Virus record (IMG/VR): IMGVR_UViG_3300030673_000004
Span: 310,001 to 374,000 of that record
Reading direction: 5' to 3' (one strand)
Length of the DNA stretch: 64,000 nucleotides
Each line of letters starts with the position of its first letter. Position 1 is the first letter of the stretch. The notes beneath the pieces are model-generated. The model did not search any database. It worked only from the letters and a program-made list of their open reading frames with translations, and was not told the DNA's origin. A program made the position numbers and the translations under genes. Positions 1 through 64,000 of the stretch are shown piece after piece.

Positions 1-1
1 C

Positions 2-862
2 ATAGGTGAGTACTCATCCTTCACAGAATATACAGCATTTTTACGTAAGCTGTACACTAAACTAAATGCTACAGCCAATTCAGCTAATAACAAAGCAGAT
101 AAAAATAGTGCTGTTAATCAGATTGTAGATGTCTTAAGTGATATGCTTGATCTAGCAGGTCAATCAGGTGACACAGCCGTAGCCTCCGCATCATCAGCAG
201 CATTTATAGAAAAGATCTTTGCGCCACTAATCAAAGTACCACTCACTACTCGTGAGAAAACAATTCTACCAAAGACCTACCCGGACTATGTTGAAATTGC
301 TCGCTATGTTCATAGCAGAGCAGAACAGGCAGAATTTAATACCTGGCTATTAAATAAGTTAAATGGTATTGTGAAATGTGGACTAGAGCGGTTAGCCGAC
401 CAAAAGAATATCATGGAAGAAACCCGTGATACATTAGGACCCAAAGACTACCTAGTTGAGCTTCAGAAGTATCTAATGGACAACGAATGGATTGGATACA
501 GCAAAAATGAAGTAAAAGAAGCTATAGCAGCCACAAAAGAAATCACACGTGCTGGTTATACCACAAATGTTGATATAGCCAAAGGAAAACAAGTAATACA
601 GCTAGACATTGATGCACTCAAGAGCCATGCATACTTGTATCTAGGTGCCACGCTTGACTCCGAGCTACGTAAAGCCATTTATCGGCTTGCTGACAGTGTC
701 AACAAGAACTACAATATTGAGGGCGGTGCCGCTGGTATGGATGTGCTTATGGCAGCTTCCGCTGTCTATATTCAGGATTTCGCTCGCCAGTGGCTCACAA
801 AGCTGATCAAGGTGTTCAACGACATTGATTTTGATGCTGAAAAGACAAGCAAGAAGCCTTGA
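2..862 (+). CDS. Hypothetical helical protein, 5'-truncated at the window edge
   Basis: The frame of ORF 143..862 stays open back to position 2 (IGEYSSFTEY...DVLSDM), so the gene starts upstream of the window. No recognisable motif. Confidence 0.75.
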   Translation: MGEYSSFTEYTAFLRKLYTKLNATANSANNKADKNSAVNQIVDVLSDMLDLAGQSGDTAVASASSAAFIEKIFAPLIKVPLTTREKTILPKTYPDYVEIARYVHSRAEQAEFNTWLLNKLNGIVKCGLERLADQKNIMEETRDTLGPKDYLVELQKYLMDNEWIGYSKNEVKEAIAATKEITRAGYTTNVDIAKGKQVIQLDIDALKSHAYLYLGATLDSELRKAIYRLADSVNKNYNIEGGAAGMDVLMAASAVYIQDFARQWLTKLIKVFNDIDFDAEKTSKKP

Positions 863-887
863 CATAAGCACAAAAATAAACTATATT
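859..887 (+). promoter_or_regulatory. Sigma70-type promoter TTGACA-N17-TATATT
   Basis: TTGACA 859-864, 17-nt spacer taagcacaaaaataaac, TATATT 882-887. Same hexamers and the same ACAAAAwTAA spacer core as the promoters at 61658-61686 and 62621-62649. Confidence 0.8.
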
Positions 888-923
888 GTATCAACCTGCC
901 TATTTTAGGACGGTTGACCATCC

Positions 924-950
924 AAGGGCACCGAAAGGTGCCTTTTTGTT
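924..950 (+). terminator. Intrinsic terminator in the leader of the GGCT-domain gene
   Basis: Stem aagggcacc / ggtgccttt with a GAAA tetraloop, followed by ttgtt. It lies between the 859 promoter and the RBS/ATG at 961. Confidence 0.75.
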
Positions 951-960
951 GAAAGGATTT

Positions 961-3930
961 ATGGACAGCAACGACCAAAATAGTAAGGATCTGGATAAGG
1001 TTGGCTCTTCTGTGCGCACAGTAGACGGTATTGTATCTGTTACTAACCAAAGTGCAGCAGCAGCAGCCGATCCAACCCTGGCATCGCTCCGGAATAAGAT
1101 CAAGCAGGTATTAGACGCAAACGTACCCGGCGAAAAAGACATGACAGACGAGCAAAAACAAGCCTTTGATGCCCTGTTGGAAAAACCGCAGTATCGTATG
1201 CTCAGCCTCAAAGGTGACGGCCTGTATGTAACCATTGCTACTTTAATCTACGGGAAGTATGCCAAGCTTTCAGGTACGCAGGAATCCGGACTATTCGTAC
1301 ACCTGCTGTGTCTCCCATACGTCTCCGGCTCTACGGCTAACAGCACTATCAAGAGTATCACCAGTATGGCAGATATGCTTGAAGCCGACCTCAAGCCTGC
1401 ACTCCCAAAGTCCCGTTTTAAGATTATCGACACGATCTGCACGTTACTTCGTGATGGCGCAACAGACCTGTCAAGCCTTCTCACAGATCAAGAAATTGCT
1501 ACCGAGATCCAGAAGGAACTGAATCGGAAGACCTCGTCCCTCGCCAATCCACTAAAAAACACATGGGCATTTAGTGCATACACCGTTTTGACAGAACTAC
1601 TGGAAACTAAAATGGGTGTTGACGAGAAGTTTCAGAAAGCCGTCACTGCATTTGTACGGGGTATCGTTACTTTCTACACACAACTGCAGCGAGCCATTTC
1701 GGCTATTGACTTCCCGGATGCCAGTGACAATGACTTTACCTATGAAACAACGGAGTTGTTCAGCGCTGTTAATGAACTAAACGCACAGATCACTACAAAC
1801 CCGGACGAATCAAAGGTCACAGCAACTCTCGCATCTGCTATTCTAGAGCACCGCAAAACAATTAAGGGACTCTGGGCAGATCAAGAATGGCTGCAAATTC
1901 CTTTTCTGGTACCTACACAAGTTGCTGCGTTCAAGACGCAGTACACTAAAGATCTTCTTGCCATGCAGCAAGAGTGTCTGCGTATTTCTGCCTCAGACAC
2001 TGATGAAGTCGCAAAGCGCACCAACTACACAAAGAATCTAGCAGCTTTACATGATCGCATTTCCGTACTTGTGAATCGGTATGGCGGCTGTCTTTCTGTA
2101 TATAAAGCTGCTGGATCAGAGCTTCGGTATTACACGAGTCTAGCTGAGAAGTTCCTGGCATCCAGTGCGCGTATTCTAGCAAACCCAGAAGACACGGTTG
2201 ATGCTAAAGAGAAGCACAATATTGGAGCGCAGCTTCAAGATCTCCGTTCGGAGATTAAAGCAATCATTGAAATGGTTGCTGATAGCAACGTAGAACCAAC
2301 CCGACTCTATGGTGAAGGTGATGATGCGGCTGTTGCCATTGTATCGTACTACGTAGACATGCACAGGTGTCTCTGGTCATTCCTGCACAATGAACCAGTA
2401 CCGGAACTAAGTAAGAAGTTTTCAAATGCCATGGGCTATATCTCCTGGTTAAAGAGTCTGTATGAGCTAAACCACAAGTTCACACAGAACGTACCTAGTT
2501 CCCTATTCACTGAACATACGACGGAGGAAGAAGAACTAGGAGAAGATGATCAGGAAATCCTTGATTTATCGGACCCCGGTAGCGATCCGGAGTATGGTCC
2601 CAAACCAGACTTGGGTGGATTGCCCCCAAGGGGCAAAGTGTACACAAGTCCTCTTACCATGTACCAGGAAGATGCTGCGTTTCACAAGTTCTATGATGAA
2701 TGGGCAGATGCCTATGACAACATTGCGGATGCTTTTGAATTCTATATGGAAGACAAGGATGTTCAACAGGACTACGAGGATTTGGTAGCAGAAGAAACAG
2801 CACCTAGTACTTCAACGACAACAGAAGTAAGTACAGATGAGCAGCAATCAAGTACTACAACGCCGAGCATATCAACAAATGCGCCACCGGATCGTATGAG
2901 TGGACAATCATCTGCCAGCCTTAGCGTCAAGCAGGTTTTAGATAACTTCAAGGGCAATGTTGCTGTTGTTGTAAAGCACCATGCAAATGCACCTAAGTAC
3001 TGGGCAGCAAACTGGGCAGCCTATTGGAATGAATACGAAAGGAACCTAAAGAAGAACTACGGAAAGAAGCCAGCTCGCGCTGCTCGTAGGCAGGAAGAGG
3101 ATATTGTTGGCATCATGCAGTACAAGAGAGCATACAATGATCTCCCTGCTACGATGTTTTTTCGCTCCTATAGCAAACCTAGTACGCACACCACAACAGT
3201 AACCGCTATTCAACCGAAGGATGAAGATTACAAGCACTACTATTTTGCCTATGGCAGCAATTTAGACACAGAGCAGATTGCCAAGCGCACACCATATGCA
3301 AAATTCGTTGGTAGAGTAGCCCTAAAGAACTACAAACTGACCTTTGTGACATACAATTACACATGGAAAGGTGGCGTTGCGAACATTGAACCGTCTGAGG
3401 GCGACGTAGTTTATGGTATCTTATGGCACTTCACTGATGATATGCTCACAAAAATGGATCGCTATGAAGGCCATCCGCACAAGTATGTGCGACACGATGT
3501 CCAAGTACAGAATCTATCCAGTAATACCAACGGACTTCCGCAAGAACTGACAGCGGCTGCTTATGAAATCCAGAACAAATGGGATGTTCATAAGTTTTAC
3601 CCCTCGGGTGAAAATTACTATGAACAGATTAAAGCGGGATACGAGAAGTATCAGTTCCCGCTAGTTCTCCTGGAAGAAGCCCAAAAGTACAGCACAGAGC
3701 ATAAGGTAGACAGGACTAGCGCCTACTACACAGGTGGGTATAACTACGGCGGTAGCCGCTATGCTAACTCGTACTATGGACAAGATGACGACTACTGGGA
3801 CAAGCAATACCCACGTACTGCAACAGGATCGTCTGTGGGCGTAACAAGGTCTCGGGACAGTTCTATCTTCAGTCCTGCTCGCTGGTATCTGGACATGACA
3901 AAGAACTGGTGGGAAGCCTCTGAAGTCTGA
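961..3930 (+). CDS. Large protein with a C-terminal gamma-glutamylcyclotransferase (GGCT/AIG2-like) domain
   Basis: YFAYGSNLD...GGVANI...VYGILW...MDRYEG is the GGCT family signature (from ~3235). Start moved from the TTG at 886 to ATG 961 because of SD AAAGGA and because 886 lies inside the promoter. The N-terminal region is helical and unassigned, followed by acidic and Ser/Thr linkers and a Tyr/Gly-rich tail. Confidence 0.8.
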   Translation: MDSNDQNSKDLDKVGSSVRTVDGIVSVTNQSAAAAADPTLASLRNKIKQVLDANVPGEKDMTDEQKQAFDALLEKPQYRMLSLKGDGLYVTIATLIYGKYAKLSGTQESGLFVHLLCLPYVSGSTANSTIKSITSMADMLEADLKPALPKSRFKIIDTICTLLRDGATDLSSLLTDQEIATEIQKELNRKTSSLANPLKNTWAFSAYTVLTELLETKMGVDEKFQKAVTAFVRGIVTFYTQLQRAISAIDFPDASDNDFTYETTELFSAVNELNAQITTNPDESKVTATLASAILEHRKTIKGLWADQEWLQIPFLVPTQVAAFKTQYTKDLLAMQQECLRISASDTDEVAKRTNYTKNLAALHDRISVLVNRYGGCLSVYKAAGSELRYYTSLAEKFLASSARILANPEDTVDAKEKHNIGAQLQDLRSEIKAIIEMVADSNVEPTRLYGEGDDAAVAIVSYYVDMHRCLWSFLHNEPVPELSKKFSNAMGYISWLKSLYELNHKFTQNVPSSLFTEHTTEEEELGEDDQEILDLSDPGSDPEYGPKPDLGGLPPRGKVYTSPLTMYQEDAAFHKFYDEWADAYDNIADAFEFYMEDKDVQQDYEDLVAEETAPSTSTTTEVSTDEQQSSTTTPSISTNAPPDRMSGQSSASLSVKQVLDNFKGNVAVVVKHHANAPKYWAANWAAYWNEYERNLKKNYGKKPARAARRQEEDIVGIMQYKRAYNDLPATMFFRSYSKPSTHTTTVTAIQPKDEDYKHYYFAYGSNLDTEQIAKRTPYAKFVGRVALKNYKLTFVTYNYTWKGGVANIEPSEGDVVYGILWHFTDDMLTKMDRYEGHPHKYVRHDVQVQNLSSNTNGLPQELTAAAYEIQNKWDVHKFYPSGENYYEQIKAGYEKYQFPLVLLEEAQKYSTEHKVDRTSAYYTGGYNYGGSRYANSYYGQDDDYWDKQYPRTATGSSVGVTRSRDSSIFSPARWYLDMTKNWWEASEV

Positions 3931-3962
3931 TAGTTCTGGCCGCTGCGTAACTTCTTTTCAGA

Positions 3963-5579
3963 ATGTCAATCGCAGTGGCCAGAACTTTTTCTGATAGTGA
4001 CGCTTTTTCCAGCGCAAACGACTCACGTATAAAATGCGGGTTTGAGTTGGAGTGTGCCTCTGAATACAGTATAGAGGATTTCCAACAAAAACTATTACAT
4101 GGTGGGTTTGGGTTCACCAACTGGAATGATAGACCAGAAGGTAATCTACGAGCTTCAGACCACTATGGCCATGGGTACTCTAGCCTATGGAATATTGAAA
4201 AAGACGGCTCTATTCCAACAATGGGGCGGTACTCGCATCAAGTAGAGTTCAAATCTCCACCGCTACCCCTAAAAGAAACACTTGACTGGATAGAGAAGCT
4301 CTTTCCATTCATAAGCGAGTTTGCAATAGCGGCAAATAAAACCGCAGGATTTCATACCTCATACAGTATTGAAGGTGTAGATCTATATAGACAAACCAAC
4401 TTCATTAAGCTACTAATGATGCTTGGTGAGCCTCATATAGCAGAAGAGTTAGATCGTGGTGGGAACTACTATGCGGCACAACTTCTAGATGTTATAAAGA
4501 ATAAAATACAAGAGAACTATAAATCTCGTATGTCCGAAGCTGCAAAGGCTCAGTACTTTAGAGATTTATTAGATAACAACATACGATGGGATTCATATTT
4601 CTCAACAACTGAGAGATATTTTTCTATTAATCTACTACACGCACGTGATAACTATGTGGAATTTCGTCTTCTTGGTGGAAAAGACTACTTAAAAAAAGTA
4701 CCGCAAATCAAGCGCATGATAGCTCGGTTTGCCTATGCACTTAAAGTAGCTACCGATCCCAGAGCGTACAGAGATGAGTATTCAGCACTACTGTACACTA
4801 TGCTGCACGGTGAAGATGAAGACACGTCTATACAGTATTCAGAGCTACGCTGGCGTATAGAAACAGCGCAAAGTAGAATAGTTATATACCATAAAGAATC
4901 AAACAAAGCATATATAGCTCTATTCTATCGCAATAACATACAGGATAAAATCATCTATGACTATACTTGGTTAGATCAAACATTAGCAGAAGCAGATAAA
5001 GAACTAATTCGTAGGCGGGTAACATCTTTAATTAGCCGCCCAACAGTATGCTCAGGTATAGAATTACCACTCATATATACCAAAGATTTACTAGGCGAGT
5101 TCACGTACCAAAAAATAGATCAAATAGCCGCGAATAACCCCGGCACATATGAATGGGCGCTTAAGGCATTTGATTCTTTGGAGGTACTGCCATCACGAGT
5201 GGTAGCGTCTAATATATTACAAAGTGAAAATTACAAAGCAATACGAGAGTTTGTCCGACTAGCACTTCGATCCTCTGAAGATACACTAATACGAGCTCTT
5301 ACACATAAGATACTAAATGATCCTGAATTATACAGTCATTTTGTCAATACTCATGGCGAACTCATAGATAGAGAAAGTTACTGGGAACACTTAGGTGTAA
5401 CACAGTATCAAAAATTCGCACCGTTTGAGCATGAACTTCTTAACAGATTCAAAGACTCTGACGATCTAGGTCTAGAAGACTTGGGCACCCAAGAGATTGA
5501 GGATGTTCATTTTGAGCCCACCACCGCCCCAGTAAGAAGGAGGCGCAGGAGGCATACTCCCGATGAGGCGGAAGACTAA
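3963..5579 (+). CDS. Putative amidoligase (COOH-NH2 ligase, glutamine-synthetase-like fold)
   Basis: Motifs GFELE, W.I..DGSI, VEFKSP, TAGFHTS, RYFSINL and VEFRLLGG match the phage amidoligase pattern. The C-terminal ~250 aa are unassigned. Confidence 0.8.
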   Translation: MSIAVARTFSDSDAFSSANDSRIKCGFELECASEYSIEDFQQKLLHGGFGFTNWNDRPEGNLRASDHYGHGYSSLWNIEKDGSIPTMGRYSHQVEFKSPPLPLKETLDWIEKLFPFISEFAIAANKTAGFHTSYSIEGVDLYRQTNFIKLLMMLGEPHIAEELDRGGNYYAAQLLDVIKNKIQENYKSRMSEAAKAQYFRDLLDNNIRWDSYFSTTERYFSINLLHARDNYVEFRLLGGKDYLKKVPQIKRMIARFAYALKVATDPRAYRDEYSALLYTMLHGEDEDTSIQYSELRWRIETAQSRIVIYHKESNKAYIALFYRNNIQDKIIYDYTWLDQTLAEADKELIRRRVTSLISRPTVCSGIELPLIYTKDLLGEFTYQKIDQIAANNPGTYEWALKAFDSLEVLPSRVVASNILQSENYKAIREFVRLALRSSEDTLIRALTHKILNDPELYSHFVNTHGELIDRESYWEHLGVTQYQKFAPFEHELLNRFKDSDDLGLEDLGTQEIEDVHFEPTTAPVRRRRRRHTPDEAED

Positions 5580-6970
5580 TGAGTTCAAGCGAAATTCAAA
5601 ATAGGTTAGTAAAGTACATAGCAAATTTGGATCCTGACGCGGACACTGTACAAGGTCCTATCTATGATCTAATGCTACAACCCATACCATCAGAAATTGA
5701 CCTAGCAGCTACTAACGCGGCACAGCTTCTTTCTCTATATGGAAGAATTAATAATGCGTCTCAACTAACTACAGACGAACTAGAAGCTGTTGGGTTGAAC
5801 TTACGGGTATCCCGTGTTGCTGGATCTAAAGCTACCGTTGACCTTAAATTTGTGCTCTCAAGCAAGCCAACGACAACAGTATCTATCCCAACAGGTACAG
5901 CAGTAGCGACATCTGATTATAAATATGTATTTGTAACCAATTATGGTGTAACAATCACACCAGCAGCCGCATATGCCTTCTACAATAATACAACAGGTAA
6001 ATACGAAGCCTATGTTTCAGCTACTGCGCAAAACGTAGGATCCGGATATAACTTACCACTAAACAAAATAACAACATTAGTAAGTTCCCTGACCAGTGTG
6101 CAAACAGTCACCAATACAGTAGCAGCTTCTGGTGGAACAGATGCCAGTGATAATCTCTCATATTACACTAGAGTTCAAACAGCACTCAACGGTATGGACC
6201 CATCAAGCCTATCCGCATACTTTAATGCAATTTCACGAGATACTACATATCGAGATTACACATTATTTGTATCAGCAGCAGACAGAACAAAGTTCAAACG
6301 TCGCATGGTAGGGAATGCCTTTGATGTGTATTTAGGAACACCTAGCTATGCTACATATGTAGACGAATTTACATATACAAGCGGTGCTCAAGTATTTACG
6401 CTCGGAACTGGCCCTGTATATGCTGTTCAATATGTTACAGTCAATAGCGAAGTCCTGAGTACAGATTATTGGAAACTTTCCCTGGATACAAGTGTAGAAT
6501 ATACCAAGTCAACCGCAGGAAACAACACAGTTACATTAACAAATACACTAGCATCTAATGATACAGTAAGCATATATTACACTGTTAATAAAAACTGCCT
6601 AGATGTGCAAACAGCACTAAATACATTAAATCCGCAAAATGTAACATTTCTAGTTCGAGAAATGACAAAAGTACCTGTACAAATAGCTATCTCATTAGTT
6701 GCCACACAAGTAACATCATCTACGATAGACTCAGTTACAACACTTGTATCTAGTTTGTGCAATGACCAACAAACAGACACACTTACAGTATACGATGTCC
6801 AAAACGTAATAACAGCAGCACTACCCTCCATAAGATTAGCCACAATTACCAAACTACGAAGAAGCGCTAATTCTGCAGGGGATGCTATTCAAAATATCAG
6901 TTTAGCCTTCAATGAGATGCTAAGTCTAGATGTAGATAATGGCGATCTTGTAATTACGGCATCAACCTAA
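5579..6970 (+). CDS. Baseplate J-like wedge protein
   Basis: R..GSKATV.L.F...IPTGT.VAT...F.T...V.ATA..VGSGYN...ITTL...VTN..AASGGTD..D..Y..R is the typical baseplate J pattern. Confidence 0.8.
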   Translation: MSSSEIQNRLVKYIANLDPDADTVQGPIYDLMLQPIPSEIDLAATNAAQLLSLYGRINNASQLTTDELEAVGLNLRVSRVAGSKATVDLKFVLSSKPTTTVSIPTGTAVATSDYKYVFVTNYGVTITPAAAYAFYNNTTGKYEAYVSATAQNVGSGYNLPLNKITTLVSSLTSVQTVTNTVAASGGTDASDNLSYYTRVQTALNGMDPSSLSAYFNAISRDTTYRDYTLFVSAADRTKFKRRMVGNAFDVYLGTPSYATYVDEFTYTSGAQVFTLGTGPVYAVQYVTVNSEVLSTDYWKLSLDTSVEYTKSTAGNNTVTLTNTLASNDTVSIYYTVNKNCLDVQTALNTLNPQNVTFLVREMTKVPVQIAISLVATQVTSSTIDSVTTLVSSLCNDQQTDTLTVYDVQNVITAALPSIRLATITKLRRSANSAGDAIQNISLAFNEMLSLDVDNGDLVITAST

Positions 6971-8616
6971 TGGGAACATCAACATACACAGTTGCATCGT
7001 CAGCAGCATCCTTAAGTGTAGACTTTGGCCCCGAACGCTATGTCTACGAACGATTACTTTTTGGGTCCAATGTGACCCCAGGAATGCCACAAGGAGATTT
7101 CTATGACATGCGTGGCTACCCGGTACCCCATACACCGTATGATGTTACTAGTATATCACTGCAGCTACCGAAGGGCTCCGCTCTAGTTGGAACTAATCTT
7201 AAGATTGAAATCATTAGAGATAGCCCGCAGAAGTACGCATCCTTTGAAATCGTCAATTTTGTACCGACTAGCGAAGAAACAAACTTTGGGGTTAGACTAG
7301 ACAAAGGACTAAACTGGCTAAAAGTCAGTGACAGCTCTAATAATGTAATCGGTTCTTTTGCACTATCTGCTTCTAGATTTGCTACTTTTCTGTATGCAAT
7401 AGCTGTAGATATCTATAAAAAATTATGGGAACCTATTGATGCAACAGCATCAGAAGTATTCAAAACATATTCAGGACTCTTTACTAATCTAATTAGCTTT
7501 AACGATCTTCTGCCGCAAGCAGGTAGCAGGCATATTCTCTCTATCTACTTAACAATGCGAGCACTTGTTCCGAAGGTAGGAACAGAAGAGGGACTCACAC
7601 TCCTATCTCAAGCTATTCTTGATCAGACGCCCATATTTAGATCTATCACGGAAAATGACCGGCTAGCACCTTGGCTTAGTCCAGACCCATCGACAGCATT
7701 ATCACAAGTCGGAAGAGAAGTGCATATTTGGTCCTATGATGATACAGCTACACAAATTATGCAATTTGGTAGAATATGTAAAAACATCGGTAACAATGTA
7801 ACGCAACATGATAAGTATGGTGCATTAGTTGATGGGTTACAGTATGATTGGAGACATTACTTAGACAGTACCGTTAAATCCGCTAGTCTGCGAACAATGC
7901 CCCGGTATGATGGTCATGTAACATCTATCAAAACTGTAGTAGACACAAAGTTCTCCTGGACAGAAGGCCGACGTTCTATAGTACAATTCCCCGGACTATG
8001 GGACGGAAATGTTCCCTACTTAGACCAAGGTGTTCTATACGACCAGGGTCTATTATTTGATAAAGCTGATACAACAGGTCCTATGGGATATCACGGCTGG
8101 GTCGGCGTGCCTATAATGCCAGCACCTAAATTCAGTGAAGCTGCTAGTGAAGGACGCCCAAACATGTCCATCCTAATAGCAGTAGAATCGACATCAGAAC
8201 TTCAAAATTCTCTTAATTATAAATCCTTGGATGTAGCAACATCATATGATTGGGGAACCGCTACATCGTTCACAGAAACGGTAGCAAATCTAAATACCTT
8301 ATCTAGCGCAGACTGGACAGATACAACTACAACAATTGCAGCAGATGCTACTGTCGATAACTTATCTGTGATATCAGTAACACTTACAGAAACATCCCAA
8401 GTTGCACATATCCACACAGTACGACTTATTACTGTAGGTGAATGGAAAGCTATCTTGGGAGGGACACCCTTAACAGTTCAATCTAATCTAAATACTAATG
8501 GCGATCACTACCACCAAATAACGATAGCCTACAGCAATAACAGGATACAAGTAAGCGTAGCAAACAATCATGGGCATCTAATAAAAATAGATATTCCTAC
8601 AGGATTAGGATTATGA
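6970..8616 (+). CDS. Probable baseplate wedge protein (gpI-like position)
   Basis: Directly follows baseplate J (TAATG overlap). Contains KVGTEEGL and WDG..YLDQG..YDQG..FD motifs reminiscent of wedge/gpI-type proteins. Confidence 0.45.
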   Translation: MGTSTYTVASSAASLSVDFGPERYVYERLLFGSNVTPGMPQGDFYDMRGYPVPHTPYDVTSISLQLPKGSALVGTNLKIEIIRDSPQKYASFEIVNFVPTSEETNFGVRLDKGLNWLKVSDSSNNVIGSFALSASRFATFLYAIAVDIYKKLWEPIDATASEVFKTYSGLFTNLISFNDLLPQAGSRHILSIYLTMRALVPKVGTEEGLTLLSQAILDQTPIFRSITENDRLAPWLSPDPSTALSQVGREVHIWSYDDTATQIMQFGRICKNIGNNVTQHDKYGALVDGLQYDWRHYLDSTVKSASLRTMPRYDGHVTSIKTVVDTKFSWTEGRRSIVQFPGLWDGNVPYLDQGVLYDQGLLFDKADTTGPMGYHGWVGVPIMPAPKFSEAASEGRPNMSILIAVESTSELQNSLNYKSLDVATSYDWGTATSFTETVANLNTLSSADWTDTTTTIAADATVDNLSVISVTLTETSQVAHIHTVRLITVGEWKAILGGTPLTVQSNLNTNGDHYHQITIAYSNNRIQVSVANNHGHLIKIDIPTGLGL

Positions 8617-9089
8617 AAGTAATTCATTTTACAGATTCAAAAATTGGTGGCGTAATCCAAATAAATGCAGATCTTAGTTTTAATAACAGTGATTCAATAC
8701 AGTTTGATGTCATACGCACACCCACGAGTACACTAACTAACACATTAGGATTATCTGTAAAAGTAACCCAAAATGGATCTGTATCTGTCTCGGCACTAGT
8801 AGACAACGTCTGGGTTCTTCTCAAACAAACACATGTTAATACACCAGCACATATAAATATAGTTAGATCCGATGTATTTATATGGTCTGTAGTTGTAGCA
8901 TCACAATTAGATCAAGCCTTGAATAAAACAATAGTTATAGACCACCAAGATGATTTCTTAGCCGAACTTCTAAGTAGTGCTACGCTAGTACAAGAGCGAG
9001 CAAGCCAGGTAACGGTAGATTTGTACACAACAAGTTTAACCTGTCTTACAAATTTAGTCATAGAAGCGGATAGGAATGTCTGGAACTAA
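8613..9089 (+). CDS. Hypothetical, probably virion beta-rich protein
   Basis: ATGA-coupled ORF within the baseplate operon. Confidence 0.6.
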   Translation: MKVIHFTDSKIGGVIQINADLSFNNSDSIQFDVIRTPTSTLTNTLGLSVKVTQNGSVSVSALVDNVWVLLKQTHVNTPAHINIVRSDVFIWSVVVASQLDQALNKTIVIDHQDDFLAELLSSATLVQERASQVTVDLYTTSLTCLTNLVIEADRNVWN

Positions 9090-9609
9090 CGAAACACTGA
9101 TAGCAGAGGGCGTAAGCATCCAAGAAGCTGCGCAGTTATGTGAGACTGTACTAGCTACCAATCAAGCTATCCCCTGTGTTACACCACTTGATGAAAACAG
9201 CTATACAGTCACGGCACGACCCTACAGTGGTGGCTTCCGTCCCTACACACGTTGGCCAATACGTATAGTGGATCATAACATTCGCTTCAAAGTAACAAAG
9301 CCTTACAGGCAACCGGAAGTTCTACCTTTTGTTTATCCAACAGATGTCAAGGACTATAGCGAACTTCTCCAAAATAAAGCAGAAGACTCCCTACTAGAGT
9401 TACAACGAGAAGCTGCTGAGAGAGAACAAGAACACGAAGATGCCTATGTGCGCACGCAGCAACACATAGCTGAAAAACTTGGACTTGTAGATGAAGTTCA
9501 GCTAATCAATAAAAATGCCGTTCCAGAAAAAGCGGTACGGGATACTATTGACAGCATACTTCGCAGAGGATTTTTCATAGACCCAGGTAAAGAAGAAGAG
9601 GATACTTAA
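9076..9609 (+). CDS. Hypothetical protein
   Basis: Overlapping co-directional ORF. No motif recognised. Confidence 0.65.
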   Translation: MSGTNETLIAEGVSIQEAAQLCETVLATNQAIPCVTPLDENSYTVTARPYSGGFRPYTRWPIRIVDHNIRFKVTKPYRQPEVLPFVYPTDVKDYSELLQNKAEDSLLELQREAAEREQEHEDAYVRTQQHIAEKLGLVDEVQLINKNAVPEKAVRDTIDSILRRGFFIDPGKEEEDT

Positions 9610-9611
9610 TT

Positions 9612-9944
9612 ATGGCTGGACATACATTCAAGCGTCGTGGCAAGATTACTGAAGAAGATCAAGAGAGCTCCTACAACCAGCTAGTAAGAAACCAAAGTCC
9701 AAAAGCTATACAAGATTTTATTGTAGAGAATTTCAAAGGACAGGGAAACACAGATATTCGACCAGACATAGCAGACATCAATAATATCAGATATCTACTA
9801 GCACTAAGTCTCGGTGGGTCTGCGACACCGGTAGGAGAATTCTTTGGTGCGTGCTTTGAATATTTCCAAAGACATAATGCGCATTATAAAGAAAAACTTA
9901 TGCAGCTTGAAGTAGCTGCCAAGAATAAACTCGTCACAGAGTAG
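9612..9944 (+). CDS. Hypothetical protein
   Basis: Closely spaced ORF. No motif recognised. Confidence 0.65.
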   Translation: MAGHTFKRRGKITEEDQESSYNQLVRNQSPKAIQDFIVENFKGQGNTDIRPDIADINNIRYLLALSLGGSATPVGEFFGACFEYFQRHNAHYKEKLMQLEVAAKNKLVTE

Positions 9945-9985
9945 CTAATAAGAAGCAACTTCTCTTAGACACGAGGATACTTTCT

Positions 9986-10408
9986 ATGGCACTACCACAG
10001 TTTCAAAAAACCAGTTATGGCATCCGTATGATGAATCAACGCTTGTATGATGGTACAAGCTTTCAGATTACGCACTACCAAATAGGTGCTGGTGGGCATG
10101 ATGCTACCACAAACCAGCCTATCCCCGTAGACACAGCACTACTTGAGTTACCATCAGCTACAACAGGAACTATCGCACTGACTGCTGGAAGTGTAATTCA
10201 AACGGCCTACGATACCCTGCAATTCACACTAACACTGGGAAAAGGTGTTGGCACAGGAGCGGTATCAAACGTTGGTTTATGGGCATCCTCCGGCGTTAAT
10301 TCAGATGGAACCCTAATATCACCATTTCTCTTTGCCATAGCTAATCTAGGATACAGAACAAAGCTAGCAAATGAGACACACGAATACGTTATTGAACTAG
10401 TAAGCTGA
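9986..10408 (+). CDS. Tail-collar/fibre-attachment-like protein (DUF3751-like)
   Basis: SD GAGGA. The pattern FQITHYQIGAGG...LQFTLTL...SNVGLWA...LFAIAN...K resembles tail-collar fibre N-terminal domains. It precedes a tail fibre gene. Confidence 0.5.
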   Translation: MALPQFQKTSYGIRMMNQRLYDGTSFQITHYQIGAGGHDATTNQPIPVDTALLELPSATTGTIALTAGSVIQTAYDTLQFTLTLGKGVGTGAVSNVGLWASSGVNSDGTLISPFLFAIANLGYRTKLANETHEYVIELVS

Positions 10409-10419
10409 GGATTAATACA

Positions 10420-13400
10420 ATGACAATGAAGGCTGTTTTCTCCTATTCGAATCCCGATGCTACCACAGATATGAATGCACACTTCCGCATTCTATTTAAG
10501 AAGGGTATTGTATCTGGTGGATTAATTACACCTGTTGGTGGAACATACCAAGTTACAGTCAGCGCCTTCACTGCAGTCTCTTACGATGGCATGGTTGTAG
10601 AACAGGATGCTGCAACTACATTAACCATACCGAGCAGCACTAAAGGGACAACGTATTATGTAGTCCTGGTTGCTCAATACAATGCACCAGCATCGCCAAC
10701 ACTACAATTACAGGTAATGTCCAGCACGACATATGCAGCAAGTCCTACAGACTACTTCATTATTCTCGGCAGTGTTACATTAGCCTCAACCAGTACGTCA
10801 GTACTAAATAACAATATCTCTTACGTAGCTAGAGATGTTACCACTAAAGTTGGGTATCTAAACATTCAGGGAAGCATTTCCATGAATGATACGCCACCTA
10901 ATACAGGGAATCGCTCTGGTGACCTCTATGTAATCTATGATAGCACACCACCATACTTCATTGTATGGAACGGAGCAGAGTGGACAAAGTTCACGGACTA
11001 TTCGAGCCTCGCTGAAGAGTATGAAGTTCACGTAACGGATAATGGTGACTTCACAGGCACAACAGCAATGACCGATGCTAGACATGTCACCAAATCAATT
11101 AAGGCAGCATTGGTTGGTACGACAGGTACACCAAGTGCAACTAATCTGTTTGTTACTCAGACAGATACCGCACTGCTCAGCCCGGATGAGCAAGCAGCAC
11201 TGAGCAACGCTGTTGGCGGAACACTAACAGCAAGTAACCCGGTCGTTGCCAAAAACTTAGCAACACTTGAAGAGCGTGTTGTTGCATACACAGCATCGGT
11301 TGGGGGCCAGACATCAGCACAGATTGCGGCTACAATCAGTGGCTCAATCGTATCTGTATTTGTTGGCACACGTGGGATTGAATCTGATCTCAGCGGTAAC
11401 AGCGTCTCTACAGCACGACAGTTCTTTCGAGTAGAGGACGCTTTTGGAAAAGGTCTTGTATTAAACAGTGTAGCTACCTACATCACAGATGTGACAATGA
11501 ATAGCTCCTCATTTGATACACAAGGAGCCGCTAACGTAGGAGAATCTGGCTTTTGGGATGGAACAGGAACACTGAGTGTTAAATTCAACACAACCATTCC
11601 GGCAGGTACCGTATTTTATGTCAGATACAATATTCAAGGAACAATAGCATCACTGTCTCCGGCCAATAGAGCCACAGGTGCTAGTGGCCGGTATGCCATA
11701 CCAGCAACGGGATATCGTAATGACATAAACTCCTATATTGAATCCTACTCAATACAGACAAACACAATAACAACGACAGCAATTAATATAAAAGGGCAAT
11801 CTTTCGCAGCCAAAGGAACACCGAGCGCCCCAAGTTATACTTTTACAGCAGACAATACGACAGGATTTTTCTACGTAGGAACAACAACAGAGAACCACCT
11901 AACAGATTATCAAGGGTTAGGTTTTGCTATTGGTGGTCAAACACTACTAGTAATGGGAAAAGCGACAGCTACTTTGGATATGAGTGGTGCCTACCATATG
12001 CTAGAGGCAGATGTAGATACTAATGGCTATCCATACCACAAATGGGCGCTCGTAACTTCAACTGCTGGGGGTTCCGGAACAACAGGCTCCTTCATGTTTG
12101 GGACAGCCAACTACTTGTCTGATTTTACACCGGCATTTGGAATCCTATGGCAGCCCTCTAGGGCACAAACATTTAATAAGTCTCAACCTTATGTAAGCAT
12201 TCAACGAGATGTTGCTATTGAAGCTCTCGGATCAACAGACACATACCAACTAAGTGTTATGGGCGGTACTGCAAGTGCCCCAGGTATCACATTTAACCGA
12301 AGTCAGAGCGGATTTTACTACTTTGATGATATGGGTGATGCTAAACACTCCCTGTACAAGGGTATTGCCGTAGCCATTAACGGATCTCCTTTAGTTGTTA
12401 TGGGTAACAACAGTGCCTCCATATCAGGATCTGCCTATGCCACTCAGTACCTCATGATTGAAAAGAGTGACAACAGTGATGTTCGTTTAGGTATGTTTGG
12501 ATATCAAACAGCAGGAGCACTGAGATTAGGATACTCGTACTATCTAGATGATTGGGTTGATCAAATTGTTCTCGGTGACGACATTCGTGTATATGATGAT
12601 TTAGTTTCTACCCGAAACATAACATGTACGACAGTAACTAGTACCACAGCCACAAGAGCACCTATGCACATCGCAACAACCGATGGTACTACGAGTGCGC
12701 CTGCGTACAGCTTTGCCAGTAACCCTAGCTGGGGTATGTATTTAGCAGGAAGTATTCAAAATAGTGATCTATACTTAGGTACAAGACTTACGCTAGCTGT
12801 TAACGGATACGATCATTTAGCACTAGGACGAGATACTTGGCTAGGCTATTCAAGTGCGCCTATTGCCCCTCTAGAGATAAATTCCTACGCACAAGGGTCT
12901 AATGCTGAATTTGGTTACAACATAGCAATACCATTTACAGTCAGCAATGGGGGCACACATAAAATAAAATTCGGTACCTCTTACTACAACAGTGATTTTG
13001 ATGAAGAATTTACTCTGATTACTTACGGAAGTGGTGCATCATCCGAGTTGCATGCATACTGTCAATTCCACATCGAGTCAGGATCTTCCTTCTACATGCA
13101 CACAGGAGTAGGTACAGGACATGATGATCTTATCTCAAGGGTTGACTGCTTGTACTCCACACCCCTCAATGATAGGTATTTCACAGTTAATAGCTGCATG
13201 TCTGTTAGCAACGGGCTATACGTAACAGCCTTTGGCACAACAACAGCAGCTCAATTAGTTCTTGGGTCAGGAACTATGAATACTACATGGACAAGAGCTA
13301 ACAGTACTACAGTTAAGGATTGGTTTCAAACAAAGGTTAATAATCTTTCAAGTATACTAGATGTAAGTGGTGCTTGGAATGGAACATCAACGGGCACCCC

Positions 13401-13512
13401 GTCGCTGAGCAGTGTAGCGACAGCTTTGCAGAATTTAATTGCTATGCTTGGATATAATACTACAAATGCGGCAGAGAGTACATTACACACCTTGTTCACA
13501 TACACACACTGA
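10420..13512 (+). CDS. Tail fibre / baseplate-anchored fibre protein
   Basis: Thr/Ser/Gly-rich, with a baseplate-anchor-like N-terminus and three G-T-x-S-A-P-x-(Y/I)-(T/S)-F repeats typical of phage fibres. Confidence 0.65.
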   Translation: MTMKAVFSYSNPDATTDMNAHFRILFKKGIVSGGLITPVGGTYQVTVSAFTAVSYDGMVVEQDAATTLTIPSSTKGTTYYVVLVAQYNAPASPTLQLQVMSSTTYAASPTDYFIILGSVTLASTSTSVLNNNISYVARDVTTKVGYLNIQGSISMNDTPPNTGNRSGDLYVIYDSTPPYFIVWNGAEWTKFTDYSSLAEEYEVHVTDNGDFTGTTAMTDARHVTKSIKAALVGTTGTPSATNLFVTQTDTALLSPDEQAALSNAVGGTLTASNPVVAKNLATLEERVVAYTASVGGQTSAQIAATISGSIVSVFVGTRGIESDLSGNSVSTARQFFRVEDAFGKGLVLNSVATYITDVTMNSSSFDTQGAANVGESGFWDGTGTLSVKFNTTIPAGTVFYVRYNIQGTIASLSPANRATGASGRYAIPATGYRNDINSYIESYSIQTNTITTTAINIKGQSFAAKGTPSAPSYTFTADNTTGFFYVGTTTENHLTDYQGLGFAIGGQTLLVMGKATATLDMSGAYHMLEADVDTNGYPYHKWALVTSTAGGSGTTGSFMFGTANYLSDFTPAFGILWQPSRAQTFNKSQPYVSIQRDVAIEALGSTDTYQLSVMGGTASAPGITFNRSQSGFYYFDDMGDAKHSLYKGIAVAINGSPLVVMGNNSASISGSAYATQYLMIEKSDNSDVRLGMFGYQTAGALRLGYSYYLDDWVDQIVLGDDIRVYDDLVSTRNITCTTVTSTTATRAPMHIATTDGTTSAPAYSFASNPSWGMYLAGSIQNSDLYLGTRLTLAVNGYDHLALGRDTWLGYSSAPIAPLEINSYAQGSNAEFGYNIAIPFTVSNGGTHKIKFGTSYYNSDFDEEFTLITYGSGASSELHAYCQFHIESGSSFYMHTGVGTGHDDLISRVDCLYSTPLNDRYFTVNSCMSVSNGLYVTAFGTTTAAQLVLGSGTMNTTWTRANSTTVKDWFQTKVNNLSSILDVSGAWNGTSTGTPSLSSVATALQNLIAMLGYNTTNAAESTLHTLFTYTH

Positions 13513-13528
13513 TAACCAAACTACACAT

Positions 13529-13569
13529 ATAAACAAAAAAAGAGCTGTTACGCTCTTTTTTTTGTTTAT
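13529..13569. terminator. Bidirectional intrinsic terminator
   Basis: ataaac-A7-gagc, loop tgttac, gctc-T8-gtttat. Near-perfect inverted repeat with A and T tracts. Confidence 0.8.
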
Positions 13570-13602
13570 TATAAGTTAAGAACATATATGTAAATAAAAA
13601 AG

Positions 13603-15780
13603 ATGATAGCATTAATTATATTGGTACATAATCAAAGCCAGTACCTATTAGACTTAGAGCAGGCGCTGCTACAACAGACGCGACAGCCAGATAAGATAGT
13701 TTTTGTGGTTGATCGGTGCTTGGCCGATTTCCAAGCAGCAACAAGCATAGCAGAAAAACACACAAACTGGTTAGCGCTTCATGTTAACCTGGACCAACTA
13801 GAGACCAGTTCCTGCTTAATAGGTAAATCCAGAGATGCAGCACTTAAACTTGTACCAGACTACAATGTAATATTTACAGACGCCGATTGTACACCAAGCC
13901 CACGCTTGATTGAGCATCACGCAAAATACTTAGAGAACGATTCTGAAATTATTGCTACTGCAGGTGTACGCATATCAATTAATCAGGATGGATCTCAAAG
14001 CGGTGACATCAGATTAACAGAGATGCCGTTTAGAAGAACATCCTTTAATCCAGATGTCGATAGAATAGCTTTAAGTGAGCAAGCTGACAACCCTATGGTT
14101 TTATTTGGATGTAATTTTGGATTAAACCTAAGAGCAATAGAGTGTATAAAACAAATACATAAAAATATCTTTAATGAAGATAGAGTATTTTCATCCGTGT
14201 TTGACTCAGCTTGGGGATATGAAGAATCATCTCTAGGACCGTTACTATATAATCAGGGGGGGAAACTAATACTGCTAGCGACAGAACAAAGTAACGTCAC
14301 GCACCACTGGCACAACAGTCGCAAAACAGATACACAAGCAAGAACAGCAAGTCAGTATATAAACAAAACCTGCTTATGTCCTGTAACAATAACTAAAAAT
14401 AGCTATAATTGCTATAACGCAGTCAGTAACTTACCGCAATGGCTAACGAGTATACTTAAAGAATACACACAAAGAGAACAAGCTGAAATTGCAGACTGCT
14501 TATATCAGCGTGCTACAAAAGTAGCAGGTACGGAAAAAACAGACCCAAATAACATAAATAAGGTTACCCAGTTCTTAAACAAGCATCGTTTCTATGTTGA
14601 AGTGCCTAATGATGGTACACAAATAGAAAAGACCGAATCTTGCCGTGTCCTACCGAAAACAGCATATACAAGCTGTGACGCAACTGTTGTGCTACCTATG
14701 CACAACCAGGAAAACAATGTTGACCGTATCCTCACAGCGCTAAGCCAACAATCAAAACTACCAAAAGAACTAATCATAGTTGCCGATAGATGCACCGATG
14801 GAACAACAGCTAAAATTAGAAATATCCAAAGTACACTACCATTTGAAACAACACTACGAATACGGTGTCCTACGGAAGAGGGCTTCAGAGCAGGCCAGGT
14901 TAGAAATGACGGAATAGATCAAGCAAAAGCTACCAACATTCTTATGCTAGATGGTGACTGCGTGCCTGCACCACGGTGGGTTGAAGCGCACATGGACATT
15001 CTAGAAAAAGCAACTGTACCCTGTGCTACATTTGGAATACGACACGACCAGATAGAGGAAGCATCACCCAATACTCGTTCGGACACACGCACATACCGAA
15101 CAACAATACCTATTTTTGCAAGAACAGAAGCAAGAGTAACCACGTTCAAAGGTGTGATCTATGGGGGCATGGGTACATGGTCGTGTAACCTAGGATTAAA
15201 TAAAGCAGCGGTAATGTTACTGAAGCAATTGAATAATGGCTCAGTATTCTCAAACCAATTAACACAAGGTGTCTGGGGTGGTGAAGATACATACCTAGGA
15301 ATGCAGCTCTGGGATAATTGGGCAATGTGTGTAGCAACAAACCCAGAAAAAGGCAGCGTATATCATATCTGGCATAGCCGATACTCAGGTAAAGTCGGTA
15401 CAGATCATATGCTTAGACTAAAGCATAGCCAGATCCCAACAATGTTTTATAGAAATAAAACACGACTAACAAACATTGCAGACACTGAAATACAACTACT
15501 TGCAACACACACTATAAAAGATCTACCTGGTGTATATAAACTATACATAGACAATGCACTTAAATATAGCCCAGATGAAGTAACGACACAAAAAGCATTA
15601 GCGTACTACTTAGCGAGAACAGTCGTGTTTGAAGAATGTCCAAAGGGTACTCAAGAACAGCTACAGACAGATGCCATGTATAAAGAACTCTGTCGCATTC
15701 GCGATCTAGTTGCAATGACTAAAATTGATATGCTAGACTACCAAGAAGCCCTCAAGGATAAAATAACACTACAATTTTAG
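13603..15780 (+). CDS. Tandem two-domain GT2 (GT-A fold) glycosyltransferase
   Basis: Two copies of (I/V)(I/V)L.HNQ...L.AL.QQ...P...I.V.DRC...R+...D(A/G)DC.P...H...CN.GLN...WG.E(E/D)..LG...V.H.WH, with DxD motifs DADC (~13880) and DGDC (~14950). Confidence 0.85.
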   Translation: MIALIILVHNQSQYLLDLEQALLQQTRQPDKIVFVVDRCLADFQAATSIAEKHTNWLALHVNLDQLETSSCLIGKSRDAALKLVPDYNVIFTDADCTPSPRLIEHHAKYLENDSEIIATAGVRISINQDGSQSGDIRLTEMPFRRTSFNPDVDRIALSEQADNPMVLFGCNFGLNLRAIECIKQIHKNIFNEDRVFSSVFDSAWGYEESSLGPLLYNQGGKLILLATEQSNVTHHWHNSRKTDTQARTASQYINKTCLCPVTITKNSYNCYNAVSNLPQWLTSILKEYTQREQAEIADCLYQRATKVAGTEKTDPNNINKVTQFLNKHRFYVEVPNDGTQIEKTESCRVLPKTAYTSCDATVVLPMHNQENNVDRILTALSQQSKLPKELIIVADRCTDGTTAKIRNIQSTLPFETTLRIRCPTEEGFRAGQVRNDGIDQAKATNILMLDGDCVPAPRWVEAHMDILEKATVPCATFGIRHDQIEEASPNTRSDTRTYRTTIPIFARTEARVTTFKGVIYGGMGTWSCNLGLNKAAVMLLKQLNNGSVFSNQLTQGVWGGEDTYLGMQLWDNWAMCVATNPEKGSVYHIWHSRYSGKVGTDHMLRLKHSQIPTMFYRNKTRLTNIADTEIQLLATHTIKDLPGVYKLYIDNALKYSPDEVTTQKALAYYLARTVVFEECPKGTQEQLQTDAMYKELCRIRDLVAMTKIDMLDYQEALKDKITLQF

Positions 15781-15804
15781 TAAAAGTAGCAACTTCTTTG
15801 TACC

Positions 15805-16287
15805 ATGGAACAAGAAAAAGAAGCTATACTGCAAACGAGCATTGAAGTATCTACTACATGTGATTTGTGGCTAGACAGTCTTGCTCTAATCTATCACACA
15901 TACTACTGTGCTCATGTTGGTCATTGGAACATCAAGGGAGAATCATTCTCAGCTTGGCATAAGTTCCTGAATGACGCTTATGAATTCTGGCATGATCTAG
16001 CCGATACTGTAGCAGAACATATCCGGGCCACGTTCAAAGAAGACATCCCCAATAATTTCCAAGTACTCCTTCGTAGGATACAAGGTGACCCAACAGCAGA
16101 CATAGAGCCCGATGGGCTAGGCTACTTCCAGGCTCTTTTAGTCTACCAGGAAGCGGCTGCTACTGTATTTGATATGCTCGCGAAGAAAGCAGATGCTGAA
16201 AGTGACCAAGCATCCTTAGATCTTGCAGCATCGACACTCCGCGAGATCAAAAAGTATATCTGGCAAACACGAAGCCACTTGGACTAA
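15805..16287 (+). CDS. dps: Dps / ferritin-like DNA protection protein
   Basis: HWNIKGESFSAWHKFLNDAY...ADTVAEHI matches the Dps ferroxidase signature HWN..G..F...H...E.Y...D..AER. Confidence 0.8.
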   Translation: MEQEKEAILQTSIEVSTTCDLWLDSLALIYHTYYCAHVGHWNIKGESFSAWHKFLNDAYEFWHDLADTVAEHIRATFKEDIPNNFQVLLRRIQGDPTADIEPDGLGYFQALLVYQEAAATVFDMLAKKADAESDQASLDLAASTLREIKKYIWQTRSHLD

Positions 16288-16295
16288 TCTAAGAT

Positions 16296-16703
16296 ATGTC
16301 GTCAGATATGCTAAAGAATACACTACGCATAGGACACAAGGCAGTAGCCTCGCGTGTATCCATTATGGAATTAACACAGTCGTTAACAGACCGAGGTATT
16401 CGCCATATTATTGCTCCCGATGGATCTGTCTTAGTCCCAAAAGGAACTAAAACAAATGAAGATCTATCGTCTAAGGTACAAGAAATAATAAAAATACTCC
16501 AACGAGACCCAAGTAATTCAATGAAAGTAGCCATTGAATTAAACACCAATGTGCCAGATAACAAAAGAACAGTAACAATTAAGAATAACTCTATGATAGA
16601 GGGATCCTGGATTCTTACCACCAAGGAACTCGCGGAGTTGTTCGATCACAAGGACTACTTCCCTGTAGAACTTCAACTCACAACCGAGGAAACATCAGAA
16701 TGA
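16296..16703 (+). CDS. Hypothetical protein; N-terminal motif shared with the next gene
   Basis: LTQSLTDRGIRHIIAPDGSVLV resembles MTQALAARGHESIITASGEILI of 16700..17362. Confidence 0.7.
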   Translation: MSSDMLKNTLRIGHKAVASRVSIMELTQSLTDRGIRHIIAPDGSVLVPKGTKTNEDLSSKVQEIIKILQRDPSNSMKVAIELNTNVPDNKRTVTIKNNSMIEGSWILTTKELAELFDHKDYFPVELQLTTEETSE

Positions 16704-17362
16704 ACACAGAAAACGTAACTAAGATGACACAGGCTCTTGCTGCACGTGGCCACGAGAGCATCATTACAGCCTCAGGTGAGATCCTGATTGCAACGTCTAA
16801 GGCGAAGTTGCACGCGGCTGAAAAGGTACGTACTATTCTTCCATCAACAGCAAAGTTTGATGGTGAAAAGTGGGCTACCACATACGAAGGCCAGTACATC
16901 ACAGATCCGGCAGAATTGGCTCGGTTGCGTGAAGAAGCTAAGTCCAATGAAGAGACAGCTTTGCGCTTGGGCAAGATCTCCGGTAAGGGTGATAAGCAAG
17001 AAGCCTTTCTAAAGTCCGGCCCTGTTGTTGAACTGGATAAAAAAGCTATTTCTGAGTACATGAAGGGTCTGGACAAGACAACTAAGGCTCGCAAGGATCA
17101 GGCTACACAACCAGAAAAGCCTAAGGCACCGGCAGTAAAGCAGAATGAAGGCGAAGCTGGCAAGAAGACTGAAAAGACTGTTGCTAAGCGTAAGACTGCT
17201 TCTGTAAAAACAGAAGAGAGTGAAGCTGGCAAGAAGACCGAGTCTATTGTAGCCAAGCGCAAAAATGCTAAAGCTGATGAAGGCAAGAACTTCCAACAAG
17301 AAGCTCCTAAGCCAGCAGCAGTACCGAAGACAGGTAATGGATCTAAGCCTGCTAAAAAGTAA
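16700..17362 (+). CDS. Hypothetical protein with a Lys/Ala/Glu-rich repeated C-terminus
   Basis: Duplicated EAGKKTE..VAKRK.A unit. Followed by a strong terminator. Confidence 0.75.
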   Translation: MNTENVTKMTQALAARGHESIITASGEILIATSKAKLHAAEKVRTILPSTAKFDGEKWATTYEGQYITDPAELARLREEAKSNEETALRLGKISGKGDKQEAFLKSGPVVELDKKAISEYMKGLDKTTKARKDQATQPEKPKAPAVKQNEGEAGKKTEKTVAKRKTASVKTEESEAGKKTESIVAKRKNAKADEGKNFQQEAPKPAAVPKTGNGSKPAKK

Positions 17363-17385
17363 GCATAGATAACTTGGTGGTAAAT

Positions 17386-17426
17386 AGATTAGGCCAGGGT
17401 AATACTATCCTGGCCTAATCTCTTTT
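17386..17426 (+). terminator. Intrinsic terminator
   Basis: Perfect 13-bp stem agattaggccagg / cctggcctaatct followed by cttttt. Confidence 0.85.
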
Positions 17427-17437
17427 TAAGGAAACAT

Positions 17438-17755
17438 ATGGCCAAGCAACGCATAGAACCACCGACACAGCCAGCAGAACCATCCACCGAGATGCAACGG
17501 TTATCAGCTATTGTAGGGGAAGATGCACTAGGGCAGAAATCTGATGACGGGATTCCACACCCACCCTATGATCAAGTTCCCTATCTCAATAATGAGATAA
17601 CATTCAAGGACCGTGAAGCTGAGCTAGCGCTTATGATTCAGCTACTGGATTTCCGCAAGAAGAAAGCAGTAGAAGAACTGTACTATGTACAGAACTGCAG
17701 AGATCATAGGTACTATCCAGATATTGTTCACCAGGACCCAGATAAGGCCCAATAA
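17438..17755 (+). CDS. Hypothetical protein
   Basis: SD AAGGA upstream. No motif recognised. Confidence 0.7.
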   Translation: MAKQRIEPPTQPAEPSTEMQRLSAIVGEDALGQKSDDGIPHPPYDQVPYLNNEITFKDREAELALMIQLLDFRKKKAVEELYYVQNCRDHRYYPDIVHQDPDKAQ

Positions 17756-17764
17756 GGATTTAGC

Positions 17765-20700
17765 ATGGCGAACTTACAAACATATTATGTAGATCTCTCT
17801 TTAAGCAATTCTGTTGTTGGGGAAGGCACAGCAACAAATAAATACTCATGGGGAGATGTACTACGTTGGTTCGCTACTCTAAATGCGTCACCGTTTGATA
17901 CACCGAACGCTCTTGATGAGGGCATTCCCTTTGATATGACAGGTGTGAGTGTTGAATTTAGAATGACAGGCAAAAAGACAATGCTAGTAACTGATGTACT
18001 AGCATTGTCTAATCTTGAATTCTTCTTAGATGCATTCATTCGTTTCACAAGCGATGATCCTGCTACCAACGGTGTACCTGTCTGGCAGTTCGCGTCAAAC
18101 ACAACACTAGATACGTTCATATCTCTAACTCTAGGCTCCGCAGCCAACATTAAGATACAGGGTGTCTTTCTTGACATAGAAGGCTCCGTAGGAACCTTAA
18201 TATCCAATACTAGTGACAACGGAAAAACAACACTAGAGAACAACATAATCGTAGCTCGAAATAAGACCACAGTAATAAACTCAACAGCTACTTATGGTGC
18301 AATAACATTCGCAGGGAATACCGTTCTCGTTGGATCTATCGCAAGTGGTCAGCATGTTCTTGTTTCTAGTACAGGAGCTAATACATCAATTGCCGTATCC
18401 CACAACATTGTAGGACAACACGTAGACTCAGGCTCAGCCATGGTTGCCTTCTCAGCAGACAGCACAAACACAATCACAGCATCTGGAAATGTCTGGGCAA
18501 TCAGAGCGAATGGTAGTGCCTACACAGGCGTGTACCCAAGTGCAGGCAATGGTGCCCCAGATGTATTTGGACAAGTTCTAACCGATGTAGTCTACGGGGA
18601 TACAACCCTAGGTGGAACTACGGTAGACTTCACAACAATCTTAAATACTGACACGGATATGGCACGAGGTTGTTCTGAATTTACTATGGGATTCGCTAGA
18701 GCAAATCCCGCAGGACCGGCAACACAAATAATGTCAAGCCAAGCGGTTACAGTAACAGCTACAGATGCTGTAGGCTATCTAGACATTAATGGCAAATACC
18801 GTTCCAGTACTATTGATGCCGGAGCTATCCAAAAGAGTGGCCTGACAACAGCGAGCACAACTCATGTGGATTTAGGTTTGAGTGCTACTCGCTCAAATCG
18901 CATAGGAACAGTTGATGATCCAATCACGCGAACAGACTGGCTATTAGATTTAGTCCAGAGAGCCCCTGTAGATAACGAAATACAGTATGCTATTCGTGGC
19001 AGCATGGCTTCTGGATCAGCAACCCTTGATATCATACTTGGTACAGGATCCAACTATACAGGATCTGGGACTATTAACATAATAGGTTGGAAGACCTTTA
19101 ATAGAACATTACCTAAACTACGAATCAATTCTGTCTACTGGAATCAGACTATCAATACAACATTCCAAAAGATACAAGTGGAGTGGACAGGCACACAAGA
19201 TCTATTAACATGTCCTGCATCAGGATTAAATGCGAATGCTACAACATGCTCGCTACTTAATCTAACAGTACGAAGCAACGTAGCAAACACGGGTAGATTC
19301 CTTGCGCTACCTACAACCAGCCCTATTGTACAATTGGGTGGTGTTAGCGCGGCATTTAAGCACACAAGTGCAACAACGCAAGCTAAAGGTTATATAGCTA
19401 TTGATTCAGACCTGGCTCATAGTGTTACGCTATCAGCATTTGAACTAGCAAACCAAACAGCGCTAATGACTGTTCCGGCGCAAACAAGTGTGATCGGTAT
19501 CTATGCGCACACACCGGCAGGAACTGCGGTCGTAACAGGACCAACCGCAACATTTGCCACATTGAATGGTATAGAACCTTTTAATGATACAACGTCAGAT
19601 ACTGCGGACTTCACGCTGGTATCAACAACAAGCGCTGTTGGTATCTTAGCAGATTCCACATATCTACCAACTTCAGTGAAAACATATCTCGTGCGGGACT
19701 GTCGAGATCTAGAACGCTCAGCATACCCCTATGGCACAACAGCGCTAGATGCTGGAGCATATGAGTATGGATATAAGATATACCCGGAAATCCATCTCTA
19801 TGCAGATCTAAGCAAGACCTCTACAGGACACATCGGAACCATCATTGATAAATTCTCGTATGCTGATTTAGTAGCTTGGATTGCTACGGCAAAGACAGCA
19901 ACACTAACAAAAAAATATATTGTTCATTTGCTTCGTAGCCTAGAAGCAGACACAACAATCTTAGATTTATCAAACATTGAAGGTAACCCGTACACGGGTA
20001 GCATCACGTTTGTCACTGATAATGGTAAAAGTGCAGCAACACTCATTAGTGCGCAAGCACCTGCAGTTACAGCATATAACACACAGGGATTGAATCTTGA
20101 GTTAAACAAGATAATTCTTGGCAGTTCCTCTGGATATGGGCCTATTGCACTATCAGGAGAGAGCACCACAAAAAATACACTAACAGTTGATAACTCTATC
20201 TTAAGTTGGATTCATAGCCAAGTTGGATTCATCGTATCTCGAACAGGTACGCTATCAGGCACAGATAGTATAACAGTCAACACAGTAGTATTTGCACAAA
20301 CACAAACAACATCAGATAGTGGTAAAGATTTTGACGCGCTACTAGCTTCTATACAAAACGACAGCACCATCGGTGATCTGGTGATTGTAACAGAAGTTAC
20401 ACAAGGAACAACATACCGCATATCACCAGCCACATCTGTTGACATCACAGTAAATACGTCAACGAACATAACAAATGCACGCTGTGTTAGCCTAATTGAT
20501 GGAGATACCAATTGGACCGCACGCATTGGTGCCTGTAGCATAGCAGATAGCTTCACTAAAGACTTATCAATCCAAACAAATGTGGTAGGCTCAACACCTG
20601 TAGATTTTGCTGCAACTGCAATACAAAGTGTTGCTAGCGGAACGTCACATCTGGGAACTATCGCTACAACTGTAAACAATGTCTATGGGCTCGTCTACTC

Positions 20701-21826
20701 AGCAGCGGCTACTCTAGGTACAGTTTCTGGCACAACGATAAATGCCAAAACTACATCTAATGCGATCTTTGCTAATGCAGCAGATGCAGATTTCAGTGAA
20801 GATTCATTTAAGTTAACAGGCAATGTAGACTCTCTGAGTATCCTAAACGGTTCCCAATTACCTGCATGGGCAAGTACACTAAACGTTGACATGGTTGGCG
20901 CTCTACGCTTCTCTACGACTTCTGAAGCAATGGATGCGGGTGCTATTGAATACAATGGAATAGCATCTACAGGTACTTATGACTCAGACACGTCATCACC
21001 TGTTGTAACCAGAACAAATCTGGGCCAGGTCGCCTTCATGCGTGCTGAGACAGAAGGGCCTCTCTCTGTATTAAACCCATATACATCGGGTACCCGTTCG
21101 GTTAATCCTTTTGCGTACAAGATTGTTGGCTACCAACTACTAAATGCTGGTTATGTCTATTGGCAACCGACGCAACCAACAGATATTCAAGACTTCTCAG
21201 GAACACAAGCATCGGCTACTATTACAATTGCTAATGGTAACTCTTTTGATGCAACAACCCGTATTTCTGTTACCTATTTAGGACACACCTGCGCACTAAC
21301 ATATACAGCGGCCACTGGCAGCACAGGGATATTCGCTGCGGGCGCTACAGCTAGTGATACAGCACAAAATATAGCAAGTCTCCTGAGAAGCACAAGCGTT
21401 GCAGGGATACCCTTAGAATCTGTACTATGGGTATCTGTAGCAGCTAATGTAATTACGCTAACAGCCAAGTTACTGGGATCCTACGGAAATCTAATAACGG
21501 TTACAACAACAGGAATAGGTGTAAACAATACGGTGATGGCTAATGGTACTGATGCTACGACACCAAGTAGTTTGGTTTATCCTGCCAACGGGTGGATAGC
21601 TTTTGATAAAACAGAGATACCGGATCCCTACTCAGTGAGTTTCTTGCTGAAATTAGGAGTAAGTGATGCTAATGTTGCCTTTGGCGCCATCGTCGTCATG
21701 GCTGAAATTATCTCATCCCCACTACCATCTGAAGTAGGAACAGTAATTCCTTTTGCTATAGCACGCATGCCGCTAGAATCAAAACACGAAAGAAAAACCA
21801 TCTCTTGTAGGGTGCTGTTCACTTAA
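17765..21826 (+). CDS. Large virion protein with three putative beta-helix modules and a C-terminal tail-collar-like domain
   Basis: Three modules start with (Y/H)(V/A)DL and end with DAGA(I/Y)(Q/E). The C-terminus resembles 9986..10408. Confidence 0.6.
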   Translation: MANLQTYYVDLSLSNSVVGEGTATNKYSWGDVLRWFATLNASPFDTPNALDEGIPFDMTGVSVEFRMTGKKTMLVTDVLALSNLEFFLDAFIRFTSDDPATNGVPVWQFASNTTLDTFISLTLGSAANIKIQGVFLDIEGSVGTLISNTSDNGKTTLENNIIVARNKTTVINSTATYGAITFAGNTVLVGSIASGQHVLVSSTGANTSIAVSHNIVGQHVDSGSAMVAFSADSTNTITASGNVWAIRANGSAYTGVYPSAGNGAPDVFGQVLTDVVYGDTTLGGTTVDFTTILNTDTDMARGCSEFTMGFARANPAGPATQIMSSQAVTVTATDAVGYLDINGKYRSSTIDAGAIQKSGLTTASTTHVDLGLSATRSNRIGTVDDPITRTDWLLDLVQRAPVDNEIQYAIRGSMASGSATLDIILGTGSNYTGSGTINIIGWKTFNRTLPKLRINSVYWNQTINTTFQKIQVEWTGTQDLLTCPASGLNANATTCSLLNLTVRSNVANTGRFLALPTTSPIVQLGGVSAAFKHTSATTQAKGYIAIDSDLAHSVTLSAFELANQTALMTVPAQTSVIGIYAHTPAGTAVVTGPTATFATLNGIEPFNDTTSDTADFTLVSTTSAVGILADSTYLPTSVKTYLVRDCRDLERSAYPYGTTALDAGAYEYGYKIYPEIHLYADLSKTSTGHIGTIIDKFSYADLVAWIATAKTATLTKKYIVHLLRSLEADTTILDLSNIEGNPYTGSITFVTDNGKSAATLISAQAPAVTAYNTQGLNLELNKIILGSSSGYGPIALSGESTTKNTLTVDNSILSWIHSQVGFIVSRTGTLSGTDSITVNTVVFAQTQTTSDSGKDFDALLASIQNDSTIGDLVIVTEVTQGTTYRISPATSVDITVNTSTNITNARCVSLIDGDTNWTARIGACSIADSFTKDLSIQTNVVGSTPVDFAATAIQSVASGTSHLGTIATTVNNVYGLVYSAAATLGTVSGTTINAKTTSNAIFANAADADFSEDSFKLTGNVDSLSILNGSQLPAWASTLNVDMVGALRFSTTSEAMDAGAIEYNGIASTGTYDSDTSSPVVTRTNLGQVAFMRAETEGPLSVLNPYTSGTRSVNPFAYKIVGYQLLNAGYVYWQPTQPTDIQDFSGTQASATITIANGNSFDATTRISVTYLGHTCALTYTAATGSTGIFAAGATASDTAQNIASLLRSTSVAGIPLESVLWVSVAANVITLTAKLLGSYGNLITVTTTGIGVNNTVMANGTDATTPSSLVYPANGWIAFDKTEIPDPYSVSFLLKLGVSDANVAFGAIVVMAEIISSPLPSEVGTVIPFAIARMPLESKHERKTISCRVLFT

Positions 21827-21839
21827 CAAGGATTTACCG

Positions 21840-22433
21840 ATGGCTTATCAAATGATTTTAGAAGGAGGGGTACTTAAAACAGTACCTCTCCAGGAAAAAC
21901 CTATTGTATTCCAAGGTGAAGTGCATTACAACGCAAAAGCTATGGGCTCGTTTTACCCGCATCGTGGTGGTGCCTCTGTTGAAGTAGTCTCCCAAAACTA
22001 CAGAGCCCCAACAACAAATACTCCGATTATTGAACAACCAGCAGAAGAACAAAAGATAATTCTACCCAAAGCTCATATTGAACCTCCAGTAGTTATATCG
22101 GCATTTGCGGAAGCTACTATTGCATTTGATGAACCTGATGAGGCCCCGTCAAGTACAGAACAAGCATCCGATATTGTATCGGTTGAAGATGTAGCACAAA
22201 GCCTAGCGTATGAAGATGTTCGTGGCGTGGGTATGACTCTAAAGGAGTTCAATGCTTATCAACTCAAGGGTGCCCAAGTACGTAAAGTATACCAGAAAGT
22301 CATAAATGCAGATGCCTCTGAGATGGGCATTAGCAAAATGACACAAGCTATTCTGAATGAGACCGGAAAGTGTGTTGAGCGTCAAGGCGAGATTCTGAGT
22401 ATCATCTTAGATATTAAGCGAGGGGCTCTGTGA
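21840..22433 (+). CDS. Hypothetical protein
   Basis: SD AAGGA. Acidic/Pro-rich middle region. Confidence 0.7.
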   Translation: MAYQMILEGGVLKTVPLQEKPIVFQGEVHYNAKAMGSFYPHRGGASVEVVSQNYRAPTTNTPIIEQPAEEQKIILPKAHIEPPVVISAFAEATIAFDEPDEAPSSTEQASDIVSVEDVAQSLAYEDVRGVGMTLKEFNAYQLKGAQVRKVYQKVINADASEMGISKMTQAILNETGKCVERQGEILSIILDIKRGAL

Positions 22434-23779
22434 GCATAGCCACAGCAGTCAGGACCCTACGCGAATATGTCAGCACACAACTGCCGTTAGAGCCCTATAT
22501 GCACGGCTCGTTTCGGTCTGTAGATCCTATGCTCAGTGGAACAACACGCTTTGGTAAAAAGATAGGGACCAATGAGGTCATTCTGTTAGAAGATACAGAT
22601 ATGGTACTAGCGAGTAACGCTGCTACAGGTAGTGCTACGGTGCAAACAGTAGCAAAAATCAATGATGTAATAACAGGATCCATTTTCAAATTACCTGATA
22701 CCTCGTTAATCCGTCTATACAATCCACAGCAGCATGTATCAAACACAGATACGTACTGGTCCTGGACTGTTGACTCAGAGACGCCCCTGCTCACAACGTA
22801 TACAGCAGGCAGTTCACTCTCAATCTATGGGCATCCTGTGACTGTATTGCCCGGTCTAACCAACGAGATACAAGTACGAAGTACGGTTCCTGTTATGCCC
22901 GGTGACCGATTGATTCCCATAGCAAGCACACCAATAGGACTTGTTGAAGGTCAGACTGTTGAAATCCTATCTATTGATACACATACTATAATACCTGGAG
23001 ACATACCGGTAAACTCGTACAAATGCACAGTATCAGCACAATTAAAACACCTAATTGTGAATACGGCATCGAGCATATATCTAAGAGCAGATACAGGTTA
23101 CGTATCTAATCTCATACCAGCTACAGATATCAATGGCGTCTTCCTATTAGACTGTGTTTCAGGTATAACACTTGGAGATAACTCGGAAGACGTTACTATC
23201 ACATTAAATACACATCAAGCAGACTATACAATAAGCACATCGTACCAAGATGTCCAAAAAAATACGCCGGTTATTCTAGGTGTTGTATCGGCTGCTGACT
23301 TTGTAACAGGGGCTGTTGATAGAGGCCGACTGGTACCAAATATAGATAAGTCGCTCTATTCAGTTAATGACGCTTACGGGTTATGCGGTTTTGGCTATGA
23401 CTTCTGTAAGACACTCAATCCAGGAATTAAACTAAAAGTATCCGGCCAAGAAGGCACAGAGATACGAGTGACTGTCGCCACAGGTACAACATTATATACC
23501 ATTGGTACAACAGATACAACAATTGATCTATCTACAAATCAAACCAATTATGTGTTATTCCGTATCACAGGTTCAACTAACGGAACACTGCTCTGGACAA
23601 GTTTACCACTCACAGAAGATAACTCGTTCATCTCCTACTCTATCGTAGCGCGAACAAACCAACAGGAAGAGTGGTCCGGTAGTGGATTAATACTCAAGCC
23701 AGTCATCACATCGGTTGAAGACAGCTATGCATTCTCCGATGGAGAAAACTTTGTGATCGGTGGAGGTACCTTCCTATGA
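22430..23779 (+). CDS. Hypothetical beta-rich virion protein
   Basis: GTGA-coupled start, Thr/Ser/Val-rich, located in the structural cluster. Confidence 0.6.
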   Translation: MSIATAVRTLREYVSTQLPLEPYMHGSFRSVDPMLSGTTRFGKKIGTNEVILLEDTDMVLASNAATGSATVQTVAKINDVITGSIFKLPDTSLIRLYNPQQHVSNTDTYWSWTVDSETPLLTTYTAGSSLSIYGHPVTVLPGLTNEIQVRSTVPVMPGDRLIPIASTPIGLVEGQTVEILSIDTHTIIPGDIPVNSYKCTVSAQLKHLIVNTASSIYLRADTGYVSNLIPATDINGVFLLDCVSGITLGDNSEDVTITLNTHQADYTISTSYQDVQKNTPVILGVVSAADFVTGAVDRGRLVPNIDKSLYSVNDAYGLCGFGYDFCKTLNPGIKLKVSGQEGTEIRVTVATGTTLYTIGTTDTTIDLSTNQTNYVLFRITGSTNGTLLWTSLPLTEDNSFISYSIVARTNQQEEWSGSGLILKPVITSVEDSYAFSDGENFVIGGGTFL

Positions 23780-26367
23780 ACGTCCGAAGCATGTCTCGTG
23801 ATGTTGTAGCTGACGGTACAACACGCATGTATGGTAACATTGATAAACTGGCAGAGCTCGCAGCGCTATCCAGTTATGGTATCATAGGTGATCTTAGTAC
23901 AAAACTAAAAGTTACAGTATCTCAGGCTGCCACGTGTATGCAAATAACTGCAGGCAGCTTTCTAACCCCATCAGGTGTCATCGGAGCATTCACAGATATT
24001 ACAACAGGTGTATTTCCACACTCCTTTGAACCGGGAACATCAGGTGTAATACTTGCCACATTTGATGTAGCTGAAAAAACAAGTATAAATGAGTACGGAC
24101 AATCTGTTATAGAGAACACCAGCATAACATCAACTTATGCGTGCTTATCTATTGATCAGTATGGCGAAAACTACGTTGAGTGGTATCCTAAATCAGTAGT
24201 TCTTGCTGTCTATAACATTATTGATGGTGCTATTGAATTAGACGAAAGTAATACTGTTGTCGCTAACACACGACGAGCATCAGGTTCTTTTGATAATAAG
24301 CACATAAACTTAGGATACCCGCAGTATGCAACAGAGAGAAATGTGCATGGATTACAATTTGATGATCTCTATACAGGCAGCACATCTTTCTTGAAGCAAG
24401 CATTCAAGGAGGGTTTTCTTATTGGTGGTGCATCTAGTAGCCAAGGTACACCTGGAGACACAACGGAAGTAGAAATAAACGAGGATGCATGGCAAATTGA
24501 TTATCTAGGTAGATTAACAGGTACACCGGGCATCTATTACGTATATCTACCCTCAACACCAACATCAGTAGCTAACATTGTAGATGCTGTCTACACGAGT
24601 TCTCCTGTAGCTGTAAACTGGTTAGACAAACAGAACGTTCTAACATCCAGCATACCTGTGCATGTGTACGTGAGTTATACAGCGCTTAGCGACTTTGATT
24701 TAGCAACACCCAACCCAACAAGTGCGCTAAAGCTACGAAATAACCCAAATAAGATTATCGTATCGGATGGAAAGATAATCCATACCAAAGCAAGTAACAC
24801 AGTACGCTTAGGTTTTGATTCTTACGCAGATTTGGTCCTTGATAAGATATCAACATATGTATCTACCAGTGGATCACTCGTAGCAGCCCCAACAGTAGTA
24901 GAGACAGCAACAGTAAATACAACGCTGACCGGCACATCACTGACAAGCAAGGTAACCTTCCCAACACCCAGCCAAGTATCCTTCGCCGTGCGGGGACAAG
25001 GTCTACAATCAGTGCAGGAACCGCCCCAAGGTGTCTTAAAAGTAACTAACTCACGCTTCATTGGAACAAACAATCTAACATTTACTGTTTCTAATGATGA
25101 AGAGACTGTAGCGCTATCAGCTACCGTAGGAACTACAGTGGTTCTGACAGCCACAGAACCCCTACATCCGTGTGGCTATCTAACAAAAGACGGAGTACTT
25201 GTAACAAGCTCCAGTTGGTATCGTATTGATGATTATACAGTAGCGTTGAACCCTAATGCACACACCACCGACTCTAAATACCTATGGATCTTAGCTGCAG
25301 GAGAATCACCTCGCTACTTAGGAAGAAGCATTCAAGCAGTTGGTACAGGATCTGCCCCAGATACAGTAAAAGCTACTGGTTATATTCAAATAACAACTAT
25401 TCCTCTAAGTGGTGATGCGATCACCATAACTACAACGGATTACACAGCAACGTTCACCTATGGTGCTAACTGGGCTATAGATACAACGCTACAGAGAGTA
25501 GCATCTTCATTAGTCACGGCAATTAACCGCTCTGACGTATATGCGGATGTAACATCAACAATACTAAACGATCCTGCTGGTGTGTACTTAAAAGTTACAA
25601 GCAGATCAAGTTCTGCTGATTGCAACAATTGGACCATTGAGAGTAATGCCACAGCACCGTTTACCGTTAAGTCTTTTTATGCTGGTGGCACTTATGCACC
25701 ATACAGTAGCGACCTTCTAAACATGACGGTCTCTGTACTGTACCAGCAAACACCTTATGTAAAAAAACCTAAGATCAATATCTATGCAACTAAATCCATT
25801 GCAGCAGATACGACATCAGATGAGAGTAAAATTTATCATTTAATGTATACGTTTGATGCCAGCGATAAGAAAACAGAATGGCGTAGTCATACACTCATTC
25901 GCAGTGATTTGATCATGGCTGACTATAATGATAGAACTAGCTATGATACAACAACTATGTTCTCTTTAGGATTAACCGTGACTGGGTATGATGCAGCCGG
26001 TGCCTCTCTAAATGAAACTCTCTCCTTTGATGAAGTGGATGCCTGGAGTCCTACGACGGGGTATTCAGATCTAGCGTTCAAGTCAACAGCTAACATCTAC
26101 TCGTCTCTGTCATCTTGGATTGTGTCAACCACGCCACCGTCATCGGTAAGTGCAACACTGAGTGTACTATCCAATCTCTATGACGAACCTTTTGACATGT
26201 TCCCTGTCAGAACGTTCAAGTTAGAAGGTGGTAAAGCTTGGAACTTCAAAGATACACGTAGAATTCTTATGGGCAATGCTATTGCAGGAGAAGCATCGCA
26301 GCAAGAACAACTGCATCAAGCATTATCCATGCAAAATGATGTCCTCACGGTAAGTGGTCTATTATGA
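23776..26367 (+). CDS. Virion structural protein, paralog of 45347..47584
   Basis: Several collinear blocks are shared with 45347..47584: NVHGLQFDDL/NPHGQSLADL, GTPG/GIPG, TGYDAAGASLNETLSF/YGTDTNGAAIKETLEF, DTRRIL/DSRRIL. Confidence 0.65.
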   Translation: MNVRSMSRDVVADGTTRMYGNIDKLAELAALSSYGIIGDLSTKLKVTVSQAATCMQITAGSFLTPSGVIGAFTDITTGVFPHSFEPGTSGVILATFDVAEKTSINEYGQSVIENTSITSTYACLSIDQYGENYVEWYPKSVVLAVYNIIDGAIELDESNTVVANTRRASGSFDNKHINLGYPQYATERNVHGLQFDDLYTGSTSFLKQAFKEGFLIGGASSSQGTPGDTTEVEINEDAWQIDYLGRLTGTPGIYYVYLPSTPTSVANIVDAVYTSSPVAVNWLDKQNVLTSSIPVHVYVSYTALSDFDLATPNPTSALKLRNNPNKIIVSDGKIIHTKASNTVRLGFDSYADLVLDKISTYVSTSGSLVAAPTVVETATVNTTLTGTSLTSKVTFPTPSQVSFAVRGQGLQSVQEPPQGVLKVTNSRFIGTNNLTFTVSNDEETVALSATVGTTVVLTATEPLHPCGYLTKDGVLVTSSSWYRIDDYTVALNPNAHTTDSKYLWILAAGESPRYLGRSIQAVGTGSAPDTVKATGYIQITTIPLSGDAITITTTDYTATFTYGANWAIDTTLQRVASSLVTAINRSDVYADVTSTILNDPAGVYLKVTSRSSSADCNNWTIESNATAPFTVKSFYAGGTYAPYSSDLLNMTVSVLYQQTPYVKKPKINIYATKSIAADTTSDESKIYHLMYTFDASDKKTEWRSHTLIRSDLIMADYNDRTSYDTTTMFSLGLTVTGYDAAGASLNETLSFDEVDAWSPTTGYSDLAFKSTANIYSSLSSWIVSTTPPSSVSATLSVLSNLYDEPFDMFPVRTFKLEGGKAWNFKDTRRILMGNAIAGEASQQEQLHQALSMQNDVLTVSGLL

Positions 26368-27218
26368 AACGTATATTCAGCGAATCTTTAATTAGCCCGC
26401 GATGGGTGGATTCATCCACAGTAAACTATCGTTTCCCTGTAGTATCATCTGGAAATGAAACTCTACCAACAAGAGCACGGAAAGATGGGTACAGATCAAA
26501 ACCGATTAGAATCACAAATAGCAGCAGCATTGAGATCATAGGAACATATCGAGATGCATCCAATAAATCAGGATGCTTAGCTATATATACATGGCTGAAC
26601 CCAACAGTAATAGCAGCTAAAACACACAACGAATCAACTGTGCAGCTAGAAACTGTTGGTAATATGTATTTTGGTGAGTTCCTTGCAGGGGCCGCTGTAA
26701 TAAATGGAACATCATTCAAATCTAGCTACACTTTTGATGAGACTGTAGAGTTTATTCAAATTTATACGACTATGGATCTAACAGCAATCACCATCAGTGA
26801 GAGTGACATATCAGGTGCTGCTGTATCCCTCGTAGCACCGACAGCAACTACAGATGATGTCACAATTGAAGATGACTTTGAACTGGCTGAAGTAACTATA
26901 CCTGTGTTGATTGAAGACCCCTTCAGTCTAGGACCCGATGCTGATCCCTTCCTTACTATAGCGCCACTTCCAGGAACATATGCAGAGCCGGTACTTGTAC
27001 AACTATCTGTTACAACACCGTCTACGGTGTATTACACAACAGATGGTACAACACCAACAACAAGTTCTTTGGTATATACAGCACCGTTCTACGTGTTCTC
27101 CAATATCACAATTACAGCCTTAGGTGTTCCTGCAGACAGAACAGCTTCAGAAATTGCTACTGCTGTATATACTGTAATTTATACACCCGCTATCAGTCCA
27201 GCTAGTGGTGTACGCTGA
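26364..27218 (+). CDS. Virion protein with one CHB_HEX_C_1 repeat; probably the N-terminal part of a frameshifted gene
   Basis: Contains PLPGTY...VYYTTDGTTPTTSS..Y. Ends mid-repeat (TPAISPASGV-R-stop), and the repeat continues in the +1 frame. Confidence 0.65.
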   Translation: MKRIFSESLISPRWVDSSTVNYRFPVVSSGNETLPTRARKDGYRSKPIRITNSSSIEIIGTYRDASNKSGCLAIYTWLNPTVIAAKTHNESTVQLETVGNMYFGEFLAGAAVINGTSFKSSYTFDETVEFIQIYTTMDLTAITISESDISGAAVSLVAPTATTDDVTIEDDFELAEVTIPVLIEDPFSLGPDADPFLTIAPLPGTYAEPVLVQLSVTTPSTVYYTTDGTTPTTSSLVYTAPFYVFSNITITALGVPADRTASEIATAVYTVIYTPAISPASGVR

Positions 27219-29448
27219 TTCTGTTGCTGTAACAATTGCATCTAATACAAACCTAAGAGCACAACGAGTACATACAGAAAGTTTACTCGGAGCAAGCAAC
27301 AAAACTATCCACTACACTACGGATACACGACCACCAACAACTGAGTCCTCTATATATACTGGATCATTAACTGTAACAGCTAATACAGTAGTACAAGCAA
27401 TTACATCTATTGATGGAATTACATCAGCGGCGGCTTCCGCTAATTACATTGTCGTAAGCACACCAACCATTAATCCGACAAGTGGTTCTTATGCGAACCC
27501 TCTATCTGTAACGCTGGCTTGTGAAAACGTACTTGCGGACATTCATTATACCCTCGATGGCACTACGCCAACTATAACATCGTCTATATACACTACACCC
27601 ATTGTTTTAACAGCATCTGCTCAAGTAAAATGCTTTGCAGCTATTGATGGTGTAACGTCATCTGCTGTTTCTGCAGATTATAGTCTACCACCTGTAATAT
27701 CACCTAATGCCGGTATTTATGAGTTCACACAGGCAATAACAATCACGGCGTCAACAGGTGCTACTATCTATTATACCATTGATGGCACTACGCCAACTAC
27801 AGGATCTGCAGTTTACTCATCAAGTATAACATTAGACCATTCAGCTCATGTTAAAGCTATATCGGTTAAAAATGGAACACCATCTACTGTAGCCCAGCAG
27901 CAATATGAAATTGTGTACCCAACACCGACAGAAACGTTAAGCTCCTTGTACTACGACGCTACAGCGCATCAATATGTATGGAAGAATAAATCTGTCGCGA
28001 AACCAACATTCTCCCTCGCGGAAGGGGCGTATAACACTACCCAAACTGTGAGTATTAGTGCAGCATCTGCCGCTACTGTATACTACACGCGGGATGGAAG
28101 CACACCAACAGAAGCATCAACAAAATACACAACACCACTTACGCTGTCGGCACCTACAAAATTAAGCGCTATAGCTATTAATGGTACTGCAACCTCGGCA
28201 ATAAACACAGCAACCTATGTAATCAATCTAAGCCCCTTAATTTCGGCAATGCACCCAAACGAAATACACGAAGGTGCAGCATACAGTAATGTTATTATAT
28301 CTGGATCAAATCTCTCACAGTTATCAAGCGTTACGCTTAATGGAGTTAGCTGTCCTGTAATAGCAGCAGCTAACGACTTTTCAAATATAACGATAAACAT
28401 ACCGGGAAATTCCGTATTGGCGTCGAACAATAATACATTACCAATATCAATCCGTGTGGTTAATGGCACAAATTCTAGTGAAACCGTTGTAGGTCAGGTT
28501 ATACCTAAATGGCTCCAGGGTAGAGCTAGAATGATCGGTGTCGATTACAGTTTGATTGGAGACCCCTCTTTTGGCATACACGCTAATGGCACGGGAAAGT
28601 CATCTAAAATTAGCATATCACCAACAGGCGGAATTTATACCAAAACACCCTATAAATGGTGGTACGTACCAGCCGTGTCTTTAGGTGGATGGGATTCAAA
28701 TATGGCAAACATCTGGTATTGTGGTACGGATGATTTGGATAGTGAATTTATAAACCCCGCCGCACGCTTAACAGATAACGCAACTAACTCAAATACAAAT
28801 GTTAAAAGTATGTGCTTTGATAGTAATTCTAATTTCTACTGGAGCCTTCCTGATGGTCTATACAAAGGAACACCGTCAAGCGCATCAACATTTACTTGGA
28901 TCAAGTTACTAGATAACATAGTGTTTGACTCACTGTGTTCTGCATCAACAGATAACCTATACGGCATCCAACTAAGTTCCGACTACAGCTATAGCATCGT
29001 CTACAGTATAAACCCAAATCTAAGAACGGCTAATAAATTAGTCACCCTGCCAACAACTAACTGTATTGGCTATAAACTCGGATGTAATCCAGTAACAAAT
29101 TATCTCTACGCAATACCAAACAATTGCAATGAACCACTTTCCATACTGATCAGCAAAGACAATGGCACTACTTGGATAAATTCTGGATCAGGCAGTGTTG
29201 GCCTGTTCACTCTCTTAAAAGAAGGACCTGCTTTTGGAGATAATTCATTATTCTTTGTATCGGGTACCTGCACATACAGAGCCAATCTAAATTTAGATGG
29301 ATCTATATCTGGCATACTAAAGATATCTTCAAATATGCTGGGCAATGAAACTGGAATTGCATATAAGTTCAATAAAAAACCAACCCTGTATATTACAACA
29401 GAAGATGAAGCATCCAGTAATATTCATACCCTAATTAGACAGTTCTAA
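27205..29448 (+). CDS. Fibre/adhesin-like protein: four CHB_HEX_C_1 repeats, an IPT/TIG-like domain and a C-terminal beta-propeller-like region
   Basis: (H/Y)YT.DG..PT motifs x4 and the IPT-like PLISAMHPNE...VIISGSNL. The GTG start lacks an obvious SD. Confidence 0.65.
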   Translation: MVYADSVAVTIASNTNLRAQRVHTESLLGASNKTIHYTTDTRPPTTESSIYTGSLTVTANTVVQAITSIDGITSAAASANYIVVSTPTINPTSGSYANPLSVTLACENVLADIHYTLDGTTPTITSSIYTTPIVLTASAQVKCFAAIDGVTSSAVSADYSLPPVISPNAGIYEFTQAITITASTGATIYYTIDGTTPTTGSAVYSSSITLDHSAHVKAISVKNGTPSTVAQQQYEIVYPTPTETLSSLYYDATAHQYVWKNKSVAKPTFSLAEGAYNTTQTVSISAASAATVYYTRDGSTPTEASTKYTTPLTLSAPTKLSAIAINGTATSAINTATYVINLSPLISAMHPNEIHEGAAYSNVIISGSNLSQLSSVTLNGVSCPVIAAANDFSNITINIPGNSVLASNNNTLPISIRVVNGTNSSETVVGQVIPKWLQGRARMIGVDYSLIGDPSFGIHANGTGKSSKISISPTGGIYTKTPYKWWYVPAVSLGGWDSNMANIWYCGTDDLDSEFINPAARLTDNATNSNTNVKSMCFDSNSNFYWSLPDGLYKGTPSSASTFTWIKLLDNIVFDSLCSASTDNLYGIQLSSDYSYSIVYSINPNLRTANKLVTLPTTNCIGYKLGCNPVTNYLYAIPNNCNEPLSILISKDNGTTWINSGSGSVGLFTLLKEGPAFGDNSLFFVSGTCTYRANLNLDGSISGILKISSNMLGNETGIAYKFNKKPTLYITTEDEASSNIHTLIRQF

Positions 29449-29458
29449 AGGTGACACA

Positions 29459-32068
29459 ATGGCATTAACTAATGAAGTCCAATATCCTGAACCATCTGCC
29501 TCTGGTTTTCTTTTCGCAAATAAAGCATCAGATGGAACCATAACCTATACATGGCAGACAGGCGGAGCATCCGATAAACCGGAAACGCCAACATTCTCTG
29601 TTGCAGCAGGAACATATGCACAAGGTCAAAATGTAACAATAACATCCGCCACAACCGATGCTGTTATCTATTACACGATAGATGGCTCAATACCATCAAC
29701 AACAGCTACCCAGTACACAGACCCGGTAAGCATTAAAAACTCCTGCACACTATCAGCAGTCGCAGTAGTGAGTGGTTATACGTATAGCACAGTAGCAACA
29801 GTAGCGTACTCTATTGTTCGTCGCATTGTCACAACAGCCCAAGACAGTTCAACATACATAGCGGTTGCATTAACGAGTGATGACTCTGGTAGTACGTGGT
29901 CCGGCTTAGCCCTTCATAACTCAAATACAGCCTCACGTATTGCATCATTATATGGAACAACAGTACTATCTAGCAATTACTTATTTGCTATCAGTACAGA
30001 CAGATGCACTACGTTTAACACAATACCAGCTTCAACAAACAACACATACTGGCCACCAACGTCTATTAAAGATGTCCATGCGGTAAATGGCATATTCCTA
30101 GGATATGTTGGATATATAAACAGCAATGGGTCATATTATGCATGTGTTGCAGTATCACACTCAGGTAATTACTTTAAGTTCCTAAGCATTCCTGTACCAA
30201 GCCAACCTAGCTATAGCTACGGAAGCAGCGCACATATAGCAAATGCAGCTTTTTACAATGGAATATATCTTATCTGGCTAGGTAACTATATGCTGAAAAG
30301 TACAGATAACTGTGCAAGTTTTACAGTTTTATCTAATATGCCATTTGCACAAGGAACAGATCTAAAGAGTACAGCATATGGATTTATTTTAGGTGCCTCC
30401 TCTGCTGTATATACGTCAACAGATGGAGAAACTTGGAGTCAAGCAACTATAACTACGTATAGTAATTACAATTACATTGTATGCACTCTCTCTACTAACG
30501 TAATTCTAATATATAGCAGTTCTAACACACAAGTTAGTTACGATGGTGGTCATACATTTAACAAATGTTTTAATGTTTCTGGAAATGAAATTTTAGACTA
30601 TGCGCAATCCGACGTAAGAACTGCAGAGGTTGGCTACCTTCAAAACAATGTCACAGTACAACAAAGACAACTTATGCAGCCATCAACAGCTACACCTGTT
30701 ACTCAATCACAAAATACAGGAAATAGGGTAACATGGAACGGAGATAAGTTTATAATAAAAGCAGGAGCCGAACTAGAACGAATAGGAAATGATCCAAGCA
30801 CCTCCGAAACACTAACTACTCTCAGTACTTATGGCTCAACTCATGGACTCTCAATAAGCTCAGACTCCTCTATCGCGCTAGGAACGGTTAGTGATACTGA
30901 AACAAACCTGATTCAAGACACACAACAAACAGTGCCAACACCCACAGTAACAAAACTAGCCTATACCCAAACATACTTAACGGATTCCGGAAATGACGCT
31001 TTTACTACTAGCTTTGACACATTAAACTGCGGTTGTTATAATCCAGCAACAGGGCTTCTCTATGTAGCCCCAAGTTCAGGAAACATCAAAACAATAAACA
31101 CCGCAACGGGTGTTTATTCTAATCTAACAACAGGTGGTTATAAAACCTACACAGGTCTTCTCTACTGTAGCACAGATGGCTTTTTATATGGTGGTATAAA
31201 CGGTGGTTATATCTACAAAATAGATTCCACAACAGGCGTAGAAACAGCGCTAACATCCGTATCTAGGTATTGGGCATATCTAACATACAACCAAACTAAT
31301 AGCTTACTCTATGGAGTTTGCAGAACTTCATCAAGTAGCTATGGCAATACATCACTATATAGCATATCCCTAACAGGCACAGAAACATTAATAACAGCAG
31401 CATCTTCTTACCAATCAATACAAGGAATAAGCTACGATAGTAATAATGTGCTTATAATGAACTATGATGGTTCAGTATTGCGCGTATCAACAAGTGATAT
31501 AATAACTACAGTTAATACATGCATAGATCATGGTACGCATTATGCAGCAACAAAACCTATAGTATTTAATTCTCAGTATATTGGAATAGCATCAAATACG
31601 CTTATAGGTATGGCTGCCGATGGTACTGTCATATATCTGCCAAACCCGACTAACACAACGCGATCCTATAAACTTCTCATTGTAGCAGGATCCAGCCTAT
31701 ATGCAATTGTTAATGAGTACATATCTGGAACAACCTACCCAAACAGACTACGCTTACTGGCAGTAAGCACAACAAGTACCAATTATGTTGATGCAACAGT
31801 AACGGGAGATAACAACCTATTCCCTATACTGTTCGGAACCACTGACGGTTCAGATCCAACACCATCAAGTCAGGTGCTAGCAGCAAACGGAAGCTTAACT
31901 ATCCAAAATGCTACAGGAACATTGCAAAATTTTACATACAGTTATGGTACCTATGGTGGGGATCTAAGCAATATAACAGTAGCAAAGTTGCTAGCAGGAA
32001 ATACACTAAAAGTATTTGCATACATACCTAATTATACTATTAGCACAATTGTAACTACACAACTATAG
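29459..32068 (+). CDS. Fibre/adhesin-like protein with CHB_HEX_C_1 repeats and BNR/beta-propeller domains
   Basis: YYTIDGSIPS, Asp-box-like S.D.G.TW motifs, and repeated LYG blades. Confidence 0.65.
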   Translation: MALTNEVQYPEPSASGFLFANKASDGTITYTWQTGGASDKPETPTFSVAAGTYAQGQNVTITSATTDAVIYYTIDGSIPSTTATQYTDPVSIKNSCTLSAVAVVSGYTYSTVATVAYSIVRRIVTTAQDSSTYIAVALTSDDSGSTWSGLALHNSNTASRIASLYGTTVLSSNYLFAISTDRCTTFNTIPASTNNTYWPPTSIKDVHAVNGIFLGYVGYINSNGSYYACVAVSHSGNYFKFLSIPVPSQPSYSYGSSAHIANAAFYNGIYLIWLGNYMLKSTDNCASFTVLSNMPFAQGTDLKSTAYGFILGASSAVYTSTDGETWSQATITTYSNYNYIVCTLSTNVILIYSSSNTQVSYDGGHTFNKCFNVSGNEILDYAQSDVRTAEVGYLQNNVTVQQRQLMQPSTATPVTQSQNTGNRVTWNGDKFIIKAGAELERIGNDPSTSETLTTLSTYGSTHGLSISSDSSIALGTVSDTETNLIQDTQQTVPTPTVTKLAYTQTYLTDSGNDAFTTSFDTLNCGCYNPATGLLYVAPSSGNIKTINTATGVYSNLTTGGYKTYTGLLYCSTDGFLYGGINGGYIYKIDSTTGVETALTSVSRYWAYLTYNQTNSLLYGVCRTSSSSYGNTSLYSISLTGTETLITAASSYQSIQGISYDSNNVLIMNYDGSVLRVSTSDIITTVNTCIDHGTHYAATKPIVFNSQYIGIASNTLIGMAADGTVIYLPNPTNTTRSYKLLIVAGSSLYAIVNEYISGTTYPNRLRLLAVSTTSTNYVDATVTGDNNLFPILFGTTDGSDPTPSSQVLAANGSLTIQNATGTLQNFTYSYGTYGGDLSNITVAKLLAGNTLKVFAYIPNYTISTIVTTQL

Positions 32069-32076
32069 GAGACATC

Positions 32077-32361
32077 ATGAACACATCAATCTTCGCAGAC
32101 TTAGAGATAGGTACTAAGATATGGAACTCGGCATGGCCTGCAACAACATACTTAGTAATCACGGAACTGAACAACAAAGCAGAAGCTAGAGCATTACAAC
32201 AAGATGGTAATCACCCACCGTACTTAAAGGAACCAACAGTACGTAAAATCATATTACACCAAGAGTTTGGTGAAACCACCCAAGAAGAGAATTGGATAAC
32301 AAATCAGACCGCGCTGTTAGATCAAAACTGGACACTCACGGAACCAAAAGCAGACGCATAA
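32077..32361 (+). CDS. DUF2829 / Tad2-like small protein
   Basis: C-terminal WITNQTALLDQNW fits the family motif W.xSQTD.LA.DW. N-terminal L..G.KI...W fits LK.GKKV.R.GW. Confidence 0.5.
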   Translation: MNTSIFADLEIGTKIWNSAWPATTYLVITELNNKAEARALQQDGNHPPYLKEPTVRKIILHQEFGETTQEENWITNQTALLDQNWTLTEPKADA

Positions 32362-32379
32362 AAGTCTTTGACATACAGA

Positions 32380-32418
32380 AGAAACAGCAGACCAACTAAC
32401 AGTCTGCTGTTTCTATTT
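32380..32418 (+). terminator. Intrinsic terminator
   Basis: Perfect 13-bp stem agaaacagcagac / gtctgctgtttct with a 9-nt loop, then attt. Confidence 0.75.
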
Positions 32419-32457
32419 AGTACCATCCTATGCAAGAACCTTTTATTAGAGGTCGGT

Positions 32458-33138
32458 ATGATAAAGCGTGCGGACAGTGAAAATATAGTCACAGACGGTC
32501 TGAGTAATGCTCAAACCTTCTGGACAGGTATTTCTACTGTACCTACCGTTCGTAATTCATACAATGAAGATATGTACACAGGTACGTTTGATGTCATTGA
32601 CACAGTAAACGACCCTATGTTTGATGGTTACTGTTTCCTACAAATGATGCAGGCAGAGAGCTTACAAGGATCGTCTAACTATCACTACCTGTCCTTGAGA
32701 GAGACCGGCTACCAGTTACCTATATTTAGAGCAGAAGATTCTAAAGTCTACATGCCTATATCGGTAGTCTTTGGCTGGAATGGTGATACTGACTCCTACA
32801 TTACGCTAGACACCTTTGACTCTAGTACGCCAAACAGCTTATACATAAAAACGATCTTTACTGATATGAAAGCATCTGTCTTCATAAATGGTGTGGAAAA
32901 GATTAGTCCTGATGTATCAGCGTGCTTTTCAAGTGTGGATAACACAAGAAAACTCTTGTATAGGATACTAACACAAAATGTAACAGGCTATTCTAGTGGA
33001 AGTTCCTTAATACAAGGAACTATTCAAGTATCACTAACAGACACAACAACTCAAAAAATCTATGTGCTACATCAAGGGTCTTATACAGTAGATCCTTCTC
33101 GTACCTATCAAGTTGAAACACGAATATCACACAGTTAA
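32458..33138 (+). CDS. Virion protein, paralog of 38973..39659
   Basis: Start moved to ATG 32458 (SD AGAGGT), because the TTG at 32368 precedes a terminator. FWTGIST and YL.LRETGY.LP.F are shared with 38973..39659. Confidence 0.7.
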   Translation: MIKRADSENIVTDGLSNAQTFWTGISTVPTVRNSYNEDMYTGTFDVIDTVNDPMFDGYCFLQMMQAESLQGSSNYHYLSLRETGYQLPIFRAEDSKVYMPISVVFGWNGDTDSYITLDTFDSSTPNSLYIKTIFTDMKASVFINGVEKISPDVSACFSSVDNTRKLLYRILTQNVTGYSSGSSLIQGTIQVSLTDTTTQKIYVLHQGSYTVDPSRTYQVETRISHS

Positions 33139-33149
33139 AAGGAATCCGC

Positions 33150-34670
33150 ATGTCAGCAATCATAGCAACATACACAACAGGCCAAGCCCTTTTAGAGGGA
33201 TTACATTCTTTCTTAATGCTAGGCCACACCCTACCTCCAATCTATACATCAGCTAACTCGCTGACTACATTTACCCCTGGAACTGGATGGACTGGAAGTA
33301 ACACCACAGGCTATGTTCATGCAACTGGAAATACTGCTGCATTCACTGAGTCAACGGCTTTAATAGTTGGAAGAACATACACACTTACCATCAATGTGAC
33401 TGCTTATACATCCGGGTCTATTGGCTATTCTGTTGGTGGCTTCTCTTCGAGCACAATAACGTCAACATACACTCGAACATTCATAGCTACAGCTACGACA
33501 GCCTTGACTATTACACCTACATCTGATTTCGTAGGTACGATCACAACCAGCTTGATCGTAACGCCTGTAAGTGACTGCTACATTGATGATGCCATAGGGA
33601 CTGCTTCTAGTGTCTATGAGCTATTCACAATTATCTTTACGAGTGCAACCGCATTTACAGTAGTTGGATCTGTTAATGGATCACTGGGAACTGGTGTGGT
33701 TGGAACCACGTTCACCTCAACCTACGTGAACTTTACGATTGTAGCTGGAAGCACCGCAAATGTCGTAGGTGATGTTATTCAACTACAAATGACTGCACCT
33801 TGGACTGCTTTGGTACATTCACAAGCTGCTCAATATACATGGCAAACTCCTGGTAATGACAATAATGGCGGTGCCACGGTTGGGCTCTTATGTTCTTCAA
33901 ATGCCACAACAAACTACTTTGATGCTCAAGTTGTTATGTATCCTGTATGGCAACCTGCACTTGCCGAAGCATCACAATGGAAGCGATATGCTGGAGCTTA
34001 CTGGACACTAGGACCAGCGGCAGGTCAAGCATGTACGCTGTATGCTGTAGCTGATGGTAGATTCTGTTATGCTTGTTGTTTAGTGGGTTCTACGTACTCT
34101 TCAGCTTGTTTTGGCTGGATGGATGCAACAAATACAATTGACCAGCACCCACAACCTCTGTTGATCGGAGGGAACGCAACTACTGCTGTACAATGGTCTA
34201 ATTCGGCTTGCAGATCCCCCGTATATGCAAGTGCCACTAGTGTGTGGAGTCCCGCAGGAAACGGCGGTGGGATAATTACAACTGTATTTTTGCATGCATA
34301 TTTGCCTTCAGGTAGAATCTGTGGACTACATGGGATAGATAGTGCAATAGATGAATCCTCTGGCGACTGTACGTCTGTTCAAGTGAACAGAGAGGGTAGT
34401 AGACTACAACTTAATTTGGATGATACCGTTCCATTGTATCAAATTAAAATACAATCTTTGAGTGGATATGCAGTTGCATATCCAGGATCAGTCTTAGGAA
34501 TTTGGGGCATATTACCGTTTGTAAGGATAATTCCATGCTATAAAGCTGATGGCTCTTTAATTGGCGGTGGTGTTATCTTTAGAAACATTGTCAATAGGCG
34601 TAAATATATAACACTTCAGACTGGGTATATAACAGACGCCTCGAACACCTATGCATTGGAGATGGCATAA
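33150..34670 (+). CDS. Virion structural protein (beta-rich)
   Basis: SD AAGGA. The segment ELFTIIFTSATAFTVVGSVNGSLGTGVVG..F....VNFTI.AG....VGD resembles tail structural proteins I recall from YuA/M6-like phages (not verified). Confidence 0.5.
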   Translation: MSAIIATYTTGQALLEGLHSFLMLGHTLPPIYTSANSLTTFTPGTGWTGSNTTGYVHATGNTAAFTESTALIVGRTYTLTINVTAYTSGSIGYSVGGFSSSTITSTYTRTFIATATTALTITPTSDFVGTITTSLIVTPVSDCYIDDAIGTASSVYELFTIIFTSATAFTVVGSVNGSLGTGVVGTTFTSTYVNFTIVAGSTANVVGDVIQLQMTAPWTALVHSQAAQYTWQTPGNDNNGGATVGLLCSSNATTNYFDAQVVMYPVWQPALAEASQWKRYAGAYWTLGPAAGQACTLYAVADGRFCYACCLVGSTYSSACFGWMDATNTIDQHPQPLLIGGNATTAVQWSNSACRSPVYASATSVWSPAGNGGGIITTVFLHAYLPSGRICGLHGIDSAIDESSGDCTSVQVNREGSRLQLNLDDTVPLYQIKIQSLSGYAVAYPGSVLGIWGILPFVRIIPCYKADGSLIGGGVIFRNIVNRRKYITLQTGYITDASNTYALEMA

Positions 34671-35716
34671 TGCCCGCACCTAAATATCTAGTTACAACAT
34701 ACACATCTGCATATAATGCCTTAACTACTATAGACACTTGGCTAGTAAATACAATGGGCTATACCAGAAACTTAGCTCCAACTGCTGATACTGTTACATA
34801 TACTGGATACAAAGCTCATTATCAGTTCACATTTGTTACAGGTGAAACGATTTACCTTAACTTTCATACTGATACAACAAATTCTAAACTATATTTAACC
34901 ACATCGCGAGCATATGTATCAGGAACTGCTTGGAATGCTCAAACAGGAACTGCTAATGTGCTGTCAAATGCAATAATCTATGGTTGGGTTAATGTGCCAA
35001 CAAGCAGTTCAAACAATGCATTATATCTATTTGGGGATTCTGCTGGAAACTGTCAAGTATTTATTCAACGTGGAATAGATATTGCTGCTAGTGATATGTT
35101 ACAGTGGGGACTTCTTAATAAGGGTGGATTTGGTAGCTGGAGTGGTGGGTTGTTTTTTGATTCCTGGCAAATACGTAGTACCACATTAGATAGTACTGCT
35201 AGTGCTCCTTCTATAATTAACGCAAGCAACTATGAAACTCCAGTAGGAGCCATTGACATAACATGCGATTCTATCACATGTTGGGCTGGTATTAAAACAT
35301 TCTCAGGGCGCAACTCATCACAAACTTATGAACCTGATTCCACAATAGGGACTACATCATCTTATTGGAGTAGCATTATTGTAGGATCAACTATAGGTCG
35401 TATGCTAAATTCATTTCTGTCACAAAACAGTGATAATAGTGGCGCATTTCCATCTAGTAAAGCGAATGTAAGTGAAGATATGCCTACAGGTTACGTAAAC
35501 ATGATAACAGGAAAGGTATCATTAGGCCCAAATCCAACTATATATGTACGTCATGAATCCACACAAAGATTATCGCCTATAGGTAGAATACCTTTTGGTT
35601 ATCAATGCCCTATCGCTGGGTTCTATAGACATGTAGCCCCGGGAACCCAGTTAGTGCAAGACGGGCGCACATTTATCATGATGGGAAACATTGCTGCGGA
35701 GATGGTAAGTGTCTAA
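34670..35716 (+). CDS. Virion structural protein
   Basis: TAATG-coupled to the previous gene. Ser/Thr/Gly-rich. Confidence 0.55.
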   Translation: MPAPKYLVTTYTSAYNALTTIDTWLVNTMGYTRNLAPTADTVTYTGYKAHYQFTFVTGETIYLNFHTDTTNSKLYLTTSRAYVSGTAWNAQTGTANVLSNAIIYGWVNVPTSSSNNALYLFGDSAGNCQVFIQRGIDIAASDMLQWGLLNKGGFGSWSGGLFFDSWQIRSTTLDSTASAPSIINASNYETPVGAIDITCDSITCWAGIKTFSGRNSSQTYEPDSTIGTTSSYWSSIIVGSTIGRMLNSFLSQNSDNSGAFPSSKANVSEDMPTGYVNMITGKVSLGPNPTIYVRHESTQRLSPIGRIPFGYQCPIAGFYRHVAPGTQLVQDGRTFIMMGNIAAEMVSV

Positions 35717-38700
35717 TCCATTAGTGGCAATTGCTCCTAAATTTGGCCCACTTAGTTTACAGCTATCTAAGCATTACTTAGCAGCTTCAGTAACTAATGC
35801 CAGCTTTGTTGGATATCTGCCGGATGGCCCAAAAGTAAGTGTATCAGGTGGTGGCGGTGTAATGCCTCTTGGTCCGTCTTTTGGACCTGCGGTATCTGAT
35901 AACTCAATTTTGCAGCTTCAGCCACAAGTTAATTTAACGAACACCCATAATAGATCAGGTACGCTTACATTCAAGATACCCGGACCTGCCACAGGCGTAC
36001 CCACAGTAACAGTACAAAATAAAGCACAAGCAGTAACAATAAAACAAGCTACTGCTAATACAGCACCTTTATCTTTAAGAAAATCAACAAAATACAGCTA
36101 CACGTGGAATACAGCAAATACCACGCATGATGTAGACACAACAGTAACAGCTAGTACAAATACACAAGGGTCACTTCCCGTATCGTATCGTATTTATGGT
36201 GGAACTAATTCAGCTTCTACGGTTACATGGGTAACAGCATCTCAAAATGTCTACATCAATGATACACAACCTATTATATTCACACTAGCCGATGTAGACA
36301 AGGATCCAATAACATACTATTTATACGATAACTTAGGCTTAATAAAAACAGATACAGTATCGAGTAATCAAACAATATCGGTACCTTATACAAATGCAAC
36401 GATAGGAACACATAGCTTCAGTTTGAAGCTGATTGATGACGCTCAAGCAGAGACAGATAGTACAGGACCTACACTAAATGTCTTCCCCCAGGCAGATGCC
36501 CCGACAGCATCAGAGCCTTCTGGAACGTACCTAGGATCAGCGACCGTTACACTGGCATCGGACCAATCTGGTAGTATCTACTACACACTTGATGGAACTA
36601 CGCCAACAAGTGCATCAGCATTATACTCCACTGCCATAGTAATAACAACATCATGCACACTTAATGCTGTCAGTATCGTACCTAATTATAAAGTATCTCC
36701 GGTTTTAACAGTTACGTACAACATTAAAACAAGTACGCCAGTAATACAAACAGCTTCCGGAACATATACATCGGCTCAGTCTGTTTCTATTACATGTGAT
36801 ACAAATAATTCAACCATCATCTATACCGAGGATGGTACAGATCCTGCCATAAATACAAATCCGCAAATAGCTGCAACTACAACAAGTCAGCTATGGCGAA
36901 CAGGGTGTGTCAGTTCTAATGATATTCTGTATGCGGCTGTCTACGGCGGGTACATATATAAATCCCTTAATCGCGGTCTAAATTGGATTCAGCTATCAGC
37001 ACCTCAGCTCAATTGGAGCACATCCTGTATTGGTGCTGACGGATCTTTATATTTCGGTGCTTATGGAAACTACATATATAAAAGTACAGATAACGGTACT
37101 ACTTGGGCACCGGTAGTCAGCGAAGGCACTCGTAGCTGGAACACAAGTTGCGCAGGCACTGACGGATCTTTATACTTCGGAATCGACAACGGATATCTTC
37201 ACGTATCTAACGATAACGGTAATACATGGACATCGAAAACAAGCCTAGGGATGAAGACATGGGCTACCTGCTGCGTAGCAAGTAATGGAACAATATACTT
37301 TGCAGCATCTAATGAATCCGTCTATGCCTCATTAGATAAAGGTACTACATGGACACCAAATGCTATCCTGGGAACGCAACAATGGACAACATCATGTGTA
37401 GGACTTGATCATGCCCTATACCTCGGTGCCTCTAACGGATCTATCTATAAGTCTACGGATCAAGGAACATCATGGGCAGCGCTGTCAGCAGCAGGTACAG
37501 CCAATTGGGTTGCTTCTACTGTGGGAACAGATGGATCCTTATATTTTGCAGCATCAGGCACAGCTAATATAAAGAAGTCAACAGATGCTGGAGCCACCTG
37601 GACAGATATAGTTATTGCTAGCCAAGGTACATGGGACTTCTTACTAACAGGAACAGACGGGTCTATCTATGCTTCAGATGCAAGCACAGAAGCTGGTGGT
37701 TACATCTACAAAATCCCGGCAGGAACCTGGGAAGTAGCTAACGGATACATCTACTCAGCACCTGTTACTGTAACACGGACAGAAACACTTAAAGCTATCA
37801 GTACGGTTAGTGGGCAAGTTGCTAGTGACGTAGCATCTACTAGCTACCAATTGAAAGCAAGTATTCCCACATTTGATCCTATTGCTGGAAATTATACAAG
37901 ATACATTACAGTTACTCTAGCTTCAAGTCTCTCGGGATCTACCACATACTATACATTAGATGGGACAGATCCGACTACAGAATCACCTGTATATAACACA
38001 GGCATCCGGCTAACTCAGCCTACAACAATAAAAGCGCTTACAGCATATGCAACGTGGGAAAATAGTGACATTGCAACCGCTGTTTATAACGTCACTACAC
38101 CGCAAGTTCCTACTTTCTCTGTACCTGCAGGTACCTATAATACAGCGCAGACAGTCGCCTTAGCCTGCTCAACAACTGGCGCTTCTATCTACTATACCCT
38201 GGATGGAACAGACCCTTCTCCAGATGCTACAGAGTCGCCTACATCTATTCTATACACAACATCAATTGCTGTTGATGTATCAAAAACAATTAAAGCCCTT
38301 GCTACGACCGAGGGTGATGCCCGCAGTGATATCGTAACGGCTACCTACGAATTAAAAGCCGTATCTCCAGTCTTCTCTGCGGCAACCGGGACATTTACAG
38401 ATAATTTTGTTACAAGCATAGCCACAACAACATCCAATGCTAAGATCTATTACACAATAGATGGTACCACACCAACGATAGATAGCTATTTATACAGTTC
38501 TCCGTTGGACATATTCTCAACGATAACTCTTAAAGCTATTGCCATCTTCGCGGGATGGACATCTAGTGATGTTACAACTGTTACATATACATTTATTCCT
38601 AAGACATCTGTTGCACCGACATTCTCTTTACCAACAGGCACGTATACAGAAGCAATAGCTGTATCTTTGGCATCTCCGACACCGAATAAAATAATAAGAT

Positions 38701-38960
38701 ACACACTAGATGGTACCGACCCCAGTGTGACATCATCTATATATCTAGGTGTTCTTACTATAAGTCAAACGACTACAATAAAAGCTTATGTCACATCCCC
38801 AGGCTATAATGATAGTACGATAGCCATAGTCACCTATACAATAAACATACCAGTACCAGTACCAGAAGGACATGTTGTCCCTGTATACAGCAACCTATAT
38901 GTATACGACTTCAAAATGGGATTACGTGAAGTATGTGCTTTCTTGACAGCGTCAACCTGA
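35709..38960 (+). CDS. Fibre/adhesin-like protein: six CHB_HEX_C_1 repeats and a 7-blade BNR propeller
   Basis: YT.DGT.P x6, seven ~41-aa blades W..S..G.DGSLYF....G.IYKS.D.G.TW, and a C-terminal YDFKMGLR motif. Confidence 0.7.
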   Translation: MSNPLVAIAPKFGPLSLQLSKHYLAASVTNASFVGYLPDGPKVSVSGGGGVMPLGPSFGPAVSDNSILQLQPQVNLTNTHNRSGTLTFKIPGPATGVPTVTVQNKAQAVTIKQATANTAPLSLRKSTKYSYTWNTANTTHDVDTTVTASTNTQGSLPVSYRIYGGTNSASTVTWVTASQNVYINDTQPIIFTLADVDKDPITYYLYDNLGLIKTDTVSSNQTISVPYTNATIGTHSFSLKLIDDAQAETDSTGPTLNVFPQADAPTASEPSGTYLGSATVTLASDQSGSIYYTLDGTTPTSASALYSTAIVITTSCTLNAVSIVPNYKVSPVLTVTYNIKTSTPVIQTASGTYTSAQSVSITCDTNNSTIIYTEDGTDPAINTNPQIAATTTSQLWRTGCVSSNDILYAAVYGGYIYKSLNRGLNWIQLSAPQLNWSTSCIGADGSLYFGAYGNYIYKSTDNGTTWAPVVSEGTRSWNTSCAGTDGSLYFGIDNGYLHVSNDNGNTWTSKTSLGMKTWATCCVASNGTIYFAASNESVYASLDKGTTWTPNAILGTQQWTTSCVGLDHALYLGASNGSIYKSTDQGTSWAALSAAGTANWVASTVGTDGSLYFAASGTANIKKSTDAGATWTDIVIASQGTWDFLLTGTDGSIYASDASTEAGGYIYKIPAGTWEVANGYIYSAPVTVTRTETLKAISTVSGQVASDVASTSYQLKASIPTFDPIAGNYTRYITVTLASSLSGSTTYYTLDGTDPTTESPVYNTGIRLTQPTTIKALTAYATWENSDIATAVYNVTTPQVPTFSVPAGTYNTAQTVALACSTTGASIYYTLDGTDPSPDATESPTSILYTTSIAVDVSKTIKALATTEGDARSDIVTATYELKAVSPVFSAATGTFTDNFVTSIATTTSNAKIYYTIDGTTPTIDSYLYSSPLDIFSTITLKAIAIFAGWTSSDVTTVTYTFIPKTSVAPTFSLPTGTYTEAIAVSLASPTPNKIIRYTLDGTDPSVTSSIYLGVLTISQTTTIKAYVTSPGYNDSTIAIVTYTINIPVPVPEGHVVPVYSNLYVYDFKMGLREVCAFLTAST

Positions 38961-38972
38961 TAAAAATCAAAT

Positions 38973-39659
38973 ATGAGCAATACACTAACAGCAAATGAAG
39001 TAGTTGTAACGGCAGGTTTAGAAACTGCTAAACCCTTCTGGACAGGCATATCTACAATACCAGATACAACTACTACCAGTGGAGATCATCTGTATATTGG
39101 TACATTTGCTGTAGTTGATAATACATCATCTGTATCCTATGATGGCTTTTGTCAACTCACTATGACACAACGTACTGAATTAGCGGGTATCTCATGCCCG
39201 CAGTACTTAGCACTACGCGAAACCGGATATGCCTTACCGCTATTCAAAGCATCAAATGCTGATGTATATGAACCGATATCTATTGTTTTTGATTGGACAG
39301 GGGACATTGATTCACAAGCTGAATTCTTAATATACAGTAAAAAGAATCCAGCAACTAGATATATAAAATTAGTATTCACAGGAACAAGCGCTGACATAAT
39401 AATAAACGGTGTAACACAAACAACACCAAGTATAGCATCATTCTTTACAGATGATAGAATTATCCGCAAAGTAACCTTAGCTATTTTGACACAAAATACA
39501 GCTAAGAATACAGTAACAACAGCATCAAACGTAGCTGGGCGTATACAAATTTTACTAACAGACTATCAAACAGGCATCAATCGCATTCTATGGGATAATA
39601 TAACAACAGTAGACCCATCAGAACTATACCAGTTTGAAGCACGTCTAATACATAGCTAA
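38973..39659 (+). CDS. Virion protein, paralog of 32458..33138
   Basis: Collinear similarity with 32458..33138 over its whole length. Confidence 0.7.
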   Translation: MSNTLTANEVVVTAGLETAKPFWTGISTIPDTTTTSGDHLYIGTFAVVDNTSSVSYDGFCQLTMTQRTELAGISCPQYLALRETGYALPLFKASNADVYEPISIVFDWTGDIDSQAEFLIYSKKNPATRYIKLVFTGTSADIIINGVTQTTPSIASFFTDDRIIRKVTLAILTQNTAKNTVTTASNVAGRIQILLTDYQTGINRILWDNITTVDPSELYQFEARLIHS

Positions 39660-39670
39660 AAGAGATACAA

Positions 39671-42600
39671 ATGACTTTGATCAACAACTGGACAAACTCA
39701 ACAGGAACGTTATCACCAACAACGGCTGCCTACGTTTCGGCTATTGGACAAGACAATTATATTCTGACGACAGGCACACAAGGAGACTCCCCCTATTACT
39801 CCAATGATGGCGGAAGTACATGGACAGCAGCAACTGTTAATGATACTTGGGCGGGCAAGACTACTATGTGTCTAGCTACGGTTTCAAGCGATAGTCGCAT
39901 ATACCTAATAAACCAAGCGATTCCCAAACTTTATGTGTCTGTTGACCATGGTGCTACTTATTCTGTAGCCTCATCGGGAAACCAGTATACATGTCTAACA
40001 TGTGTGGGATCAACACTGTTTGCTACTTTAGAAACAGGTACTACACTATATAAAAGTACTGATCATGGTGTAACTTTTACTGCTATAGCAACACCTGATA
40101 CTACGGCCACAGCCATCTTCGTAGCAGCTAACTCTACTTGTTTGTTTTTATGCAGTACCGACACAAATACACATTTAATCAATATGTACAGAAGTCAAGA
40201 TTCGGGAACCTCTTGGACTCAGATTCTGACAAATTATACCATAGGTTTTATAGGCGAACTGTTTCACACAACAAATAGCACATACCTAAGCATTTATGAT
40301 GTCCCATCAAATTCTATTTTATTGCTAAAATCTGACGATAATTTCAGCACCAGCACACCTATAACGGCACTATCGGCAATAATGCCCGCTCCCATAGTTT
40401 TGGGAGGTGCTGACAGCTCTAATGACATCTATGTCGTTAGTTTCTATACGTCTGGTGTGCTTGCTACTAGCAATGATAGCGGGACTTCGTTTGTGAATGA
40501 AGCCCCTGATAGTAACGGGCAAGTAACGCTTGCAATAGGCGATACAAGTATTGTTGCCATTACAAACTCACCTTCGTCGGGTATTACTGCGGTATACAGT
40601 GGAATGCTTCCTGGGGGCATAGTTAAACCCAATAAGCCTACGATTAGTCCAGCAACAATAACAAATGCAAGTCCACTCACAGTAACACTAGAAACAGCTA
40701 CAACAGGCGCAGCACTATACTACACCCTAGACGGAACAGATCCAACAGAATCTTCTACACTGTATACGTCTCCGTTTACACTAACCTACGCTGTACCCAC
40801 AATATGCACAGTGAAAGCTATCGCAGTAGCTAACTCCATATCAAGTACAGTAGCCACACAGGTATACCATATCGGCAACCAGGTAAGCGCACCTGTCATC
40901 ACAGGTACCCTAAATACCTATGGTGCCAACATGACAATCACCATCACAGATACTACGGATGGTGCTCTTATCTACTATACGGATGATGGAACTACCCCAA
41001 CAACAACATCTGCAGCATATACAGAGCCATTTTTAACGTTTGAATCCTCTATTGATATTAAAGCAATCGCAGTCAAATCGGGATACTTTGATAGTAGTAT
41101 TGCAGAGTCACTAATTAATACAGGAATCGCAGTCTCCACGTATCCCACACTGGGACCCTATCTTAATACGTACAATTGCAACCCTGTTGCTTCTGCTACT
41201 AGAAAATTTACAATAGGTACTACAGCACACATTGAAATGCTAAGTACTACAGATGGTGTACATGACCAAGCACCCATCTATTACACACTTGACGGATCCA
41301 CACCAACAATAGCAAGTACACAATATGCAGCTCCGCTAAGTATTACAGAATCCTGTGTAGTCAAAGCGGTTTCTATTAAAGGTGTGAAGACACCCACAAT
41401 TGGACCTGTTGCAACTATCACGTACACGTTTACGGCTGGAGTACTTGCAAAACCAACAGCCTACACATTAGGTGCTGAATATGTAGATCTTACAACAGGT
41501 ACGCATACAACAACTACAAGTGATCCTGGTTATGTGTTAACGGCTGTATTTATCCCCGACTACAATAACGGGATAGGAGCTTTAGCTACAGCAGAAGGAA
41601 CTCTAGGAAATGTTACCCCAAGCTACATTTACTTGTGTGATCCAATTACGTATGAACCCTTCAAGAGACTCACACAACTCGATAACGGCGATAATATCCG
41701 AGCCTTGGCTTACTCAACAGACACAGGCACATTATATGCAGCTACAGAAAACAAAAACCTCTACAGTATTGATCTTAACACAGAAACGATAACAACACTT
41801 AGTGTACTATTACCAAACCCAATATACTATTATTTAATATATAACAACGTAGATCAGTGCTTGTATGGATACTGCTCGGGGTCCATCAATTCACTTGTAA
41901 AATACAATACAGTAACAAGCACGCTTTCGACAATAACTTCTAATGCACTTTACCATGTTGATTTTTGTGATCCTATAACAGGAACTCTTTATGGGCACTC
42001 AGGCACAGGTAACAATCCTGGTCTTTTTACCATAGACCCAAACACAGGAGTAGCTACAGAAGTAATCACAACTACAACATCCTATGATAAGGTACTTCAT
42101 GATAACATAAGTGGTAATACATATGCGCTTACATACCCGGGCAACGCTGCAGTTACTGCATACACATTAGACTTAGCAGCACGAACTGAAACATTAAAAT
42201 TTACAGCAGCACTTACGCAGGGAGTCCAGGACACGACTATTGCCAGTACAGCTACAGTACCAGCACCCCTATTCTCTGTTGCGGGCGGATCATACAACAT
42301 AGCACAAACCGTAGCAATAACAAATAGACTTACAGGGATAAATATCTATTATACGCTTGATGGAACAGCACCAACAGCTAACTCTACATTATACACAGAA
42401 CCTCTACTCGTAGAGTATCCTCTAACGCTAAAAGCAATTGCAACTAAATCCGGATTTGCACAAAGTTATGCCACAGTAGCAACATACAATATAAGCTATA
42501 CAAAAGTACCTAAACCTATATTATCTGTAGCATCTGGAAGCTTTACAAACGACCAAACTGTAACATTATCAGATACAAAAGAAGGTGTAACATTCTACTA

Positions 42601-43723
42601 CACAATAGATGGAACAACACCAACAACAACATCTTTGCTCTACACAGGTCCAATCACTATTTCAGGAAATACAACACTTCAAGCTATTGGTATATTTGAA
42701 GGTTTAACAAACAGTGACATAGTATCTGCTACATACACATTCTCATGCATAACACCTACAGCATCCATCCCGGCAGGAACATGGGGTGCTACAAAAATAA
42801 TTACGCTTTCTTCTGAAACAAATAATACAAAAATCTACTACACCACAGATGGTACAGCACCAACCCAAAATTCTGCTATTTATAGTACGCCAATACATTT
42901 AGTAACGACAGCAACATTAGCGTTCGTAGCAACAAAACATGGATATGCTTCCACGTCAGTAGTCACAAACGTGTATACAATCATTCGAGGGGACCTATAC
43001 TATGGAAGCTATAATGTAAAAGTTGTCAATACAACAAATAATGTTTCTGCTAAGCTAAACTCGTTCTATGACGGCAACATGTGTGCCGTAGCTGCTGACG
43101 GTCAGTCTCTTTATGCCTTAGGCACAGCGGGCCTAACAACAATAAACCCTCACACAGGAGAGTACACAACAGTTGCACTTTCAATAACAGATACTATTGA
43201 GGGTGATTCATTCGTATCAGCAACATATTACGATAATGCAATATATGCATGCGTATCCAGTGGTGGTTCAGATAGTGGCGTTTATAAAATAGACCCAAAA
43301 ACATACAGTGTGACATTAGTACGTAAACACAATTATGTACAAGGCATAACTGTATATAATGAAAAGATCTATTTTTGCACTCCCTATGAAGCTATAAAGT
43401 ATATGAATCTTGATGGGTCCAATGAGACAGTACTGAACTCATCCACATCATATATGTGGGGAAGCCTAATCGTCTTTAATGACTATTTATATGCAGGAAG
43501 TTATGAATATACTAATACGTCATTAACAAAAGTACCTGGCGGGATTTACAAAATAGATCTAACAACAGGAAGCATCGTTAGTATAATAAATCAAGAGCTA
43601 GATCGCTACTGGGTAGGTCTTGCTGCCGGTACGGATCAGCTCTATGCTAGAGATAGCTTAACAGGCATATATAGAGTTAATGTACACAACAATACAGTAA
43701 CTCAGATTGTGAGTGAATTCTAA
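39671..43723 (+). CDS. Fibre/adhesin-like protein: N-terminal BNR propeller, six CHB_HEX_C_1 repeats and two further propeller-like regions
   Basis: Asp-boxes (S.D.G.TW/TY/TF) and YYT.DG..PT x6. Confidence 0.7.
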   Translation: MTLINNWTNSTGTLSPTTAAYVSAIGQDNYILTTGTQGDSPYYSNDGGSTWTAATVNDTWAGKTTMCLATVSSDSRIYLINQAIPKLYVSVDHGATYSVASSGNQYTCLTCVGSTLFATLETGTTLYKSTDHGVTFTAIATPDTTATAIFVAANSTCLFLCSTDTNTHLINMYRSQDSGTSWTQILTNYTIGFIGELFHTTNSTYLSIYDVPSNSILLLKSDDNFSTSTPITALSAIMPAPIVLGGADSSNDIYVVSFYTSGVLATSNDSGTSFVNEAPDSNGQVTLAIGDTSIVAITNSPSSGITAVYSGMLPGGIVKPNKPTISPATITNASPLTVTLETATTGAALYYTLDGTDPTESSTLYTSPFTLTYAVPTICTVKAIAVANSISSTVATQVYHIGNQVSAPVITGTLNTYGANMTITITDTTDGALIYYTDDGTTPTTTSAAYTEPFLTFESSIDIKAIAVKSGYFDSSIAESLINTGIAVSTYPTLGPYLNTYNCNPVASATRKFTIGTTAHIEMLSTTDGVHDQAPIYYTLDGSTPTIASTQYAAPLSITESCVVKAVSIKGVKTPTIGPVATITYTFTAGVLAKPTAYTLGAEYVDLTTGTHTTTTSDPGYVLTAVFIPDYNNGIGALATAEGTLGNVTPSYIYLCDPITYEPFKRLTQLDNGDNIRALAYSTDTGTLYAATENKNLYSIDLNTETITTLSVLLPNPIYYYLIYNNVDQCLYGYCSGSINSLVKYNTVTSTLSTITSNALYHVDFCDPITGTLYGHSGTGNNPGLFTIDPNTGVATEVITTTTSYDKVLHDNISGNTYALTYPGNAAVTAYTLDLAARTETLKFTAALTQGVQDTTIASTATVPAPLFSVAGGSYNIAQTVAITNRLTGINIYYTLDGTAPTANSTLYTEPLLVEYPLTLKAIATKSGFAQSYATVATYNISYTKVPKPILSVASGSFTNDQTVTLSDTKEGVTFYYTIDGTTPTTTSLLYTGPITISGNTTLQAIGIFEGLTNSDIVSATYTFSCITPTASIPAGTWGATKIITLSSETNNTKIYYTTDGTAPTQNSAIYSTPIHLVTTATLAFVATKHGYASTSVVTNVYTIIRGDLYYGSYNVKVVNTTNNVSAKLNSFYDGNMCAVAADGQSLYALGTAGLTTINPHTGEYTTVALSITDTIEGDSFVSATYYDNAIYACVSSGGSDSGVYKIDPKTYSVTLVRKHNYVQGITVYNEKIYFCTPYEAIKYMNLDGSNETVLNSSTSYMWGSLIVFNDYLYAGSYEYTNTSLTKVPGGIYKIDLTTGSIVSIINQELDRYWVGLAAGTDQLYARDSLTGIYRVNVHNNTVTQIVSEF

Positions 43724-44586
43724 TGAGTGCTGCTAATCTAACGTATTACGTATTCCTAGTAAGTTCTCCCGTAATAACACCAGCATCCGGTTACTATAGT
43801 GCAAACCAAAACATGCAAGTAACAATAACCAACCAAACAGATGGCGCTGTAGTTTTTTACACAACAGATGGAAGTGATCCTACAACAGCATCACAGGCAT
43901 ACTCAGGACAATTTAATATAACAGCACCAGCTACAATAAAGGCTATTGCGGTTGGAACCACTACAAGCAGTATTGTTGAAGAAAACTTTAGTGTTCATGA
44001 GCGAGCACAACCCCCTACAATACTACCAGCACCAGGAACATACCAAGGCTCCATTACAGCTACAATTACAACGACCACAGTTGGTGCTTCTATATATTAC
44101 TCAACTAATGGAACTAACCCAACAGCCACGTCTGGGATACTTTACTCCGGCCCCATTACAGTAAGTAAAACAGAAAAGATTAAAGCTATTGCCGTCTCAT
44201 CAAATTATGACAATAGTAATATCACAGCCGCATCATACACAATAACTGAGTTACCAATAGCACCAGCACCATCTATAACACCAAAAACAGGACAATATAC
44301 AACATCAACAGTTGTTACTCTCCAAACAGCACTAGCTTCTGGGGTTATCTATTACACAGTAGATGGAACTATCCCGACAGTTCATTCTACACATTATACA
44401 AATCCAATTACAGTGACTGAAGATACTACAATAAACGCTATTGTTATTGCAGATAACTATAAAAACAGTGCTATAACATCATCAGTGTATAGCCTTGTAG
44501 CCCCGCAACAAAGCTATCTAAACATATATGACTTCAAAATGGGATTACGAAAAGTAGACTCTTTTGCAACGGACAAAGACATATGA
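43723..44586 (+). CDS. Three CHB_HEX_C_1 repeats plus a C-terminal YDFKMGLR motif
   Basis: FYTTDGSDP, YYSTNGTNP and YYTVDGTIP. The C-terminal motif is shared with 35709..38960. Confidence 0.7.
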   Translation: MSAANLTYYVFLVSSPVITPASGYYSANQNMQVTITNQTDGAVVFYTTDGSDPTTASQAYSGQFNITAPATIKAIAVGTTTSSIVEENFSVHERAQPPTILPAPGTYQGSITATITTTTVGASIYYSTNGTNPTATSGILYSGPITVSKTEKIKAIAVSSNYDNSNITAASYTITELPIAPAPSITPKTGQYTTSTVVTLQTALASGVIYYTVDGTIPTVHSTHYTNPITVTEDTTINAIVIADNYKNSAITSSVYSLVAPQQSYLNIYDFKMGLRKVDSFATDKDI

Positions 44587-45104
44587 CAACGAGACAACCG
44601 CAAAACTACCCATGGTACATTGAATTAAGAAAACACCTAATAGATCCTTTCTTCAAATCACAGAAAACGGGATCCATAGGACGCATGTTCTCTACAGTAA
44701 CATTTGGCATCTGCTGTTATTACTGGTTAAGCAGAACAGGCTCATCTAATCATGAAGCACCGGCATCCCTGCTTCAAGTGTTCTTCTGGACTACGGGTTA
44801 TGTGTTCGCCAATAAGGTAGTACATACTACATCAAAACACATAGCATCTTACCAGAACGCCGCCGTGCCAGCGATACCTTCAATTAATAGCTTCGGTCAC
44901 GGCACCACACAGGTACAGCCAACTACACCCCCAGTACCTACGGTAAAGCAAGCTGCAGCAAAAGGAACCAAGACATCAAAAAAGACAGCACCTGTAATCC
45001 CTACAGAAGATTCACAGGAACCTGAGGATTCATCTGATCAAACCACAGATGACAATGCAACGCAAGCGTCGGGTGATACTGTCATAGATAGTGATGCAGG
45101 ATAA
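44583..45104 (+). CDS. Membrane protein with two hydrophobic segments (holin-like) and a Pro/Thr/acidic tail
   Basis: Hydrophobic segments IGRMFSTVTFGICCYYWLS and SLLQVFFWTTGYVFANK. Confidence 0.5.
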   Translation: MTTRQPQNYPWYIELRKHLIDPFFKSQKTGSIGRMFSTVTFGICCYYWLSRTGSSNHEAPASLLQVFFWTTGYVFANKVVHTTSKHIASYQNAAVPAIPSINSFGHGTTQVQPTTPPVPTVKQAAAKGTKTSKKTAPVIPTEDSQEPEDSSDQTTDDNATQASGDTVIDSDAG

Positions 45105-45144
45105 ATAAAAAGAGGACCCAGGGCATGCACACCCGAGGTCCTCT
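45103..45144 (-). terminator. Intrinsic terminator on the minus strand (ends the small RNA)
   Basis: Minus strand reads AGAGGACC-ucGGG-loop-CCCu-gGGUCCUCU-UUUUAUUU. The U-tract exists only on the minus strand. Confidence 0.75.
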
Positions 45145-45261
45145 CCCGGTAGTCAAAAGCTCTTCAGGAGCTTAGTGTCACCTCAACTAACTGTTGAGCT
45201 GATGACTACAGGCTACGTTTCGAGCCGAAGCCCGTAAGGATGTCTCTGAAGAACCGTCCTC
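45105..45261 (-). ncRNA. Novel structured small RNA (~157 nt)
   Basis: Bounded by a near-consensus promoter and a terminator, with no ORF. Three-way junction: closing stem 45149-55/45203-09, hairpins 45157-73 and 45182-98. Additional hairpin 45211-26 and a 7-bp long-range pairing 45161-67/45246-52. Confidence 0.75.
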
Positions 45262-45267
45262 AATCAA

Positions 45268-45296
45268 AATATAACATACTACCTAGTGATTGTCAA
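45268..45296 (-). promoter_or_regulatory. Sigma70 promoter TTGACA-N17-TATATT with extended -10 TG
   Basis: Minus strand reads TTGACA atcactaggtagtatgt TATATT. Predicted start is the G at ~45261. Confidence 0.8.
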
Positions 45297-45346
45297 GGTC
45301 TAATAACTTCTTCGTAGAAGATATTGGCAAAAGGTACCTATTACTC

Positions 45347-47584
45347 ATGGCTAACACATCTAGAACTCGTCCAGACTTTAGCAATGCCTTGATGGCACCG
45401 GACATGCTAGCAACAGCCTTTGATACGGCTGATAATGATCTAAAGAATGTTCTCCAAGCTGTCACAGCTAATACGGGAACAGGTATCGTTTCAACCATCG
45501 ACCCAACAGCAGAGAACTCTCCCCTATGGGTTTTGGCAGTAACAGATAAAACGATGTACTGGGATGTGTACCCAGGAACAGCCGTTACAGCCTCGGGGAA
45601 ATTTCTAACAACTACAAGCACAACACGAGTTCCCCTAGTGGATATAAGTGACGGTGCCGAGAATTTGATCATAATAAAAGCTGTTACAACACCATTAGAA
45701 CACTATGTACTTAATAGTGTAGGTGATGTTGTAGATGCCGGTGACATGGAGTCATGTGAGATTGGCTGCATGACGTACAGCGAATATCTAAATCTGCAAG
45801 CAACGGCTACGACAGATACATATGATACGCTAAACATAGACGACATTGTTGTTCTTGGGGTTGTAGCATGGGATGCATCTGCCGGGCCAACGTTATACAC
45901 AGCAGCAACAACACGCTACTCTTGGCTGCGCCCATGGTTCACAGCCGTGGATGTAGAACATCGCTCCAAAATTGGTACGGGGACAGTATCAGATACTAAC
46001 CCGCATGGACAAAGCTTAGCAGATCTACAGATAGGTGGTACAACCATCTATGAACATCTGACCAGCTCAGGTATGATCTACAGCAAAGACTACAGCACTA
46101 TTGGCATACCCGGTGTTTATTGCTATCAGAGATTTCTTTCAGATGCCATACAATTAGATACTACAGGCGAAGTAACAAGCGACTCCCCCTATGGTGGGTT
46201 GAATGCACAATATGTAGTACTGTCTAATTTCCCAAACACAATCACGTCCGTTCGCAAGGTAAGCAGTAAGCGTGAGATGTGCGGTGGCATGGTCCCACGA
46301 AGCAACATTTTTGTTTTCTCCCGGCAGGAAACCATAGATGATACCATAGATATTTGGTACTTCAAAACAGATAGCTTAACCGTATCTTCTGTTGCATCCA
46401 CGTCACTCACACTGACAACAATGCAAAACAGTGATTTGGCTATTACAGGTGGACAAGCGTTATCCTCTGTAGGGAACACGACATTACAATTCCGTAGATA
46501 TGGAAGTATTCCACGGTCACTAACAGCTTTAATCTCAACAACAGGAAAGCTGTTCCCAGACCCTTACGTTCTTGTGCAGAGTACTCTCGTAACGGATGTA
46601 TCAGGGGACAGTCAAACAAATGAGATTGAACTATATGCACCGGCCCTACTAGGTGTCGGCGTAAGTTCTTTTGCAGCCACACAGAGTGCCTATCTAGCTG
46701 TTCGACTCTACGGTACGGATACAAATGGGGCTGCTATCAAAGAAACTCTAGAGTTCAAAGGCTCTGCCGTTACTGAAGCACCTGTTGGATCAACAGTTGA
46801 AAGCGCCACACAAGTTCTGTTCACACAACAGACATTCTACTCCCTCGTATCTTGGGAAGTCATTACAACAGCATCAATGGCACCAGCAAACCTAAATTTT
46901 GGTTGCGCTATCACGATTTATGCGAAAACAGATCTTGCCAGTTCTAAGCTAGCATCGGCAGTATCCGCTCACTGGACAGGCAGTTCTATCATAAATGCAC
47001 GAGACTCCCGCCGAATCTTACCTATAGTAACGGACGGCGAATACGGGTTAACACCGATAACGCAGGCGGCTGAGAGCATAGGTTTAGCTAGCCAGATAAA
47101 CTCCGTTACATTAGGTAGAGTGCCCGCACAACTTATATGCGCCGAAGACTTCAGACAGCCTAAATACATCAACATAACTAAATGTGCTTGGCGTGGAAAT
47201 AAGCTCCAATCTCCTAGCATAACAAGCATTCACGCCACATCTACAAATGTTGTAGAGTGCTATAAATCTCGGTTCATACCGACACTCATGAGTGAAACAT
47301 ACACATTTCAAGTATGTGTTGTTTTATTCGGCAATGATGTTCTAGCTGATACAGGAAGCGTTCGCTGCATTATTCGTGATTGGTCTGATGTAGAATATGA
47401 GACGATACTAAAACCCTATAGCGGTGATGCTAACAAGCGTACATATCTCTGCTACTCCACTATACCAGCACGGGCAGTAGCTTTCACTATTTCAGGCACA
47501 GCTAATGGATTTGCTGCATATCTAATGCAAAACTCTAATCCAGATGCTGCCTACTACACCACATTGACACTAACAGGTATCTAA
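45347..47584 (+). CDS. Virion structural protein; fused equivalent of 23776..26367 plus the N-terminus of 26364..27218
   Basis: Start moved to ATG 45347 (SD AAGGT), because the TTG at 45290 overlaps the antisense -35 box. Paralogy blocks as listed for 23776..26367. Confidence 0.7.
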   Translation: MANTSRTRPDFSNALMAPDMLATAFDTADNDLKNVLQAVTANTGTGIVSTIDPTAENSPLWVLAVTDKTMYWDVYPGTAVTASGKFLTTTSTTRVPLVDISDGAENLIIIKAVTTPLEHYVLNSVGDVVDAGDMESCEIGCMTYSEYLNLQATATTDTYDTLNIDDIVVLGVVAWDASAGPTLYTAATTRYSWLRPWFTAVDVEHRSKIGTGTVSDTNPHGQSLADLQIGGTTIYEHLTSSGMIYSKDYSTIGIPGVYCYQRFLSDAIQLDTTGEVTSDSPYGGLNAQYVVLSNFPNTITSVRKVSSKREMCGGMVPRSNIFVFSRQETIDDTIDIWYFKTDSLTVSSVASTSLTLTTMQNSDLAITGGQALSSVGNTTLQFRRYGSIPRSLTALISTTGKLFPDPYVLVQSTLVTDVSGDSQTNEIELYAPALLGVGVSSFAATQSAYLAVRLYGTDTNGAAIKETLEFKGSAVTEAPVGSTVESATQVLFTQQTFYSLVSWEVITTASMAPANLNFGCAITIYAKTDLASSKLASAVSAHWTGSSIINARDSRRILPIVTDGEYGLTPITQAAESIGLASQINSVTLGRVPAQLICAEDFRQPKYINITKCAWRGNKLQSPSITSIHATSTNVVECYKSRFIPTLMSETYTFQVCVVLFGNDVLADTGSVRCIIRDWSDVEYETILKPYSGDANKRTYLCYSTIPARAVAFTISGTANGFAAYLMQNSNPDAAYYTTLTLTGI

Positions 47585-47586
47585 CA

Positions 47587-48465
47587 ATGGTTAATGCATT
47601 CTTCTTGGCAGGACTAAGTAAGCTACACTACACAGTAATGAATAAAGTAATTGCTGCTGGAAAAACACCAGGATTGTTATCAGATAATGTCTCTTTAACC
47701 ATATCAAATGATATACTAACTGTCGGTGCTCATGAAGTTTTATTCCCCTGTGGATTATATGCCAACATAGATGCATCTTACGACATAGCTCTGTCGGAAT
47801 ACAGTTTAGCTAAGTCAGCGACGAAATCATCTTGGACTATTTATTGGTTAGCGGATTCAAATCTAGTATCATCACCGCAAATAGCCCTAAAGCGTGGTAT
47901 CATTACACAGGACGCAGCTACTGATTATCAGTGTGTCATTGGTTGGTTGATCTACCCAGGAAATAACATAGACCTAAGCAACTCTGTTACTGTTGCAACA
48001 ATAAAAGAAGAAAAGACATTACTCAAAACGTGTCGTCCTTATATAGATCTAGTTCATACATCTATACCACCAAGCATAACAGCATCTGAAGTTGTTAATG
48101 ATTATACAACAGCTATTAAGTTAGTAAATAGCTCAGCGTCCTCTATCACCGTGGAGCTAACAGCCTACGGTCTAACAGATGATCAGGTACCAGGTGAGCT
48201 TATCTTCAGATCAGCCACATCCGATTCTGGATTCACACTCTCTGCTGAGATAGCAACATCAGCAGGTACCGGCATTTCTGCAGGCAATACAGCAACACTT
48301 GCGTCCGGAAGCAGCATAGTAAAGTTTCCTTTAGCATATCAGCAAGAATACTTTACTACTTGGTCACCATTTGCAATAAACCTCTATGTAAAGATCCCAG
48401 CACTGGGAACTATTAGTATCAATAGCTTAATTGTAACAAATAGCCCACGTTTATCCGTAGGCTAA
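47587..48465 (+). CDS. Hypothetical, probably virion protein
   Basis: Beta-rich and closely spaced after the previous gene. Confidence 0.6.
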   Translation: MVNAFFLAGLSKLHYTVMNKVIAAGKTPGLLSDNVSLTISNDILTVGAHEVLFPCGLYANIDASYDIALSEYSLAKSATKSSWTIYWLADSNLVSSPQIALKRGIITQDAATDYQCVIGWLIYPGNNIDLSNSVTVATIKEEKTLLKTCRPYIDLVHTSIPPSITASEVVNDYTTAIKLVNSSASSITVELTAYGLTDDQVPGELIFRSATSDSGFTLSAEIATSAGTGISAGNTATLASGSSIVKFPLAYQQEYFTTWSPFAINLYVKIPALGTISINSLIVTNSPRLSVG

Positions 48466-48491
48466 TCACCATTTACAGATAGAGGCACATC

Positions 48492-49040
48492 ATGGTTGAC
48501 AACGACTTTATTACTGGACGCTACTCAATTGTTAAATTCAGGTTAAATCCTGATCGTCGTAGTCATAACCGGCTAATTACCTCTACCCTCGGTAAGTATG
48601 GCGTTGTGAATAGTGACTGGGCCAATGAGCAAGCCGACAATGAGACCAGAGCACCTAGCCCCAATGAATTTTGGCTGGTTCGATGCGATGGTGAAATCAA
48701 AGCTAGGTGCCGTGAGGGTCTGTTGATCTTGTCACCGATTCAGTATATACCACGTAAATACGTGCTAACACTACTTGATGGCATGTTCACTGAGTTCACC
48801 GAGTCAGGCGTCCGATACATCGAACCCAAGTGGAAGGATCGCTACTGGATTCTACCGCTAGAATACCGCAGACAAATACCCAAGGAGGAAGCTCATGCTG
48901 TTATCGTGCTCAACTATCCGCATGCCATCGGCCCTGTAGGAGAAGACTACCCAGAAGATGCACAAGAGCTAGTTCAGAAGCCAGATGCTATCTGGAGTCA
49001 GGCTCAGATCATAACAACACCTGAAAATACTGAGGCATAA
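48492..49040 (+). CDS. Hypothetical protein
   Basis: SD AGAGG upstream. No motif recognised. Confidence 0.7.
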   Translation: MVDNDFITGRYSIVKFRLNPDRRSHNRLITSTLGKYGVVNSDWANEQADNETRAPSPNEFWLVRCDGEIKARCREGLLILSPIQYIPRKYVLTLLDGMFTEFTESGVRYIEPKWKDRYWILPLEYRRQIPKEEAHAVIVLNYPHAIGPVGEDYPEDAQELVQKPDAIWSQAQIITTPENTEA

Positions 49041-49044
49041 GTCC

Positions 49045-49449
49045 ATGCCTGCTGTAGATCTCTTTCCAGACATCAAGTCAGTTAAAGCACTCCAGCAGGC
49101 ATTGTTCTCATACCCACCGAATGAGATTGAAAAGTACGACTTAGCATCTAGACAGCTCATCTTAAGCACTTTGATTGCAAAAGCAGAAGCTGTCTCACAT
49201 AAACTACCAGACTACTATTATAGCACGCATACGCATCCTGAATTGATTGATGCGTACCAAGCCAAAATAGGTTATGTGCCCATGTCACTGCTCGATCAAG
49301 TAAATGAAGCCTGGGCTGGTAACTTTGAAACACTTGAACAATACTACGAATTCATCTCTGTGTACAAAAAAGCAAATATCCAAAGTTCGTACATAGCGCC
49401 ACAGCAAGATGCACAAGAGGCTGCTGTCGTAGATCCGGTACAGTACTAA
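49045..49449 (+). CDS. Hypothetical protein
   Basis: TAATG-coupled to the helicase gene. Confidence 0.7.
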   Translation: MPAVDLFPDIKSVKALQQALFSYPPNEIEKYDLASRQLILSTLIAKAEAVSHKLPDYYYSTHTHPELIDAYQAKIGYVPMSLLDQVNEAWAGNFETLEQYYEFISVYKKANIQSSYIAPQQDAQEAAVVDPVQY

Positions 49450-52400
49450 TGCCACGTACATCTAAATTTGATAAATACACGCAGGGCCGTCTACGCATCC
49501 TACAAAATGCAGATTTGGATGAACGAGAAGCCCTGCAAAGAACAGTTGATCTAGTAAACGCTAGGTACAATAAAGCTATTCTGCTTGCTCGTGGCATGGC
49601 AGAGAGACAAGAGAGTGCCTTCAGAGGACAAGCGGAATTGCATGGTGGGATTGTTGCACAACTAGCAGCACATACCAGTATGATGCCACCGAGCAACTTG
49701 GAAGGAACTAGTTGGGTATCACGAGGTAAAGGACAAGGTGCTGCGCCTAGTCATCCCTCAAGAGCTAATGAAGCAGCACAAGAAGCTGCAGAGACACCGC
49801 CGAGTACTCCAGCAGAAGCTACATCAGCACTTACACCGATAGTAGCTACAGAGATCGCCACAGATCCAATATCACTATCAGATGATACTGATGACAGTTA
49901 CACGTCACCACAACCGGAACGCCGTCGTAAAGGCTTTACAGCTACTGAGATGCATGCTGTTCATGACGCTACAACAGAGCCTGGCACGGCAGGCATGTCT
50001 TCTGAACTACTCGCATCAACACCCTTGAATAATATCCTAGGTGATCCTGGTGAAAAGTTCGTTGCTCTTGGCTTTCAAGCCGGTAGAGCACCGTACTTCG
50101 GTGGCTATGGACCGGGCACAGGTGATCAGCTAGGATTCTACATAGGAAACCAGTTCACAGATGGAAACTCTACTGTAACAGGTATCACAGAAGAAGATAG
50201 ACAAGCACTAAAATTCGTAATACGAAAAATAGTTGGCGCAGGCTGCATCCGTATTGACGGTCTAACACAGCATCTGTTACCAAACAACATAGTTCAGCAA
50301 GCCCGCGATCTTGAGGCAGATAGAACCGTTACATGGGTACTTCCACTAAGTATCTATGGTACTGTACATGACGGGGCAGGATACGCTGCTGGTATTTATG
50401 TTGGATGCTACACTAAACTAATTGGAACACAACAAACACATACCTTTGAAACACAGTGGATTATTGGTTTCTGGGGTGCTGTTGGGATGTCTGCCCAAGA
50501 AATTGATGTAGCAAGCATGAAGCAGTTCGATCTATCATCTGATAGTATCCTCACTGCAATTGGCTATTCTTGTTTGAGGAACCTAATTAATCACCAAAAT
50601 CCTACAATAGAATTACGCGAGTTATCCTTACGAACAGGTATTCATGACGCATCTCATCCAAATGAGATGATCAAGACACCTACCGGAAACTTCATTGTAG
50701 TCAAAAGCACTGATCGTAGAAATGAATTTCCTGGGTATGCAACTACAGGTGTTCTCCCTGATGACTTAAAGGATGTACCACAGCCTACACGAACAAACAT
50801 GCGAGGACGCATTGTCTTTGTAGACTGGTCACGCAAGATGATCCACTACTATACAGAGAGTGGAAAACTACATGTAAAGCTATTTGGTACTGGAACAGAA
50901 GTCAGCAACTACGACTACGAACAACTGTACCAACACCCAGTAAGATTATTCAAGAGTGATATTGAAGCAGCTATTCAGCTTGTTTCCGATCTACGCAGAT
51001 TAGGTAAGCCAGTACCACCAGAAGCACGAACGGCCTTCCTAAACCACCCATGGGATGAACACCTTGATGGATTCACTTCTGCAATCCATGGTGGAGGTCT
51101 TACACCTAGAACACAGTACGATGAATTAGCTGCAGAGCTCGCACCGCTAGCGGAAGACCCCGTACTCTGTCTTACGTTAGAAAACCTTGTAGCCAGTTAC
51201 AAAGGTGATCAAACTCTCTACAATTTAGCTCAGAGCTACTATGATGTAGTCTCCTTTGATATGGCGCATGCCCTTGTAAATGGTTACTCGTTCACAGGTA
51301 CTAATAGCGATACAGCATCATTTGATGATGTAGCAGATCCACGCTCAAATGAACAACGCATGCGCACGCCTTTACTAGGTGTACTTTTACATCTAGTAAA
51401 CAAGCCGAGCTTGCCTACAATGGAACAAGTTCAACAGCGCTTCAAAGAAGAGCACGAGCGTATGCAGAACCCTGACATGAATTTCATTATTCATGGTATA
51501 GGTAAGTATTTGAACCAAGCGGGCATTGCCGAGATATATAAACTCAAGCCTCACCAGGTCCGTGTCTTAGGCATGCTTCTACCACTTGATAAAGGTATCA
51601 TTGACGTAGATATGGGTGGTGGAAAGTCTATCATCGCGATCCTTAAGATCATCAGCATGATAGAAAAACTGAAGGCTGAAGGAAAGAGACCACGACCTGT
51701 CGTAGTTGTACCAAATGCCCTGGTACCAACATTCTATCGTGAAATCAAAAAATTCACACGCACAGATCCATCAGACGCATCGTCGGCTACAACACTGAAT
51801 GTAGTCACACTGCAGAATAGCTCAACGTTGAAGCGCATGAACCGCGATGCTATGATCGCAGCAGCACAGCATGCCCCAGATAATACCATATTCATTGCTT
51901 CCTACTCCTGGCTAGCTGGTGACCGCACATCTATCCACACAGGTGAATACATCACAGGAGCTCGTGGAAAGAAAGAACCTAGAGTAGAATATAGATTCAA
52001 TAGAGTAGAAGACTTGCTTGATCGTATCGGCATCAACATAGTATTCTTAGACGAGTGTCATAAGATCAAAGCCAATGGTCGTATGAATGGTGACTTTATT
52101 CATAAAGCTGCCATGGCACTCTCTAGAGCCCCGCATAGATTTGAAATGACAGGCACATTCATATCCAGAACACCTTTTGATATCTTCAACCAAGTCAAAT
52201 TTATTGATCCAACTATTCTAGGATCCCTTCAGCAGTTCAAGGATGAGTTCACAGAGAATGATGGTCGCACCTGGGATAGCGATAGTCTAAAAAGACTCAG
52301 AAGCCATCTGATCAACCGAGGTATCATCACAGTCAGACGTGAAGAGTGGTTGTACCTCATGCCTGAAAAGCGTGAGCACTTCCATTTTGTAGACTTCCAG

Positions 52401-55064
52401 CGGGAGGCTCCTATTGTGTACAAACTGTACACAAGCCTCTGGACATCAACCTTGTCTGAATTTCCGCAAGAGCTAAATCAGCTTCTTGAGGGGGGTACAC
52501 TCCTGGGTGGTACTGATAGTGACAGCGATCTTGAAGTAAATAGCGACATAATAAATCTCAATGATGCGGAAACAGAAGAACAAGAAAGCAACGCTCTTAC
52601 AGCATTAGAGCAGGCCCAACATGTTGCTGCGGATCAAATCAGGACAGTGCGCAATAGTAAAGTAGCCGGTAGAATGATGGCACTTCGGGCGCTCATATCA
52701 GCACCTGAGAAGTTTCCCATGTTTACAGCTATTGCTGATAAGATGCGTAACGTTGTTGACTTTAATATCGCTGACCTAAAAAAGGGTCCTAAAGATAGCA
52801 CTGTTCTCAAAATCATTGAAGAGCACTTCAGAGCTACAGGCGGTACTTATGTAAAACCATCGGAACAAGTAGGCCCGGAAGAAGACAAAGTTGGCAAAAT
52901 AATCATTTTCTCAGACAGAGCACTGATCGCACGACACTTTGAAAATCTGCTCAGAGAACATTATGGCAACGGTGTCTGCTATTATGATAGCGCTCATAGA
53001 CAGTACCTAGATGACTTCTCAGATCCAGACAAAGAAGAACCCTTTATCCTTTGTGCTGTAGAGAACTCAATCAAAGAAGGCGTCAATCTCCAGTCTGCCA
53101 GCAGAATCATCCGCCTGACAGTGCCTTGGACTACCGGCGACTACGATCAATCGTGCGCCCGTGCTTTCCGAACAGGCCAGAAGAAGCGTGTTGATATTGA
53201 TAATGTTATCTGTGAAATGAGCTTTGAGCCTGCTATGCTAGCTCGCCTTATCACACGAGAGAATACAAATAAAAAAGTATCATCAAACTACAATAATTCG
53301 TTTGACATACCTGAAATAACAGTCAACCTCAAAACAGCAAGTCCCGAGGGTGAAGAATCTATCATGTCCAAGCGGGATCTGGAAAACTTCCATGGATCCG
53401 CAGCCAGTGACAGAATCAACCTACTGAACATACATGATAGCATATACACCTACGAGAAACAAGAATCGCGCTTGTGGAAAGTGGCTTATCTTACCAAGTT
53501 GACAGACAATGAAGAGCTTGCGCACAGCCAACCAGATAAGTACATAACAAGAGAAACGGATAGAACAAATCTTGTGTATAAAACCATAGGTGTTAGAGCA
53601 GTACCTGAGGGTACTACTGCTGATAGACTACCTGTGAATGTACCAGCTATCGCTAACATGCATATTCTAGGTGTACCCCTTAAAGTTATCACAAGAGGTA
53701 CACAGTTACGTGCTGTCCTATACACGCCAGACCCAAATAAACCAGGACAACTGGCACTAAGCACTACTCCAATGTACCAGCTAGATGAGTCTAATGATAG
53801 ACTAGCTGAAGGATCCGTTGCAGACAGCACAAAATCATATGAACCTTGGCCTACTACAGGCATACGTCCGGATGAGATGGCTAAAACATCGGACATTGAA
53901 ACAGAGGATGACGAGAGCACAGAGGATCTCTTAACACCAGAAGAGAAGATGGAGAAGCGTATCGGTACAGCTATTGATGAAGCAGCAGATCTAAATCTAG
54001 ATCCAAGATTCACCAAGAGCCTAAAAGATTCCCCCAATGCAAAAGCCATCAAAACAAACCTGGTAAAAGTTGTTAAGAAAGCAGCACTCAACGGAGAATC
54101 TAATCCCCTCTTCCATAAATCCAAAGCCATGGGACATCTATTCCAAGCAGCCACCGGCTTGAATTTAGATCAAAAGAGACCTGCCAACATTGTAGATGCT
54201 CAAATAAAACAAGCATCTCGGTTCGTTCGTCATAACATGGCCATGGAGCATGCTGAGTATAGCATTAAGCATCCAGAAGTAGCTGAAGGTAGACCACCGA
54301 AGTCACCAGCTATCACAGAAGTACCCAGTTCGCCGGATGCGGCGGATAGACAATCCCTGCGTGTTGCTCTAGGAATGAGTACACAGCAAAATACTGAAGT
54401 AGCTGTGCTTGCCGTTGACTTTGGCGTAAGTAATCCCCTAGCTAATGACTTCTATAAAGTAGCGCAAACAGGGCGCTTCGGACGTTGGTCCTTGATGAAC
54501 CGTACAATCTACAGACAAATAAAGTCTACCCAGGACTTAGCTAATCTGCAAGAGAGTATGGAGGATCGTGGGATGAAGTTCAACTTTGATGATGCCGCCC
54601 GCAATCGTAATACTTTACAACAACTACTGAACACATTACCATTTGAAGAAGCAGACGACGATGCGGTTGGACTACTAAATAGCCATGCATATGCGTCTGT
54701 TGATGATGACGATACAGACAATGAAGAAGAAAACATAGAAAGTATTAATGACTGGGCGTACATGGCTTTGGATCGCAAAGTCATACTGTATGTCATGGAT
54801 ACCCCTGCAACAGCACAGTTCATTAGACCCTTACTTGGGTTAGGCTTCAAGCGTGCTGCCCGGCTACTTCTGCATTTCACAAGTAAAACAGACCTACCAC
54901 GGGTCATACGTAAGATAGAAGAATCCGGATTTGATCTTCGTAGTAGAGATGCCTTGAATGCACGAGCCATGAGAATACTAAAAACAAGACTAGAAGATCC
55001 ATACCACAGCGAACTTCCTGAAGAGCAGATAGCAGAGACAGGAGACGAAGCAACCTCTGAGTAG
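49449..55064 (+). CDS. Large SNF2-family (SF2) helicase/ATPase with long N- and C-terminal extensions
   Basis: Q-motif LKPHQ; motif I DVDMGGGKS; Ia VVVPNAL; II LDECHKIK; III MTGT; V EGVNLQSA; VI QSCARAFRTGQ. Confidence 0.9.
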   Translation: MPRTSKFDKYTQGRLRILQNADLDEREALQRTVDLVNARYNKAILLARGMAERQESAFRGQAELHGGIVAQLAAHTSMMPPSNLEGTSWVSRGKGQGAAPSHPSRANEAAQEAAETPPSTPAEATSALTPIVATEIATDPISLSDDTDDSYTSPQPERRRKGFTATEMHAVHDATTEPGTAGMSSELLASTPLNNILGDPGEKFVALGFQAGRAPYFGGYGPGTGDQLGFYIGNQFTDGNSTVTGITEEDRQALKFVIRKIVGAGCIRIDGLTQHLLPNNIVQQARDLEADRTVTWVLPLSIYGTVHDGAGYAAGIYVGCYTKLIGTQQTHTFETQWIIGFWGAVGMSAQEIDVASMKQFDLSSDSILTAIGYSCLRNLINHQNPTIELRELSLRTGIHDASHPNEMIKTPTGNFIVVKSTDRRNEFPGYATTGVLPDDLKDVPQPTRTNMRGRIVFVDWSRKMIHYYTESGKLHVKLFGTGTEVSNYDYEQLYQHPVRLFKSDIEAAIQLVSDLRRLGKPVPPEARTAFLNHPWDEHLDGFTSAIHGGGLTPRTQYDELAAELAPLAEDPVLCLTLENLVASYKGDQTLYNLAQSYYDVVSFDMAHALVNGYSFTGTNSDTASFDDVADPRSNEQRMRTPLLGVLLHLVNKPSLPTMEQVQQRFKEEHERMQNPDMNFIIHGIGKYLNQAGIAEIYKLKPHQVRVLGMLLPLDKGIIDVDMGGGKSIIAILKIISMIEKLKAEGKRPRPVVVVPNALVPTFYREIKKFTRTDPSDASSATTLNVVTLQNSSTLKRMNRDAMIAAAQHAPDNTIFIASYSWLAGDRTSIHTGEYITGARGKKEPRVEYRFNRVEDLLDRIGINIVFLDECHKIKANGRMNGDFIHKAAMALSRAPHRFEMTGTFISRTPFDIFNQVKFIDPTILGSLQQFKDEFTENDGRTWDSDSLKRLRSHLINRGIITVRREEWLYLMPEKREHFHFVDFQREAPIVYKLYTSLWTSTLSEFPQELNQLLEGGTLLGGTDSDSDLEVNSDIINLNDAETEEQESNALTALEQAQHVAADQIRTVRNSKVAGRMMALRALISAPEKFPMFTAIADKMRNVVDFNIADLKKGPKDSTVLKIIEEHFRATGGTYVKPSEQVGPEEDKVGKIIIFSDRALIARHFENLLREHYGNGVCYYDSAHRQYLDDFSDPDKEEPFILCAVENSIKEGVNLQSASRIIRLTVPWTTGDYDQSCARAFRTGQKKRVDIDNVICEMSFEPAMLARLITRENTNKKVSSNYNNSFDIPEITVNLKTASPEGEESIMSKRDLENFHGSAASDRINLLNIHDSIYTYEKQESRLWKVAYLTKLTDNEELAHSQPDKYITRETDRTNLVYKTIGVRAVPEGTTADRLPVNVPAIANMHILGVPLKVITRGTQLRAVLYTPDPNKPGQLALSTTPMYQLDESNDRLAEGSVADSTKSYEPWPTTGIRPDEMAKTSDIETEDDESTEDLLTPEEKMEKRIGTAIDEAADLNLDPRFTKSLKDSPNAKAIKTNLVKVVKKAALNGESNPLFHKSKAMGHLFQAATGLNLDQKRPANIVDAQIKQASRFVRHNMAMEHAEYSIKHPEVAEGRPPKSPAITEVPSSPDAADRQSLRVALGMSTQQNTEVAVLAVDFGVSNPLANDFYKVAQTGRFGRWSLMNRTIYRQIKSTQDLANLQESMEDRGMKFNFDDAARNRNTLQQLLNTLPFEEADDDAVGLLNSHAYASVDDDDTDNEEENIESINDWAYMALDRKVILYVMDTPATAQFIRPLLGLGFKRAARLLLHFTSKTDLPRVIRKIEESGFDLRSRDALNARAMRILKTRLEDPYHSELPEEQIAETGDEATSE

Positions 55065-55079
55065 CATAGGAGGTTCTTC

Positions 55080-55514
55080 TTGAAGCCTGTCGGTATAACT
55101 GCCAAGATCATTCCAGATAAACGCACCAACCGATTCGCCCAAGAAATCTTTAATAAACAAATAGAACTAACTCCTATCCATGTTTCGTCTATTAGACAGA
55201 ACGATCTTTTGGAATTAGCAGTAGATCATTGGTTAGATTATAGAGCTACTTTACCAAAAGAACATCGAGAGCAGTGGAGTATTCAATCTGAATTTCAACA
55301 AAGAATACAGGTTAATTACTTACGCCACTGTAAGTCTAATTATGACAAGCTACGATATACTTTTGCAAATAAGCAATTACGTAAAGTAACTGTCAGAACA
55401 TTACATAGGATACTTAAAGAAACTGTATTAAAGAAAATTGAACAGCAGTACCCGGAACTACGTGAAGAAGTTCATAGACAGCTTGTAGAAAATAAGAAAA
55501 AGAATAAACGATAA
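55080..55514 (+). CDS. Hypothetical protein (NYLRH..S.YD motif, weak DUF2293-like resemblance)
   Basis: TTG start with a strong SD AGGAGG at 55068-55073. Confidence 0.65.
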   Translation: MKPVGITAKIIPDKRTNRFAQEIFNKQIELTPIHVSSIRQNDLLELAVDHWLDYRATLPKEHREQWSIQSEFQQRIQVNYLRHCKSNYDKLRYTFANKQLRKVTVRTLHRILKETVLKKIEQQYPELREEVHRQLVENKKKNKR

Positions 55515-55588
55515 GCACAACTTCTCTATGGCGAAAGCCTTTACTTAACCGTACTTAACGACTTCACAGCAAAATCAAGGACTTAACC

Positions 55589-56428
55589 ATGGCTACTCGT
55601 AAGAAAACCGCAGCTACTACTGTTGCCGTAGATACTGAAACATCAGTTATCGCAGCAGAACCTAAAGTAAGAAAAGCAGCACCGCGTGCTCGCGTATCTC
55701 GTGCCGAGAAGAAGCGTGCTGAATTCAGTGACAAGATCGAAGCTCGCAATCTCGCTATTGACTTCTTAGAACAGAATCCATCAAGCTTGTCTTTTGACTT
55801 CCTTGTCGAGAATCAACTTCCGATGTATGTCAAGAACAATCTGAAGGTACCGGGCAAGATTGTATTCACTATTAAGAACAGCGATGGCAAGTATGTCAAG
55901 CTTGAAATTGCAAACTGTTCTATTCCACAGCGTTTGGATGACTTACTCACCTGGGGTGCTTTGGCTAACGCCCACTCGCTGAAGGACTCCCTACGTCAAG
56001 GTATCATCCTACTGTGTTCGCCTAAGGATGCAGAGCGTGAACTTCAGTCCGACTACGCAAAGCGCAAGACGGCAGAACTTAATCGTTCTAAGTTTGCCAA
56101 CTTAGGTGGTAGCTTTAACAGCATGATGGAGACAAACATATCAGGTGCTCAAGGCATTGATGATGCTCTGTCCACATATGCCATCAAGAAGATGGATGTT
56201 ACTGCCGTTAATGCAAGCACAGCTACAAATAAGATGGAAGCTATTGTCAATCGCTTCTTGGATGGATCCCATACTGAAGAAGATACCATCACGGAAGTCT
56301 TGGATAATTCGCGTATCTTTGCCCCCTCGGACTGGCATCTCCTAATCAGCAAGGTTCAGGGCAAGTCTCAGAGCTTGGTGAACTTGGCGAAACAGCAACT
56401 CACTGTTGCCAGCAGCATCAACAGCTAA
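55589..56428 (+). CDS. Hypothetical protein with a basic N-terminus
   Basis: SD AAGGA. Followed by a terminator. Confidence 0.75.
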   Translation: MATRKKTAATTVAVDTETSVIAAEPKVRKAAPRARVSRAEKKRAEFSDKIEARNLAIDFLEQNPSSLSFDFLVENQLPMYVKNNLKVPGKIVFTIKNSDGKYVKLEIANCSIPQRLDDLLTWGALANAHSLKDSLRQGIILLCSPKDAERELQSDYAKRKTAELNRSKFANLGGSFNSMMETNISGAQGIDDALSTYAIKKMDVTAVNASTATNKMEAIVNRFLDGSHTEEDTITEVLDNSRIFAPSDWHLLISKVQGKSQSLVNLAKQQLTVASSINS

Positions 56429-56460
56429 GATAACCAGACTTAACTTAACTAAACACGACT

Positions 56461-56496
56461 AGTGGCAAGAGTACCCCGCTCTTGCCACTTCTTTTT
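56461..56496 (+). terminator. Intrinsic terminator
   Basis: 11-bp stem agtggcaagag / ctcttgccact followed by tcttttt. Confidence 0.8.
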
Positions 56497-56505
56497 AGGT
56501 AAACT

Positions 56506-57477
56506 ATGGGACTACTAAACTACAACACATACTTTGATGATACATCATTATCAAACAGCACAGCAGTCCTAGGCGAACGCTATGATGGCTGGGTCATCAC
56601 GTGTGAATTATGGGAATCCTTAGGCATTGGCATCGTATTACCGATTAACCCAGAACACTTGAATATCAATATACCTATCCGAGGCCACGCATATGAAGCA
56701 GCTTTTGGAAAAGCTATAGCTTACAGTTTGAATAAACGACGTAATACATATTATGATCCGTTTAACTTACAACTAACATTCAATACCGGATACATTATAC
56801 CTAAATGGTCTACTTCAGCAGTAGCTGTTCAAGAAACAGCGTCATCCTCGTCCACGCTAAATAAAGATGGCACGATAACACAAACTAAAAGTCAATCTGT
56901 TTGGGAAGCTACAGCAAACAAAAGAGTAGTACCCCAGAGTTCAGCACAAAACGTTACCAATAGTGCTTATGCTGCAAGTCGCCAAAACGATATAATGACA
57001 TATTTCACAGGCATAAACTCTAAGACACGGGTGACGCCTAAAGATCTAGGTGTGCCCTTAGATTTGTATGATACGTATGTTCCGATTGGAACTCAGAATC
57101 TCTATGCTTTAATGTCTCTGCTAGATGGAGCTAAAACGTGGCGACCTAATTTGGATTATACTGAAGAATTCGCTATGGCAGCACCAAACAGGATTAAAGT
57201 ATATGCTAATAGCTTAGTGTTTCCAGCCATGACTTTCTACTGCCAAGCACAGGAACAAGGTATAAGCTGGGCAGAATCCGCTGAGACGCCAACATGTTTT
57301 GATGTAACTCTAAATCTACTCTGCACCCTAACTGATCCTCAAATCGGACGAGGTCAATTAGACTCACTGATCAGTCAGTATAAAAAGAACTTTACAATTG
57401 GTACTCTTGCTAGGTTCTCAGCTAAGAACAAGACAAGTACCGGAAGTGGAACAATAGCTGATGGCACAGAGTTCTAG
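56506..57477 (+). CDS. Putative tail tube-initiator/baseplate hub protein, paralog of the next gene
   Basis: WVITC..W..LG..IVLPINP and NRI...AN...FP are shared with 57461..59008. The LPINP motif is typical of tube-like baseplate proteins. Confidence 0.45.
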   Translation: MGLLNYNTYFDDTSLSNSTAVLGERYDGWVITCELWESLGIGIVLPINPEHLNINIPIRGHAYEAAFGKAIAYSLNKRRNTYYDPFNLQLTFNTGYIIPKWSTSAVAVQETASSSSTLNKDGTITQTKSQSVWEATANKRVVPQSSAQNVTNSAYAASRQNDIMTYFTGINSKTRVTPKDLGVPLDLYDTYVPIGTQNLYALMSLLDGAKTWRPNLDYTEEFAMAAPNRIKVYANSLVFPAMTFYCQAQEQGISWAESAETPTCFDVTLNLLCTLTDPQIGRGQLDSLISQYKKNFTIGTLARFSAKNKTSTGSGTIADGTEF

Positions 57478-59008
57478 TACAAATTCAGATAAAATTGATG
57501 TAGCACAATCAATAACAAGCTCAAACAACTTTGAAACTAGATATAATCCTTGGGTTATAACATGCTCCCGCTGGCATGACCTAGGTTTCTATATTGTATT
57601 ACCCATCAACCCCGCAGATATATCATGGAATATACCGTTAAAGATCGCCACAGAACAAACAAAGCATACAACCGTATCGTATATATGGCGTAACAACTAT
57701 ATAAATGTATCAAGCGATGGTAGTATGCTCTCAGAAGAATCACTGCTACAAGACTTTAATATAACTCTAGCGTTTAACTCCGCAGATATCGCACCAAGAG
57801 TCACAGCAGACACGATTAAAGGATGGAAAAACGGAACAGACCCGAATGCAGCTAATAACTATGTAATTGACCCAGACAGCAAAGCAAGTGATCTTATTAC
57901 ATTTAATAAGTATGGTGCTATGGACAATCCTGTTGCAGCACTGCAAGCTAATCATTGGGATTCTCTTGGGTACGCATCAGACTATGATCTAACAGCGCCC
58001 TTGGGCATTCAGAATTTCTATAGGTTTCTATCACTATTAGATGAACCTAAAACATATGTAGCTAGGAATGACAACCCAAAAACATATCAAAATGCAATAC
58101 CTACAAGAACTAACAGAATAACACTTGTAGCTAATACACCAGCATTTCCAACACTATTACTCTATGGTAGTATTGAGCCCTCGGGTGTATCATGGGAAGA
58201 AAGTGTTGAGCATCCAAACTCCTTTGATGTAACCTTCACAATGGTTGTCACAGAAGTAGCACCTCGCATGGGTGTACGCAAATTCTCAGATATGCTAGCA
58301 TCCTACAAGACAGCAGCTAATACAACATGGGATACACGTAATCAGTTAGAACAAGCTTATTACAACGGCCTAATCAAAGTCAGCCTCACAGCAGTTACAG
58401 ATGACACAACAGGAAAGACAACAGATTTGTCTACACCGTCAGCTACAGCAGGTAATGGGGCTACAGGAACAGCCGTAGCACAAACAGAAGCTGACCAAGC
58501 CACAGCAGAGGCAGCCAGTGCTGACGGTACAGAAGACGCAGCCACAGAAACAACGGAGCCAGATCTCACAAAATTCGACACATCGGGCATGACAGCAGCA
58601 GAATTAGCAGATTTGAAGAACGCAGTAGCTACAGGAGCTACTCCAACAACAGAAGCAGCACAAACAGCAATGGCTGAAGAAAATATAGCAGTAGCTAAAA
58701 CAGCAACAGCAGATGCCCTAGGGACTGATCTACTAACTACAGATACCGCCTATACTAAAGCGCAGCAAGCTAAAAACAATAGCTACACTACGGCACAACT
58801 CATGCAAATTGCATCCTACGCAACTGTATCAGGAACTGCTCTTCAAAACCAAGTAGCTCTTGCACTCGCTGAAAACCCGAATTTAACCAATAGCCAAAAA
58901 ATATCAGCTATATCAAATATTAGAAACACCATAAAATCGAGTAATACAACACAAACAGCATCAGCTAAGATCCCCGGTGCTACTCGTAAAGGATCTAAAT
59001 CATCATAG
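57461..59008 (+). CDS. Putative tail tube-initiator/baseplate hub protein with an Ala/Thr-rich C-terminal extension
   Basis: Paralog of 56506..57477 over ~300 aa. Confidence 0.45.
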   Translation: MAQSSSTNSDKIDVAQSITSSNNFETRYNPWVITCSRWHDLGFYIVLPINPADISWNIPLKIATEQTKHTTVSYIWRNNYINVSSDGSMLSEESLLQDFNITLAFNSADIAPRVTADTIKGWKNGTDPNAANNYVIDPDSKASDLITFNKYGAMDNPVAALQANHWDSLGYASDYDLTAPLGIQNFYRFLSLLDEPKTYVARNDNPKTYQNAIPTRTNRITLVANTPAFPTLLLYGSIEPSGVSWEESVEHPNSFDVTFTMVVTEVAPRMGVRKFSDMLASYKTAANTTWDTRNQLEQAYYNGLIKVSLTAVTDDTTGKTTDLSTPSATAGNGATGTAVAQTEADQATAEAASADGTEDAATETTEPDLTKFDTSGMTAAELADLKNAVATGATPTTEAAQTAMAEENIAVAKTATADALGTDLLTTDTAYTKAQQAKNNSYTTAQLMQIASYATVSGTALQNQVALALAENPNLTNSQKISAISNIRNTIKSSNTTQTASAKIPGATRKGSKSS

Positions 59009-59084
59009 TGGGCCAGGTGGGGGTCGAACCCACATGTTACCATTACCATTTCAGCGACGTATAAGATCGAGTGGATACTGGCCT
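59009..59084 (-). tRNA. Atypical tRNA-like RNA (anticodon loop CU-UAU-AC, Ile-UAU-like) lacking a D-arm
   Basis: Acceptor AGGCCAG/CUGGCCC, T-arm GUGGG-UUCGACC-CCCAC, 4-bp anticodon stem. Only 7 nt lie between the acceptor and anticodon arms, the variable region is 20 nt, and the 3' end reads A-CUA rather than A-CCA. Confidence 0.5.
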
Positions 59085-59091
59085 ACTCAGG

Positions 59092-59120
59092 AATTTACAC
59101 GAATATCGACGCAGATTCAA
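59092..59120 (-). promoter_or_regulatory. Sigma70-like promoter TTGAAT-N17-TAAATT for the tRNA-like element
   Basis: Minus strand reads TTGAAT ctgcgtcgatattcgtg TAAATT, ending 8 nt upstream of the tRNA-like 5' end. Confidence 0.55.
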
Positions 59121-59134
59121 GGTAAATTTCTTCT

Positions 59135-60187
59135 ATGCCTGAAGATCCTCTAGACCAAGTCTTTGACCAGCTACGAGCACAGAGTCAAAAGACTAAATAC
59201 GTAAAGAGCTACTCGGAAAACGATGTACACGATATGCTCATGCTGCTACACCAGCATGGACTTACACACGAGTTCCGCACAGATGTTCAAGAAATCCGGT
59301 GCCCCTGCCCTTTCCACAAAAACCACGGCAGTCCTACTTTATGGATTAACTTTGGGACAGCGGAAGATCTACCATTCGGTGCGTTCAAATGCTTCAGTTG
59401 TGGTCAGTCCGGATTATGGAGTAAACTAGAACGTAAGATCACGGGCCAGAACTCCATAGGCACAACAAGTGTCTATGATGAAGCCGAGATGCTACCCAGC
59501 ATCCAACTACACAAAACTAAAGACATCTATAGACCACCACCAATCCTATTTGACCTAGAGGATGGTTTTGTATGGGAACACCCAGATGGAGATTTCTCGG
59601 GAGAGTTCTTATCAGGATTAGGATCAAAATTAGCTATGCGCACATGGGTTGAGCGATCCGTCCGACAACAGTTCTCAGAGCTCCGTCTATGGCTCCCTGT
59701 GTTTGATGGTGAGATGCTAGAGGGAGACATCATGGCAGCCTTAGAGAGGCCCGCAGAAGATGCAGAGGAGTTCATTAAAAAGGGATTCAAAAAGTATATA
59801 AATTCAGCGTCCCTAGAGGCCAAAGATACTTTGTGGCCTATGAGGGAAGTAGTTCGGCGCTTCGGAACTAGTTATGTTGTTCTCGTAGAGGGTCCAGCAG
59901 ACGCTTTACGTTTGATATTAAATGGAGTTCCTGCCCTAGCATGTTTAGGCACAGGCACGTGGTCTAAGTCAAAAGCGGAGCGCGTCTACTACGTCTTCGA
60001 TAAAATCATAACATGTTTTGATGGTGATGACGCAGGACGAACTCTAACAAAAACAGTGATTCAATCTCTATATAGTAGATTAGAAGAAAAGCTAATTCCA
60101 GTGTGGCTCCCTGATTCATTTGATCCAGGTAAATTCACATCGCAAGACTGCTCTTGGTTAGCTAAAAAAGCACAATTAACGACTTAA
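59135..60187 (+). CDS. DNA primase (CHC2 zinc finger + TOPRIM, DnaG-like)
   Basis: Zinc finger CPCPFH...FKCFSCG; TOPRIM VLVEGPADAL and CFDGDDAG. Confidence 0.9.
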   Translation: MPEDPLDQVFDQLRAQSQKTKYVKSYSENDVHDMLMLLHQHGLTHEFRTDVQEIRCPCPFHKNHGSPTLWINFGTAEDLPFGAFKCFSCGQSGLWSKLERKITGQNSIGTTSVYDEAEMLPSIQLHKTKDIYRPPPILFDLEDGFVWEHPDGDFSGEFLSGLGSKLAMRTWVERSVRQQFSELRLWLPVFDGEMLEGDIMAALERPAEDAEEFIKKGFKKYINSASLEAKDTLWPMREVVRRFGTSYVVLVEGPADALRLILNGVPALACLGTGTWSKSKAERVYYVFDKIITCFDGDDAGRTLTKTVIQSLYSRLEEKLIPVWLPDSFDPGKFTSQDCSWLAKKAQLTT

Positions 60188-60198
60188 AGGATAGAATC

Positions 60199-60360
60199 AT
60201 GGATCAGTTTAATGAAGTAGTAGGACAACCACTTGACTCTAAAGTTGTGATTGATCCTGAAGATATTGCCCGAAGACTACGCCAGGGTGCCCTTGAGAAC
60301 GAAGCAACGGCATCAACCATCATCTATGGTGATCCTGCTGAAGAAGAGAAAGCTATCTAG
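60199..60360 (+). CDS. Small acidic hypothetical protein (53 aa, not in the ORF track)
   Basis: SD AAGGA, ATG 60199, MDQFNEVVGQPLDSK...EEEKAI-stop. It fills the gap between the primase and the next gene. Confidence 0.6.
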   Translation: MDQFNEVVGQPLDSKVVIDPEDIARRLRQGALENEATASTIIYGDPAEEEKAI

Positions 60361-60375
60361 TCTAAGGAATTGAGC

Positions 60376-60597
60376 ATGAATGCTATAAAACAAATGCTCA
60401 CAGATCCGGACAACATAACCCATAATGTCCTCAAACATGGTGTGTTCTGGGGATTTATTGCTATTATTGGTATGCAAGTCTATTCTATCACACAAGGACA
60501 AGCATTTAACCCAATTTCTTTTGGGGTAGCTATTGGTGCCATTCTTGGTGGTGGTGGCTTAGGCATAGGTGCAGAGGCTAAAGGTATTCAAAAATAA
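60376..60597 (+). CDS. Small two-TM membrane protein (holin-like)
   Basis: Hydrophobic segments GVFWGFIAIIGMQVYSI and FGVAIGAILGGGGLGIG. SD AAGGA. Confidence 0.55.
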   Translation: MNAIKQMLTDPDNITHNVLKHGVFWGFIAIIGMQVYSITQGQAFNPISFGVAIGAILGGGGLGIGAEAKGIQK

Positions 60598-60671
60598 AAA
60601 GCTGCTCAAACAAAGCATCTGTGGTCGAAATAAACAAAAACCACGTCAGCGCAAGAGAGTTTGAGCAGCTT
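60597..60671 (-). terminator. Long-stem putative terminator at the convergence of the two transcription directions
   Basis: 13-bp inverted repeat aagctgctcaaac / gtttgagcagctt enclosing an internal hairpin. U-rich run on the minus strand. Confidence 0.45.
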
Positions 60672-60737
60672 GCATAGGCATAGATCCAGCAGGTAGCGTT
60701 CCCCAATGGTACCTGCATCTAATGGGATCCATGTATG

Positions 60738-61427
60738 CTAGTCTAGCAGATGCTGAAGATTACGACGCTGGATCTCAGGGATAATCTCCTGCTGAATTTC
60801 CTTCCGTGAGCAACTACGCCTATGAGCTGCGTAAACATTAACAAACTCGCGGTCCCGCCCAGTACGAGAAAAAGCAGAGTCATCAGATGGCAGAAAAGAA
60901 GAACCTGGATTGAAGGAAAGACGAAACCACAAGCCATTGCGCCTTTCCCATGCTTCGGGCAAAGATGCATGTGACCAGTCGGACTTAGGAACAGGAACCA
61001 GCGATATCCGGGACCGAACATCGGAATGATGATTTTCACAGGTGCGCATCTGCAATACACCGAAAGCATCAACATAGAAATCCCGCCGCCAAGGACTATG
61101 TTGGGTACGCTCAACATCGGATACAAACCAGTTCTTGTAAATCCGCTTCGCTTCATCCACCCAACGATCAGACAGCCCCGTGCAAAAGATATGCAGAAAC
61201 TCGGAGTAAACAGCATTCGCAGCATGACCAACATGGGCCACCAGAAACTGCTCCAGCTTGTTGTACAGCGTGACACATGCATCCTCATCCCAGCTATGGC
61301 GAGAAACCTTATGAAGGCTCTCACGCGACGGGAGTTCTTCTAACGTACCCTGATTGCGAAAAGTACGCTTCACCTTAACAGTGTCACGAAATTTCTTATG
61401 AGTTGTTTCAATCCAAGTATGGGACAT
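60738..61427 (-). CDS. Hypothetical protein
   Basis: SD AAAGGA. The pattern ELP.RE...FL...VG....VYSE...FYV...G.L...W...NG.W resembles a conserved hypothetical family (not verified). Confidence 0.7.
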   Translation of the reverse strand: MSHTWIETTHKKFRDTVKVKRTFRNQGTLEELPSRESLHKVSRHSWDEDACVTLYNKLEQFLVAHVGHAANAVYSEFLHIFCTGLSDRWVDEAKRIYKNWFVSDVERTQHSPWRRDFYVDAFGVLQMRTCENHHSDVRSRISLVPVPKSDWSHASLPEAWERRNGLWFRLSFNPGSSFLPSDDSAFSRTGRDREFVNVYAAHRRSCSRKEIQQEIIPEIQRRNLQHLLD

Positions 61428-61442
61428 GGAAATTCCTTTTAT

Positions 61443-61625
61443 TTAGATATCGAAATTAAATTCAGACCTAAGCAAATCAAATGAATTAACAATATCATCC
61501 ATCCCGCACTCCCCGGTATAAATCTCCAAAGAAGCCCCATGATCAGCCAAGAACTGCTTGAAATCCTTGAAATCCTTTCGGAAATCTTCCTGTTCTTGAA
61601 GAATCTGTTTCTGATTCGTAGCCAT
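61443..61625 (-). CDS. Small acidic early-type protein (60 aa)
   Basis: Start moved to ATG 61625 (SD AAGGAG at 61634-61639), immediately downstream of a promoter. Confidence 0.7.
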   Translation of the reverse strand: MATNQKQILQEQEDFRKDFKDFKQFLADHGASLEIYTGECGMDDIVNSFDLLRSEFNFDI

Positions 61626-61639
61626 TAGAGTAACTCCTT

Positions 61640-61686
61640 GTTGAGGTGACAAGAACAAATATACATTAATTTTGTACTCTTGTCAA
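61640..61686 (-). promoter_or_regulatory. Early-type sigma70 promoter TTGACA-N17-TATATT with a conserved leader box
   Basis: -35 at 61681-86 and -10 at 61658-63. 37 bp (61640-61676) are identical to 62603-62639. 8-bp inverted repeat TGACAAGA/TCTTGTCA. Confidence 0.85.
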
Positions 61687-61692
61687 GGACAA

Positions 61693-61980
61693 TTAATAAC
61701 CGAGTTCTTCATTGGCAATAGCCAACTGCGCAGCTAGATGAGCCGACTTATATCCGTCAGCCAGCTTCACCAACTTACAGTGTGTTCCATCACGGAATAC
61801 AGTATGTTCACGCACGCCACTAACGACAACGCCATCGACAGGATGAACAGGATCAACAAGAACAAAGCCTGGCGTTTCCTTACTGTATCCGGACACGTCT
61901 GTAAGGATCTTGGACACTACACCAAGACGGCCATAGCACTCGGACCAAACCAAGTCACCTTCATTAATTTGTGCTAACAT
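61693..61980 (-). CDS. Hypothetical protein
   Basis: SD AAAGGA upstream. Confidence 0.65.
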   Translation of the reverse strand: MLAQINEGDLVWSECYGRLGVVSKILTDVSGYSKETPGFVLVDPVHPVDGVVVSGVREHTVFRDGTHCKLVKLADGYKSAHLAAQLAIANEELGY

Positions 61981-62006
61981 GATGTTCCTTTCTATTTAGC
62001 TTAAGA

Positions 62007-62588
62007 TTAAGCAGCCTTAGACACCGAAGAGCAACGCTTGTCCAAATTGCGGATGTACACCTCAATCATAGCAAGAAACTCTCGGCTGTAAATAGAATCA
62101 AATTCCAAGTGAAATGCCTCAATAGCACGCTCAAACAACTCACGATACTTATTAGCGGACATTCCCGCATACTTAGCCAGGTTACCAACCTGACCAACAA
62201 AATAGTTGCTCATACCATACTCACCAACAAGAATATTCGTGCTGAAATCACCCAAGTCACAATCTAAAGGATTGCGCTTCTGAGAGGCGTGCTGTACAAA
62301 AATGTCACGATCAGAACCCTGGGCATACACAGAAGCCACAGAATGTAAGTCAATCTGACAGTCAACACTACGACCCTCAGCATCAACCAAAAGCAGCATT
62401 GAGCTGATACGAGGTTCGGCCTTAATCACAGAAACGCGAGTCAGATCAAAGTAGATGCCGCCGTGCATATGGTTAATGTGAGACATCTTTACAAAGATAT
62501 GCTTATCGCCTGTAAGGCTCTCCCCATCACGAGTGCTCAAGGCGAAAATGTTCTTGCGATCCGTAGCAAAAAGAGTTCCTGCCTTCAT
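62007..62588 (-). CDS. Hypothetical early-type protein
   Basis: SD GUAAGGA directly after the 62621-62649 promoter. Confidence 0.7.
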   Translation of the reverse strand: MKAGTLFATDRKNIFALSTRDGESLTGDKHIFVKMSHINHMHGGIYFDLTRVSVIKAEPRISSMLLLVDAEGRSVDCQIDLHSVASVYAQGSDRDIFVQHASQKRNPLDCDLGDFSTNILVGEYGMSNYFVGQVGNLAKYAGMSANKYRELFERAIEAFHLEFDSIYSREFLAMIEVYIRNLDKRCSSVSKAA

Positions 62589-62602
62589 TAATGATCCTTA
62601 CT

Positions 62603-62649
62603 GTTGAGGTGACAAGAACAAATATACATTAATTTTGTATGCTTGTCAA
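62603..62649 (-). promoter_or_regulatory. Early-type sigma70 promoter TTGACA-N17-TATATT with a conserved leader box
   Basis: -35 at 62644-49 and -10 at 62621-26. Near-identical to 61640-61686. Confidence 0.85.
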
Positions 62650-62664
62650 CAAGAAGATTCTAAA

Positions 62665-63144
62665 TTAAAACTTAGGTACCTTCTCAGCTAAATTGGAATT
62701 ATAGTAACGAGGATCTCCTGTCACCTCAGCACCTAGCCATGTGGGGATATTTACAAACGTATCTGCTGATGGTAGCTCCACTTCGGCAAGGACCAAACCA
62801 GCGAGATGCCCAAGAAACACATCAACTTCAAACAAATGTCCCTTATATTTAATACCATACCTATCTTTAATTATCAATCCGGAACAGTACCCGTTAAGCA
62901 TCTCCTGAGCGTCCCCCAAAGGGATCTCATACTCAAATTCGTGCCCAGACATACCGTCGAGCTTGGGTCCTTTAAGCGTGATATAAGCATGAGCTGTACT
63001 ATCAGCTAACTGGATAGTCCGAATACGTATAGTCATCTTATCAGAACTGCGATAAATGTATGCCTGTGTAATCCTCTCAGGTACGCAGTGAGACAGTACC
63101 TGGGTGTCTCCCATTAAGAACTTGCGCTCTGTTTCAATAGCCAT
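62665..63144 (-). CDS. CYTH-domain triphosphate tunnel metalloenzyme
   Basis: Motifs MAIETERKFL (ExExK), IRIR, TLKG, EFEYEIP, K.RY, FEVDVF, LAEVE and W.G.EVT.DPRY.N. Start at ATG 63144 (ATGA overlap). Confidence 0.9.
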   Translation of the reverse strand: MAIETERKFLMGDTQVLSHCVPERITQAYIYRSSDKMTIRIRTIQLADSTAHAYITLKGPKLDGMSGHEFEYEIPLGDAQEMLNGYCSGLIIKDRYGIKYKGHLFEVDVFLGHLAGLVLAEVELPSADTFVNIPTWLGAEVTGDPRYYNSNLAEKVPKF

Positions 63145-63569
63145 CAATGCTGCCTCTGTGTTGGTTCTCGTGGTATATCGGCACGTAACGTATTCCAAAA
63201 GATGTCGCAGTTAATTACGTCATCCGCACCAATACCTGCAGGATGTTTCTTGCACGTATGAACTACGAAACCATTATCTCTTAGAATAGCACACAAAGTA
63301 TCACAAAAGACACCAGATTTAAGTTCTATGGTACTACGAGTTAAACCTATGCGAGCATTCTCCCTGATAGCTTCCCGAAGCGTACAGCTCCAGTACTGCT
63401 GAGCACGGCACTTTTCCTGACTTTGCCAAACAGCAACATCAGCAGCACACCGATCAGCAAAAGAACAGGTATCTTGTAAGCGAGCACGCTTACGAAGTAC
63501 GTGCGCTAAGTAAATGATAAAAAATACTGCAGCTATAGCACCAAGAACAGCAGATTGATTAGAAAGCAT
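63144..63569 (-). CDS. Hypothetical protein with an N-terminal transmembrane anchor
   Basis: Hydrophobic segment SAVLGAIAAVFFIIYLAHVL. Confidence 0.65.
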   Translation of the reverse strand: MLSNQSAVLGAIAAVFFIIYLAHVLRKRARLQDTCSFADRCAADVAVWQSQEKCRAQQYWSCTLREAIRENARIGLTRSTIELKSGVFCDTLCAILRDNGFVVHTCKKHPAGIGADDVINCDIFWNTLRADIPREPTQRQH

Positions 63570-63579
63570 TTTAGTATCC

Positions 63580-63786
63580 TTAGCTTATGCGAGGCAGCAT
63601 TTCCCAAAAGGCCAGCCCATCAGATGTTTTGGAGAATGAAAAGTTCATAGGAGCTTCAAAGGATCGAGCATCTGATACATCCAAGCACCGTATGGTAAGC
63701 TCGTCAAAGTATGAAGGATCCGAAAACTTCTCCCAACGACGACCACGACCATCAATAGTGGTCTCTGGTGCATATTCTCTAGACAT
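63580..63786 (-). CDS. Small hypothetical protein (68 aa)
   Basis: Likely start ATG 63786 (SD AAGGA): MSREYAPETTIDGRGRRW... Confidence 0.6.
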   Translation of the reverse strand: MSREYAPETTIDGRGRRWEKFSDPSYFDELTIRCLDVSDARSFEAPMNFSFSKTSDGLAFWEMLPRIS

Positions 63787-64000
63787 TAGGCGTAGCATCC
63801 TTCGCAAGAGTAGCTTCAATAACAGCCAACAAGTCTCCCAAGGTTTTGACCTTGATGGTAGTAGTATCAAAAGTTACATCTAGACTAGATTTACCCATAT
63901 CATTTTCCCAATGAAACCAATCAAGCCATTTACTATTGTCACCAACAAGCGTAGAAATACTTTCAGTATAGGCTACGAGTAAATCAGTTATTTTCTCATA
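63779..64000 (-). CDS. Hypothetical protein, 5'-truncated by the window edge
   Basis: Open frame YEKITDLL...WLDWFHWENDMGK...ATPNV-stop; not in the ORF track. Confidence 0.6.
   Translation of the reverse strand, partial: YEKITDLLVAYTESISTLVGDNSKWLDWFHWENDMGKSSLDVTFDTTTIKVKTLGDLLAVIEATLAKDATPNV

What the first reader, a model, noticed from the sequence alone, without database searches (positions are those of the whole stretch)
13603..15780. Internally duplicated two-active-site GT2 inserted among virion genes: candidate virion glycosylation or polysaccharide synthase
Seen: two complete GT-A domains, each with a DxD motif and followed by a similar helical segment, isolated by a bidirectional terminator upstream. 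The neighbouring virion proteins are very Thr/Ser-rich. Established: two-domain GT2 enzymes such as Pasteurella hyaluronan synthase and E. coli K4 chondroitin polymerase build alternating glycans, and mycobacteriophage glycosyltransferases glycosylate virion proteins. Inference: this enzyme may build a disaccharide-repeat glycan on the fibres or remodel the host surface.
Basis: partly seen in the sequence, partly recalled or inferred. Interest (0 to 1): 0.6.

Follow-up and report, generated by a model that had tools for sequence, protein, structure and literature searches.

The report
Two-headed glycosyltransferase in phage fibre module
A 375-kb uncultured peat/freshwater phage carries a sugar-adding enzyme with two intact active sites at a fixed position among its baseplate and fibre genes, and related phages fill that position with other sugar-tailoring enzyme combinations, so the phage probably decorates its own tail fibres with sugars (inferred, not shown).

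Summary
ORF 13603-15780 (+) encodes a 725-aa soluble protein with two homologous GT-A/GT2 catalytic cores (27% identity; hhalign E 8e-31). Both cores keep the family's invariant DxD and WG(G/Y)E(D/E) motifs. The upstream terminator hairpin is real and holds its position in relatives. The "similar helical tails" are not supported. The neighbours' Ser/Thr richness is diffuse, not mucin-like.

The gene is not a recent insert. It fills a conserved slot (large fibre-like protein / enzyme / Dps-like protein) downstream of Baseplate_J. Orthologous slots in related phages hold GT, GT-GT, GT-GT-methyltransferase or GT-methyltransferase-radical-SAM proteins. The enzyme belongs to a mainly viral GT2 clade. 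In that clade, every context examined lies in a baseplate or giant-fibre gene cluster. A sister clade of short enzymes mostly lies elsewhere, one group beside DNA-metabolism genes.

The closest solved structure is the A1 domain of E. coli K4 chondroitin polymerase (Z 21.8). Both cores are A1-like, so it is not a K4CP/PmHAS orthologue. The genome showed no thymidylate-synthase-like, NDP-sugar epimerase or nucleotidyltransferase gene.

Best reading (about 0.45): a cytoplasmic enzyme adding two sugars in turn to virion fibre proteins. Host-surface remodelling is the main rival. Nothing was tested biochemically.

The parts
13535..13562 (+). Intrinsic-terminator-like hairpin (A-tract, 11-bp stem, 6-nt loop, T-tract) between the upstream fibre-like gene and the GT gene
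   Evidence: Consensus scan finds it on both strands. RNAfold gives -17.3 kcal/mol for the intergenic stretch. GC-rich hairpins plus U-tracts lie at the same position in L002, L004, L005 and L006.
13603..15780 (+). Gene for the 725-aa tandem GT2-GT2 glycosyltransferase (P0001); soluble, no transmembrane segment
   Evidence: ORF and translation. Pfam PF00535 matches twice. Maximum 19-residue Kyte-Doolittle hydropathy is 1.27. Freshwater metagenome contigs are mostly at least 95% alike (a few under 90%), with no indel listed inside the ORF and 11 synonymous against 8 non-synonymous differences among the 19 listed.
13603..14337 (+). Catalytic core 1 (residues 1-245), GT-A fold
   Evidence: AF2 with the 82-sequence alignment: pLDDT 89.7, pTM 0.86. 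VIA-align Z 21.8 to K4CP residues 151-417, rmsd 3.0 over 222 residues.
13879..13887 (+). DxD motif of core 1 (D93-A-D95, within FTDADC)
   Evidence: D93, D95 and C96 are invariant in all 82 sequences of A4. The motif aligns to K4CP's LDCDMAP.
14212..14226 (+). WGYEE motif of core 1 (residues 204-208), counterpart of WGGED
   Evidence: G205 and E207 are invariant, W204 is at least 90% conserved, and position 208 is D in at least 90% of the clade. It is E in this core. E207 and E208 are invariant in the five two-domain proteins aligned in A2.
14335..14526 (+). C-terminal alpha/beta subdomain of unit 1 (residues 245-308)
   Evidence: Secondary structure of the AF2 model, pLDDT 84-96. Some VIA alignments to SpsA and GalNAc-T2 extend to about residue 300.
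14533..14667 (+). Low-confidence inter-unit linker (residues 311-355)
   Evidence: pLDDT 37-60. The family alignment is poorly conserved here.
14674..15402 (+). Catalytic core 2 (residues 358-600)
   Evidence: Best Pfam stretch at residues 361-500. Homologous to core 1. Best PDB sequence match is the K4CP A1 domain, including its WGGED segment. The fold of its C-terminal half was not modelled confidently.
14950..14958 (+). DxD motif of core 2 (D450-G-D452, within LDGDC)
   Evidence: Invariant in A2 and A3.
15274..15288 (+). WGGED motif of core 2 (residues 558-562)
   Evidence: G559, E561 and D562 are invariant in 79 sequences. The motif aligns to K4CP WGGEDNE and lies in the stretch that matches beta-1,4-galactosyltransferase 1.
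15403..15777 (+). C-terminal tail of unit 2 (residues 601-725), predicted mostly helical at low confidence
   Evidence: Shallow-alignment AF2 model. No significant similarity to tail 1. Three relatives add a CxxC...CxxC extension here.
10420..13512 (+). Upstream 1030-aa fibre-like protein (23.8% S+T, 9.2% Gly); candidate acceptor
   Evidence: Orthologues of 29-47% identity lie directly upstream of the GT slot in L004, L006, L011, L097 and L099. Atlas gives only sub-threshold tail-fibre leads. No Pfam or PDB sequence match; one weak match to an unnamed PHROG.
15805..16287 (+). Dps-family mini-ferritin gene, constant downstream partner of the slot
   Evidence: Pfam Ferritin 46 bits. PDB matches to Dps and HP-NAP, E 9e-9. 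A ferritin-like gene lies next to the GT in every syntenic locus, and those compared are 34-39% identical.
16296..17362 (+). Two small ORFs (135 and 220 aa) of unknown function that complete the terminator-bracketed unit
   Evidence: ORF list. No PHROG or Pfam match. L005 has 127- and 219-aa counterparts by position.
17386..17427 (+). Second strong hairpin plus T-tract, closing the GT / Dps / ORF135 / ORF220 unit
   Evidence: RNAfold -31.2 kcal/mol for 17355-17445. Coordinates were read from the dot-bracket output.
17765..21826 (+). Downstream 1353-aa fibre-like protein (23.9% S+T)
   Evidence: Orthologues of 27-58% identity over the full length in L004, L006 and L011. Atlas leads are at chance level.
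5579..6970 (+). Baseplate_J-like protein, anchoring the module as baseplate/fibre
   Evidence: Pfam PF04865, 53 bits. tblastn to the baseplate wedge subunits of Bacillus phage G and Tunturi_5.
27205..43723 (+). Stretch holding four large proteins (27205-29448, 29459-32068, 35709-38960, 39671-43723) with 4, 1, 6 and 6 CHB_HEX_C_1/Fn3_assoc repeats, plus other ORFs; further candidate acceptors
   Evidence: Pfam. The same domain families flank the single-domain GT relatives in L007 and L010.

Best explanation
The gene encodes a soluble, cytoplasmic, metal-dependent (DxD) glycosyltransferase with two catalytic sites. Both cores are GT-A/GT2 domains of the type found in the A1 domain of K4 chondroitin polymerase, with a beta-4-galactosyltransferase-like WGGED motif, so both are probably inverting enzymes. 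It is a fixed component of a conserved cassette in the baseplate/fibre module of a lineage of large environmental phages: large fibre-like protein, terminator, glycan-tailoring enzyme, Dps-like protein. The most likely mechanism is that, late in infection, the two sites add two sugars in succession from host-made NDP-sugars onto a phage virion protein before or during assembly. Candidate acceptors are the flanking fibre-like proteins, the CHB_HEX_C_1/Fn3_assoc-repeat proteins downstream, and the collagen-like fibres encoded 20-30 kb upstream. Related phages extend the chemistry by fusing methyltransferase and radical-SAM domains to the same enzyme. SHOWN: the architecture, the conserved catalytic motifs, the fold of unit 1, the conserved slot, the clade-wide association with baseplate/fibre genes, and the fusion variants. 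INFERRED: activity, inverting mechanism, donor sugars, and above all the acceptor.
For: Two homologous GT2 cores. D37, D93/D95, E207/E208, H234/H237 in core 1 and D395, D450/D452, E561/D562, H588/H591 in core 2 are invariant across relatives of 40-56% identity. The DxD, D-x-R and WG.E positions are invariant across 79-82 clade members. Unit 1 folds confidently as GT-A (pLDDT 89.7), with Z 21.8 to K4CP A1. There is no transmembrane segment. The slot is conserved: flanking proteins are orthologous in L002-L006, L011, L097 and L099. At that orthologous slot the enzyme is GT (P0019), GT-GT (here), GT-GT-MT (P0010) or GT-MT-radical-SAM (P0028, P0035). In a 126-sequence tree the clade holding both cores (82 rows, SH-aLRT 98) also holds every examined gene that follows gp25 or adjoins giant PKD/Fn3_assoc or Ser/Thr-rich proteins, often with overlapping stop and start codons. 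The sister clade of short enzymes lies mostly elsewhere. Bacterial genomes give only weak matches (28% identity or less), so the clade is mainly viral. GT-GT-MT is the domain order of chlorovirus A064R, which builds capsid glycans (PMC7826918). The conserved terminator upstream fits lower expression of an enzyme than of the structural protein before it.
Against: No glycan, activity or expression has been observed. The phage is uncultured and its host is unknown. The immediate neighbours have no recognisable virion domain. No mucin-like acceptor tracts occur in the fibres. Glycosyltransferases inside tail-fibre clusters of pelagimyophages have been read as host-surface modifiers (PMC7029224). 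Gene position alone cannot separate 'modifies the fibre' from 'is co-regulated with the fibre'. There is no detectable homology to the mycobacteriophage glycosyltransferases (no mycobacteriophage hit). Core 1 has E where at least 90% of the clade has D (position 208).
Confidence: 0.45

Rival explanations
1. Host-envelope remodelling. The enzyme acts at the inner face of the host membrane on lipid-linked O-antigen, capsule, teichoic-acid or S-layer glycan precursors. This changes the cell surface during infection, for superinfection exclusion or to stop progeny adsorbing to debris.
For: Soluble GT2 enzymes of this fold commonly work on such acceptors: the RmlT, TarP/TarS, SpsA and EPS enzyme matches. 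There is a weak PHROG hit to GtrB-like O-antigen conversion. The literature interprets glycosyltransferases in pelagimyophage tail-fibre clusters this way.
Against: There is no transmembrane segment and no GtrA/GtrC-type partner nearby. The gene is a stable syntenic part of the baseplate/fibre module rather than a variable moron. The clade is mainly viral. Clade members are often translationally coupled to giant fibre-like genes. Fusion to methyltransferase and radical-SAM domains points to a self-contained glycan pathway.
Confidence: 0.25
2. Alternating-copolymer polymerase. Like K4CP, PmHAS or PmHS2, the two sites alternate to polymerise a disaccharide-repeat polysaccharide, free or anchored on fibres.
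For: Two GT2 sites lie in one soluble polypeptide. K4CP is the top sequence and structure match, and PmHS2 scores Z 19.4.
Against: Both cores are A1-like. The K4CP A2 domain aligns at only 0.2-12 bits. Similarity is per-domain and generic (15-18% identity; SpsA, RmlT and GalNAc-T2 score within about 2.5 Z units). Orthologous slots hold a single GT (P0019), which cannot make an alternating polymer. The genome showed no match to the SDR epimerase/dehydratase or sugar nucleotidyltransferase families.
Confidence: 0.08
3. DNA hypermodification. The enzyme glycosylates hydroxymethylated bases in phage DNA, as GT-A enzymes of other phages do.
For: Phage GT-A DNA glycosyltransferases exist, and their best PDB match is TarP (bioRxiv 10.1101/2023.12.21.572611). 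A teichoic-acid glycosyltransferase, PDB 5tze (TarS), is the second-best sequence match of core 1. In the sister clade of short relatives, one group sits beside DHFR, an SF1 helicase and another GT2.
Against: The 375-kb genome has no thymidylate-synthase-like hydroxymethylase. Tet_JBP was not found either, but that control was uninformative. The gene lies in the baseplate/fibre module, whereas such pathways are usually clustered with base-modification genes. The DNA-metabolism contexts belong to the other clade.
Confidence: 0.04
4. Glycosylation of a non-virion product. The cassette enzymes (GT, methyltransferase, radical SAM, and amidoligase and GGACT nearby) make a glycosylated small molecule or peptide.
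For: GT-MT-radical-SAM fusions resemble natural-product tailoring. Amidoligase_2 and GGACT domains lie in the same gene string.
Against: No scaffold-forming genes were seen. The enzyme is consistently placed next to giant fibre-like genes in several phage lineages.
Confidence: 0.1
5. Non-catalytic role. One or both GT-A domains are dead and serve as sugar-binding or structural parts of the virion.
For: Core 1 has E208 instead of the D found in at least 90% of the clade. The gene lies among presumed structural genes.
Against: All metal-binding and catalytic-motif positions are strictly conserved in both cores across 40-56% identical relatives. D-to-E keeps the carboxylate.
Confidence: 0.03

Closest known systems
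E. coli K4 chondroitin polymerase K4CP (PDB 2z86/2z87), and the Pasteurella two-domain synthases PmHS2 and PmHAS
   Same: A soluble polypeptide with two GT2 GT-A catalytic sites. The K4CP A1 domain is the best sequence match (profile E 2.5e-18) and the best structure match (Z 21.8, rmsd 3.0 over 222 residues). The DxD and WGGED segments align.
   Different: Both phage cores are A1-like paralogues, with no A2-type domain. Identity is only 15-18%. The gene lies in a phage baseplate/fibre module, not a capsule locus. Orthologous slots can hold a single GT.
Chlorovirus PBCV-1 A064R (GT-GT-methyltransferase) and A111/114R, which build capsid-protein glycans
   Same: Virus-encoded, cytoplasmic, multi-domain glycan-building enzymes. 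The relative P0010, at the orthologous slot, has the same GT-GT-MT domain order.
   Different: These belong to eukaryotic giant viruses. No sequence homology was tested or claimed. Their glycans are N-linked on the major capsid protein. The window's own protein lacks the methyltransferase domain. A separate 412-aa protein with a weak GT2 match and a methyltransferase domain lies 19 kb upstream.
Mycobacteriophage virion glycosylation (Freeman et al. 2023, as cited in PMC12619734)
   Same: Phage-encoded glycosyltransferases that decorate virion proteins; this is the precedent for the proposed function.
   Different: tblastn against 50,697 phage records gave no mycobacteriophage hit. In those phages the glycans sit at the C-termini of the capsid and tail-tube subunits. 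The original paper is not in the held library and could not be read.
Polypeptide GalNAc-transferases (GT27) and beta-1,4-galactosyltransferase 1 (GT7)
   Same: GT-A fold with a Gal/GalNAc-T-type WGGE motif. GalNAc-T2 scores Z 19.3 over 238 residues. Beta4GalT1 matches the C-terminal motif region of the profile.
   Different: The match is at generic fold level. There is no lectin domain. WGGED (with D after E) is the inverting beta4GalT/K4CP form by my recollection, whereas GalNAc-Ts are retaining.
Glycosyltransferases in the host-recognition clusters of pelagimyophages and cyanomyophages
   Same: Glycosyltransferase genes interspersed with tail-fibre genes in large myophages (PMC7029224).
   Different: Those are mostly GT8, lie in hypervariable regions, and are interpreted as LPS modifiers. 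Here the slot is syntenically stable and the enzyme is a distinct, mainly viral GT2 clade.

Membership tests
GT-A fold glycosyltransferase family 2 (Pfam PF00535 / CAZy GT2-like) | Profile match above the curated threshold | tested here: met
   Two stretches, 62.7 and 36.2 bits against a 23.3-bit cut-off.
GT-A fold glycosyltransferase family 2 (Pfam PF00535 / CAZy GT2-like) | DxD metal/nucleotide-sugar binding motif in each domain | tested here: met
   D93-A-D95 and D450-G-D452, invariant across 79-82 clade sequences.
GT-A fold glycosyltransferase family 2 (Pfam PF00535 / CAZy GT2-like) | GT-A three-dimensional fold | tested here: met
   Unit 1: AF2 pLDDT 89.7; Z 20-22 to K4CP A1 and SpsA. Unit 2: by homology only (hhalign E 8e-31); its own model was poor.
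GT-A fold glycosyltransferase family 2 (Pfam PF00535 / CAZy GT2-like) | Sugar-transfer activity | not testable with these tools
   Needs an enzyme assay.
Two-domain glycosaminoglycan polymerases (K4CP / PmHAS / PmHS2) | Two GT2 catalytic domains in one soluble chain | tested here: met
Two-domain glycosaminoglycan polymerases (K4CP / PmHAS / PmHS2) | Two different domain types (A1 HexNAc-transferase plus A2 GlcA-transferase) | tested here: not met
   Both cores match A1. The A2 region aligns at only 0.2-12 bits. The cores are paralogues of each other.
Two-domain glycosaminoglycan polymerases (K4CP / PmHAS / PmHS2) | Capsule-locus context with UDP-sugar supply genes | tested here: not met
   Baseplate/fibre module context. 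The genome has no match to the SDR epimerase/dehydratase or nucleotidyltransferase families. UDP-glucose dehydrogenase was not searched specifically.
Two-domain glycosaminoglycan polymerases (K4CP / PmHAS / PmHS2) | Processive or alternating polymerisation | not testable with these tools
   Needs an in vitro polymerisation assay.
Virus-encoded virion-glycosylating enzymes (mycobacteriophage GTs; chlorovirus A064R type) | Glycan demonstrated on a virion protein and dependent on the gene | not testable with these tools
   Uncultured phage; no proteomic data.
Virus-encoded virion-glycosylating enzymes (mycobacteriophage GTs; chlorovirus A064R type) | Sequence homology to the characterised phage enzymes | tested here: not met
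   tblastn against INPHARED phages gave only two weak, partial, unrelated hits.
Virus-encoded virion-glycosylating enzymes (mycobacteriophage GTs; chlorovirus A064R type) | Multi-domain GT-GT-methyltransferase grammar (A064R) | tested here: inconclusive
   Present in the orthologue P0010 but not in this protein. A methyltransferase domain 27-29% identical to P0010's lies in a separate 412-aa protein upstream.
Phage GT-A DNA glycosyltransferases (5hmC/5hmU hypermodification) | Clustering with 5mYOX/TET, a ThyA-like hydroxymethylase or a C5-methyltransferase | tested here: not met
   No PF00303 match in the genome. No PF12851 match, but that control was silent everywhere. Neighbours are baseplate and fibre-like genes.
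GtrB-like O-antigen conversion glycosyltransferases (phrog_841) | C-terminal transmembrane helices and GtrA/GtrC partners | tested here: not met
   Weak hit only (E 4e-5, N-terminal 100 residues). No hydrophobic segment. No small membrane-protein partner is evident.

The most novel reading that the evidence does not exclude
Large environmental tailed phages carry a modular fibre-glycan tailoring slot in the baseplate/fibre operon. The slot is always paired with a Dps-like gene. Its occupant is shuffled between GT, GT-GT, GT-GT-methyltransferase and GT-methyltransferase-radical-SAM. This lets the phage build and diversify its own glycans, possibly methylated or radical-SAM-modified, on tail fibres or collagen-like whiskers. 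It would be a bacteriophage counterpart of giant-virus fibril and capsid glycosylation, with consequences for host recognition, virion stability or evasion of glycan-blind defences.
Probability: 0.3. Interest if true: 0.8.

Novelty: new variant of a known kind. Interest (0 to 1): 0.6.

Why it matters
Virion glycosylation by phage-encoded enzymes has been described so far for mycobacteriophages, with giant eukaryotic viruses as the other precedent. If this cassette glycosylates tail fibres, self-made glycans would be a widespread feature of large environmental phages. The glycan chemistry would also be an evolvable part of the host-recognition apparatus, changed by domain shuffling at one slot. 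The finding gives concrete, clonable enzyme and candidate-substrate pairs for testing. It also defines a mainly viral GT2 clade, with invariant R, DxDC, D-x-R, WG.E(D/E) and H..H positions, whose sister clade includes a group beside DNA-metabolism genes. That helps future annotation separate possible fibre-associated from possible DNA-associated phage glycosyltransferases.

Tried and rejected
- Megablast of the gene against 50,697 phage records: no match.
- tblastn of the protein against the same records: two weak partial hits.
- tblastn of the Baseplate_J protein: only distant hits to Bacillus phage G and Tunturi_5, so the phage has no cultured relative.
- PHROGs on 18 neighbouring proteins: nothing useful apart from the Dps-like protein.
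- IMG/VR search with the single protein: nothing. The alignment-based search worked.
- AF2 of the whole protein with 5 sequences: poor (pLDDT 57). I did not use it for fold searches.
- A whole-protein alignment with single-domain relatives piled nearly all of them onto core 2, so I modelled unit 1 alone. Unit 2's C-terminal half and tail remain unmodelled.
- Tail-to-tail similarity: rejected.
- In-situ duplication against fusion of two paralogues: undecided. The N and C cores are each monophyletic and not sisters in the ML tree, but the AU test does not reject sisterhood (p 0.44). The mixture-model AU run did not finish.
- Atlas searches on both flanking giants: leads only (scores 0.8-0.89).
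- phmmer against PDB for both flanking giants: nothing.
- No protein domain shared by the GT-adjacent giants of different lineages at BLAST level.
- Radical-SAM domains of the fusion proteins show no BLAST similarity to this genome's own two radical-SAM proteins.
- Mucin-like Ser/Thr tracts: almost none.
- The RNA-library contig over 15472-15738 is not evidence of transcription.
- Freeman et al. 2023 is not in the held library. The moraphage paper shows no evident link to this lineage.
- Complex prediction was not run. An enzyme-substrate contact is not a stable complex, and I make no binding claim.
- No alternative genetic code was needed.


Full report
WHERE THE WINDOW LIES

The window is bases 310,001-374,000 of a 375,537-bp IMG/VR virus record with direct terminal repeats, rated complete. 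It is an uncultured jumbo phage. The same sequence occurs in peat metagenomes, which are the likely source. Mostly near-identical fragments occur in freshwater metagenomes. It has no close relative among 50,697 deposited phage genomes. Almost all long ORFs in the window run on the + strand.

THE OBSERVATION

ORF 13603-15780 (+) encodes 725 residues.

- Pfam Glycos_transf_2 matches twice, above threshold both times.
- The halves are 27% identical over 241 residues (E 1e-20).
- Profile-profile comparison of the family sub-alignments aligns residues 2-239 with 360-593 at E 8e-31.
- Each core has a DxD motif (D93-A-D95; D450-G-D452), a WG(Y/G)E(E/D) motif (residues 204-208; 558-562) and an H..H pair.
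- There is no transmembrane segment.
- The hairpin at 13535-13562, with an A-tract before it and a T-tract after it, is real. Four relatives have a GC-rich hairpin plus U-tract at the same intergenic position, although the sequences differ.
- A second strong hairpin at about 17386-17427 closes a four-gene unit: GT, Dps-like, ORF135, ORF220.

Two parts of the observation do not hold.

- The segments after the cores are not detectably similar. In the confident model, residues 245-308 form an alpha/beta subdomain that some alignments to known GT-A enzymes reach. A disordered linker follows.
- The neighbours' Ser+Thr content (22-28%) is diffuse, as is usual for fibre proteins. Only three short Ser/Thr tracts exist in the whole window.

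ARE BOTH SITES INTACT?

The word-index search found only a handful of two-domain relatives at 40-56% identity. A full HMMER scan of 1.84 billion representatives added one more, P0010, plus fragments. After these, scores fall to E of about 1e-42.

Within the two-domain family the following residues are invariant:

- Core 1: D37, D93, D95, E207, E208, H234, H237.
- Core 2: D395, D450, D452, E561, D562, H588, H591.

In 79- and 82-sequence alignments of the wider clade, R77, D93, D95, C96, D135, R137, G205 and E207 and their core-2 counterparts are invariant. The one deviation is E208 in core 1, where at least 90% of the clade has D. This keeps the carboxylate and is fixed in the five two-domain proteins aligned. 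Among the 19 listed population variants from freshwater samples there is no indel in the ORF, and 11 are synonymous against 8 non-synonymous. I conclude that both sites are probably active. This is an inference.

FOLD AND NEAREST KNOWN ENZYMES

With the 82-sequence alignment, unit 1 folds at pLDDT 89.7 and pTM 0.86.

- Foldseek and VIA-align put the A1 domain of E. coli K4 chondroitin polymerase first (E 4e-10; Z 21.8, rmsd 3.0 over 222 residues).
- SpsA, RmlT, PmHS2 and polypeptide GalNAc-T2 follow within about 2.5 Z units.
- Sequence profiles agree. K4CP A1 scores E 2.5e-18 with its WGGEDNE segment aligned, and beta-1,4-galactosyltransferase 1 matches the C-terminal motif region.

By my recollection, WGGED with an acidic residue after E is the inverting beta4GalT/K4CP form. 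That is a lead, not a test.

Both phage cores resemble A1, and nothing resembles K4CP's A2 domain. The protein works like a two-site transferase, but it is not a member of the glycosaminoglycan-polymerase family.

THE CONSERVED SLOT (main new result)

The gene order here is: Baseplate_J (5579-6967), 548-aa protein, four small ORFs, 1030-aa fibre-like protein, terminator, GT-GT, Dps-like protein, two small ORFs, 105-aa ORF, 1353-aa protein.

The same order recurs in nine related loci: L002-L006, L011 and L097-L099. The flanking proteins compared there are orthologous:

- the upstream giant is 29-47% identical;
- the Dps-like protein is 34-39% identical;
- the downstream giant is 27-58% identical.

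What varies is the enzyme in the slot:

| Occupant | Protein | Loci |
|---|---|---|
| single GT, 380 aa | P0019 | L011 |
| GT-GT | this protein and P0002, P0005, P0006 | window, L002-L005 |
| GT-GT-methyltransferase, 980 aa | P0010 | L006 |
| GT-methyltransferase-radical-SAM, 863-886 aa | P0028, P0035 | L097-L099 |

Other clade members are GT-MT (P0029, P0042) or GT-radical-SAM (P0015). The gene is therefore not a recent insertion. It is one state of a stable, modular glycan-tailoring position.

THE CLADE AND ITS CONTEXTS

An alignment-based scan of IMG/VR with one peptide pattern found 47 loci, on contigs up to 422 kb. In bacterial and archaeal genomes the best matches are much weaker (28% identity or less, E 7e-14 or worse) and are mostly on MAG contigs. 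The clade is therefore mainly viral.

A tree of 126 catalytic cores splits, with SH-aLRT 98, into two clades.

- The clade containing both cores of this protein (82 rows) also holds every gene that I found directly after baseplate wedge gp25 (nine genes). It also holds four of the five genes found next to giant proteins of 1,200-2,250 aa, two of which (L007, L010) carry PKD and Fn3_assoc/CHB_HEX_C_1 domains. Stop and start codons often overlap there.
- The other clade (44 rows) holds short, roughly 280-300-aa enzymes. One group sits beside DHFR, an SF1 helicase and another GT2. Another sits beside a TnsA-like nuclease. One member follows a giant protein.

The window itself encodes four large proteins with 4, 1, 6 and 6 CHB_HEX_C_1/Fn3_assoc repeats downstream. 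These are the same domain families that flank the single-GT relatives in other phage lineages.

Whether the tandem arose by duplication in place or by fusion of paralogues is undecided. The N and C cores are each monophyletic and not sisters in the best tree, but an AU test does not reject sisterhood (p 0.44).

MECHANISM

The best-supported reading is a late-expressed cytoplasmic enzyme that uses host NDP-sugars. The genome showed no match to the SDR epimerase/dehydratase or sugar nucleotidyltransferase families. The enzyme would add two sugars in succession to a virion protein.

The conserved terminator upstream fits read-through or separate lower-level expression of an enzyme after an abundant structural gene. 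The GT-GT-MT orthologue has the same domain order as chlorovirus A064R. That enzyme adds two rhamnoses and methylates the second on the capsid glycan (PMC7826918).

A separate 412-aa protein with a weak GT2 match and a methyltransferase domain lies about 19 kb upstream in this genome. Its methyltransferase domain is 27-35% identical to those of the fusion proteins. Two radical-SAM proteins and three collagen-like proteins lie nearby.

The acceptor is the weakest link, for three reasons:

- the immediate neighbours lack any recognisable domain;
- no domain shared by GT-adjacent giants of different lineages was found at BLAST level;
- nothing has been measured.

RIVALS

- Host-envelope remodelling is the main alternative. 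It is the published reading for glycosyltransferases in pelagimyophage fibre clusters. Against it are the syntenic stability, the mainly viral distribution and the translational coupling to fibre genes.
- An alternating polymerase is unlikely, because both cores are of one type and some orthologous slots hold a single GT.
- DNA glycosylation by GT-A enzymes is real in other phages. Here there is no ThyA-like gene, the Tet_JBP search was uninformative, and the DNA-metabolism contexts belong to the other clade.

NOVELTY AND VERDICT

Phage virion glycosylation and multi-domain viral glycosyltransferases are known kinds. What I could not find described in the literature searches is three things together: a tandem of two A1-like cores, a conserved fibre / enzyme / Dps slot, and the shuffling of that slot among GT, GT-GT, GT-GT-MT and GT-MT-radical-SAM.

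I rate it a new variant of a known kind, with interest 0.6. Confidence is 0.45 for the fibre-glycosylation reading. I would put about 0.85 on the narrower claim that this is an active two-site glycosyltransferase.

- Read laying received 2,901 bases.
- Only the standard bacterial code was used.
- The large representative search was used because the word search left only five relatives and the claim of a narrow, mainly viral family rests on it.

Noticed in passing
L015:961-13010 (genome 290,961-303,013, upstream of the window): Three collagen-repeat proteins lie in a row. One is 714 aa. One is 2004 aa with about 1,584 residues of G-X-Y triplets (Y position: Gln 304, Thr 141). One is 974 aa and combines a GH8 glycoside hydrolase domain with collagen repeats. 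G-X-Thr triplets recall the glycosylated collagen-like BclA of Bacillus exosporium (from memory), so these are further candidate glycosylation targets.
   Followed up: partly
L015:3130-4032, 13683-14918, 16277-18102: A patatin-like phospholipase, a 412-aa protein with a weak GT2 match plus a SAM methyltransferase domain, and two radical-SAM proteins lie between the collagen-like genes and the window. The methyltransferase domain resembles those fused to the slot enzyme in relatives (E 1e-6 to 3e-9).
   Followed up: partly
window 886-3930 and 3963-5579: A 1014-aa protein carries a gamma-glutamyl cyclotransferase (GGACT) domain and a 27-residue Ser/Thr tract (residues 638-664). An Amidoligase_2 protein follows, directly upstream of Baseplate_J. 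In relatives a 304-337-aa GGACT protein sits right after the Dps-like gene. Peptide-ligation or peptide-trimming enzymes inside a baseplate module are unexplained.
   Followed up: no
window 15805-16287: A Dps-family mini-ferritin (PDB matches to Dps and HP-NAP, E 9e-9) is the constant downstream neighbour of the slot enzyme in every syntenic phage locus examined. Its role in a baseplate/fibre operon is unexplained.
   Followed up: partly
P0004, P0005, P0006 C-termini (L004:5734-8040, L002:2306-4606): Three two-domain relatives carry a C-terminal extension of about 40 residues with a CxxC...CPMC pattern (zinc-ribbon-like). The window's protein lacks it.
   Followed up: no
L031, L033-L035, L038-L041, L045, L050, L054, L062: In a sister clade, short 280-aa enzymes sit in large phage contigs (up to 422 kb) directly after a DHFR-domain protein, an SF1 helicase and another GT2. 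They are candidates for a nucleotide- or DNA-directed role.
   Followed up: partly
window 27205-43723: Four large proteins carry tandem CHB_HEX_C_1/Fn3_assoc repeats. One also has BNR/Asp-box and Kelch-like matches, and another DUF4394 and beta-propeller matches. This looks like an unusually large battery of putative adhesin or fibre proteins.
   Followed up: partly
window 49449-55064: An 1871-aa protein with SNF2-related and Helicase_C domains follows the fibre-like genes on the same strand.
   Followed up: no
window 15472-15738: A 267-nt contig from a metatranscriptomic library labelled 'mosquito metagenome' matches with one mismatch. This shows the sequence is present in an RNA library, not that it is transcribed.
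   Followed up: no
L016 and L026 (IMGVR_UViG_3300010352_000284, 80 kb): One viral contig carries two clade members about 20 kb apart: one after gp25 (395 aa) and one after a 1873-aa protein (304 aa).
   Followed up: no

What the first reader, a model, noticed from the sequence alone, without database searches (positions are those of the whole stretch)
26364..44586. Array of about 22 CHB_HEX_C_1 (Fn3-associated) repeats with swappable beta-propellers
Seen: YT.DG..P repeats number 1, 4, 2, 6, 6 and 3 in six genes, interleaved with BNR/Asp-box and other propellers and an IPT-like domain. Established: I know this Ig-like repeat mainly from bacterial surface and secreted proteins, and phage Ig-like domains mediate glycan or mucus adherence. 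Inference: an unusually elaborate set of flexible virion appendages, with propeller heads as receptor or glycan binders, possibly glycosylated by the GT2.
Basis: partly seen in the sequence, partly recalled or inferred. Interest (0 to 1): 0.6.

Follow-up and report, generated by a model that had tools for sequence, protein, structure and literature searches.

The report
Jumbo phage's modular adhesin gene cluster
A 375-kb phage from peat spends 18 kb on six proteins built from 21 copies of one Ig-like domain plus lectin-type beta-propeller heads, most likely flexible virion arms that grip host surface sugars; this is an unusually elaborate case of a known phage strategy, not a new kind of system.

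Summary
Pfam finds CHB_HEX_C_1/Fn3_assoc domains 1, 4, 1, 6, 6 and 3 times in six co-directional genes (window 26364-44586). That is 21 domains, plus one degenerate candidate in the third gene. All copies in the 375.5-kb genome lie in this stretch.

Between the domains sit BNR/Sortilin-type propellers (two), a DUF4394 domain, an IPT/TIG plus NHL/SGL-like propeller seen only by structure search, and weaker propeller-like regions.

Three things are new:
- One Ig-like domain is split by a seven-blade propeller. The same nested cassette occurs in an unrelated siphovirus-like contig, in the gene directly after the tape-measure gene.
- Relatives keep the gene order but change the architecture. The g9 counterpart is 549 aa instead of 1350 aa, and g7 counterparts are 370, 719, 1085 and 1432 aa.
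- g5, which lies inside the cluster, belongs to a family annotated as phage structural or tail protein.

Virion display as adhesins is therefore the best reading (about 0.6), but it rests on indirect evidence. No sheath, tube or fibre family was recognised, and there is no proteomic evidence. The phage comes from peat, so mucus adherence does not apply. Glycosylation by the GT2 is untested. I rate it a new variant of a known kind, of moderate interest.

The parts
26364..27218 (+). g1, 284 aa: unassigned N-terminal region (aa 1-197) plus one CHB_HEX_C_1 domain (nt 26955-27170).
27205..29448 (+). g2, 747 aa: four CHB domains (nt 27229-27444, 27463-27678, 27691-27903, 28003-28218), then an IPT/TIG-like domain and an NHL/SGL-like six-blade propeller (aa 339-747).
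   Evidence: The propeller and IPT are seen only by the Atlas structure search; Pfam finds nothing there.
29459..32068 (+). g3, 869 aa: one CHB domain (nt 29588-29809), about 670 aa of propeller-like sequence with two or three Asp-box-like motifs, and a degenerate CHB-like C-terminal end.
32077..32361 (+). g3b, 94 aa, unassigned. It is conserved in the relative L005 (89% identity).
32458..33138 (+). g4, 226 aa from the likely true start (the ORF opens at 32368). It is a paralogue of g8 (42% identity).
33150..34670 (+). g5, 506 aa: member of a phage structural/tail protein family (PHROG 687).
   Evidence: The direct match has E 5.6e-6. There are 285 homologues. Of 60 scanned, 29 match 'structural protein', 16 'tail protein' and 6 'tail spike'.
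34670..35716 (+). g6, 348 aa, unassigned. Its stop overlaps the g7 start. It is conserved together with g5 and the g7 N-domain even in the distant relative L007 (65% identity).
35709..38960 (+). g7, 1083 aa: conserved N-domain (aa 1-264), one CHB, one split CHB with a nested propeller, four more CHB domains, and a conserved C-terminal peptide.
36738..37847 (+). Nested cassette in g7. The CHB N-half is at 36738-36854 and the C-half at 37734-37847. Between them, at 36855-37733, lies a seven-blade BNR propeller with a 41-aa period and six Asp boxes.
   Evidence: The two halves match profile positions 2-36 and 37-66 and 1-39 and 37-74. The AF2 propeller core has pLDDT about 90. The homologous cassette is in P0001.
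38973..39659 (+). g8, 228 aa, paralogue of g4. Its low-confidence model resembles the ConA-like lectin/glucanase sandwich.
   Evidence: pLDDT 54; Z 8.0-8.6, borderline
39671..43723 (+). g9, 1350 aa: BNR propeller (aa 1-322), three CHB, a DUF4394 domain (aa 579-865), three CHB, and a C-terminal domain (aa 1103-1350).
40667..43030 (+). Internal cassette of g9 (aa 333-1120: CHBx3, DUF4394, CHBx3). It is absent from the 549-aa counterpart in the relative L005.
43723..44586 (+). g10, 287 aa: three CHB domains (nt 43768-43983, 44014-44238, 44269-44490) plus the same C-terminal peptide as g7 (shared core YDFKMGLR.V..F).
   Evidence: The peptide occurs only twice in the genome.
5579..6970 (+). Context: Baseplate_J-like gene on the same strand, 20 kb upstream.
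   Evidence: E 3.3e-14
13603..15780 (+).

Best explanation
The cluster is the variable host-adhesion module of a peat jumbo phage. Six proteins are assembled like beads on a string from a non-catalytic Ig-like spacer (CHB_HEX_C_1) and lectin-type heads: BNR, DUF4394 and NHL/SGL-like propellers, and possibly the ConA-like g4 and g8. They lack secretion signals, so they would be made in the cytoplasm. I infer that they are mounted on the virion together with the conserved partners g5, g6 and the g7 N-domain. There they would act as flexible arms that bind surface polysaccharides of the host. Specificity would change by gain, loss and nesting of whole domain cassettes rather than by a mutagenic retroelement. 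Shown here: the domains, their number, the nesting, the cassette differences between relatives, and the structural-protein family of g5. Inferred: virion location, glycan binding and a role in host range.
For: There are 21 CHB domains, confined to this locus. BNR/Sortilin and DUF4394 score above their Pfam cut-offs. The AF2 model of the g7 insert is a confident propeller (pLDDT about 90 over residues 50-330). It resembles Ycf48, Photorhabdus propeller lectins and glycan-sensor propellers, and many phage proteins, including tail-fibre and chaperone-domain proteins. It has no FRIP motif and only 3 Arg, so a sialidase active site is unlikely. The same split-CHB::propeller cassette aligns over its full length at 32% identity, with the same insertion point, to P0001. 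P0001 is encoded directly after the tape-measure gene and before a hub-like gene in a siphovirus-like contig. g5 matches PHROG 687, and its homologues are annotated structural, tail or tail-spike proteins, some fused to sheath, gp15 or BppL_N. Baseplate_J lies upstream on the same strand, and collagen-like proteins carrying GH8 and DUF1565 domains lie further upstream. In the relative L005 the flanking genes are 91-97% identical, while g6, g7, g8 and g10 are 68-78% and the two ends of g9 are 46-53%. The g9 counterpart there lacks the 790-aa cassette. g7 counterparts keep the N-domain but are 370, 719, 1085 and 1432 aa long. None of the proteins has a hydrophobic N-terminus, whereas bacterial homologues often carry T9SS sorting domains. 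No reverse transcriptase was found.
Against: None of the ten ORFs matches a PHROG family at E <= 0.001 in the protein scan. No sheath, tube, gp25 or tail-protein family was recognised in the genome, so the tail type is unknown. Baseplate_J is 20 kb away, with GT2 and ferritin-like genes in between. Strings of Ig domains and propellers are usually monomeric, unlike classical trimeric fibres. The two halves of the split Ig domain were not resolved in the model (pLDDT below 50). The g8 lectin-fold call is borderline. No RNA run holds the locus, and there are no proteomic data.
Confidence: 0.6

Rival explanations
1. Hoc-like decoration. The proteins sit on the capsid or tail tube and make the particle stick to environmental polymers (peat or biofilm matrix) rather than recognise a specific host receptor.
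For: Ig-domain strings are typical of decoration proteins and of the modular adhesins of gut phages (PMC7602432, PMC13370021). g10 (three Ig domains plus a short conserved tail) and g1 are of Hoc-like size. g7 and g10 share a conserved C-terminal peptide that could be a docking site.
Against: The cassette homologue P0001 sits among tail-tip genes. Homologues of g5 are mostly annotated as tail proteins. The fast divergence and cassette turnover between close relatives is what host-range determinants typically show. No capsid gene was identified nearby.
Confidence: 0.2
2. Soluble proteins that are not part of the virion: glycan-degrading or glycan-binding factors made during infection and released at lysis, i.e. 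an 'auxiliary metabolic' reading of CHB_HEX_C_1.
For: CHB_HEX_C_1 is best known from glycoside hydrolases. The closest solved sequence is a beta-hexosaminidase, 6q63. One virome paper listed the domain as an AMG (PMC7300359). SGL/NHL-type propellers can be lactonases. A GH8 domain occurs upstream.
Against: No catalytic domain was found in any of the six proteins. The BNR propellers lack the sialidase motif. The domain is the non-catalytic accessory module of those enzymes. There are no secretion signals. The genes lie in one operon-like block with a structural-family gene.
Confidence: 0.12
3. Chance or annotation artefact: a low-complexity Thr/Ser-rich sequence that mimics a repeat.
For: The proteins are 25-28% Ser+Thr, and the region has a strong negative GC skew.
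Against: Whole-protein E-values go down to 6e-85 and the matches cover the full profile length. The repeats are only 36% identical on average yet align over about 70 columns. Orthologues are conserved in independent assemblies.
Confidence: 0.01

Closest known systems
Carbohydrate-binding modules on siphophage adhesion devices ('evolved' Dit, neck passage structure and tail extensions of lactococcal and Lactobacillus phages; PMC6669499, PMC9128512; PDB 5ly8)
   Same: In both cases glycan-binding modules are inserted into or appended to virion tail proteins as flexible arms. Here the same principle appears as a propeller nested in an Ig-like domain. The cassette homologue P0001 occupies the gene position directly after the tape-measure gene. 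The g8 model's matches include the phage J-1 evolved-Dit CBM2.
   Different: No Dit ring domain (Sipho_tail) or tape-measure adjacency was found in this window. The heads are beta-propellers, not CBM sandwiches. The carrier is CHB_HEX_C_1. The scale is far larger: six genes and 21 spacers.
Tentaclins (PMC10743442) and the modular Ig-like adhesins of gut Bacteroidota phages (PMC13370021)
   Same: Both have the topology of one lectin-type head plus a string of Ig-like domains, proposed or shown to act as phage adhesins with modular combinations.
   Different: Tentaclins carry a C-type lectin head diversified by a DGR. This genome has no reverse transcriptase and no C-lec domain. The gut adhesins use BACON, PKD and Big_2 domains, whereas this cluster uses CHB_HEX_C_1 plus propellers, in a peat phage.
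T4 Hoc and other Ig-like decoration proteins (PMC7602432, PMC9271167)
   Same: Both are tandem Ig-like domains displayed on virions, with weak glycan adherence.
   Different: Hoc is one small protein with a defined capsid-binding domain. This cluster has six proteins of up to 1350 aa with propeller heads, and their location on the virion is unknown.
Multi-fibre jumbo phages (RaK2, PMC3622015; CBB with tail whiskers, PMC5259590)
   Same: These are jumbo genomes with many large appendage genes, and CBB shows atypical whisker-like structures.
   Different: No sequence relation was found. Their fibres carry other domains, and I did not check those genomes for CHB_HEX_C_1.
Bacterial secreted BNR/Ycf48-like and CHB_HEX_C_1 proteins of Bacteroidota and Ignavibacteriota (T9SS cargo)
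   Same: These are the closest sequence relatives of the propeller, at 23-37% identity, and many carry Por_Secre_tail.
   Different: The phage versions lack signal peptides and T9SS sorting domains and are fused into Ig strings.

Membership tests
Pfam CHB_HEX_C_1 (PF13290) / Fn3_assoc (PF13287) | Score above the curated gathering cut-off, with a near full-length profile match. | tested here: met
   Whole-protein scores are 54-280 bits against a cut-off of 22. Twenty-one domains were found, most covering profile positions 1-67.
Pfam BNR / Sortilin-Vps10 / DUF6242 propellers | Score above the gathering cut-off, repeated Asp boxes, and a propeller fold. | tested here: met
   The g7 insert scores 37.0 bits for Sortilin-Vps10 (cut-off 33), 34.8 for BNR (27) and 35.6 for DUF6242 (29). 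The g9 N-terminus scores 40.5 for Sortilin-Vps10. There are six and five Asp boxes respectively. The g7 insert has a 41-aa period and a confident AF2 propeller model.
Sialidase (GH33-type BNR enzymes) | FRIP motif and an arginine triad in the active site. | tested here: not met
   There is no [FYW]R[IVL]P motif in any propeller segment. The g7 insert has only 3 Arg and the g9 N-terminus only 2. BNR_2 scores below its cut-off.
Pfam DUF4394 | Score above the gathering cut-off. | tested here: met
   g9 aa 579-865 scores 35.9 bits against 29.6, but only 48 residues of the 230-position profile are matched. Its fold was not tested, and no significant blade periodicity was seen.
IPT/TIG plus NHL/SGL six-blade propeller (g2 C-terminal part) | Pfam match, or a confident structural match. 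| tested here: inconclusive
   Pfam finds nothing at E <= 5. The ESM Atlas model (whole-protein pLDDT 0.68) gives TM 0.54-0.59 by query and 0.70-0.75 by row to SGL/NHL proteins and IPT/TIG-NHL proteins.
Classical phage tail fibre or tailspike | Homology to known fibre families or attachment domains, and trimeric architecture. | tested here: not met
   The ten ORFs have no PHROG match, and the PDB sequence matches are only to the Ig and propeller parts.
Evolved distal tail protein (Dit with inserted CBM) | A gene directly after the tape-measure gene, a Dit ring domain (Sipho_tail), and an inserted binding module. | tested here: not met
   The window genes have no tape-measure adjacency and no Sipho_tail match. 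The homologue P0001 has the position and the inserted module, but no Dit domain was detected by Pfam or PDB sequence search.
PHROG 687 'structural protein' (g5 only) | A significant profile match. | tested here: met
   The match has E 5.6e-6 over profile positions 183-367 of 469. It was missed at E <= 0.001 in the library-wide scan. Of 60 homologues scanned, 29 match this family with E-values down to 1e-80.
DGR-diversified receptor-binding proteins (tentaclin type) | A reverse transcriptase, a template/variable repeat pair, and a C-type lectin domain. | tested here: not met
   The genome has no RVT_1 match. DNA repeats in the locus are only 60-85% identical and correspond to the CHB motif.
Virion component | Presence in purified particles. 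| not testable with these tools
   The phage is uncultured and known only from metagenomes. No RNA run holds the locus.

The most novel reading that the evidence does not exclude
The split-Ig::propeller unit is a self-contained, portable receptor-binding cassette. A propeller's two ends lie next to each other, so it can be dropped into a loop of any CHB_HEX_C_1 spacer. The same nested unit has been carried between unrelated phage lineages, a jumbo phage and a siphovirus tail-tip gene. In this lineage, host range would then evolve mainly by inserting, deleting and nesting such cassettes in a standing array of Ig spacers. That would be a recombinational alternative to DGR mutagenesis.
Probability: 0.3. 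Interest if true: 0.6.

Novelty: new variant of a known kind. Interest (0 to 1): 0.45.

Why it matters
- **Annotation.** CHB_HEX_C_1 is not on the usual list of phage Ig-like domains. The one virome paper in the library that names it in viruses treated it as a metabolic gene (PMC7300359). Here it is clearly a structural spacer, which matters for annotating viral 'AMGs'.
- **A natural experiment in modular adhesin design.** The locus holds several propeller classes on one scaffold, a domain-in-domain cassette shared with an unrelated phage, and cassette-level differences between close relatives.
- **If virion display is confirmed.** The cluster would give a tractable model of how uncultured jumbo phages of peat and freshwater change host range. 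It would also supply binding modules for glycan-recognition tools.

Tried and rejected
- Megablast of the locus and tblastn of Baseplate_J and g5 against 50,697 GenBank phages found nothing.
- tblastn of g9 matched one fragment.
- tblastn of g10 matched only 12 records, all 'hypothetical protein' or unannotated, and 7 of them Phocaeicola phages.
- Pattern scans of IMG/VR with g7, Baseplate_J and the g7 family alignment found no relatives.
- PHROGs gave nothing for the ten ORFs.
- Pfam and PHROG searches of the genome for sheath, gp25, gp19 and a tail-protein family were negative, and large terminase gave only E 0.04. These genes are probably too divergent, so absence is not shown.
- PDB sequence searches of u1, u4, d2, g8 and the C-terminal part of P0001 gave nothing useful.
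- g5 and g6 are not detectably related to each other.
- The AF2 model of g8 is poor (pLDDT 54). Its BFVD matches are weak and its PDB matches borderline, so the lectin fold is only a lead.
- The split Ig halves were not resolved in the g7 model because only one homologue covers them.
- Blade periodicity was significant only for the g7 insert, and marginal for the g9 N-terminus and the second half of g3.
- A DGR was rejected: there is no reverse transcriptase.
- Recent tandem amplification was rejected: the repeats are at most 52% identical at protein level and 60-85% at DNA level.
No verdict was obtained, and I make no binding claim.
- Laying contigs of four runs on g8-g10 (5,601 letters) showed the source phage, and an identical low-coverage copy in another peat run. 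In freshwater runs g8 was covered but g9 was not covered at 80% likeness or more. This is suggestive only, because holes in contig coverage prove nothing.
Only genetic code 11 was used.

Full report
**What the window is.** The window is bases 310001-374000 of a 375,537-bp IMG/VR virus record with direct terminal repeats, estimated complete. The same genome occurs as a 375,756-bp contig in a JGI metagenome. Public runs that hold it are peat metagenomes, and partial relatives occur in freshwater runs. It has no near relative among 50,697 GenBank phages. Nearly all genes from 886 to 60187 lie on the + strand with short or overlapping junctions.

**The observation.** Ten substantial ORFs fill 26364-44586, plus a 94-aa one (g3b).
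- Pfam finds CHB_HEX_C_1, with the overlapping Fn3_assoc, 1, 4, 1, 6, 6 and 3 times in six of them. I call these g1, g2, g3, g7, g9 and g10. Whole-protein E-values go down to 6e-85.
- A six-frame scan of the whole genome finds 22 matches, all inside window 26964-44481.
- An HMM built from the copies gives the same map.
- The copies are old. They average 36% identity and reach 52% at most, and the best partner of a copy is often in another gene. At DNA level only the motif region is recognisable.
So there are 21 certain domains, not 22.

**The other domains.**
- g7 aa 383-675 and g9 aa 1-322 are homologous to each other and score above cut-off for Sortilin-Vps10 and BNR.
- The g7 segment is seven 41-residue blades in register, six of them with Asp boxes.
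- It matches PQQ-like and designed propellers in the PDB at up to E 4e-18.
- It folds as a confident propeller, with pLDDT about 90 over residues 50-330. The model resembles Ycf48, Photorhabdus propeller lectins and Bacteroides glycan-sensor propellers.
- It lacks the sialidase FRIP motif and has almost no arginines, so I read it as a binding module, not an enzyme.
- g9 aa 579-865 is DUF4394, above cut-off but matched only over a short stretch.
- g2 aa 339-747 looks like IPT/TIG plus an NHL/SGL-type propeller, but only in the ESM Atlas structure search.
- g3 aa 118-790 and g9 aa 1103-1350 are propeller-like on weak evidence.

**A nested domain.** In g7 one CHB domain is split. Profile positions 2-36 lie at 36753-36857 and positions 37-66 at 37746-37835, with the propeller between them.
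- The best database homologue of this 371-aa unit is P0001. It aligns over the whole unit at 32% identity. It has the same split (CHB 9-42, Fn3_assoc 320-356) at the same loop after the DG.xP turn.
- P0001 is encoded on a 28-kb siphovirus-like contig, directly after the tape-measure gene. It is followed by a hub-like gene, a BclA_C-like gene and an endolysin. That is the position where distal tail proteins lie.
- ESM Atlas clusters that combine Sipho_tail or Sipho_Gp37 with DUF6242_C propellers point the same way.
- The AF2 model did not resolve the two Ig halves (pLDDT below 50), because only one homologue covers them. The nesting therefore rests on sequence alone.

**Partner genes.**
- g4 and g8 are paralogues (42% identity), each following a large CHB gene. 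The g8 model is poor and only suggests a ConA-like lectin sandwich.
- g5 has 285 homologues. Of 60 scanned, 29 match PHROG 687 'structural protein', 16 a 'tail protein' family and 6 'tail spike'. Single members are fused to sheath, gp15 or BppL_N domains. g5 itself matches PHROG 687 at E 5.6e-6.
- g7 and g10 end in the same peptide (shared core YDFKMGLR.V..F), found nowhere else in the genome. It is the best-conserved part of g7 among relatives.

**Relatives.**
- A 52-kb ENA contig (L005) is syntenic from the end of g3 to the SNF2 gene. Flanking genes are 91-97% identical. g6, g7, g8 and g10 are 68-78% identical.
- The g9 counterpart in L005 is only 549 aa. It equals our aa 1-332 (53% identity) joined to aa 1121-1350 (46%). 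Our g9 therefore carries an extra CHBx3-DUF4394-CHBx3 cassette, or the relative has lost it.
- Proteins that share the g7 N-domain come in four architectures:
  - 370 aa with no CHB at all (L007, where g5 and g6 are still conserved);
  - 719 aa with a ConA-like head;
  - 1083 and 1085 aa;
  - 1432 aa with both the ConA-like head and the nested propeller.
- In freshwater runs, contigs cover g8 at 95% likeness or more but do not cover g9 at 80%. This is suggestive only.
- The genome has no reverse transcriptase.

**Interpretation.** The combination is what a host-adhesion module looks like:
- non-catalytic spacers and lectin-type heads;
- no secretion signals, while bacterial homologues are often T9SS cargo;
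- a structural-family gene inside the operon;
- Baseplate_J upstream, and collagen-like proteins with GH8 and DUF1565 further upstream;
- cassette turnover against a conserved background;
- a homologous cassette in a tail-tip gene of another phage.

I put virion-displayed adhesins at about 0.6, Hoc-like decoration at about 0.2 and soluble non-virion proteins at about 0.1.

The weak points are real. No fibre, sheath, tube or gp25 family was recognised. The tail type is unknown. There are no expression or proteomic data.

The mucus-adherence analogy does not fit a peat phage. The GT2 idea has a precedent in mycobacteriophage virion glycosylation (Freeman et al. 2023, cited in PMC12619734), but here it rests only on gene proximity and 25-28% Ser+Thr content.

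**Comparison with what is known.** Functionally the cluster resembles three things:
- the CBM-decorated adhesion devices of lactococcal siphophages (PMC6669499);
- tentaclins (PMC10743442);
- the modular Ig-like adhesins of gut Bacteroidota phages (PMC13370021).

It is not a member of any of these families. It has no Dit domain, no C-type lectin or DGR, and different Ig families.

CHB-like repeats were found by tblastn in only 12 GenBank phage records, all 'hypothetical protein' or unannotated. The only paper in the library that names the domain in viruses called it a metabolic gene.

I therefore rate the finding as a new variant of a known kind, with moderate interest. The nested, shared cassette is its most original feature.

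Noticed in passing
L003 (genome 290001-310000, just upstream of the window): 961-3105, 4075-10089, 10089-13013: There are three collagen-triple-helix proteins: 714 aa with DUF1565, 2004 aa (Collagen E 2e-226), and 974 aa with a GH8 glycoside hydrolase domain. They look like a second, different set of fibre-like genes in the same strand block.
   Followed up: partly
L003 3130-4035, 13683-14921, 16277-18105: A patatin-like phospholipase, a methyltransferase with a weak GT2 N-terminus, and two adjacent radical-SAM genes sit between the collagen genes and the window.
   Followed up: no
window 886-5579: A 1014-aa protein with a GGACT (gamma-glutamyl cyclotransferase) domain and a 538-aa Amidoligase_2 protein lie directly before the Baseplate_J gene. 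This enzyme pair is unusual next to a baseplate gene.
   Followed up: no
window 13603-16287: A 725-aa protein with family-2 glycosyltransferase (GT2) domains is followed by a ferritin-like protein, in the middle of the large unassigned + strand genes.
   Followed up: no
window 32368-33138 and 45290-47584: Orthologues in L005 start 30 and 19 codons further in. The true starts are probably 32458 (g4) and 45347 (d2). The hydrophobic N-terminus of the long g4 ORF is then not translated.
   Followed up: yes
window 38904-38927 and 44527-44550: g7 and g10 share a C-terminal peptide (shared core YDFKMGLR.V..F). It occurs only twice in the genome and is the most conserved part of g7 among relatives (88% and 79%). 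Its partner is unknown.
   Followed up: partly
window 49449-55064 and 59135-60187: An 1871-aa SNF2-family helicase and a Toprim primase-like gene follow the cluster. The SNF2 gene is 91% identical in the relative L005.
   Followed up: no
window 26000-46000: GC skew is strongly negative (-0.10 to -0.15) over the cluster, and the proteins are 25-28% Ser+Thr. This probably reflects their Thr-rich composition.
   Followed up: partly
literature (PMC7300359): The only paper in the library that names CHB_HEX_C_1 in viruses lists it as a new auxiliary metabolic gene for sugar metabolism. The present locus suggests such hits may instead be structural Ig-like spacers.
   Followed up: partly
L008 (Phocaeicola phage BV283P2, OP172742.1, 14509-17613): A 1034-aa 'hypothetical protein' downstream of the terminase gene carries CHB-like repeats. 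Seven Phocaeicola vulgatus phages show the same. This is a weak hint that the domain is favoured in phages of Bacteroidota.
   Followed up: partly
whole genome G000: Pfam models for sheath, gp25, gp19 and large terminase find nothing significant in a 375-kb complete phage genome. The best result is Terminase_6N at E 0.04, at 59755-59844. The lineage is very divergent.
   Followed up: partly

What the first reader, a model, noticed from the sequence alone, without database searches (positions are those of the whole stretch)
45103..45296. Previously unannotated structured small RNA gene hidden antisense in the structural operon
Seen: a minus-strand extended -10 promoter TTGACA-N17-TATATT (45296-45268), about 157 nt with no ORF, then a GC-rich terminator with a U-tract (45144-45103). 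Internal structure: a three-way junction (GUAGUCA/UGACUAC closing two hairpins), a GGCU/AGCC hairpin, and a 5' UCUUCAG complementary to CUGAAGA in a junction hairpin (pseudoknot or switch). The 5' GAGGAC can alternatively pair with the terminator's GUCCUC. I could not assign it to any RNA family I know.
Basis: seen in the sequence. Interest (0 to 1): 0.85.

Follow-up and report, generated by a model that had tools for sequence, protein, structure and literature searches.

The report
Jumbo-phage small RNA gene, antisense-embedded
A 159-base non-coding RNA gene with its own promoter and terminator sits backwards between two tail-region genes of an uncultivated 375-kb phage, and its most conserved tip is complementary to the shared 5' leader of the phage's own early-type genes, so it probably regulates them by base pairing.

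Summary
At 45296-45103 on the minus strand there is a near-consensus extended -10 promoter, about 159 nt without an ORF, and a hairpin plus U-tract terminator. No Rfam family or tRNA matches.

- **Origin:** the window is part of IMG/VR contig 3300030673_000004, 375 kb.
- **Distribution:** the unit is a roughly 210-bp insertion found only in the closest relatives. There are three sequence variants. Relatives at 64-68% protein identity have a 40-nt gap at the same place.
- **Conservation:** across the variants the promoter hexamers, terminator orientation and RNA architecture are kept while other sequence diverges. The 61-nt hairpin is 60/61 identical between two phages whose flanking genes are 72-80% identical.
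- **Structure:** against the third variant, that domain folds as one long irregular hairpin with 7 compensatory pairs.
- **Candidate target:** the only block invariant in all variants is the hairpin tip. Its 12 nt are exactly complementary to the 5' leader, next to the Shine-Dalgarno site, of a repeated promoter-leader cassette. At least 8 exact copies lie in this genome, and the cassette is also in the third variant's phage.

Best reading: a phage-encoded base-pairing sRNA that acts on its own early-class mRNAs. I put gene reality at about 0.85 and this mechanism at about 0.45. It is a new RNA family of a known kind.

The parts
45268..45296 (-). Sigma-70-type extended -10 promoter: TTGACA, 17 nt, TGn, TATATT
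   Evidence: The hexamers and TG are kept in variant v3 while its spacer differs at most positions. The promoter is 34/35 identical in v2.
45103..45261 (-). Predicted 159-nt non-coding transcript. The start is inferred at the purine 7-8 nt after the -10 hexamer. The end is the U tract.
   Evidence: Conservation among the three variants begins exactly at the predicted start (RGGACGGUUC), whereas the 7 nt before it differ. There is no ORF.
45237..45260 (-). 5' hairpin, AGGA / loop / UCCU, carrying the conserved 5' motif GGACGGUUC
   Evidence: AGGA/UCCU in v1 becomes GGGA/UCCC in v2, a compensatory change. The motif GGACGGTT recurs only once more in the available DNA, at 908-915 behind another promoter.
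45221..45234 (-). Small hairpin CGGGC[UUCG]GCUCG between the conserved UACGG and CGRAAC
Evidence: The outer three pairs are invariant. The inner stem GC/GC of v1 and v3 is replaced by UACA/UGUA in v2.
45149..45209 (-). Long irregular hairpin domain. The closing helix is GUAGUCA/UGACUAC and the conserved apical hairpin is RGUUGAG[GUGACR]CUAAGCY.
   Evidence: 98.3% of cells paired, 7 pairs changed on both sides, 0 of 500 shuffles as good, slid controls 21-43% paired; the three-way-junction alternative is broken in v3; 60/61 identical between v1 and v2.
45176..45187 (-). Candidate seed GUUGAGGUGACA, formed by the 5' arm and loop of the apical hairpin
   Evidence: It lies in the only block invariant in all three variants. 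It is exactly complementary to UGUCACCUCAAC in the cassette leaders. The duplex is -21.6 kcal/mol. The apical hairpin alone is only -2.5 kcal/mol.
45103..45146 (-). Intrinsic terminator: a GC-rich hairpin and then UUUUUAUUU. The U tract overlaps the stop codon of the convergent 173-aa gene by 2 nt.
   Evidence: The v2 stem contains three G-U pairs. The v3 terminator has an unrelated sequence with the same orientation.
61640..61686 (-). Predicted target 1: promoter-leader cassette with promoter 61686-61658 and leader 12-mer 61651-61640, followed by AAGGAG and the ATG at 61625 of a 60-aa ORF
62603..62649 (-). Predicted target 2: the same cassette with promoter 62649-62621 and leader 12-mer 62614-62603, followed by UAAGGA and the ATG at 62588 of a 193-aa ORF

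Best explanation
The locus is a self-contained small RNA gene that was inserted, in the common ancestor of the closest relatives, between the stop codon of a 173-aa gene and the conserved hairpin and ribosome-binding site of a 745-aa gene in the tail-region block of a 375-kb phage.

Host-type RNA polymerase would start at about 45261 and stop at the terminator at 45103. The product would be a stable RNA of about 159 nt with four parts: a 5' hairpin, a small UUCG hairpin, one long irregular hairpin and the terminator.

The weakly paired tip of the long hairpin presents 12 nt, GUUGAGGUGACA. I propose (inferred) that these pair with the first 12 nt, UGUCACCUCAAC, of the short 5' leader shared by a class of phage mRNAs. 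Those mRNAs are made from a repeated promoter-leader cassette. The resulting duplex would end one to two bases before the Shine-Dalgarno sequence.

The most likely consequence is co-ordinated repression of translation, and perhaps altered stability, of these small early-type genes. That would be an RNA-based class-wide control. The direction of the effect, repression or protection and activation, is not determined.

Shown in silico: the gene, its conservation, its fold and the complementarity. Inferred: expression, pairing in vivo, the outcome, and the early timing of the cassette genes.
For: Evidence that the gene is real:
- Promoter, terminator and fold.
- Presence or absence pattern. The unit is present in relatives with 85-92% identity of the 745-aa protein (L003-L006, L131). 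It is absent, with a gap of only about 40 nt, at 64-68% identity (L007-L010) and in more distant relatives (L011, L132, L133).
- Promoter hexamers are kept over a diverged spacer, and the terminator is non-homologous but equally oriented in v3.
- The hairpin is 60/61 and the promoter 34/35 identical, against 72-80% for the flanking genes.
- Seven compensatory pairs in a gapless alignment.

Evidence for the mechanism:
- The only block invariant in all variants is the hairpin tip.
- Its 12-mer is complementary to the leader of a cassette found with an exact leader at 8 places in the fetched parts of this genome, each followed by AAGGAG-like Shine-Dalgarno sequences and an ATG. Four further near-variant leaders exist.
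- The same cassettes and leader are present in the phage that carries variant v3. L185 comes from the same sample, SRR13208902, as L006.
- The single seed difference in v3 (A to G) keeps the pair as G-U.
- The complementarity starts at the predicted mRNA 5' end.
- The duplex is -21.6 kcal/mol and the net cofold gain is -10 to -15 kcal/mol.
- The tip hairpin and the leader are each nearly unstructured.
- No other repeated complementarity of 11 nt or more exists between the three RNAs and about 190 kb of own and related phage DNA.
Against: - There is no expression data of any kind. The host is unknown.
- Only three variants exist and two are near-identical in the hairpin, so the covariation rests on essentially one comparison.
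- Seed and leader are both simply conserved. There is no compensatory change between them.
- Substitutions among leader copies are not enriched for wobble-compatible changes: 4 of 6 transitions, against about 73% expected from composition.
- Energy ranking of 71 translation-start regions puts a cassette leader second, behind a spurious ORF, at z of about -2.4. This is not decisive.
- A 12-bp DNA site in inverted orientation would look the same to a DNA-binding protein.
- The sRNA promoter is of the same host-type class as its proposed targets, so a simple early-to-late timing logic is not evident.
- Several units with the same promoter have other leaders.
Confidence: 0.45

Rival explanations
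1. A cis-acting antisense unit. The convergent promoter and the RNA act on the plus-strand structural transcript that crosses this intergenic region. They could do so by transcriptional interference or by forming a perfect 159-bp duplex that is cut by a double-strand-specific RNase. Either would uncouple or time expression of the 745-aa gene and the genes after it.
For: The unit sits exactly between two co-oriented plus-strand genes with no plus-strand terminator (the hairpin lacks a T run on that strand). Any read-through plus-strand RNA is fully complementary to it. Its presence or absence is tied to this one junction.
Against: Perfect cis complementarity needs no conserved sequence or fold. 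Yet the hairpin is 98% conserved against 72-80% for the flanks, and it keeps pairing through 7 compensatory changes. A conserved 18-nt island with an external complement is unexplained by this model. The RNA overlaps coding sequence by only 2 nt.
Confidence: 0.2
2. The RNA works through a protein or a host target, not through the cassette leaders. It could be a decoy or scaffold for an RNA-binding protein that recognises the conserved tip hairpin and the 5' GGACGGUUC motif, or a regulator of host mRNAs. The 12-nt match would then reflect a shared DNA operator, or the recombinational origin of the gene from cassette pieces.
For: The RNA shares same-sense motifs with other leaders. GGACGGTT also occurs behind the promoter at 859-887. 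AUCGGAAC plus CAACGGUGA of variant v2 also occur in a leader in L188. This suggests mosaic origin or common protein sites. The leader DNA contains an inverted repeat around the 12-mer. There is no seed-leader covariation.
Against: The match is on the strands that make the two RNAs complementary. It spans exactly the loop and 5' arm of a weak hairpin, and it begins at the predicted mRNA 5' end. By my own estimate, a chance 12-nt complement between the 18-nt island and a 25-nt leader has a probability of about 6e-6. No candidate protein is known. Host targets cannot be examined because the host is unknown.
Confidence: 0.2
3. A non-functional remnant. A promoter-bearing fragment with a terminator landed in the intergenic region and is drifting. 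The fold is incidental.
For: The unit is dispensable, since it is absent from relatives. The middle part is very variable, with a 19-nt deletion in v1 and a large insertion in v3.
Against: Promoter and hairpin are much better conserved than the neighbouring genes. Helices are kept by compensatory changes. The terminator was replaced by another functional-looking terminator rather than lost.
Confidence: 0.07

Closest known systems
P1/P7 c4 RNA, and by my recollection the P4 CI RNA: phage immunity RNAs
   Same: Small structured phage RNAs whose loop sequences pair with short complementary sites near ribosome-binding sites in the phage's own early transcripts. [quoted passage not shown]
   Different: From my own knowledge, those RNAs are processed out of the very operon they control, in temperate phages or plasmid-prophages. 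Each acts on one transcript. Here the RNA has its own promoter and terminator and lies in a structural gene block of a 375-kb phage. Its complement is repeated at 8 or more separate promoters. There is no sequence or Rfam similarity.
Trans-acting phage sRNAs such as lambda PreS and VP882 VpdS
   Same: Independent small genes in phage genomes that act by short imperfect base pairing (PMC12197685).
   Different: Those characterised so far mainly target host mRNAs or host sRNAs and depend on Hfq. Here the only identified complement is in the phage's own mRNAs. Chaperone dependence is unknown. The RNA, at 159-214 nt, is longer.
Antisense RNAs of lytic and jumbo phages seen by RNA-seq, such as the phiR1-37 misc RNAs, PAK_P4as15 and cyanophage CfrI
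   Same: Minus-strand transcripts embedded in gene blocks of large lytic phages. Most have no known function (PMC12197685).
   Different: Those are defined by expression data and mostly overlap coding regions. This one is defined by comparative sequence evidence, lies in an intergenic insertion, and has a candidate trans target.
T4 RegA and RegB (protein regulators; my own knowledge)
   Same: Class-wide post-transcriptional shut-down of early mRNAs through a shared feature of their translation-initiation regions.
   Different: Those regulators are proteins. Here the proposed regulator is an RNA. This is an analogy of logic only.

Membership tests
Any Rfam 15 family | Covariance-model score at or above the family's gathering threshold | tested here: not met
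   No hit in the whole window at gathering thresholds. At E <= 10 the only hits in 44900-45500 are two chance snoRNA matches of 13-16 bits. Nothing at E <= 1 in L005, L006 and L131, which carry variants v2 and v3. No tRNA or tmRNA.
Independent bacterial-type sRNA gene | Own promoter, Rho-independent terminator and no conserved ORF | tested here: met
   Promoter hexamers and terminator orientation are conserved in three variants.
Independent bacterial-type sRNA gene | A detectable transcript of the predicted size and strand | not testable with these tools
   No transcriptome data are available here. The phage is known only from metagenomes.
Base-pairing (seed-type) regulatory sRNA | A conserved, accessible segment complementary to target mRNAs at or near the ribosome-binding site | tested here: met
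   The 12-nt seed lies in the only invariant block. Its exact complement is found in 8 leaders next to the Shine-Dalgarno sequence. The tip hairpin is only -2.5 to -4.2 kcal/mol.
Base-pairing (seed-type) regulatory sRNA | Co-variation of seed and target, or regulation shown by compensatory mutations | tested here: inconclusive
   Seed and leader are both conserved. The one seed change (A to G in v3) keeps a G-U pair. Leader variants show no excess of pairing-compatible changes.
cis-encoded antisense RNA | Overlaps a gene or UTR on the opposite strand that it regulates | tested here: inconclusive
   It overlaps only 2 nt of the 173-aa gene (stop codon, 45102-45104). It is complementary to the intergenic part of any plus-strand read-through transcript. 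Whether such a transcript exists is untested.
P1 c4 / P4 CI-type immunity RNA | Processed from the leader of the operon it controls in a temperate element | tested here: not met
   It has its own promoter and terminator. It lies about 16 kb from the nearest cassette targets, inside a structural block. No lysogeny genes were seen among the proteins scanned.
Hammerhead ribozyme (considered because the plus strand carries CUGAUGA at 45200-45206) | Conserved catalytic core CUGAUGA ... GAAA with three helices | tested here: not met
   No Rfam hammerhead hit even at E <= 10. The core G is A in variant v2 (CUAAUGA). Five extra bases separate the motif from the only candidate helix II.
CsrB/RsmZ-type protein-sponge RNA | Many GGA motifs displayed in hairpin loops | tested here: not met
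   By reading the transcripts, there are two GGA motifs in v1 and four or five in v2 and v3. Most lie in stems or linkers. No Rfam match.

The most novel reading that the evidence does not exclude
One small RNA acts as a class-wide switch for a whole set of phage genes. By pairing with the identical 5'-terminal leader stamped onto a dozen or more promoter-leader cassettes scattered over a 375-kb genome, it would shut off, or protect, all of these early-type mRNAs together. This would be an RNA counterpart of protein regulators such as T4 RegA/RegB. It would have been gained as a mobile 210-bp module by one lineage of an otherwise unknown jumbo-phage group.
Probability: 0.35. Interest if true: 0.75.

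Novelty: new member of a known kind. Interest (0 to 1): 0.55.

Why it matters
Phage-encoded regulatory RNAs are still few, and almost all come from temperate model phages. For large lytic phages there are mostly unexplained antisense transcripts (PMC12197685).

Here an uncultivated jumbo phage offers a compact case defined by comparative sequence evidence:
- a clear gene;
- a fold supported by compensatory changes;
- natural presence or absence variants;
- a concrete, testable target, namely a 12-nt leader shared by many early-type genes.

If the pairing is real, a phage can control a temporal gene class with one RNA. The promoter-leader cassettes would then be regulatory as well as recombinational modules. 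The pieces are small enough to test in a surrogate host with reporter fusions.

Tried and rejected
**Searches that found nothing useful**
- Rfam at gathering and relaxed thresholds, and ARAGORN: nothing.
- GenBank phages by megablast and tblastn: no relatives.
- PHROGs and Pfam on neighbouring genes: almost nothing beyond CHB_HEX_C_1/Fn3_assoc, Baseplate_J, SNF2 and glycosyltransferase.
- IMG/VR protein and DNA scans: only the source contig itself. One pattern was too loose and returned about 119 chance loci. The core pattern returned only self.
- JGI metagenome scan with the 20-nt core: self plus one chance hit inside a GC-rich gene.
- GTDB genome scan with the leader: three chance hits.
- Covariance model of the hairpin: no paralogue in 189 kb of own and related DNA.

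**Ideas rejected**
- Hammerhead reading of the plus-strand CUGAUGA: rejected, see the membership test.
- Small-peptide reading: rejected. There is no start codon after the Shine-Dalgarno-like GAGGUGA in v1 and no conserved frame across variants, by reading.
- The 129-aa antisense ORF 45283-45672: rejected, because it has stops in L003 and L006.
- An antiterminator switch of 5' GAGGAC against the terminator arm: rejected as a conserved feature, because v3 has an unrelated terminator.

**Inconclusive or failed**
- Wobble enrichment among leader variants as a test of pairing: uninformative.
- Genome-wide energy scan: timed out twice. The reduced scan was not decisive.
- I could not fetch the early regions of relatives that lack the RNA, because the look-ups were exhausted.

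Full report
**Setting.** The window is bases 310001-374000 of IMG/VR contig IMGVR_UViG_3300030673_000004, which is 375,537 bp. The same contig is Ga0302286_10000002 in JGI. Almost all long ORFs run on the plus strand. They include a Baseplate_J protein, several very large proteins with CHB_HEX_C_1/Fn3_assoc repeats, glycosyltransferases and an SNF2 helicase. PHROGs recognises almost nothing, and GenBank phages hold no relative.

The finding lies in the 242-nt gap between a 173-aa gene (44583-45104) and a 745-aa gene. The true ATG of the 745-aa gene is at 45347.

**The observation.**
- The minus strand carries TTGACA, a 17-nt spacer, TG-n and TATATT at 45296-45268. This is the best promoter-like site of the region.
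- It is one of only four perfect TTGACA-N17-TATATT sites in the window.
- From the predicted start, about 45261, to the U tract at 45111-45103 there is no ORF.
- The terminator hairpin, about 45146-45112, is followed by a T run only on the minus strand.
- The RNA folds with z = -4.2. The complementary strand folds equally well, so the strand must be decided on other grounds.
- Rfam and ARAGORN find nothing.

**Relatives.** Homologues of the two flanking proteins led to metagenomic contigs from ENA, Logan and JGI.
- The unit is present where the 745-aa protein is 92% identical. This is variant v2, identical in eight contigs (L003-L005, L134-L138).
- It is also present where the protein is 85% identical. 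This is variant v3, pieced together from L131 and L006, which overlap by 104 nt with 2 mismatches.
- In relatives at 64-68% identity the stop codon of the upstream gene is followed after about 10 nt by a conserved hairpin and the ribosome-binding site of the 745-aa gene. The unit is missing there (L007-L010).
- More distant relatives also lack it (L011, L132, L133).
- By parsimony the unit is a gain of roughly 210 bp in one lineage. It consists exactly of terminator, RNA, promoter and a few flanking bases.

**Evidence that it is a functional minus-strand RNA gene.**
1. In v3 the 17-nt spacer differs at most positions, but TTGACA, TG and TATATT are intact.
2. Sequence conservation among the three variants starts at the predicted +1 (RGGACGGUUC). 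The seven bases before it differ.
3. The v3 terminator has an unrelated sequence but sits at the same place with a U tract on the same strand.
4. Helices contain G-U pairs, which would be A-C on the other strand. There are three in the v2 terminator, three or four in the v3 5' hairpin, and one invariant in the tip hairpin.
5. Between v1 and v2 the flanking genes are 72-80% identical at the DNA level, but the 61-nt hairpin domain is 60/61 and the promoter 34/35.
6. The 129-aa ORF upstream on the minus strand is interrupted in relatives.

**The fold.** MAFFT aligns the 3' domain of the three variants without internal gaps (A2).
- One long irregular hairpin pairs 98.3% of cells. It has 7 pairs changed on both sides. 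No shuffle out of 500 reaches this, and slid controls pair only 21-43%.
- The closing helix is GUAGUCA/UGACUAC in v1 and v2. In v3 it is UUAUUACUC/GAGUAAUAA.
Its second inner hairpin is broken at 4 of 6 pairs in v3. Its first survives only through wobble pairs.
- In v1 the two folds are close in energy. RNAfold picks the junction for v1 and the long hairpin for v2, which differs by one base. A conformational alternative cannot be excluded.
- Only the long hairpin has comparative support. This rests on effectively one independent comparison, v1/v2 against v3.
- Upstream, all variants share UACGG, a small hairpin and CGRAAC. The inner stem of that hairpin is GC/GC with a UUCG or UGUA loop in v1 and v3, and UACA/UGUA in v2. 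This excludes the GGCU/AGCC hairpin.
- The 5' hairpin shows AGGA/UCCU changing to GGGA/UCCC.
- A middle hairpin (CCUG ... CAGG) is present in v2 and v3, enlarged in v3 and deleted in v1.
- The UCUUCAG/CUGAAGA complement and the 5' GAGGAC/terminator pairing do not exist in v3.

**A candidate target.** The only block identical in all variants is the tip of the long hairpin, RGUUGAG[GUGACR]CUAAGCY. Its first 12 nt, GUUGAGGUGACA (45187-45176), have two exact complements in the window, at 61651-61640 and 62614-62603 on the minus strand.

Both complements lie directly behind two of the other three perfect promoters. They are part of a nearly identical cassette: TTGACA, a conserved A-rich spacer, TATATT, TGTTCTT, GTCACCTCAAC, an AAGGAG-like Shine-Dalgarno sequence and an ATG.

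- Pattern scans of IMG/VR recovered 8 copies with the exact leader from other parts of the same contig.
- In all, 19 distinct units with this promoter were recovered. About 12 of them have this leader or a near variant.
- The genes behind them are small (60-338 aa). They have no Pfam family except one RlaP-type nucleotidyltransferase. With the host-type promoters this suggests early genes, but that is inference.
- The phage that carries v3 has the same cassettes and leader. L185 is from the same sample as L006.

The two RNAs are complementary as transcribed. The complementarity begins at the predicted first or second base of the mRNA and ends one to two bases before the Shine-Dalgarno sequence. 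The duplex is worth -21.6 kcal/mol. The net gain after unfolding is -10 to -15 kcal/mol. The tip hairpin (-2.5 to -4.2) and the leader (-1.5) are barely structured on their own. No other repeated complement of 11 nt or more was found between any variant and about 190 kb of own or related DNA.

**Limits of the target argument.**
- Seed and leader do not co-vary. The single seed change in v3 (A to G) merely keeps a G-U pair.
- Among leader copies, 4 of 6 transition types would keep pairing. Composition predicts about 73%, so this says nothing.
- In an energy ranking of 71 start regions a cassette leader came second, at z of about -2.4.
- A DNA-binding protein would see the same 12 bp in either orientation.
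- The RNA shares same-sense motifs with other leaders: GGACGGTT at 908-915, and AUCGGAAC plus CAACGGUGA in L188 for v2. It may therefore have been assembled from cassette pieces.
- The sign of regulation is open. A duplex abutting the Shine-Dalgarno sequence on a 25-nt leader should hinder 30S binding, from general knowledge of sRNA action. Pairing at an mRNA 5' end can also protect against 5'-end-dependent decay.
- The leader DNA contains an inverted repeat, (U)UCUUGU[CACCUCA]ACAAGGA, that overlaps the Shine-Dalgarno sequence. It is kept with U-G to C-G and G-C to A-U changes among copies. If read-through transcripts contain it, pairing with the sRNA would open it.

**Comparison with known systems.** Phage-encoded regulatory RNAs are an established kind: OOP, sar, c4, PreS, VpdS and the antisense RNAs of phiR1-37 and PAK_P4 (PMC12197685). 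The closest in logic are c4 and, from my own knowledge, P4 CI, whose loops pair with short sites in the phage's own early transcripts. This RNA differs from them in four ways:
- it is an independent gene;
- it sits in a structural block of a jumbo phage;
- its complement is repeated at many promoters;
- it has no sequence relationship to them.

I therefore file it as a new member, a new RNA family, of a known kind. The class-wide regulon is the more novel reading and is still unproven.

**Verdict.** Its main interpretation is supported by comparative evidence. Its fold is revised. A specific target hypothesis is added. My confidence that this is a real sRNA gene is about 0.85. My confidence that it acts by pairing with the cassette leaders is about 0.45. 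No step had to be referred.

Noticed in passing
window 61658-61686 and 62621-62649 (minus strand); also L143, L148, L156, L171, L173, L186, L188, L191, L197 (same contig): There is a repeated promoter-leader cassette with an almost invariant spacer (A-n-CATACAAAATTAATG) between TTGACA and TATATT. Nineteen distinct units were found in the fetched parts of the genome, mostly in front of small ORFs of unknown function. The arrangement recalls the mobile early-promoter cassettes of T4-type phages (my recollection, not tested).
   Followed up: partly
window 859-961 (+): A perfect promoter (859-887) is followed by a hairpin with the same GGACGGTT motif as the sRNA 5' end (908-915). Next come a GC-rich hairpin with a T run (about 926-950), a Shine-Dalgarno sequence, and the ATG (961) of a 989-aa protein with a GGACT domain. 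It looks like a leader-terminator (attenuator) or a second tiny RNA.
   Followed up: partly
L188 minus strand, about 2126-2230 in reverse-complement numbering (same contig, outside the window): The same cassette promoter is followed directly by a hairpin plus a U-rich tract, then GGGAGA and an ATG. This is a second promoter-terminator-gene arrangement like the one at 859-961.
   Followed up: no
L188 minus strand, about 1186-1300 in reverse-complement numbering: The cassette promoter has a leader of about 90 nt whose first hairpin contains AUCGGAAC and CAACGGUGA. The same two blocks occur in the middle domain of sRNA variant v2 (L003). This hints at exchange of pieces between leaders and the sRNA gene.
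   Followed up: no
window 45315-45346 (+); L007 688-727; L010 1169-1208; L132 2412-2455: A plus-strand hairpin just upstream of the ribosome-binding site of the 745-aa gene is conserved in all relatives, including those without the sRNA. In L007 and L010 it reads CTTCTACCTAG ... CTAGGTAGAAG followed by GGTGG. It may control translation of that gene.
   Followed up: no
leaders at window 61658-61625 and 62621-62588 (minus strand) and their copies: An inverted repeat, (U)UCUUGU [CACCUCA] ACAAGGA, has a 3' arm that is the Shine-Dalgarno region. It is kept among copies by U-G to C-G and G-C to A-U changes. The 5' arm lies at or before the predicted transcription start, so it may form only in read-through transcripts.
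   Followed up: partly
window 39671-43723 (+) compared with L003 703-2352: The 1350-aa CHB_HEX_C_1-repeat protein of this phage is replaced by an unrelated-looking 549-aa protein in the 92%-identity relative. The genes on both sides are conserved. This looks like a swapped module, perhaps for receptor binding.
   Followed up: no
window 45283-45672 (-): A 129-aa ORF lies antisense to the start of the 745-aa gene. It is interrupted by stop codons in L003 and L006, so it is almost certainly not a gene.
   Followed up: yes
L173 463-1479 (-), same contig: One cassette drives a 338-aa protein with an RlaP / nucleotidyltransferase domain (RNA-repair-associated family). It is the only cassette gene with a Pfam hit.
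   Followed up: no
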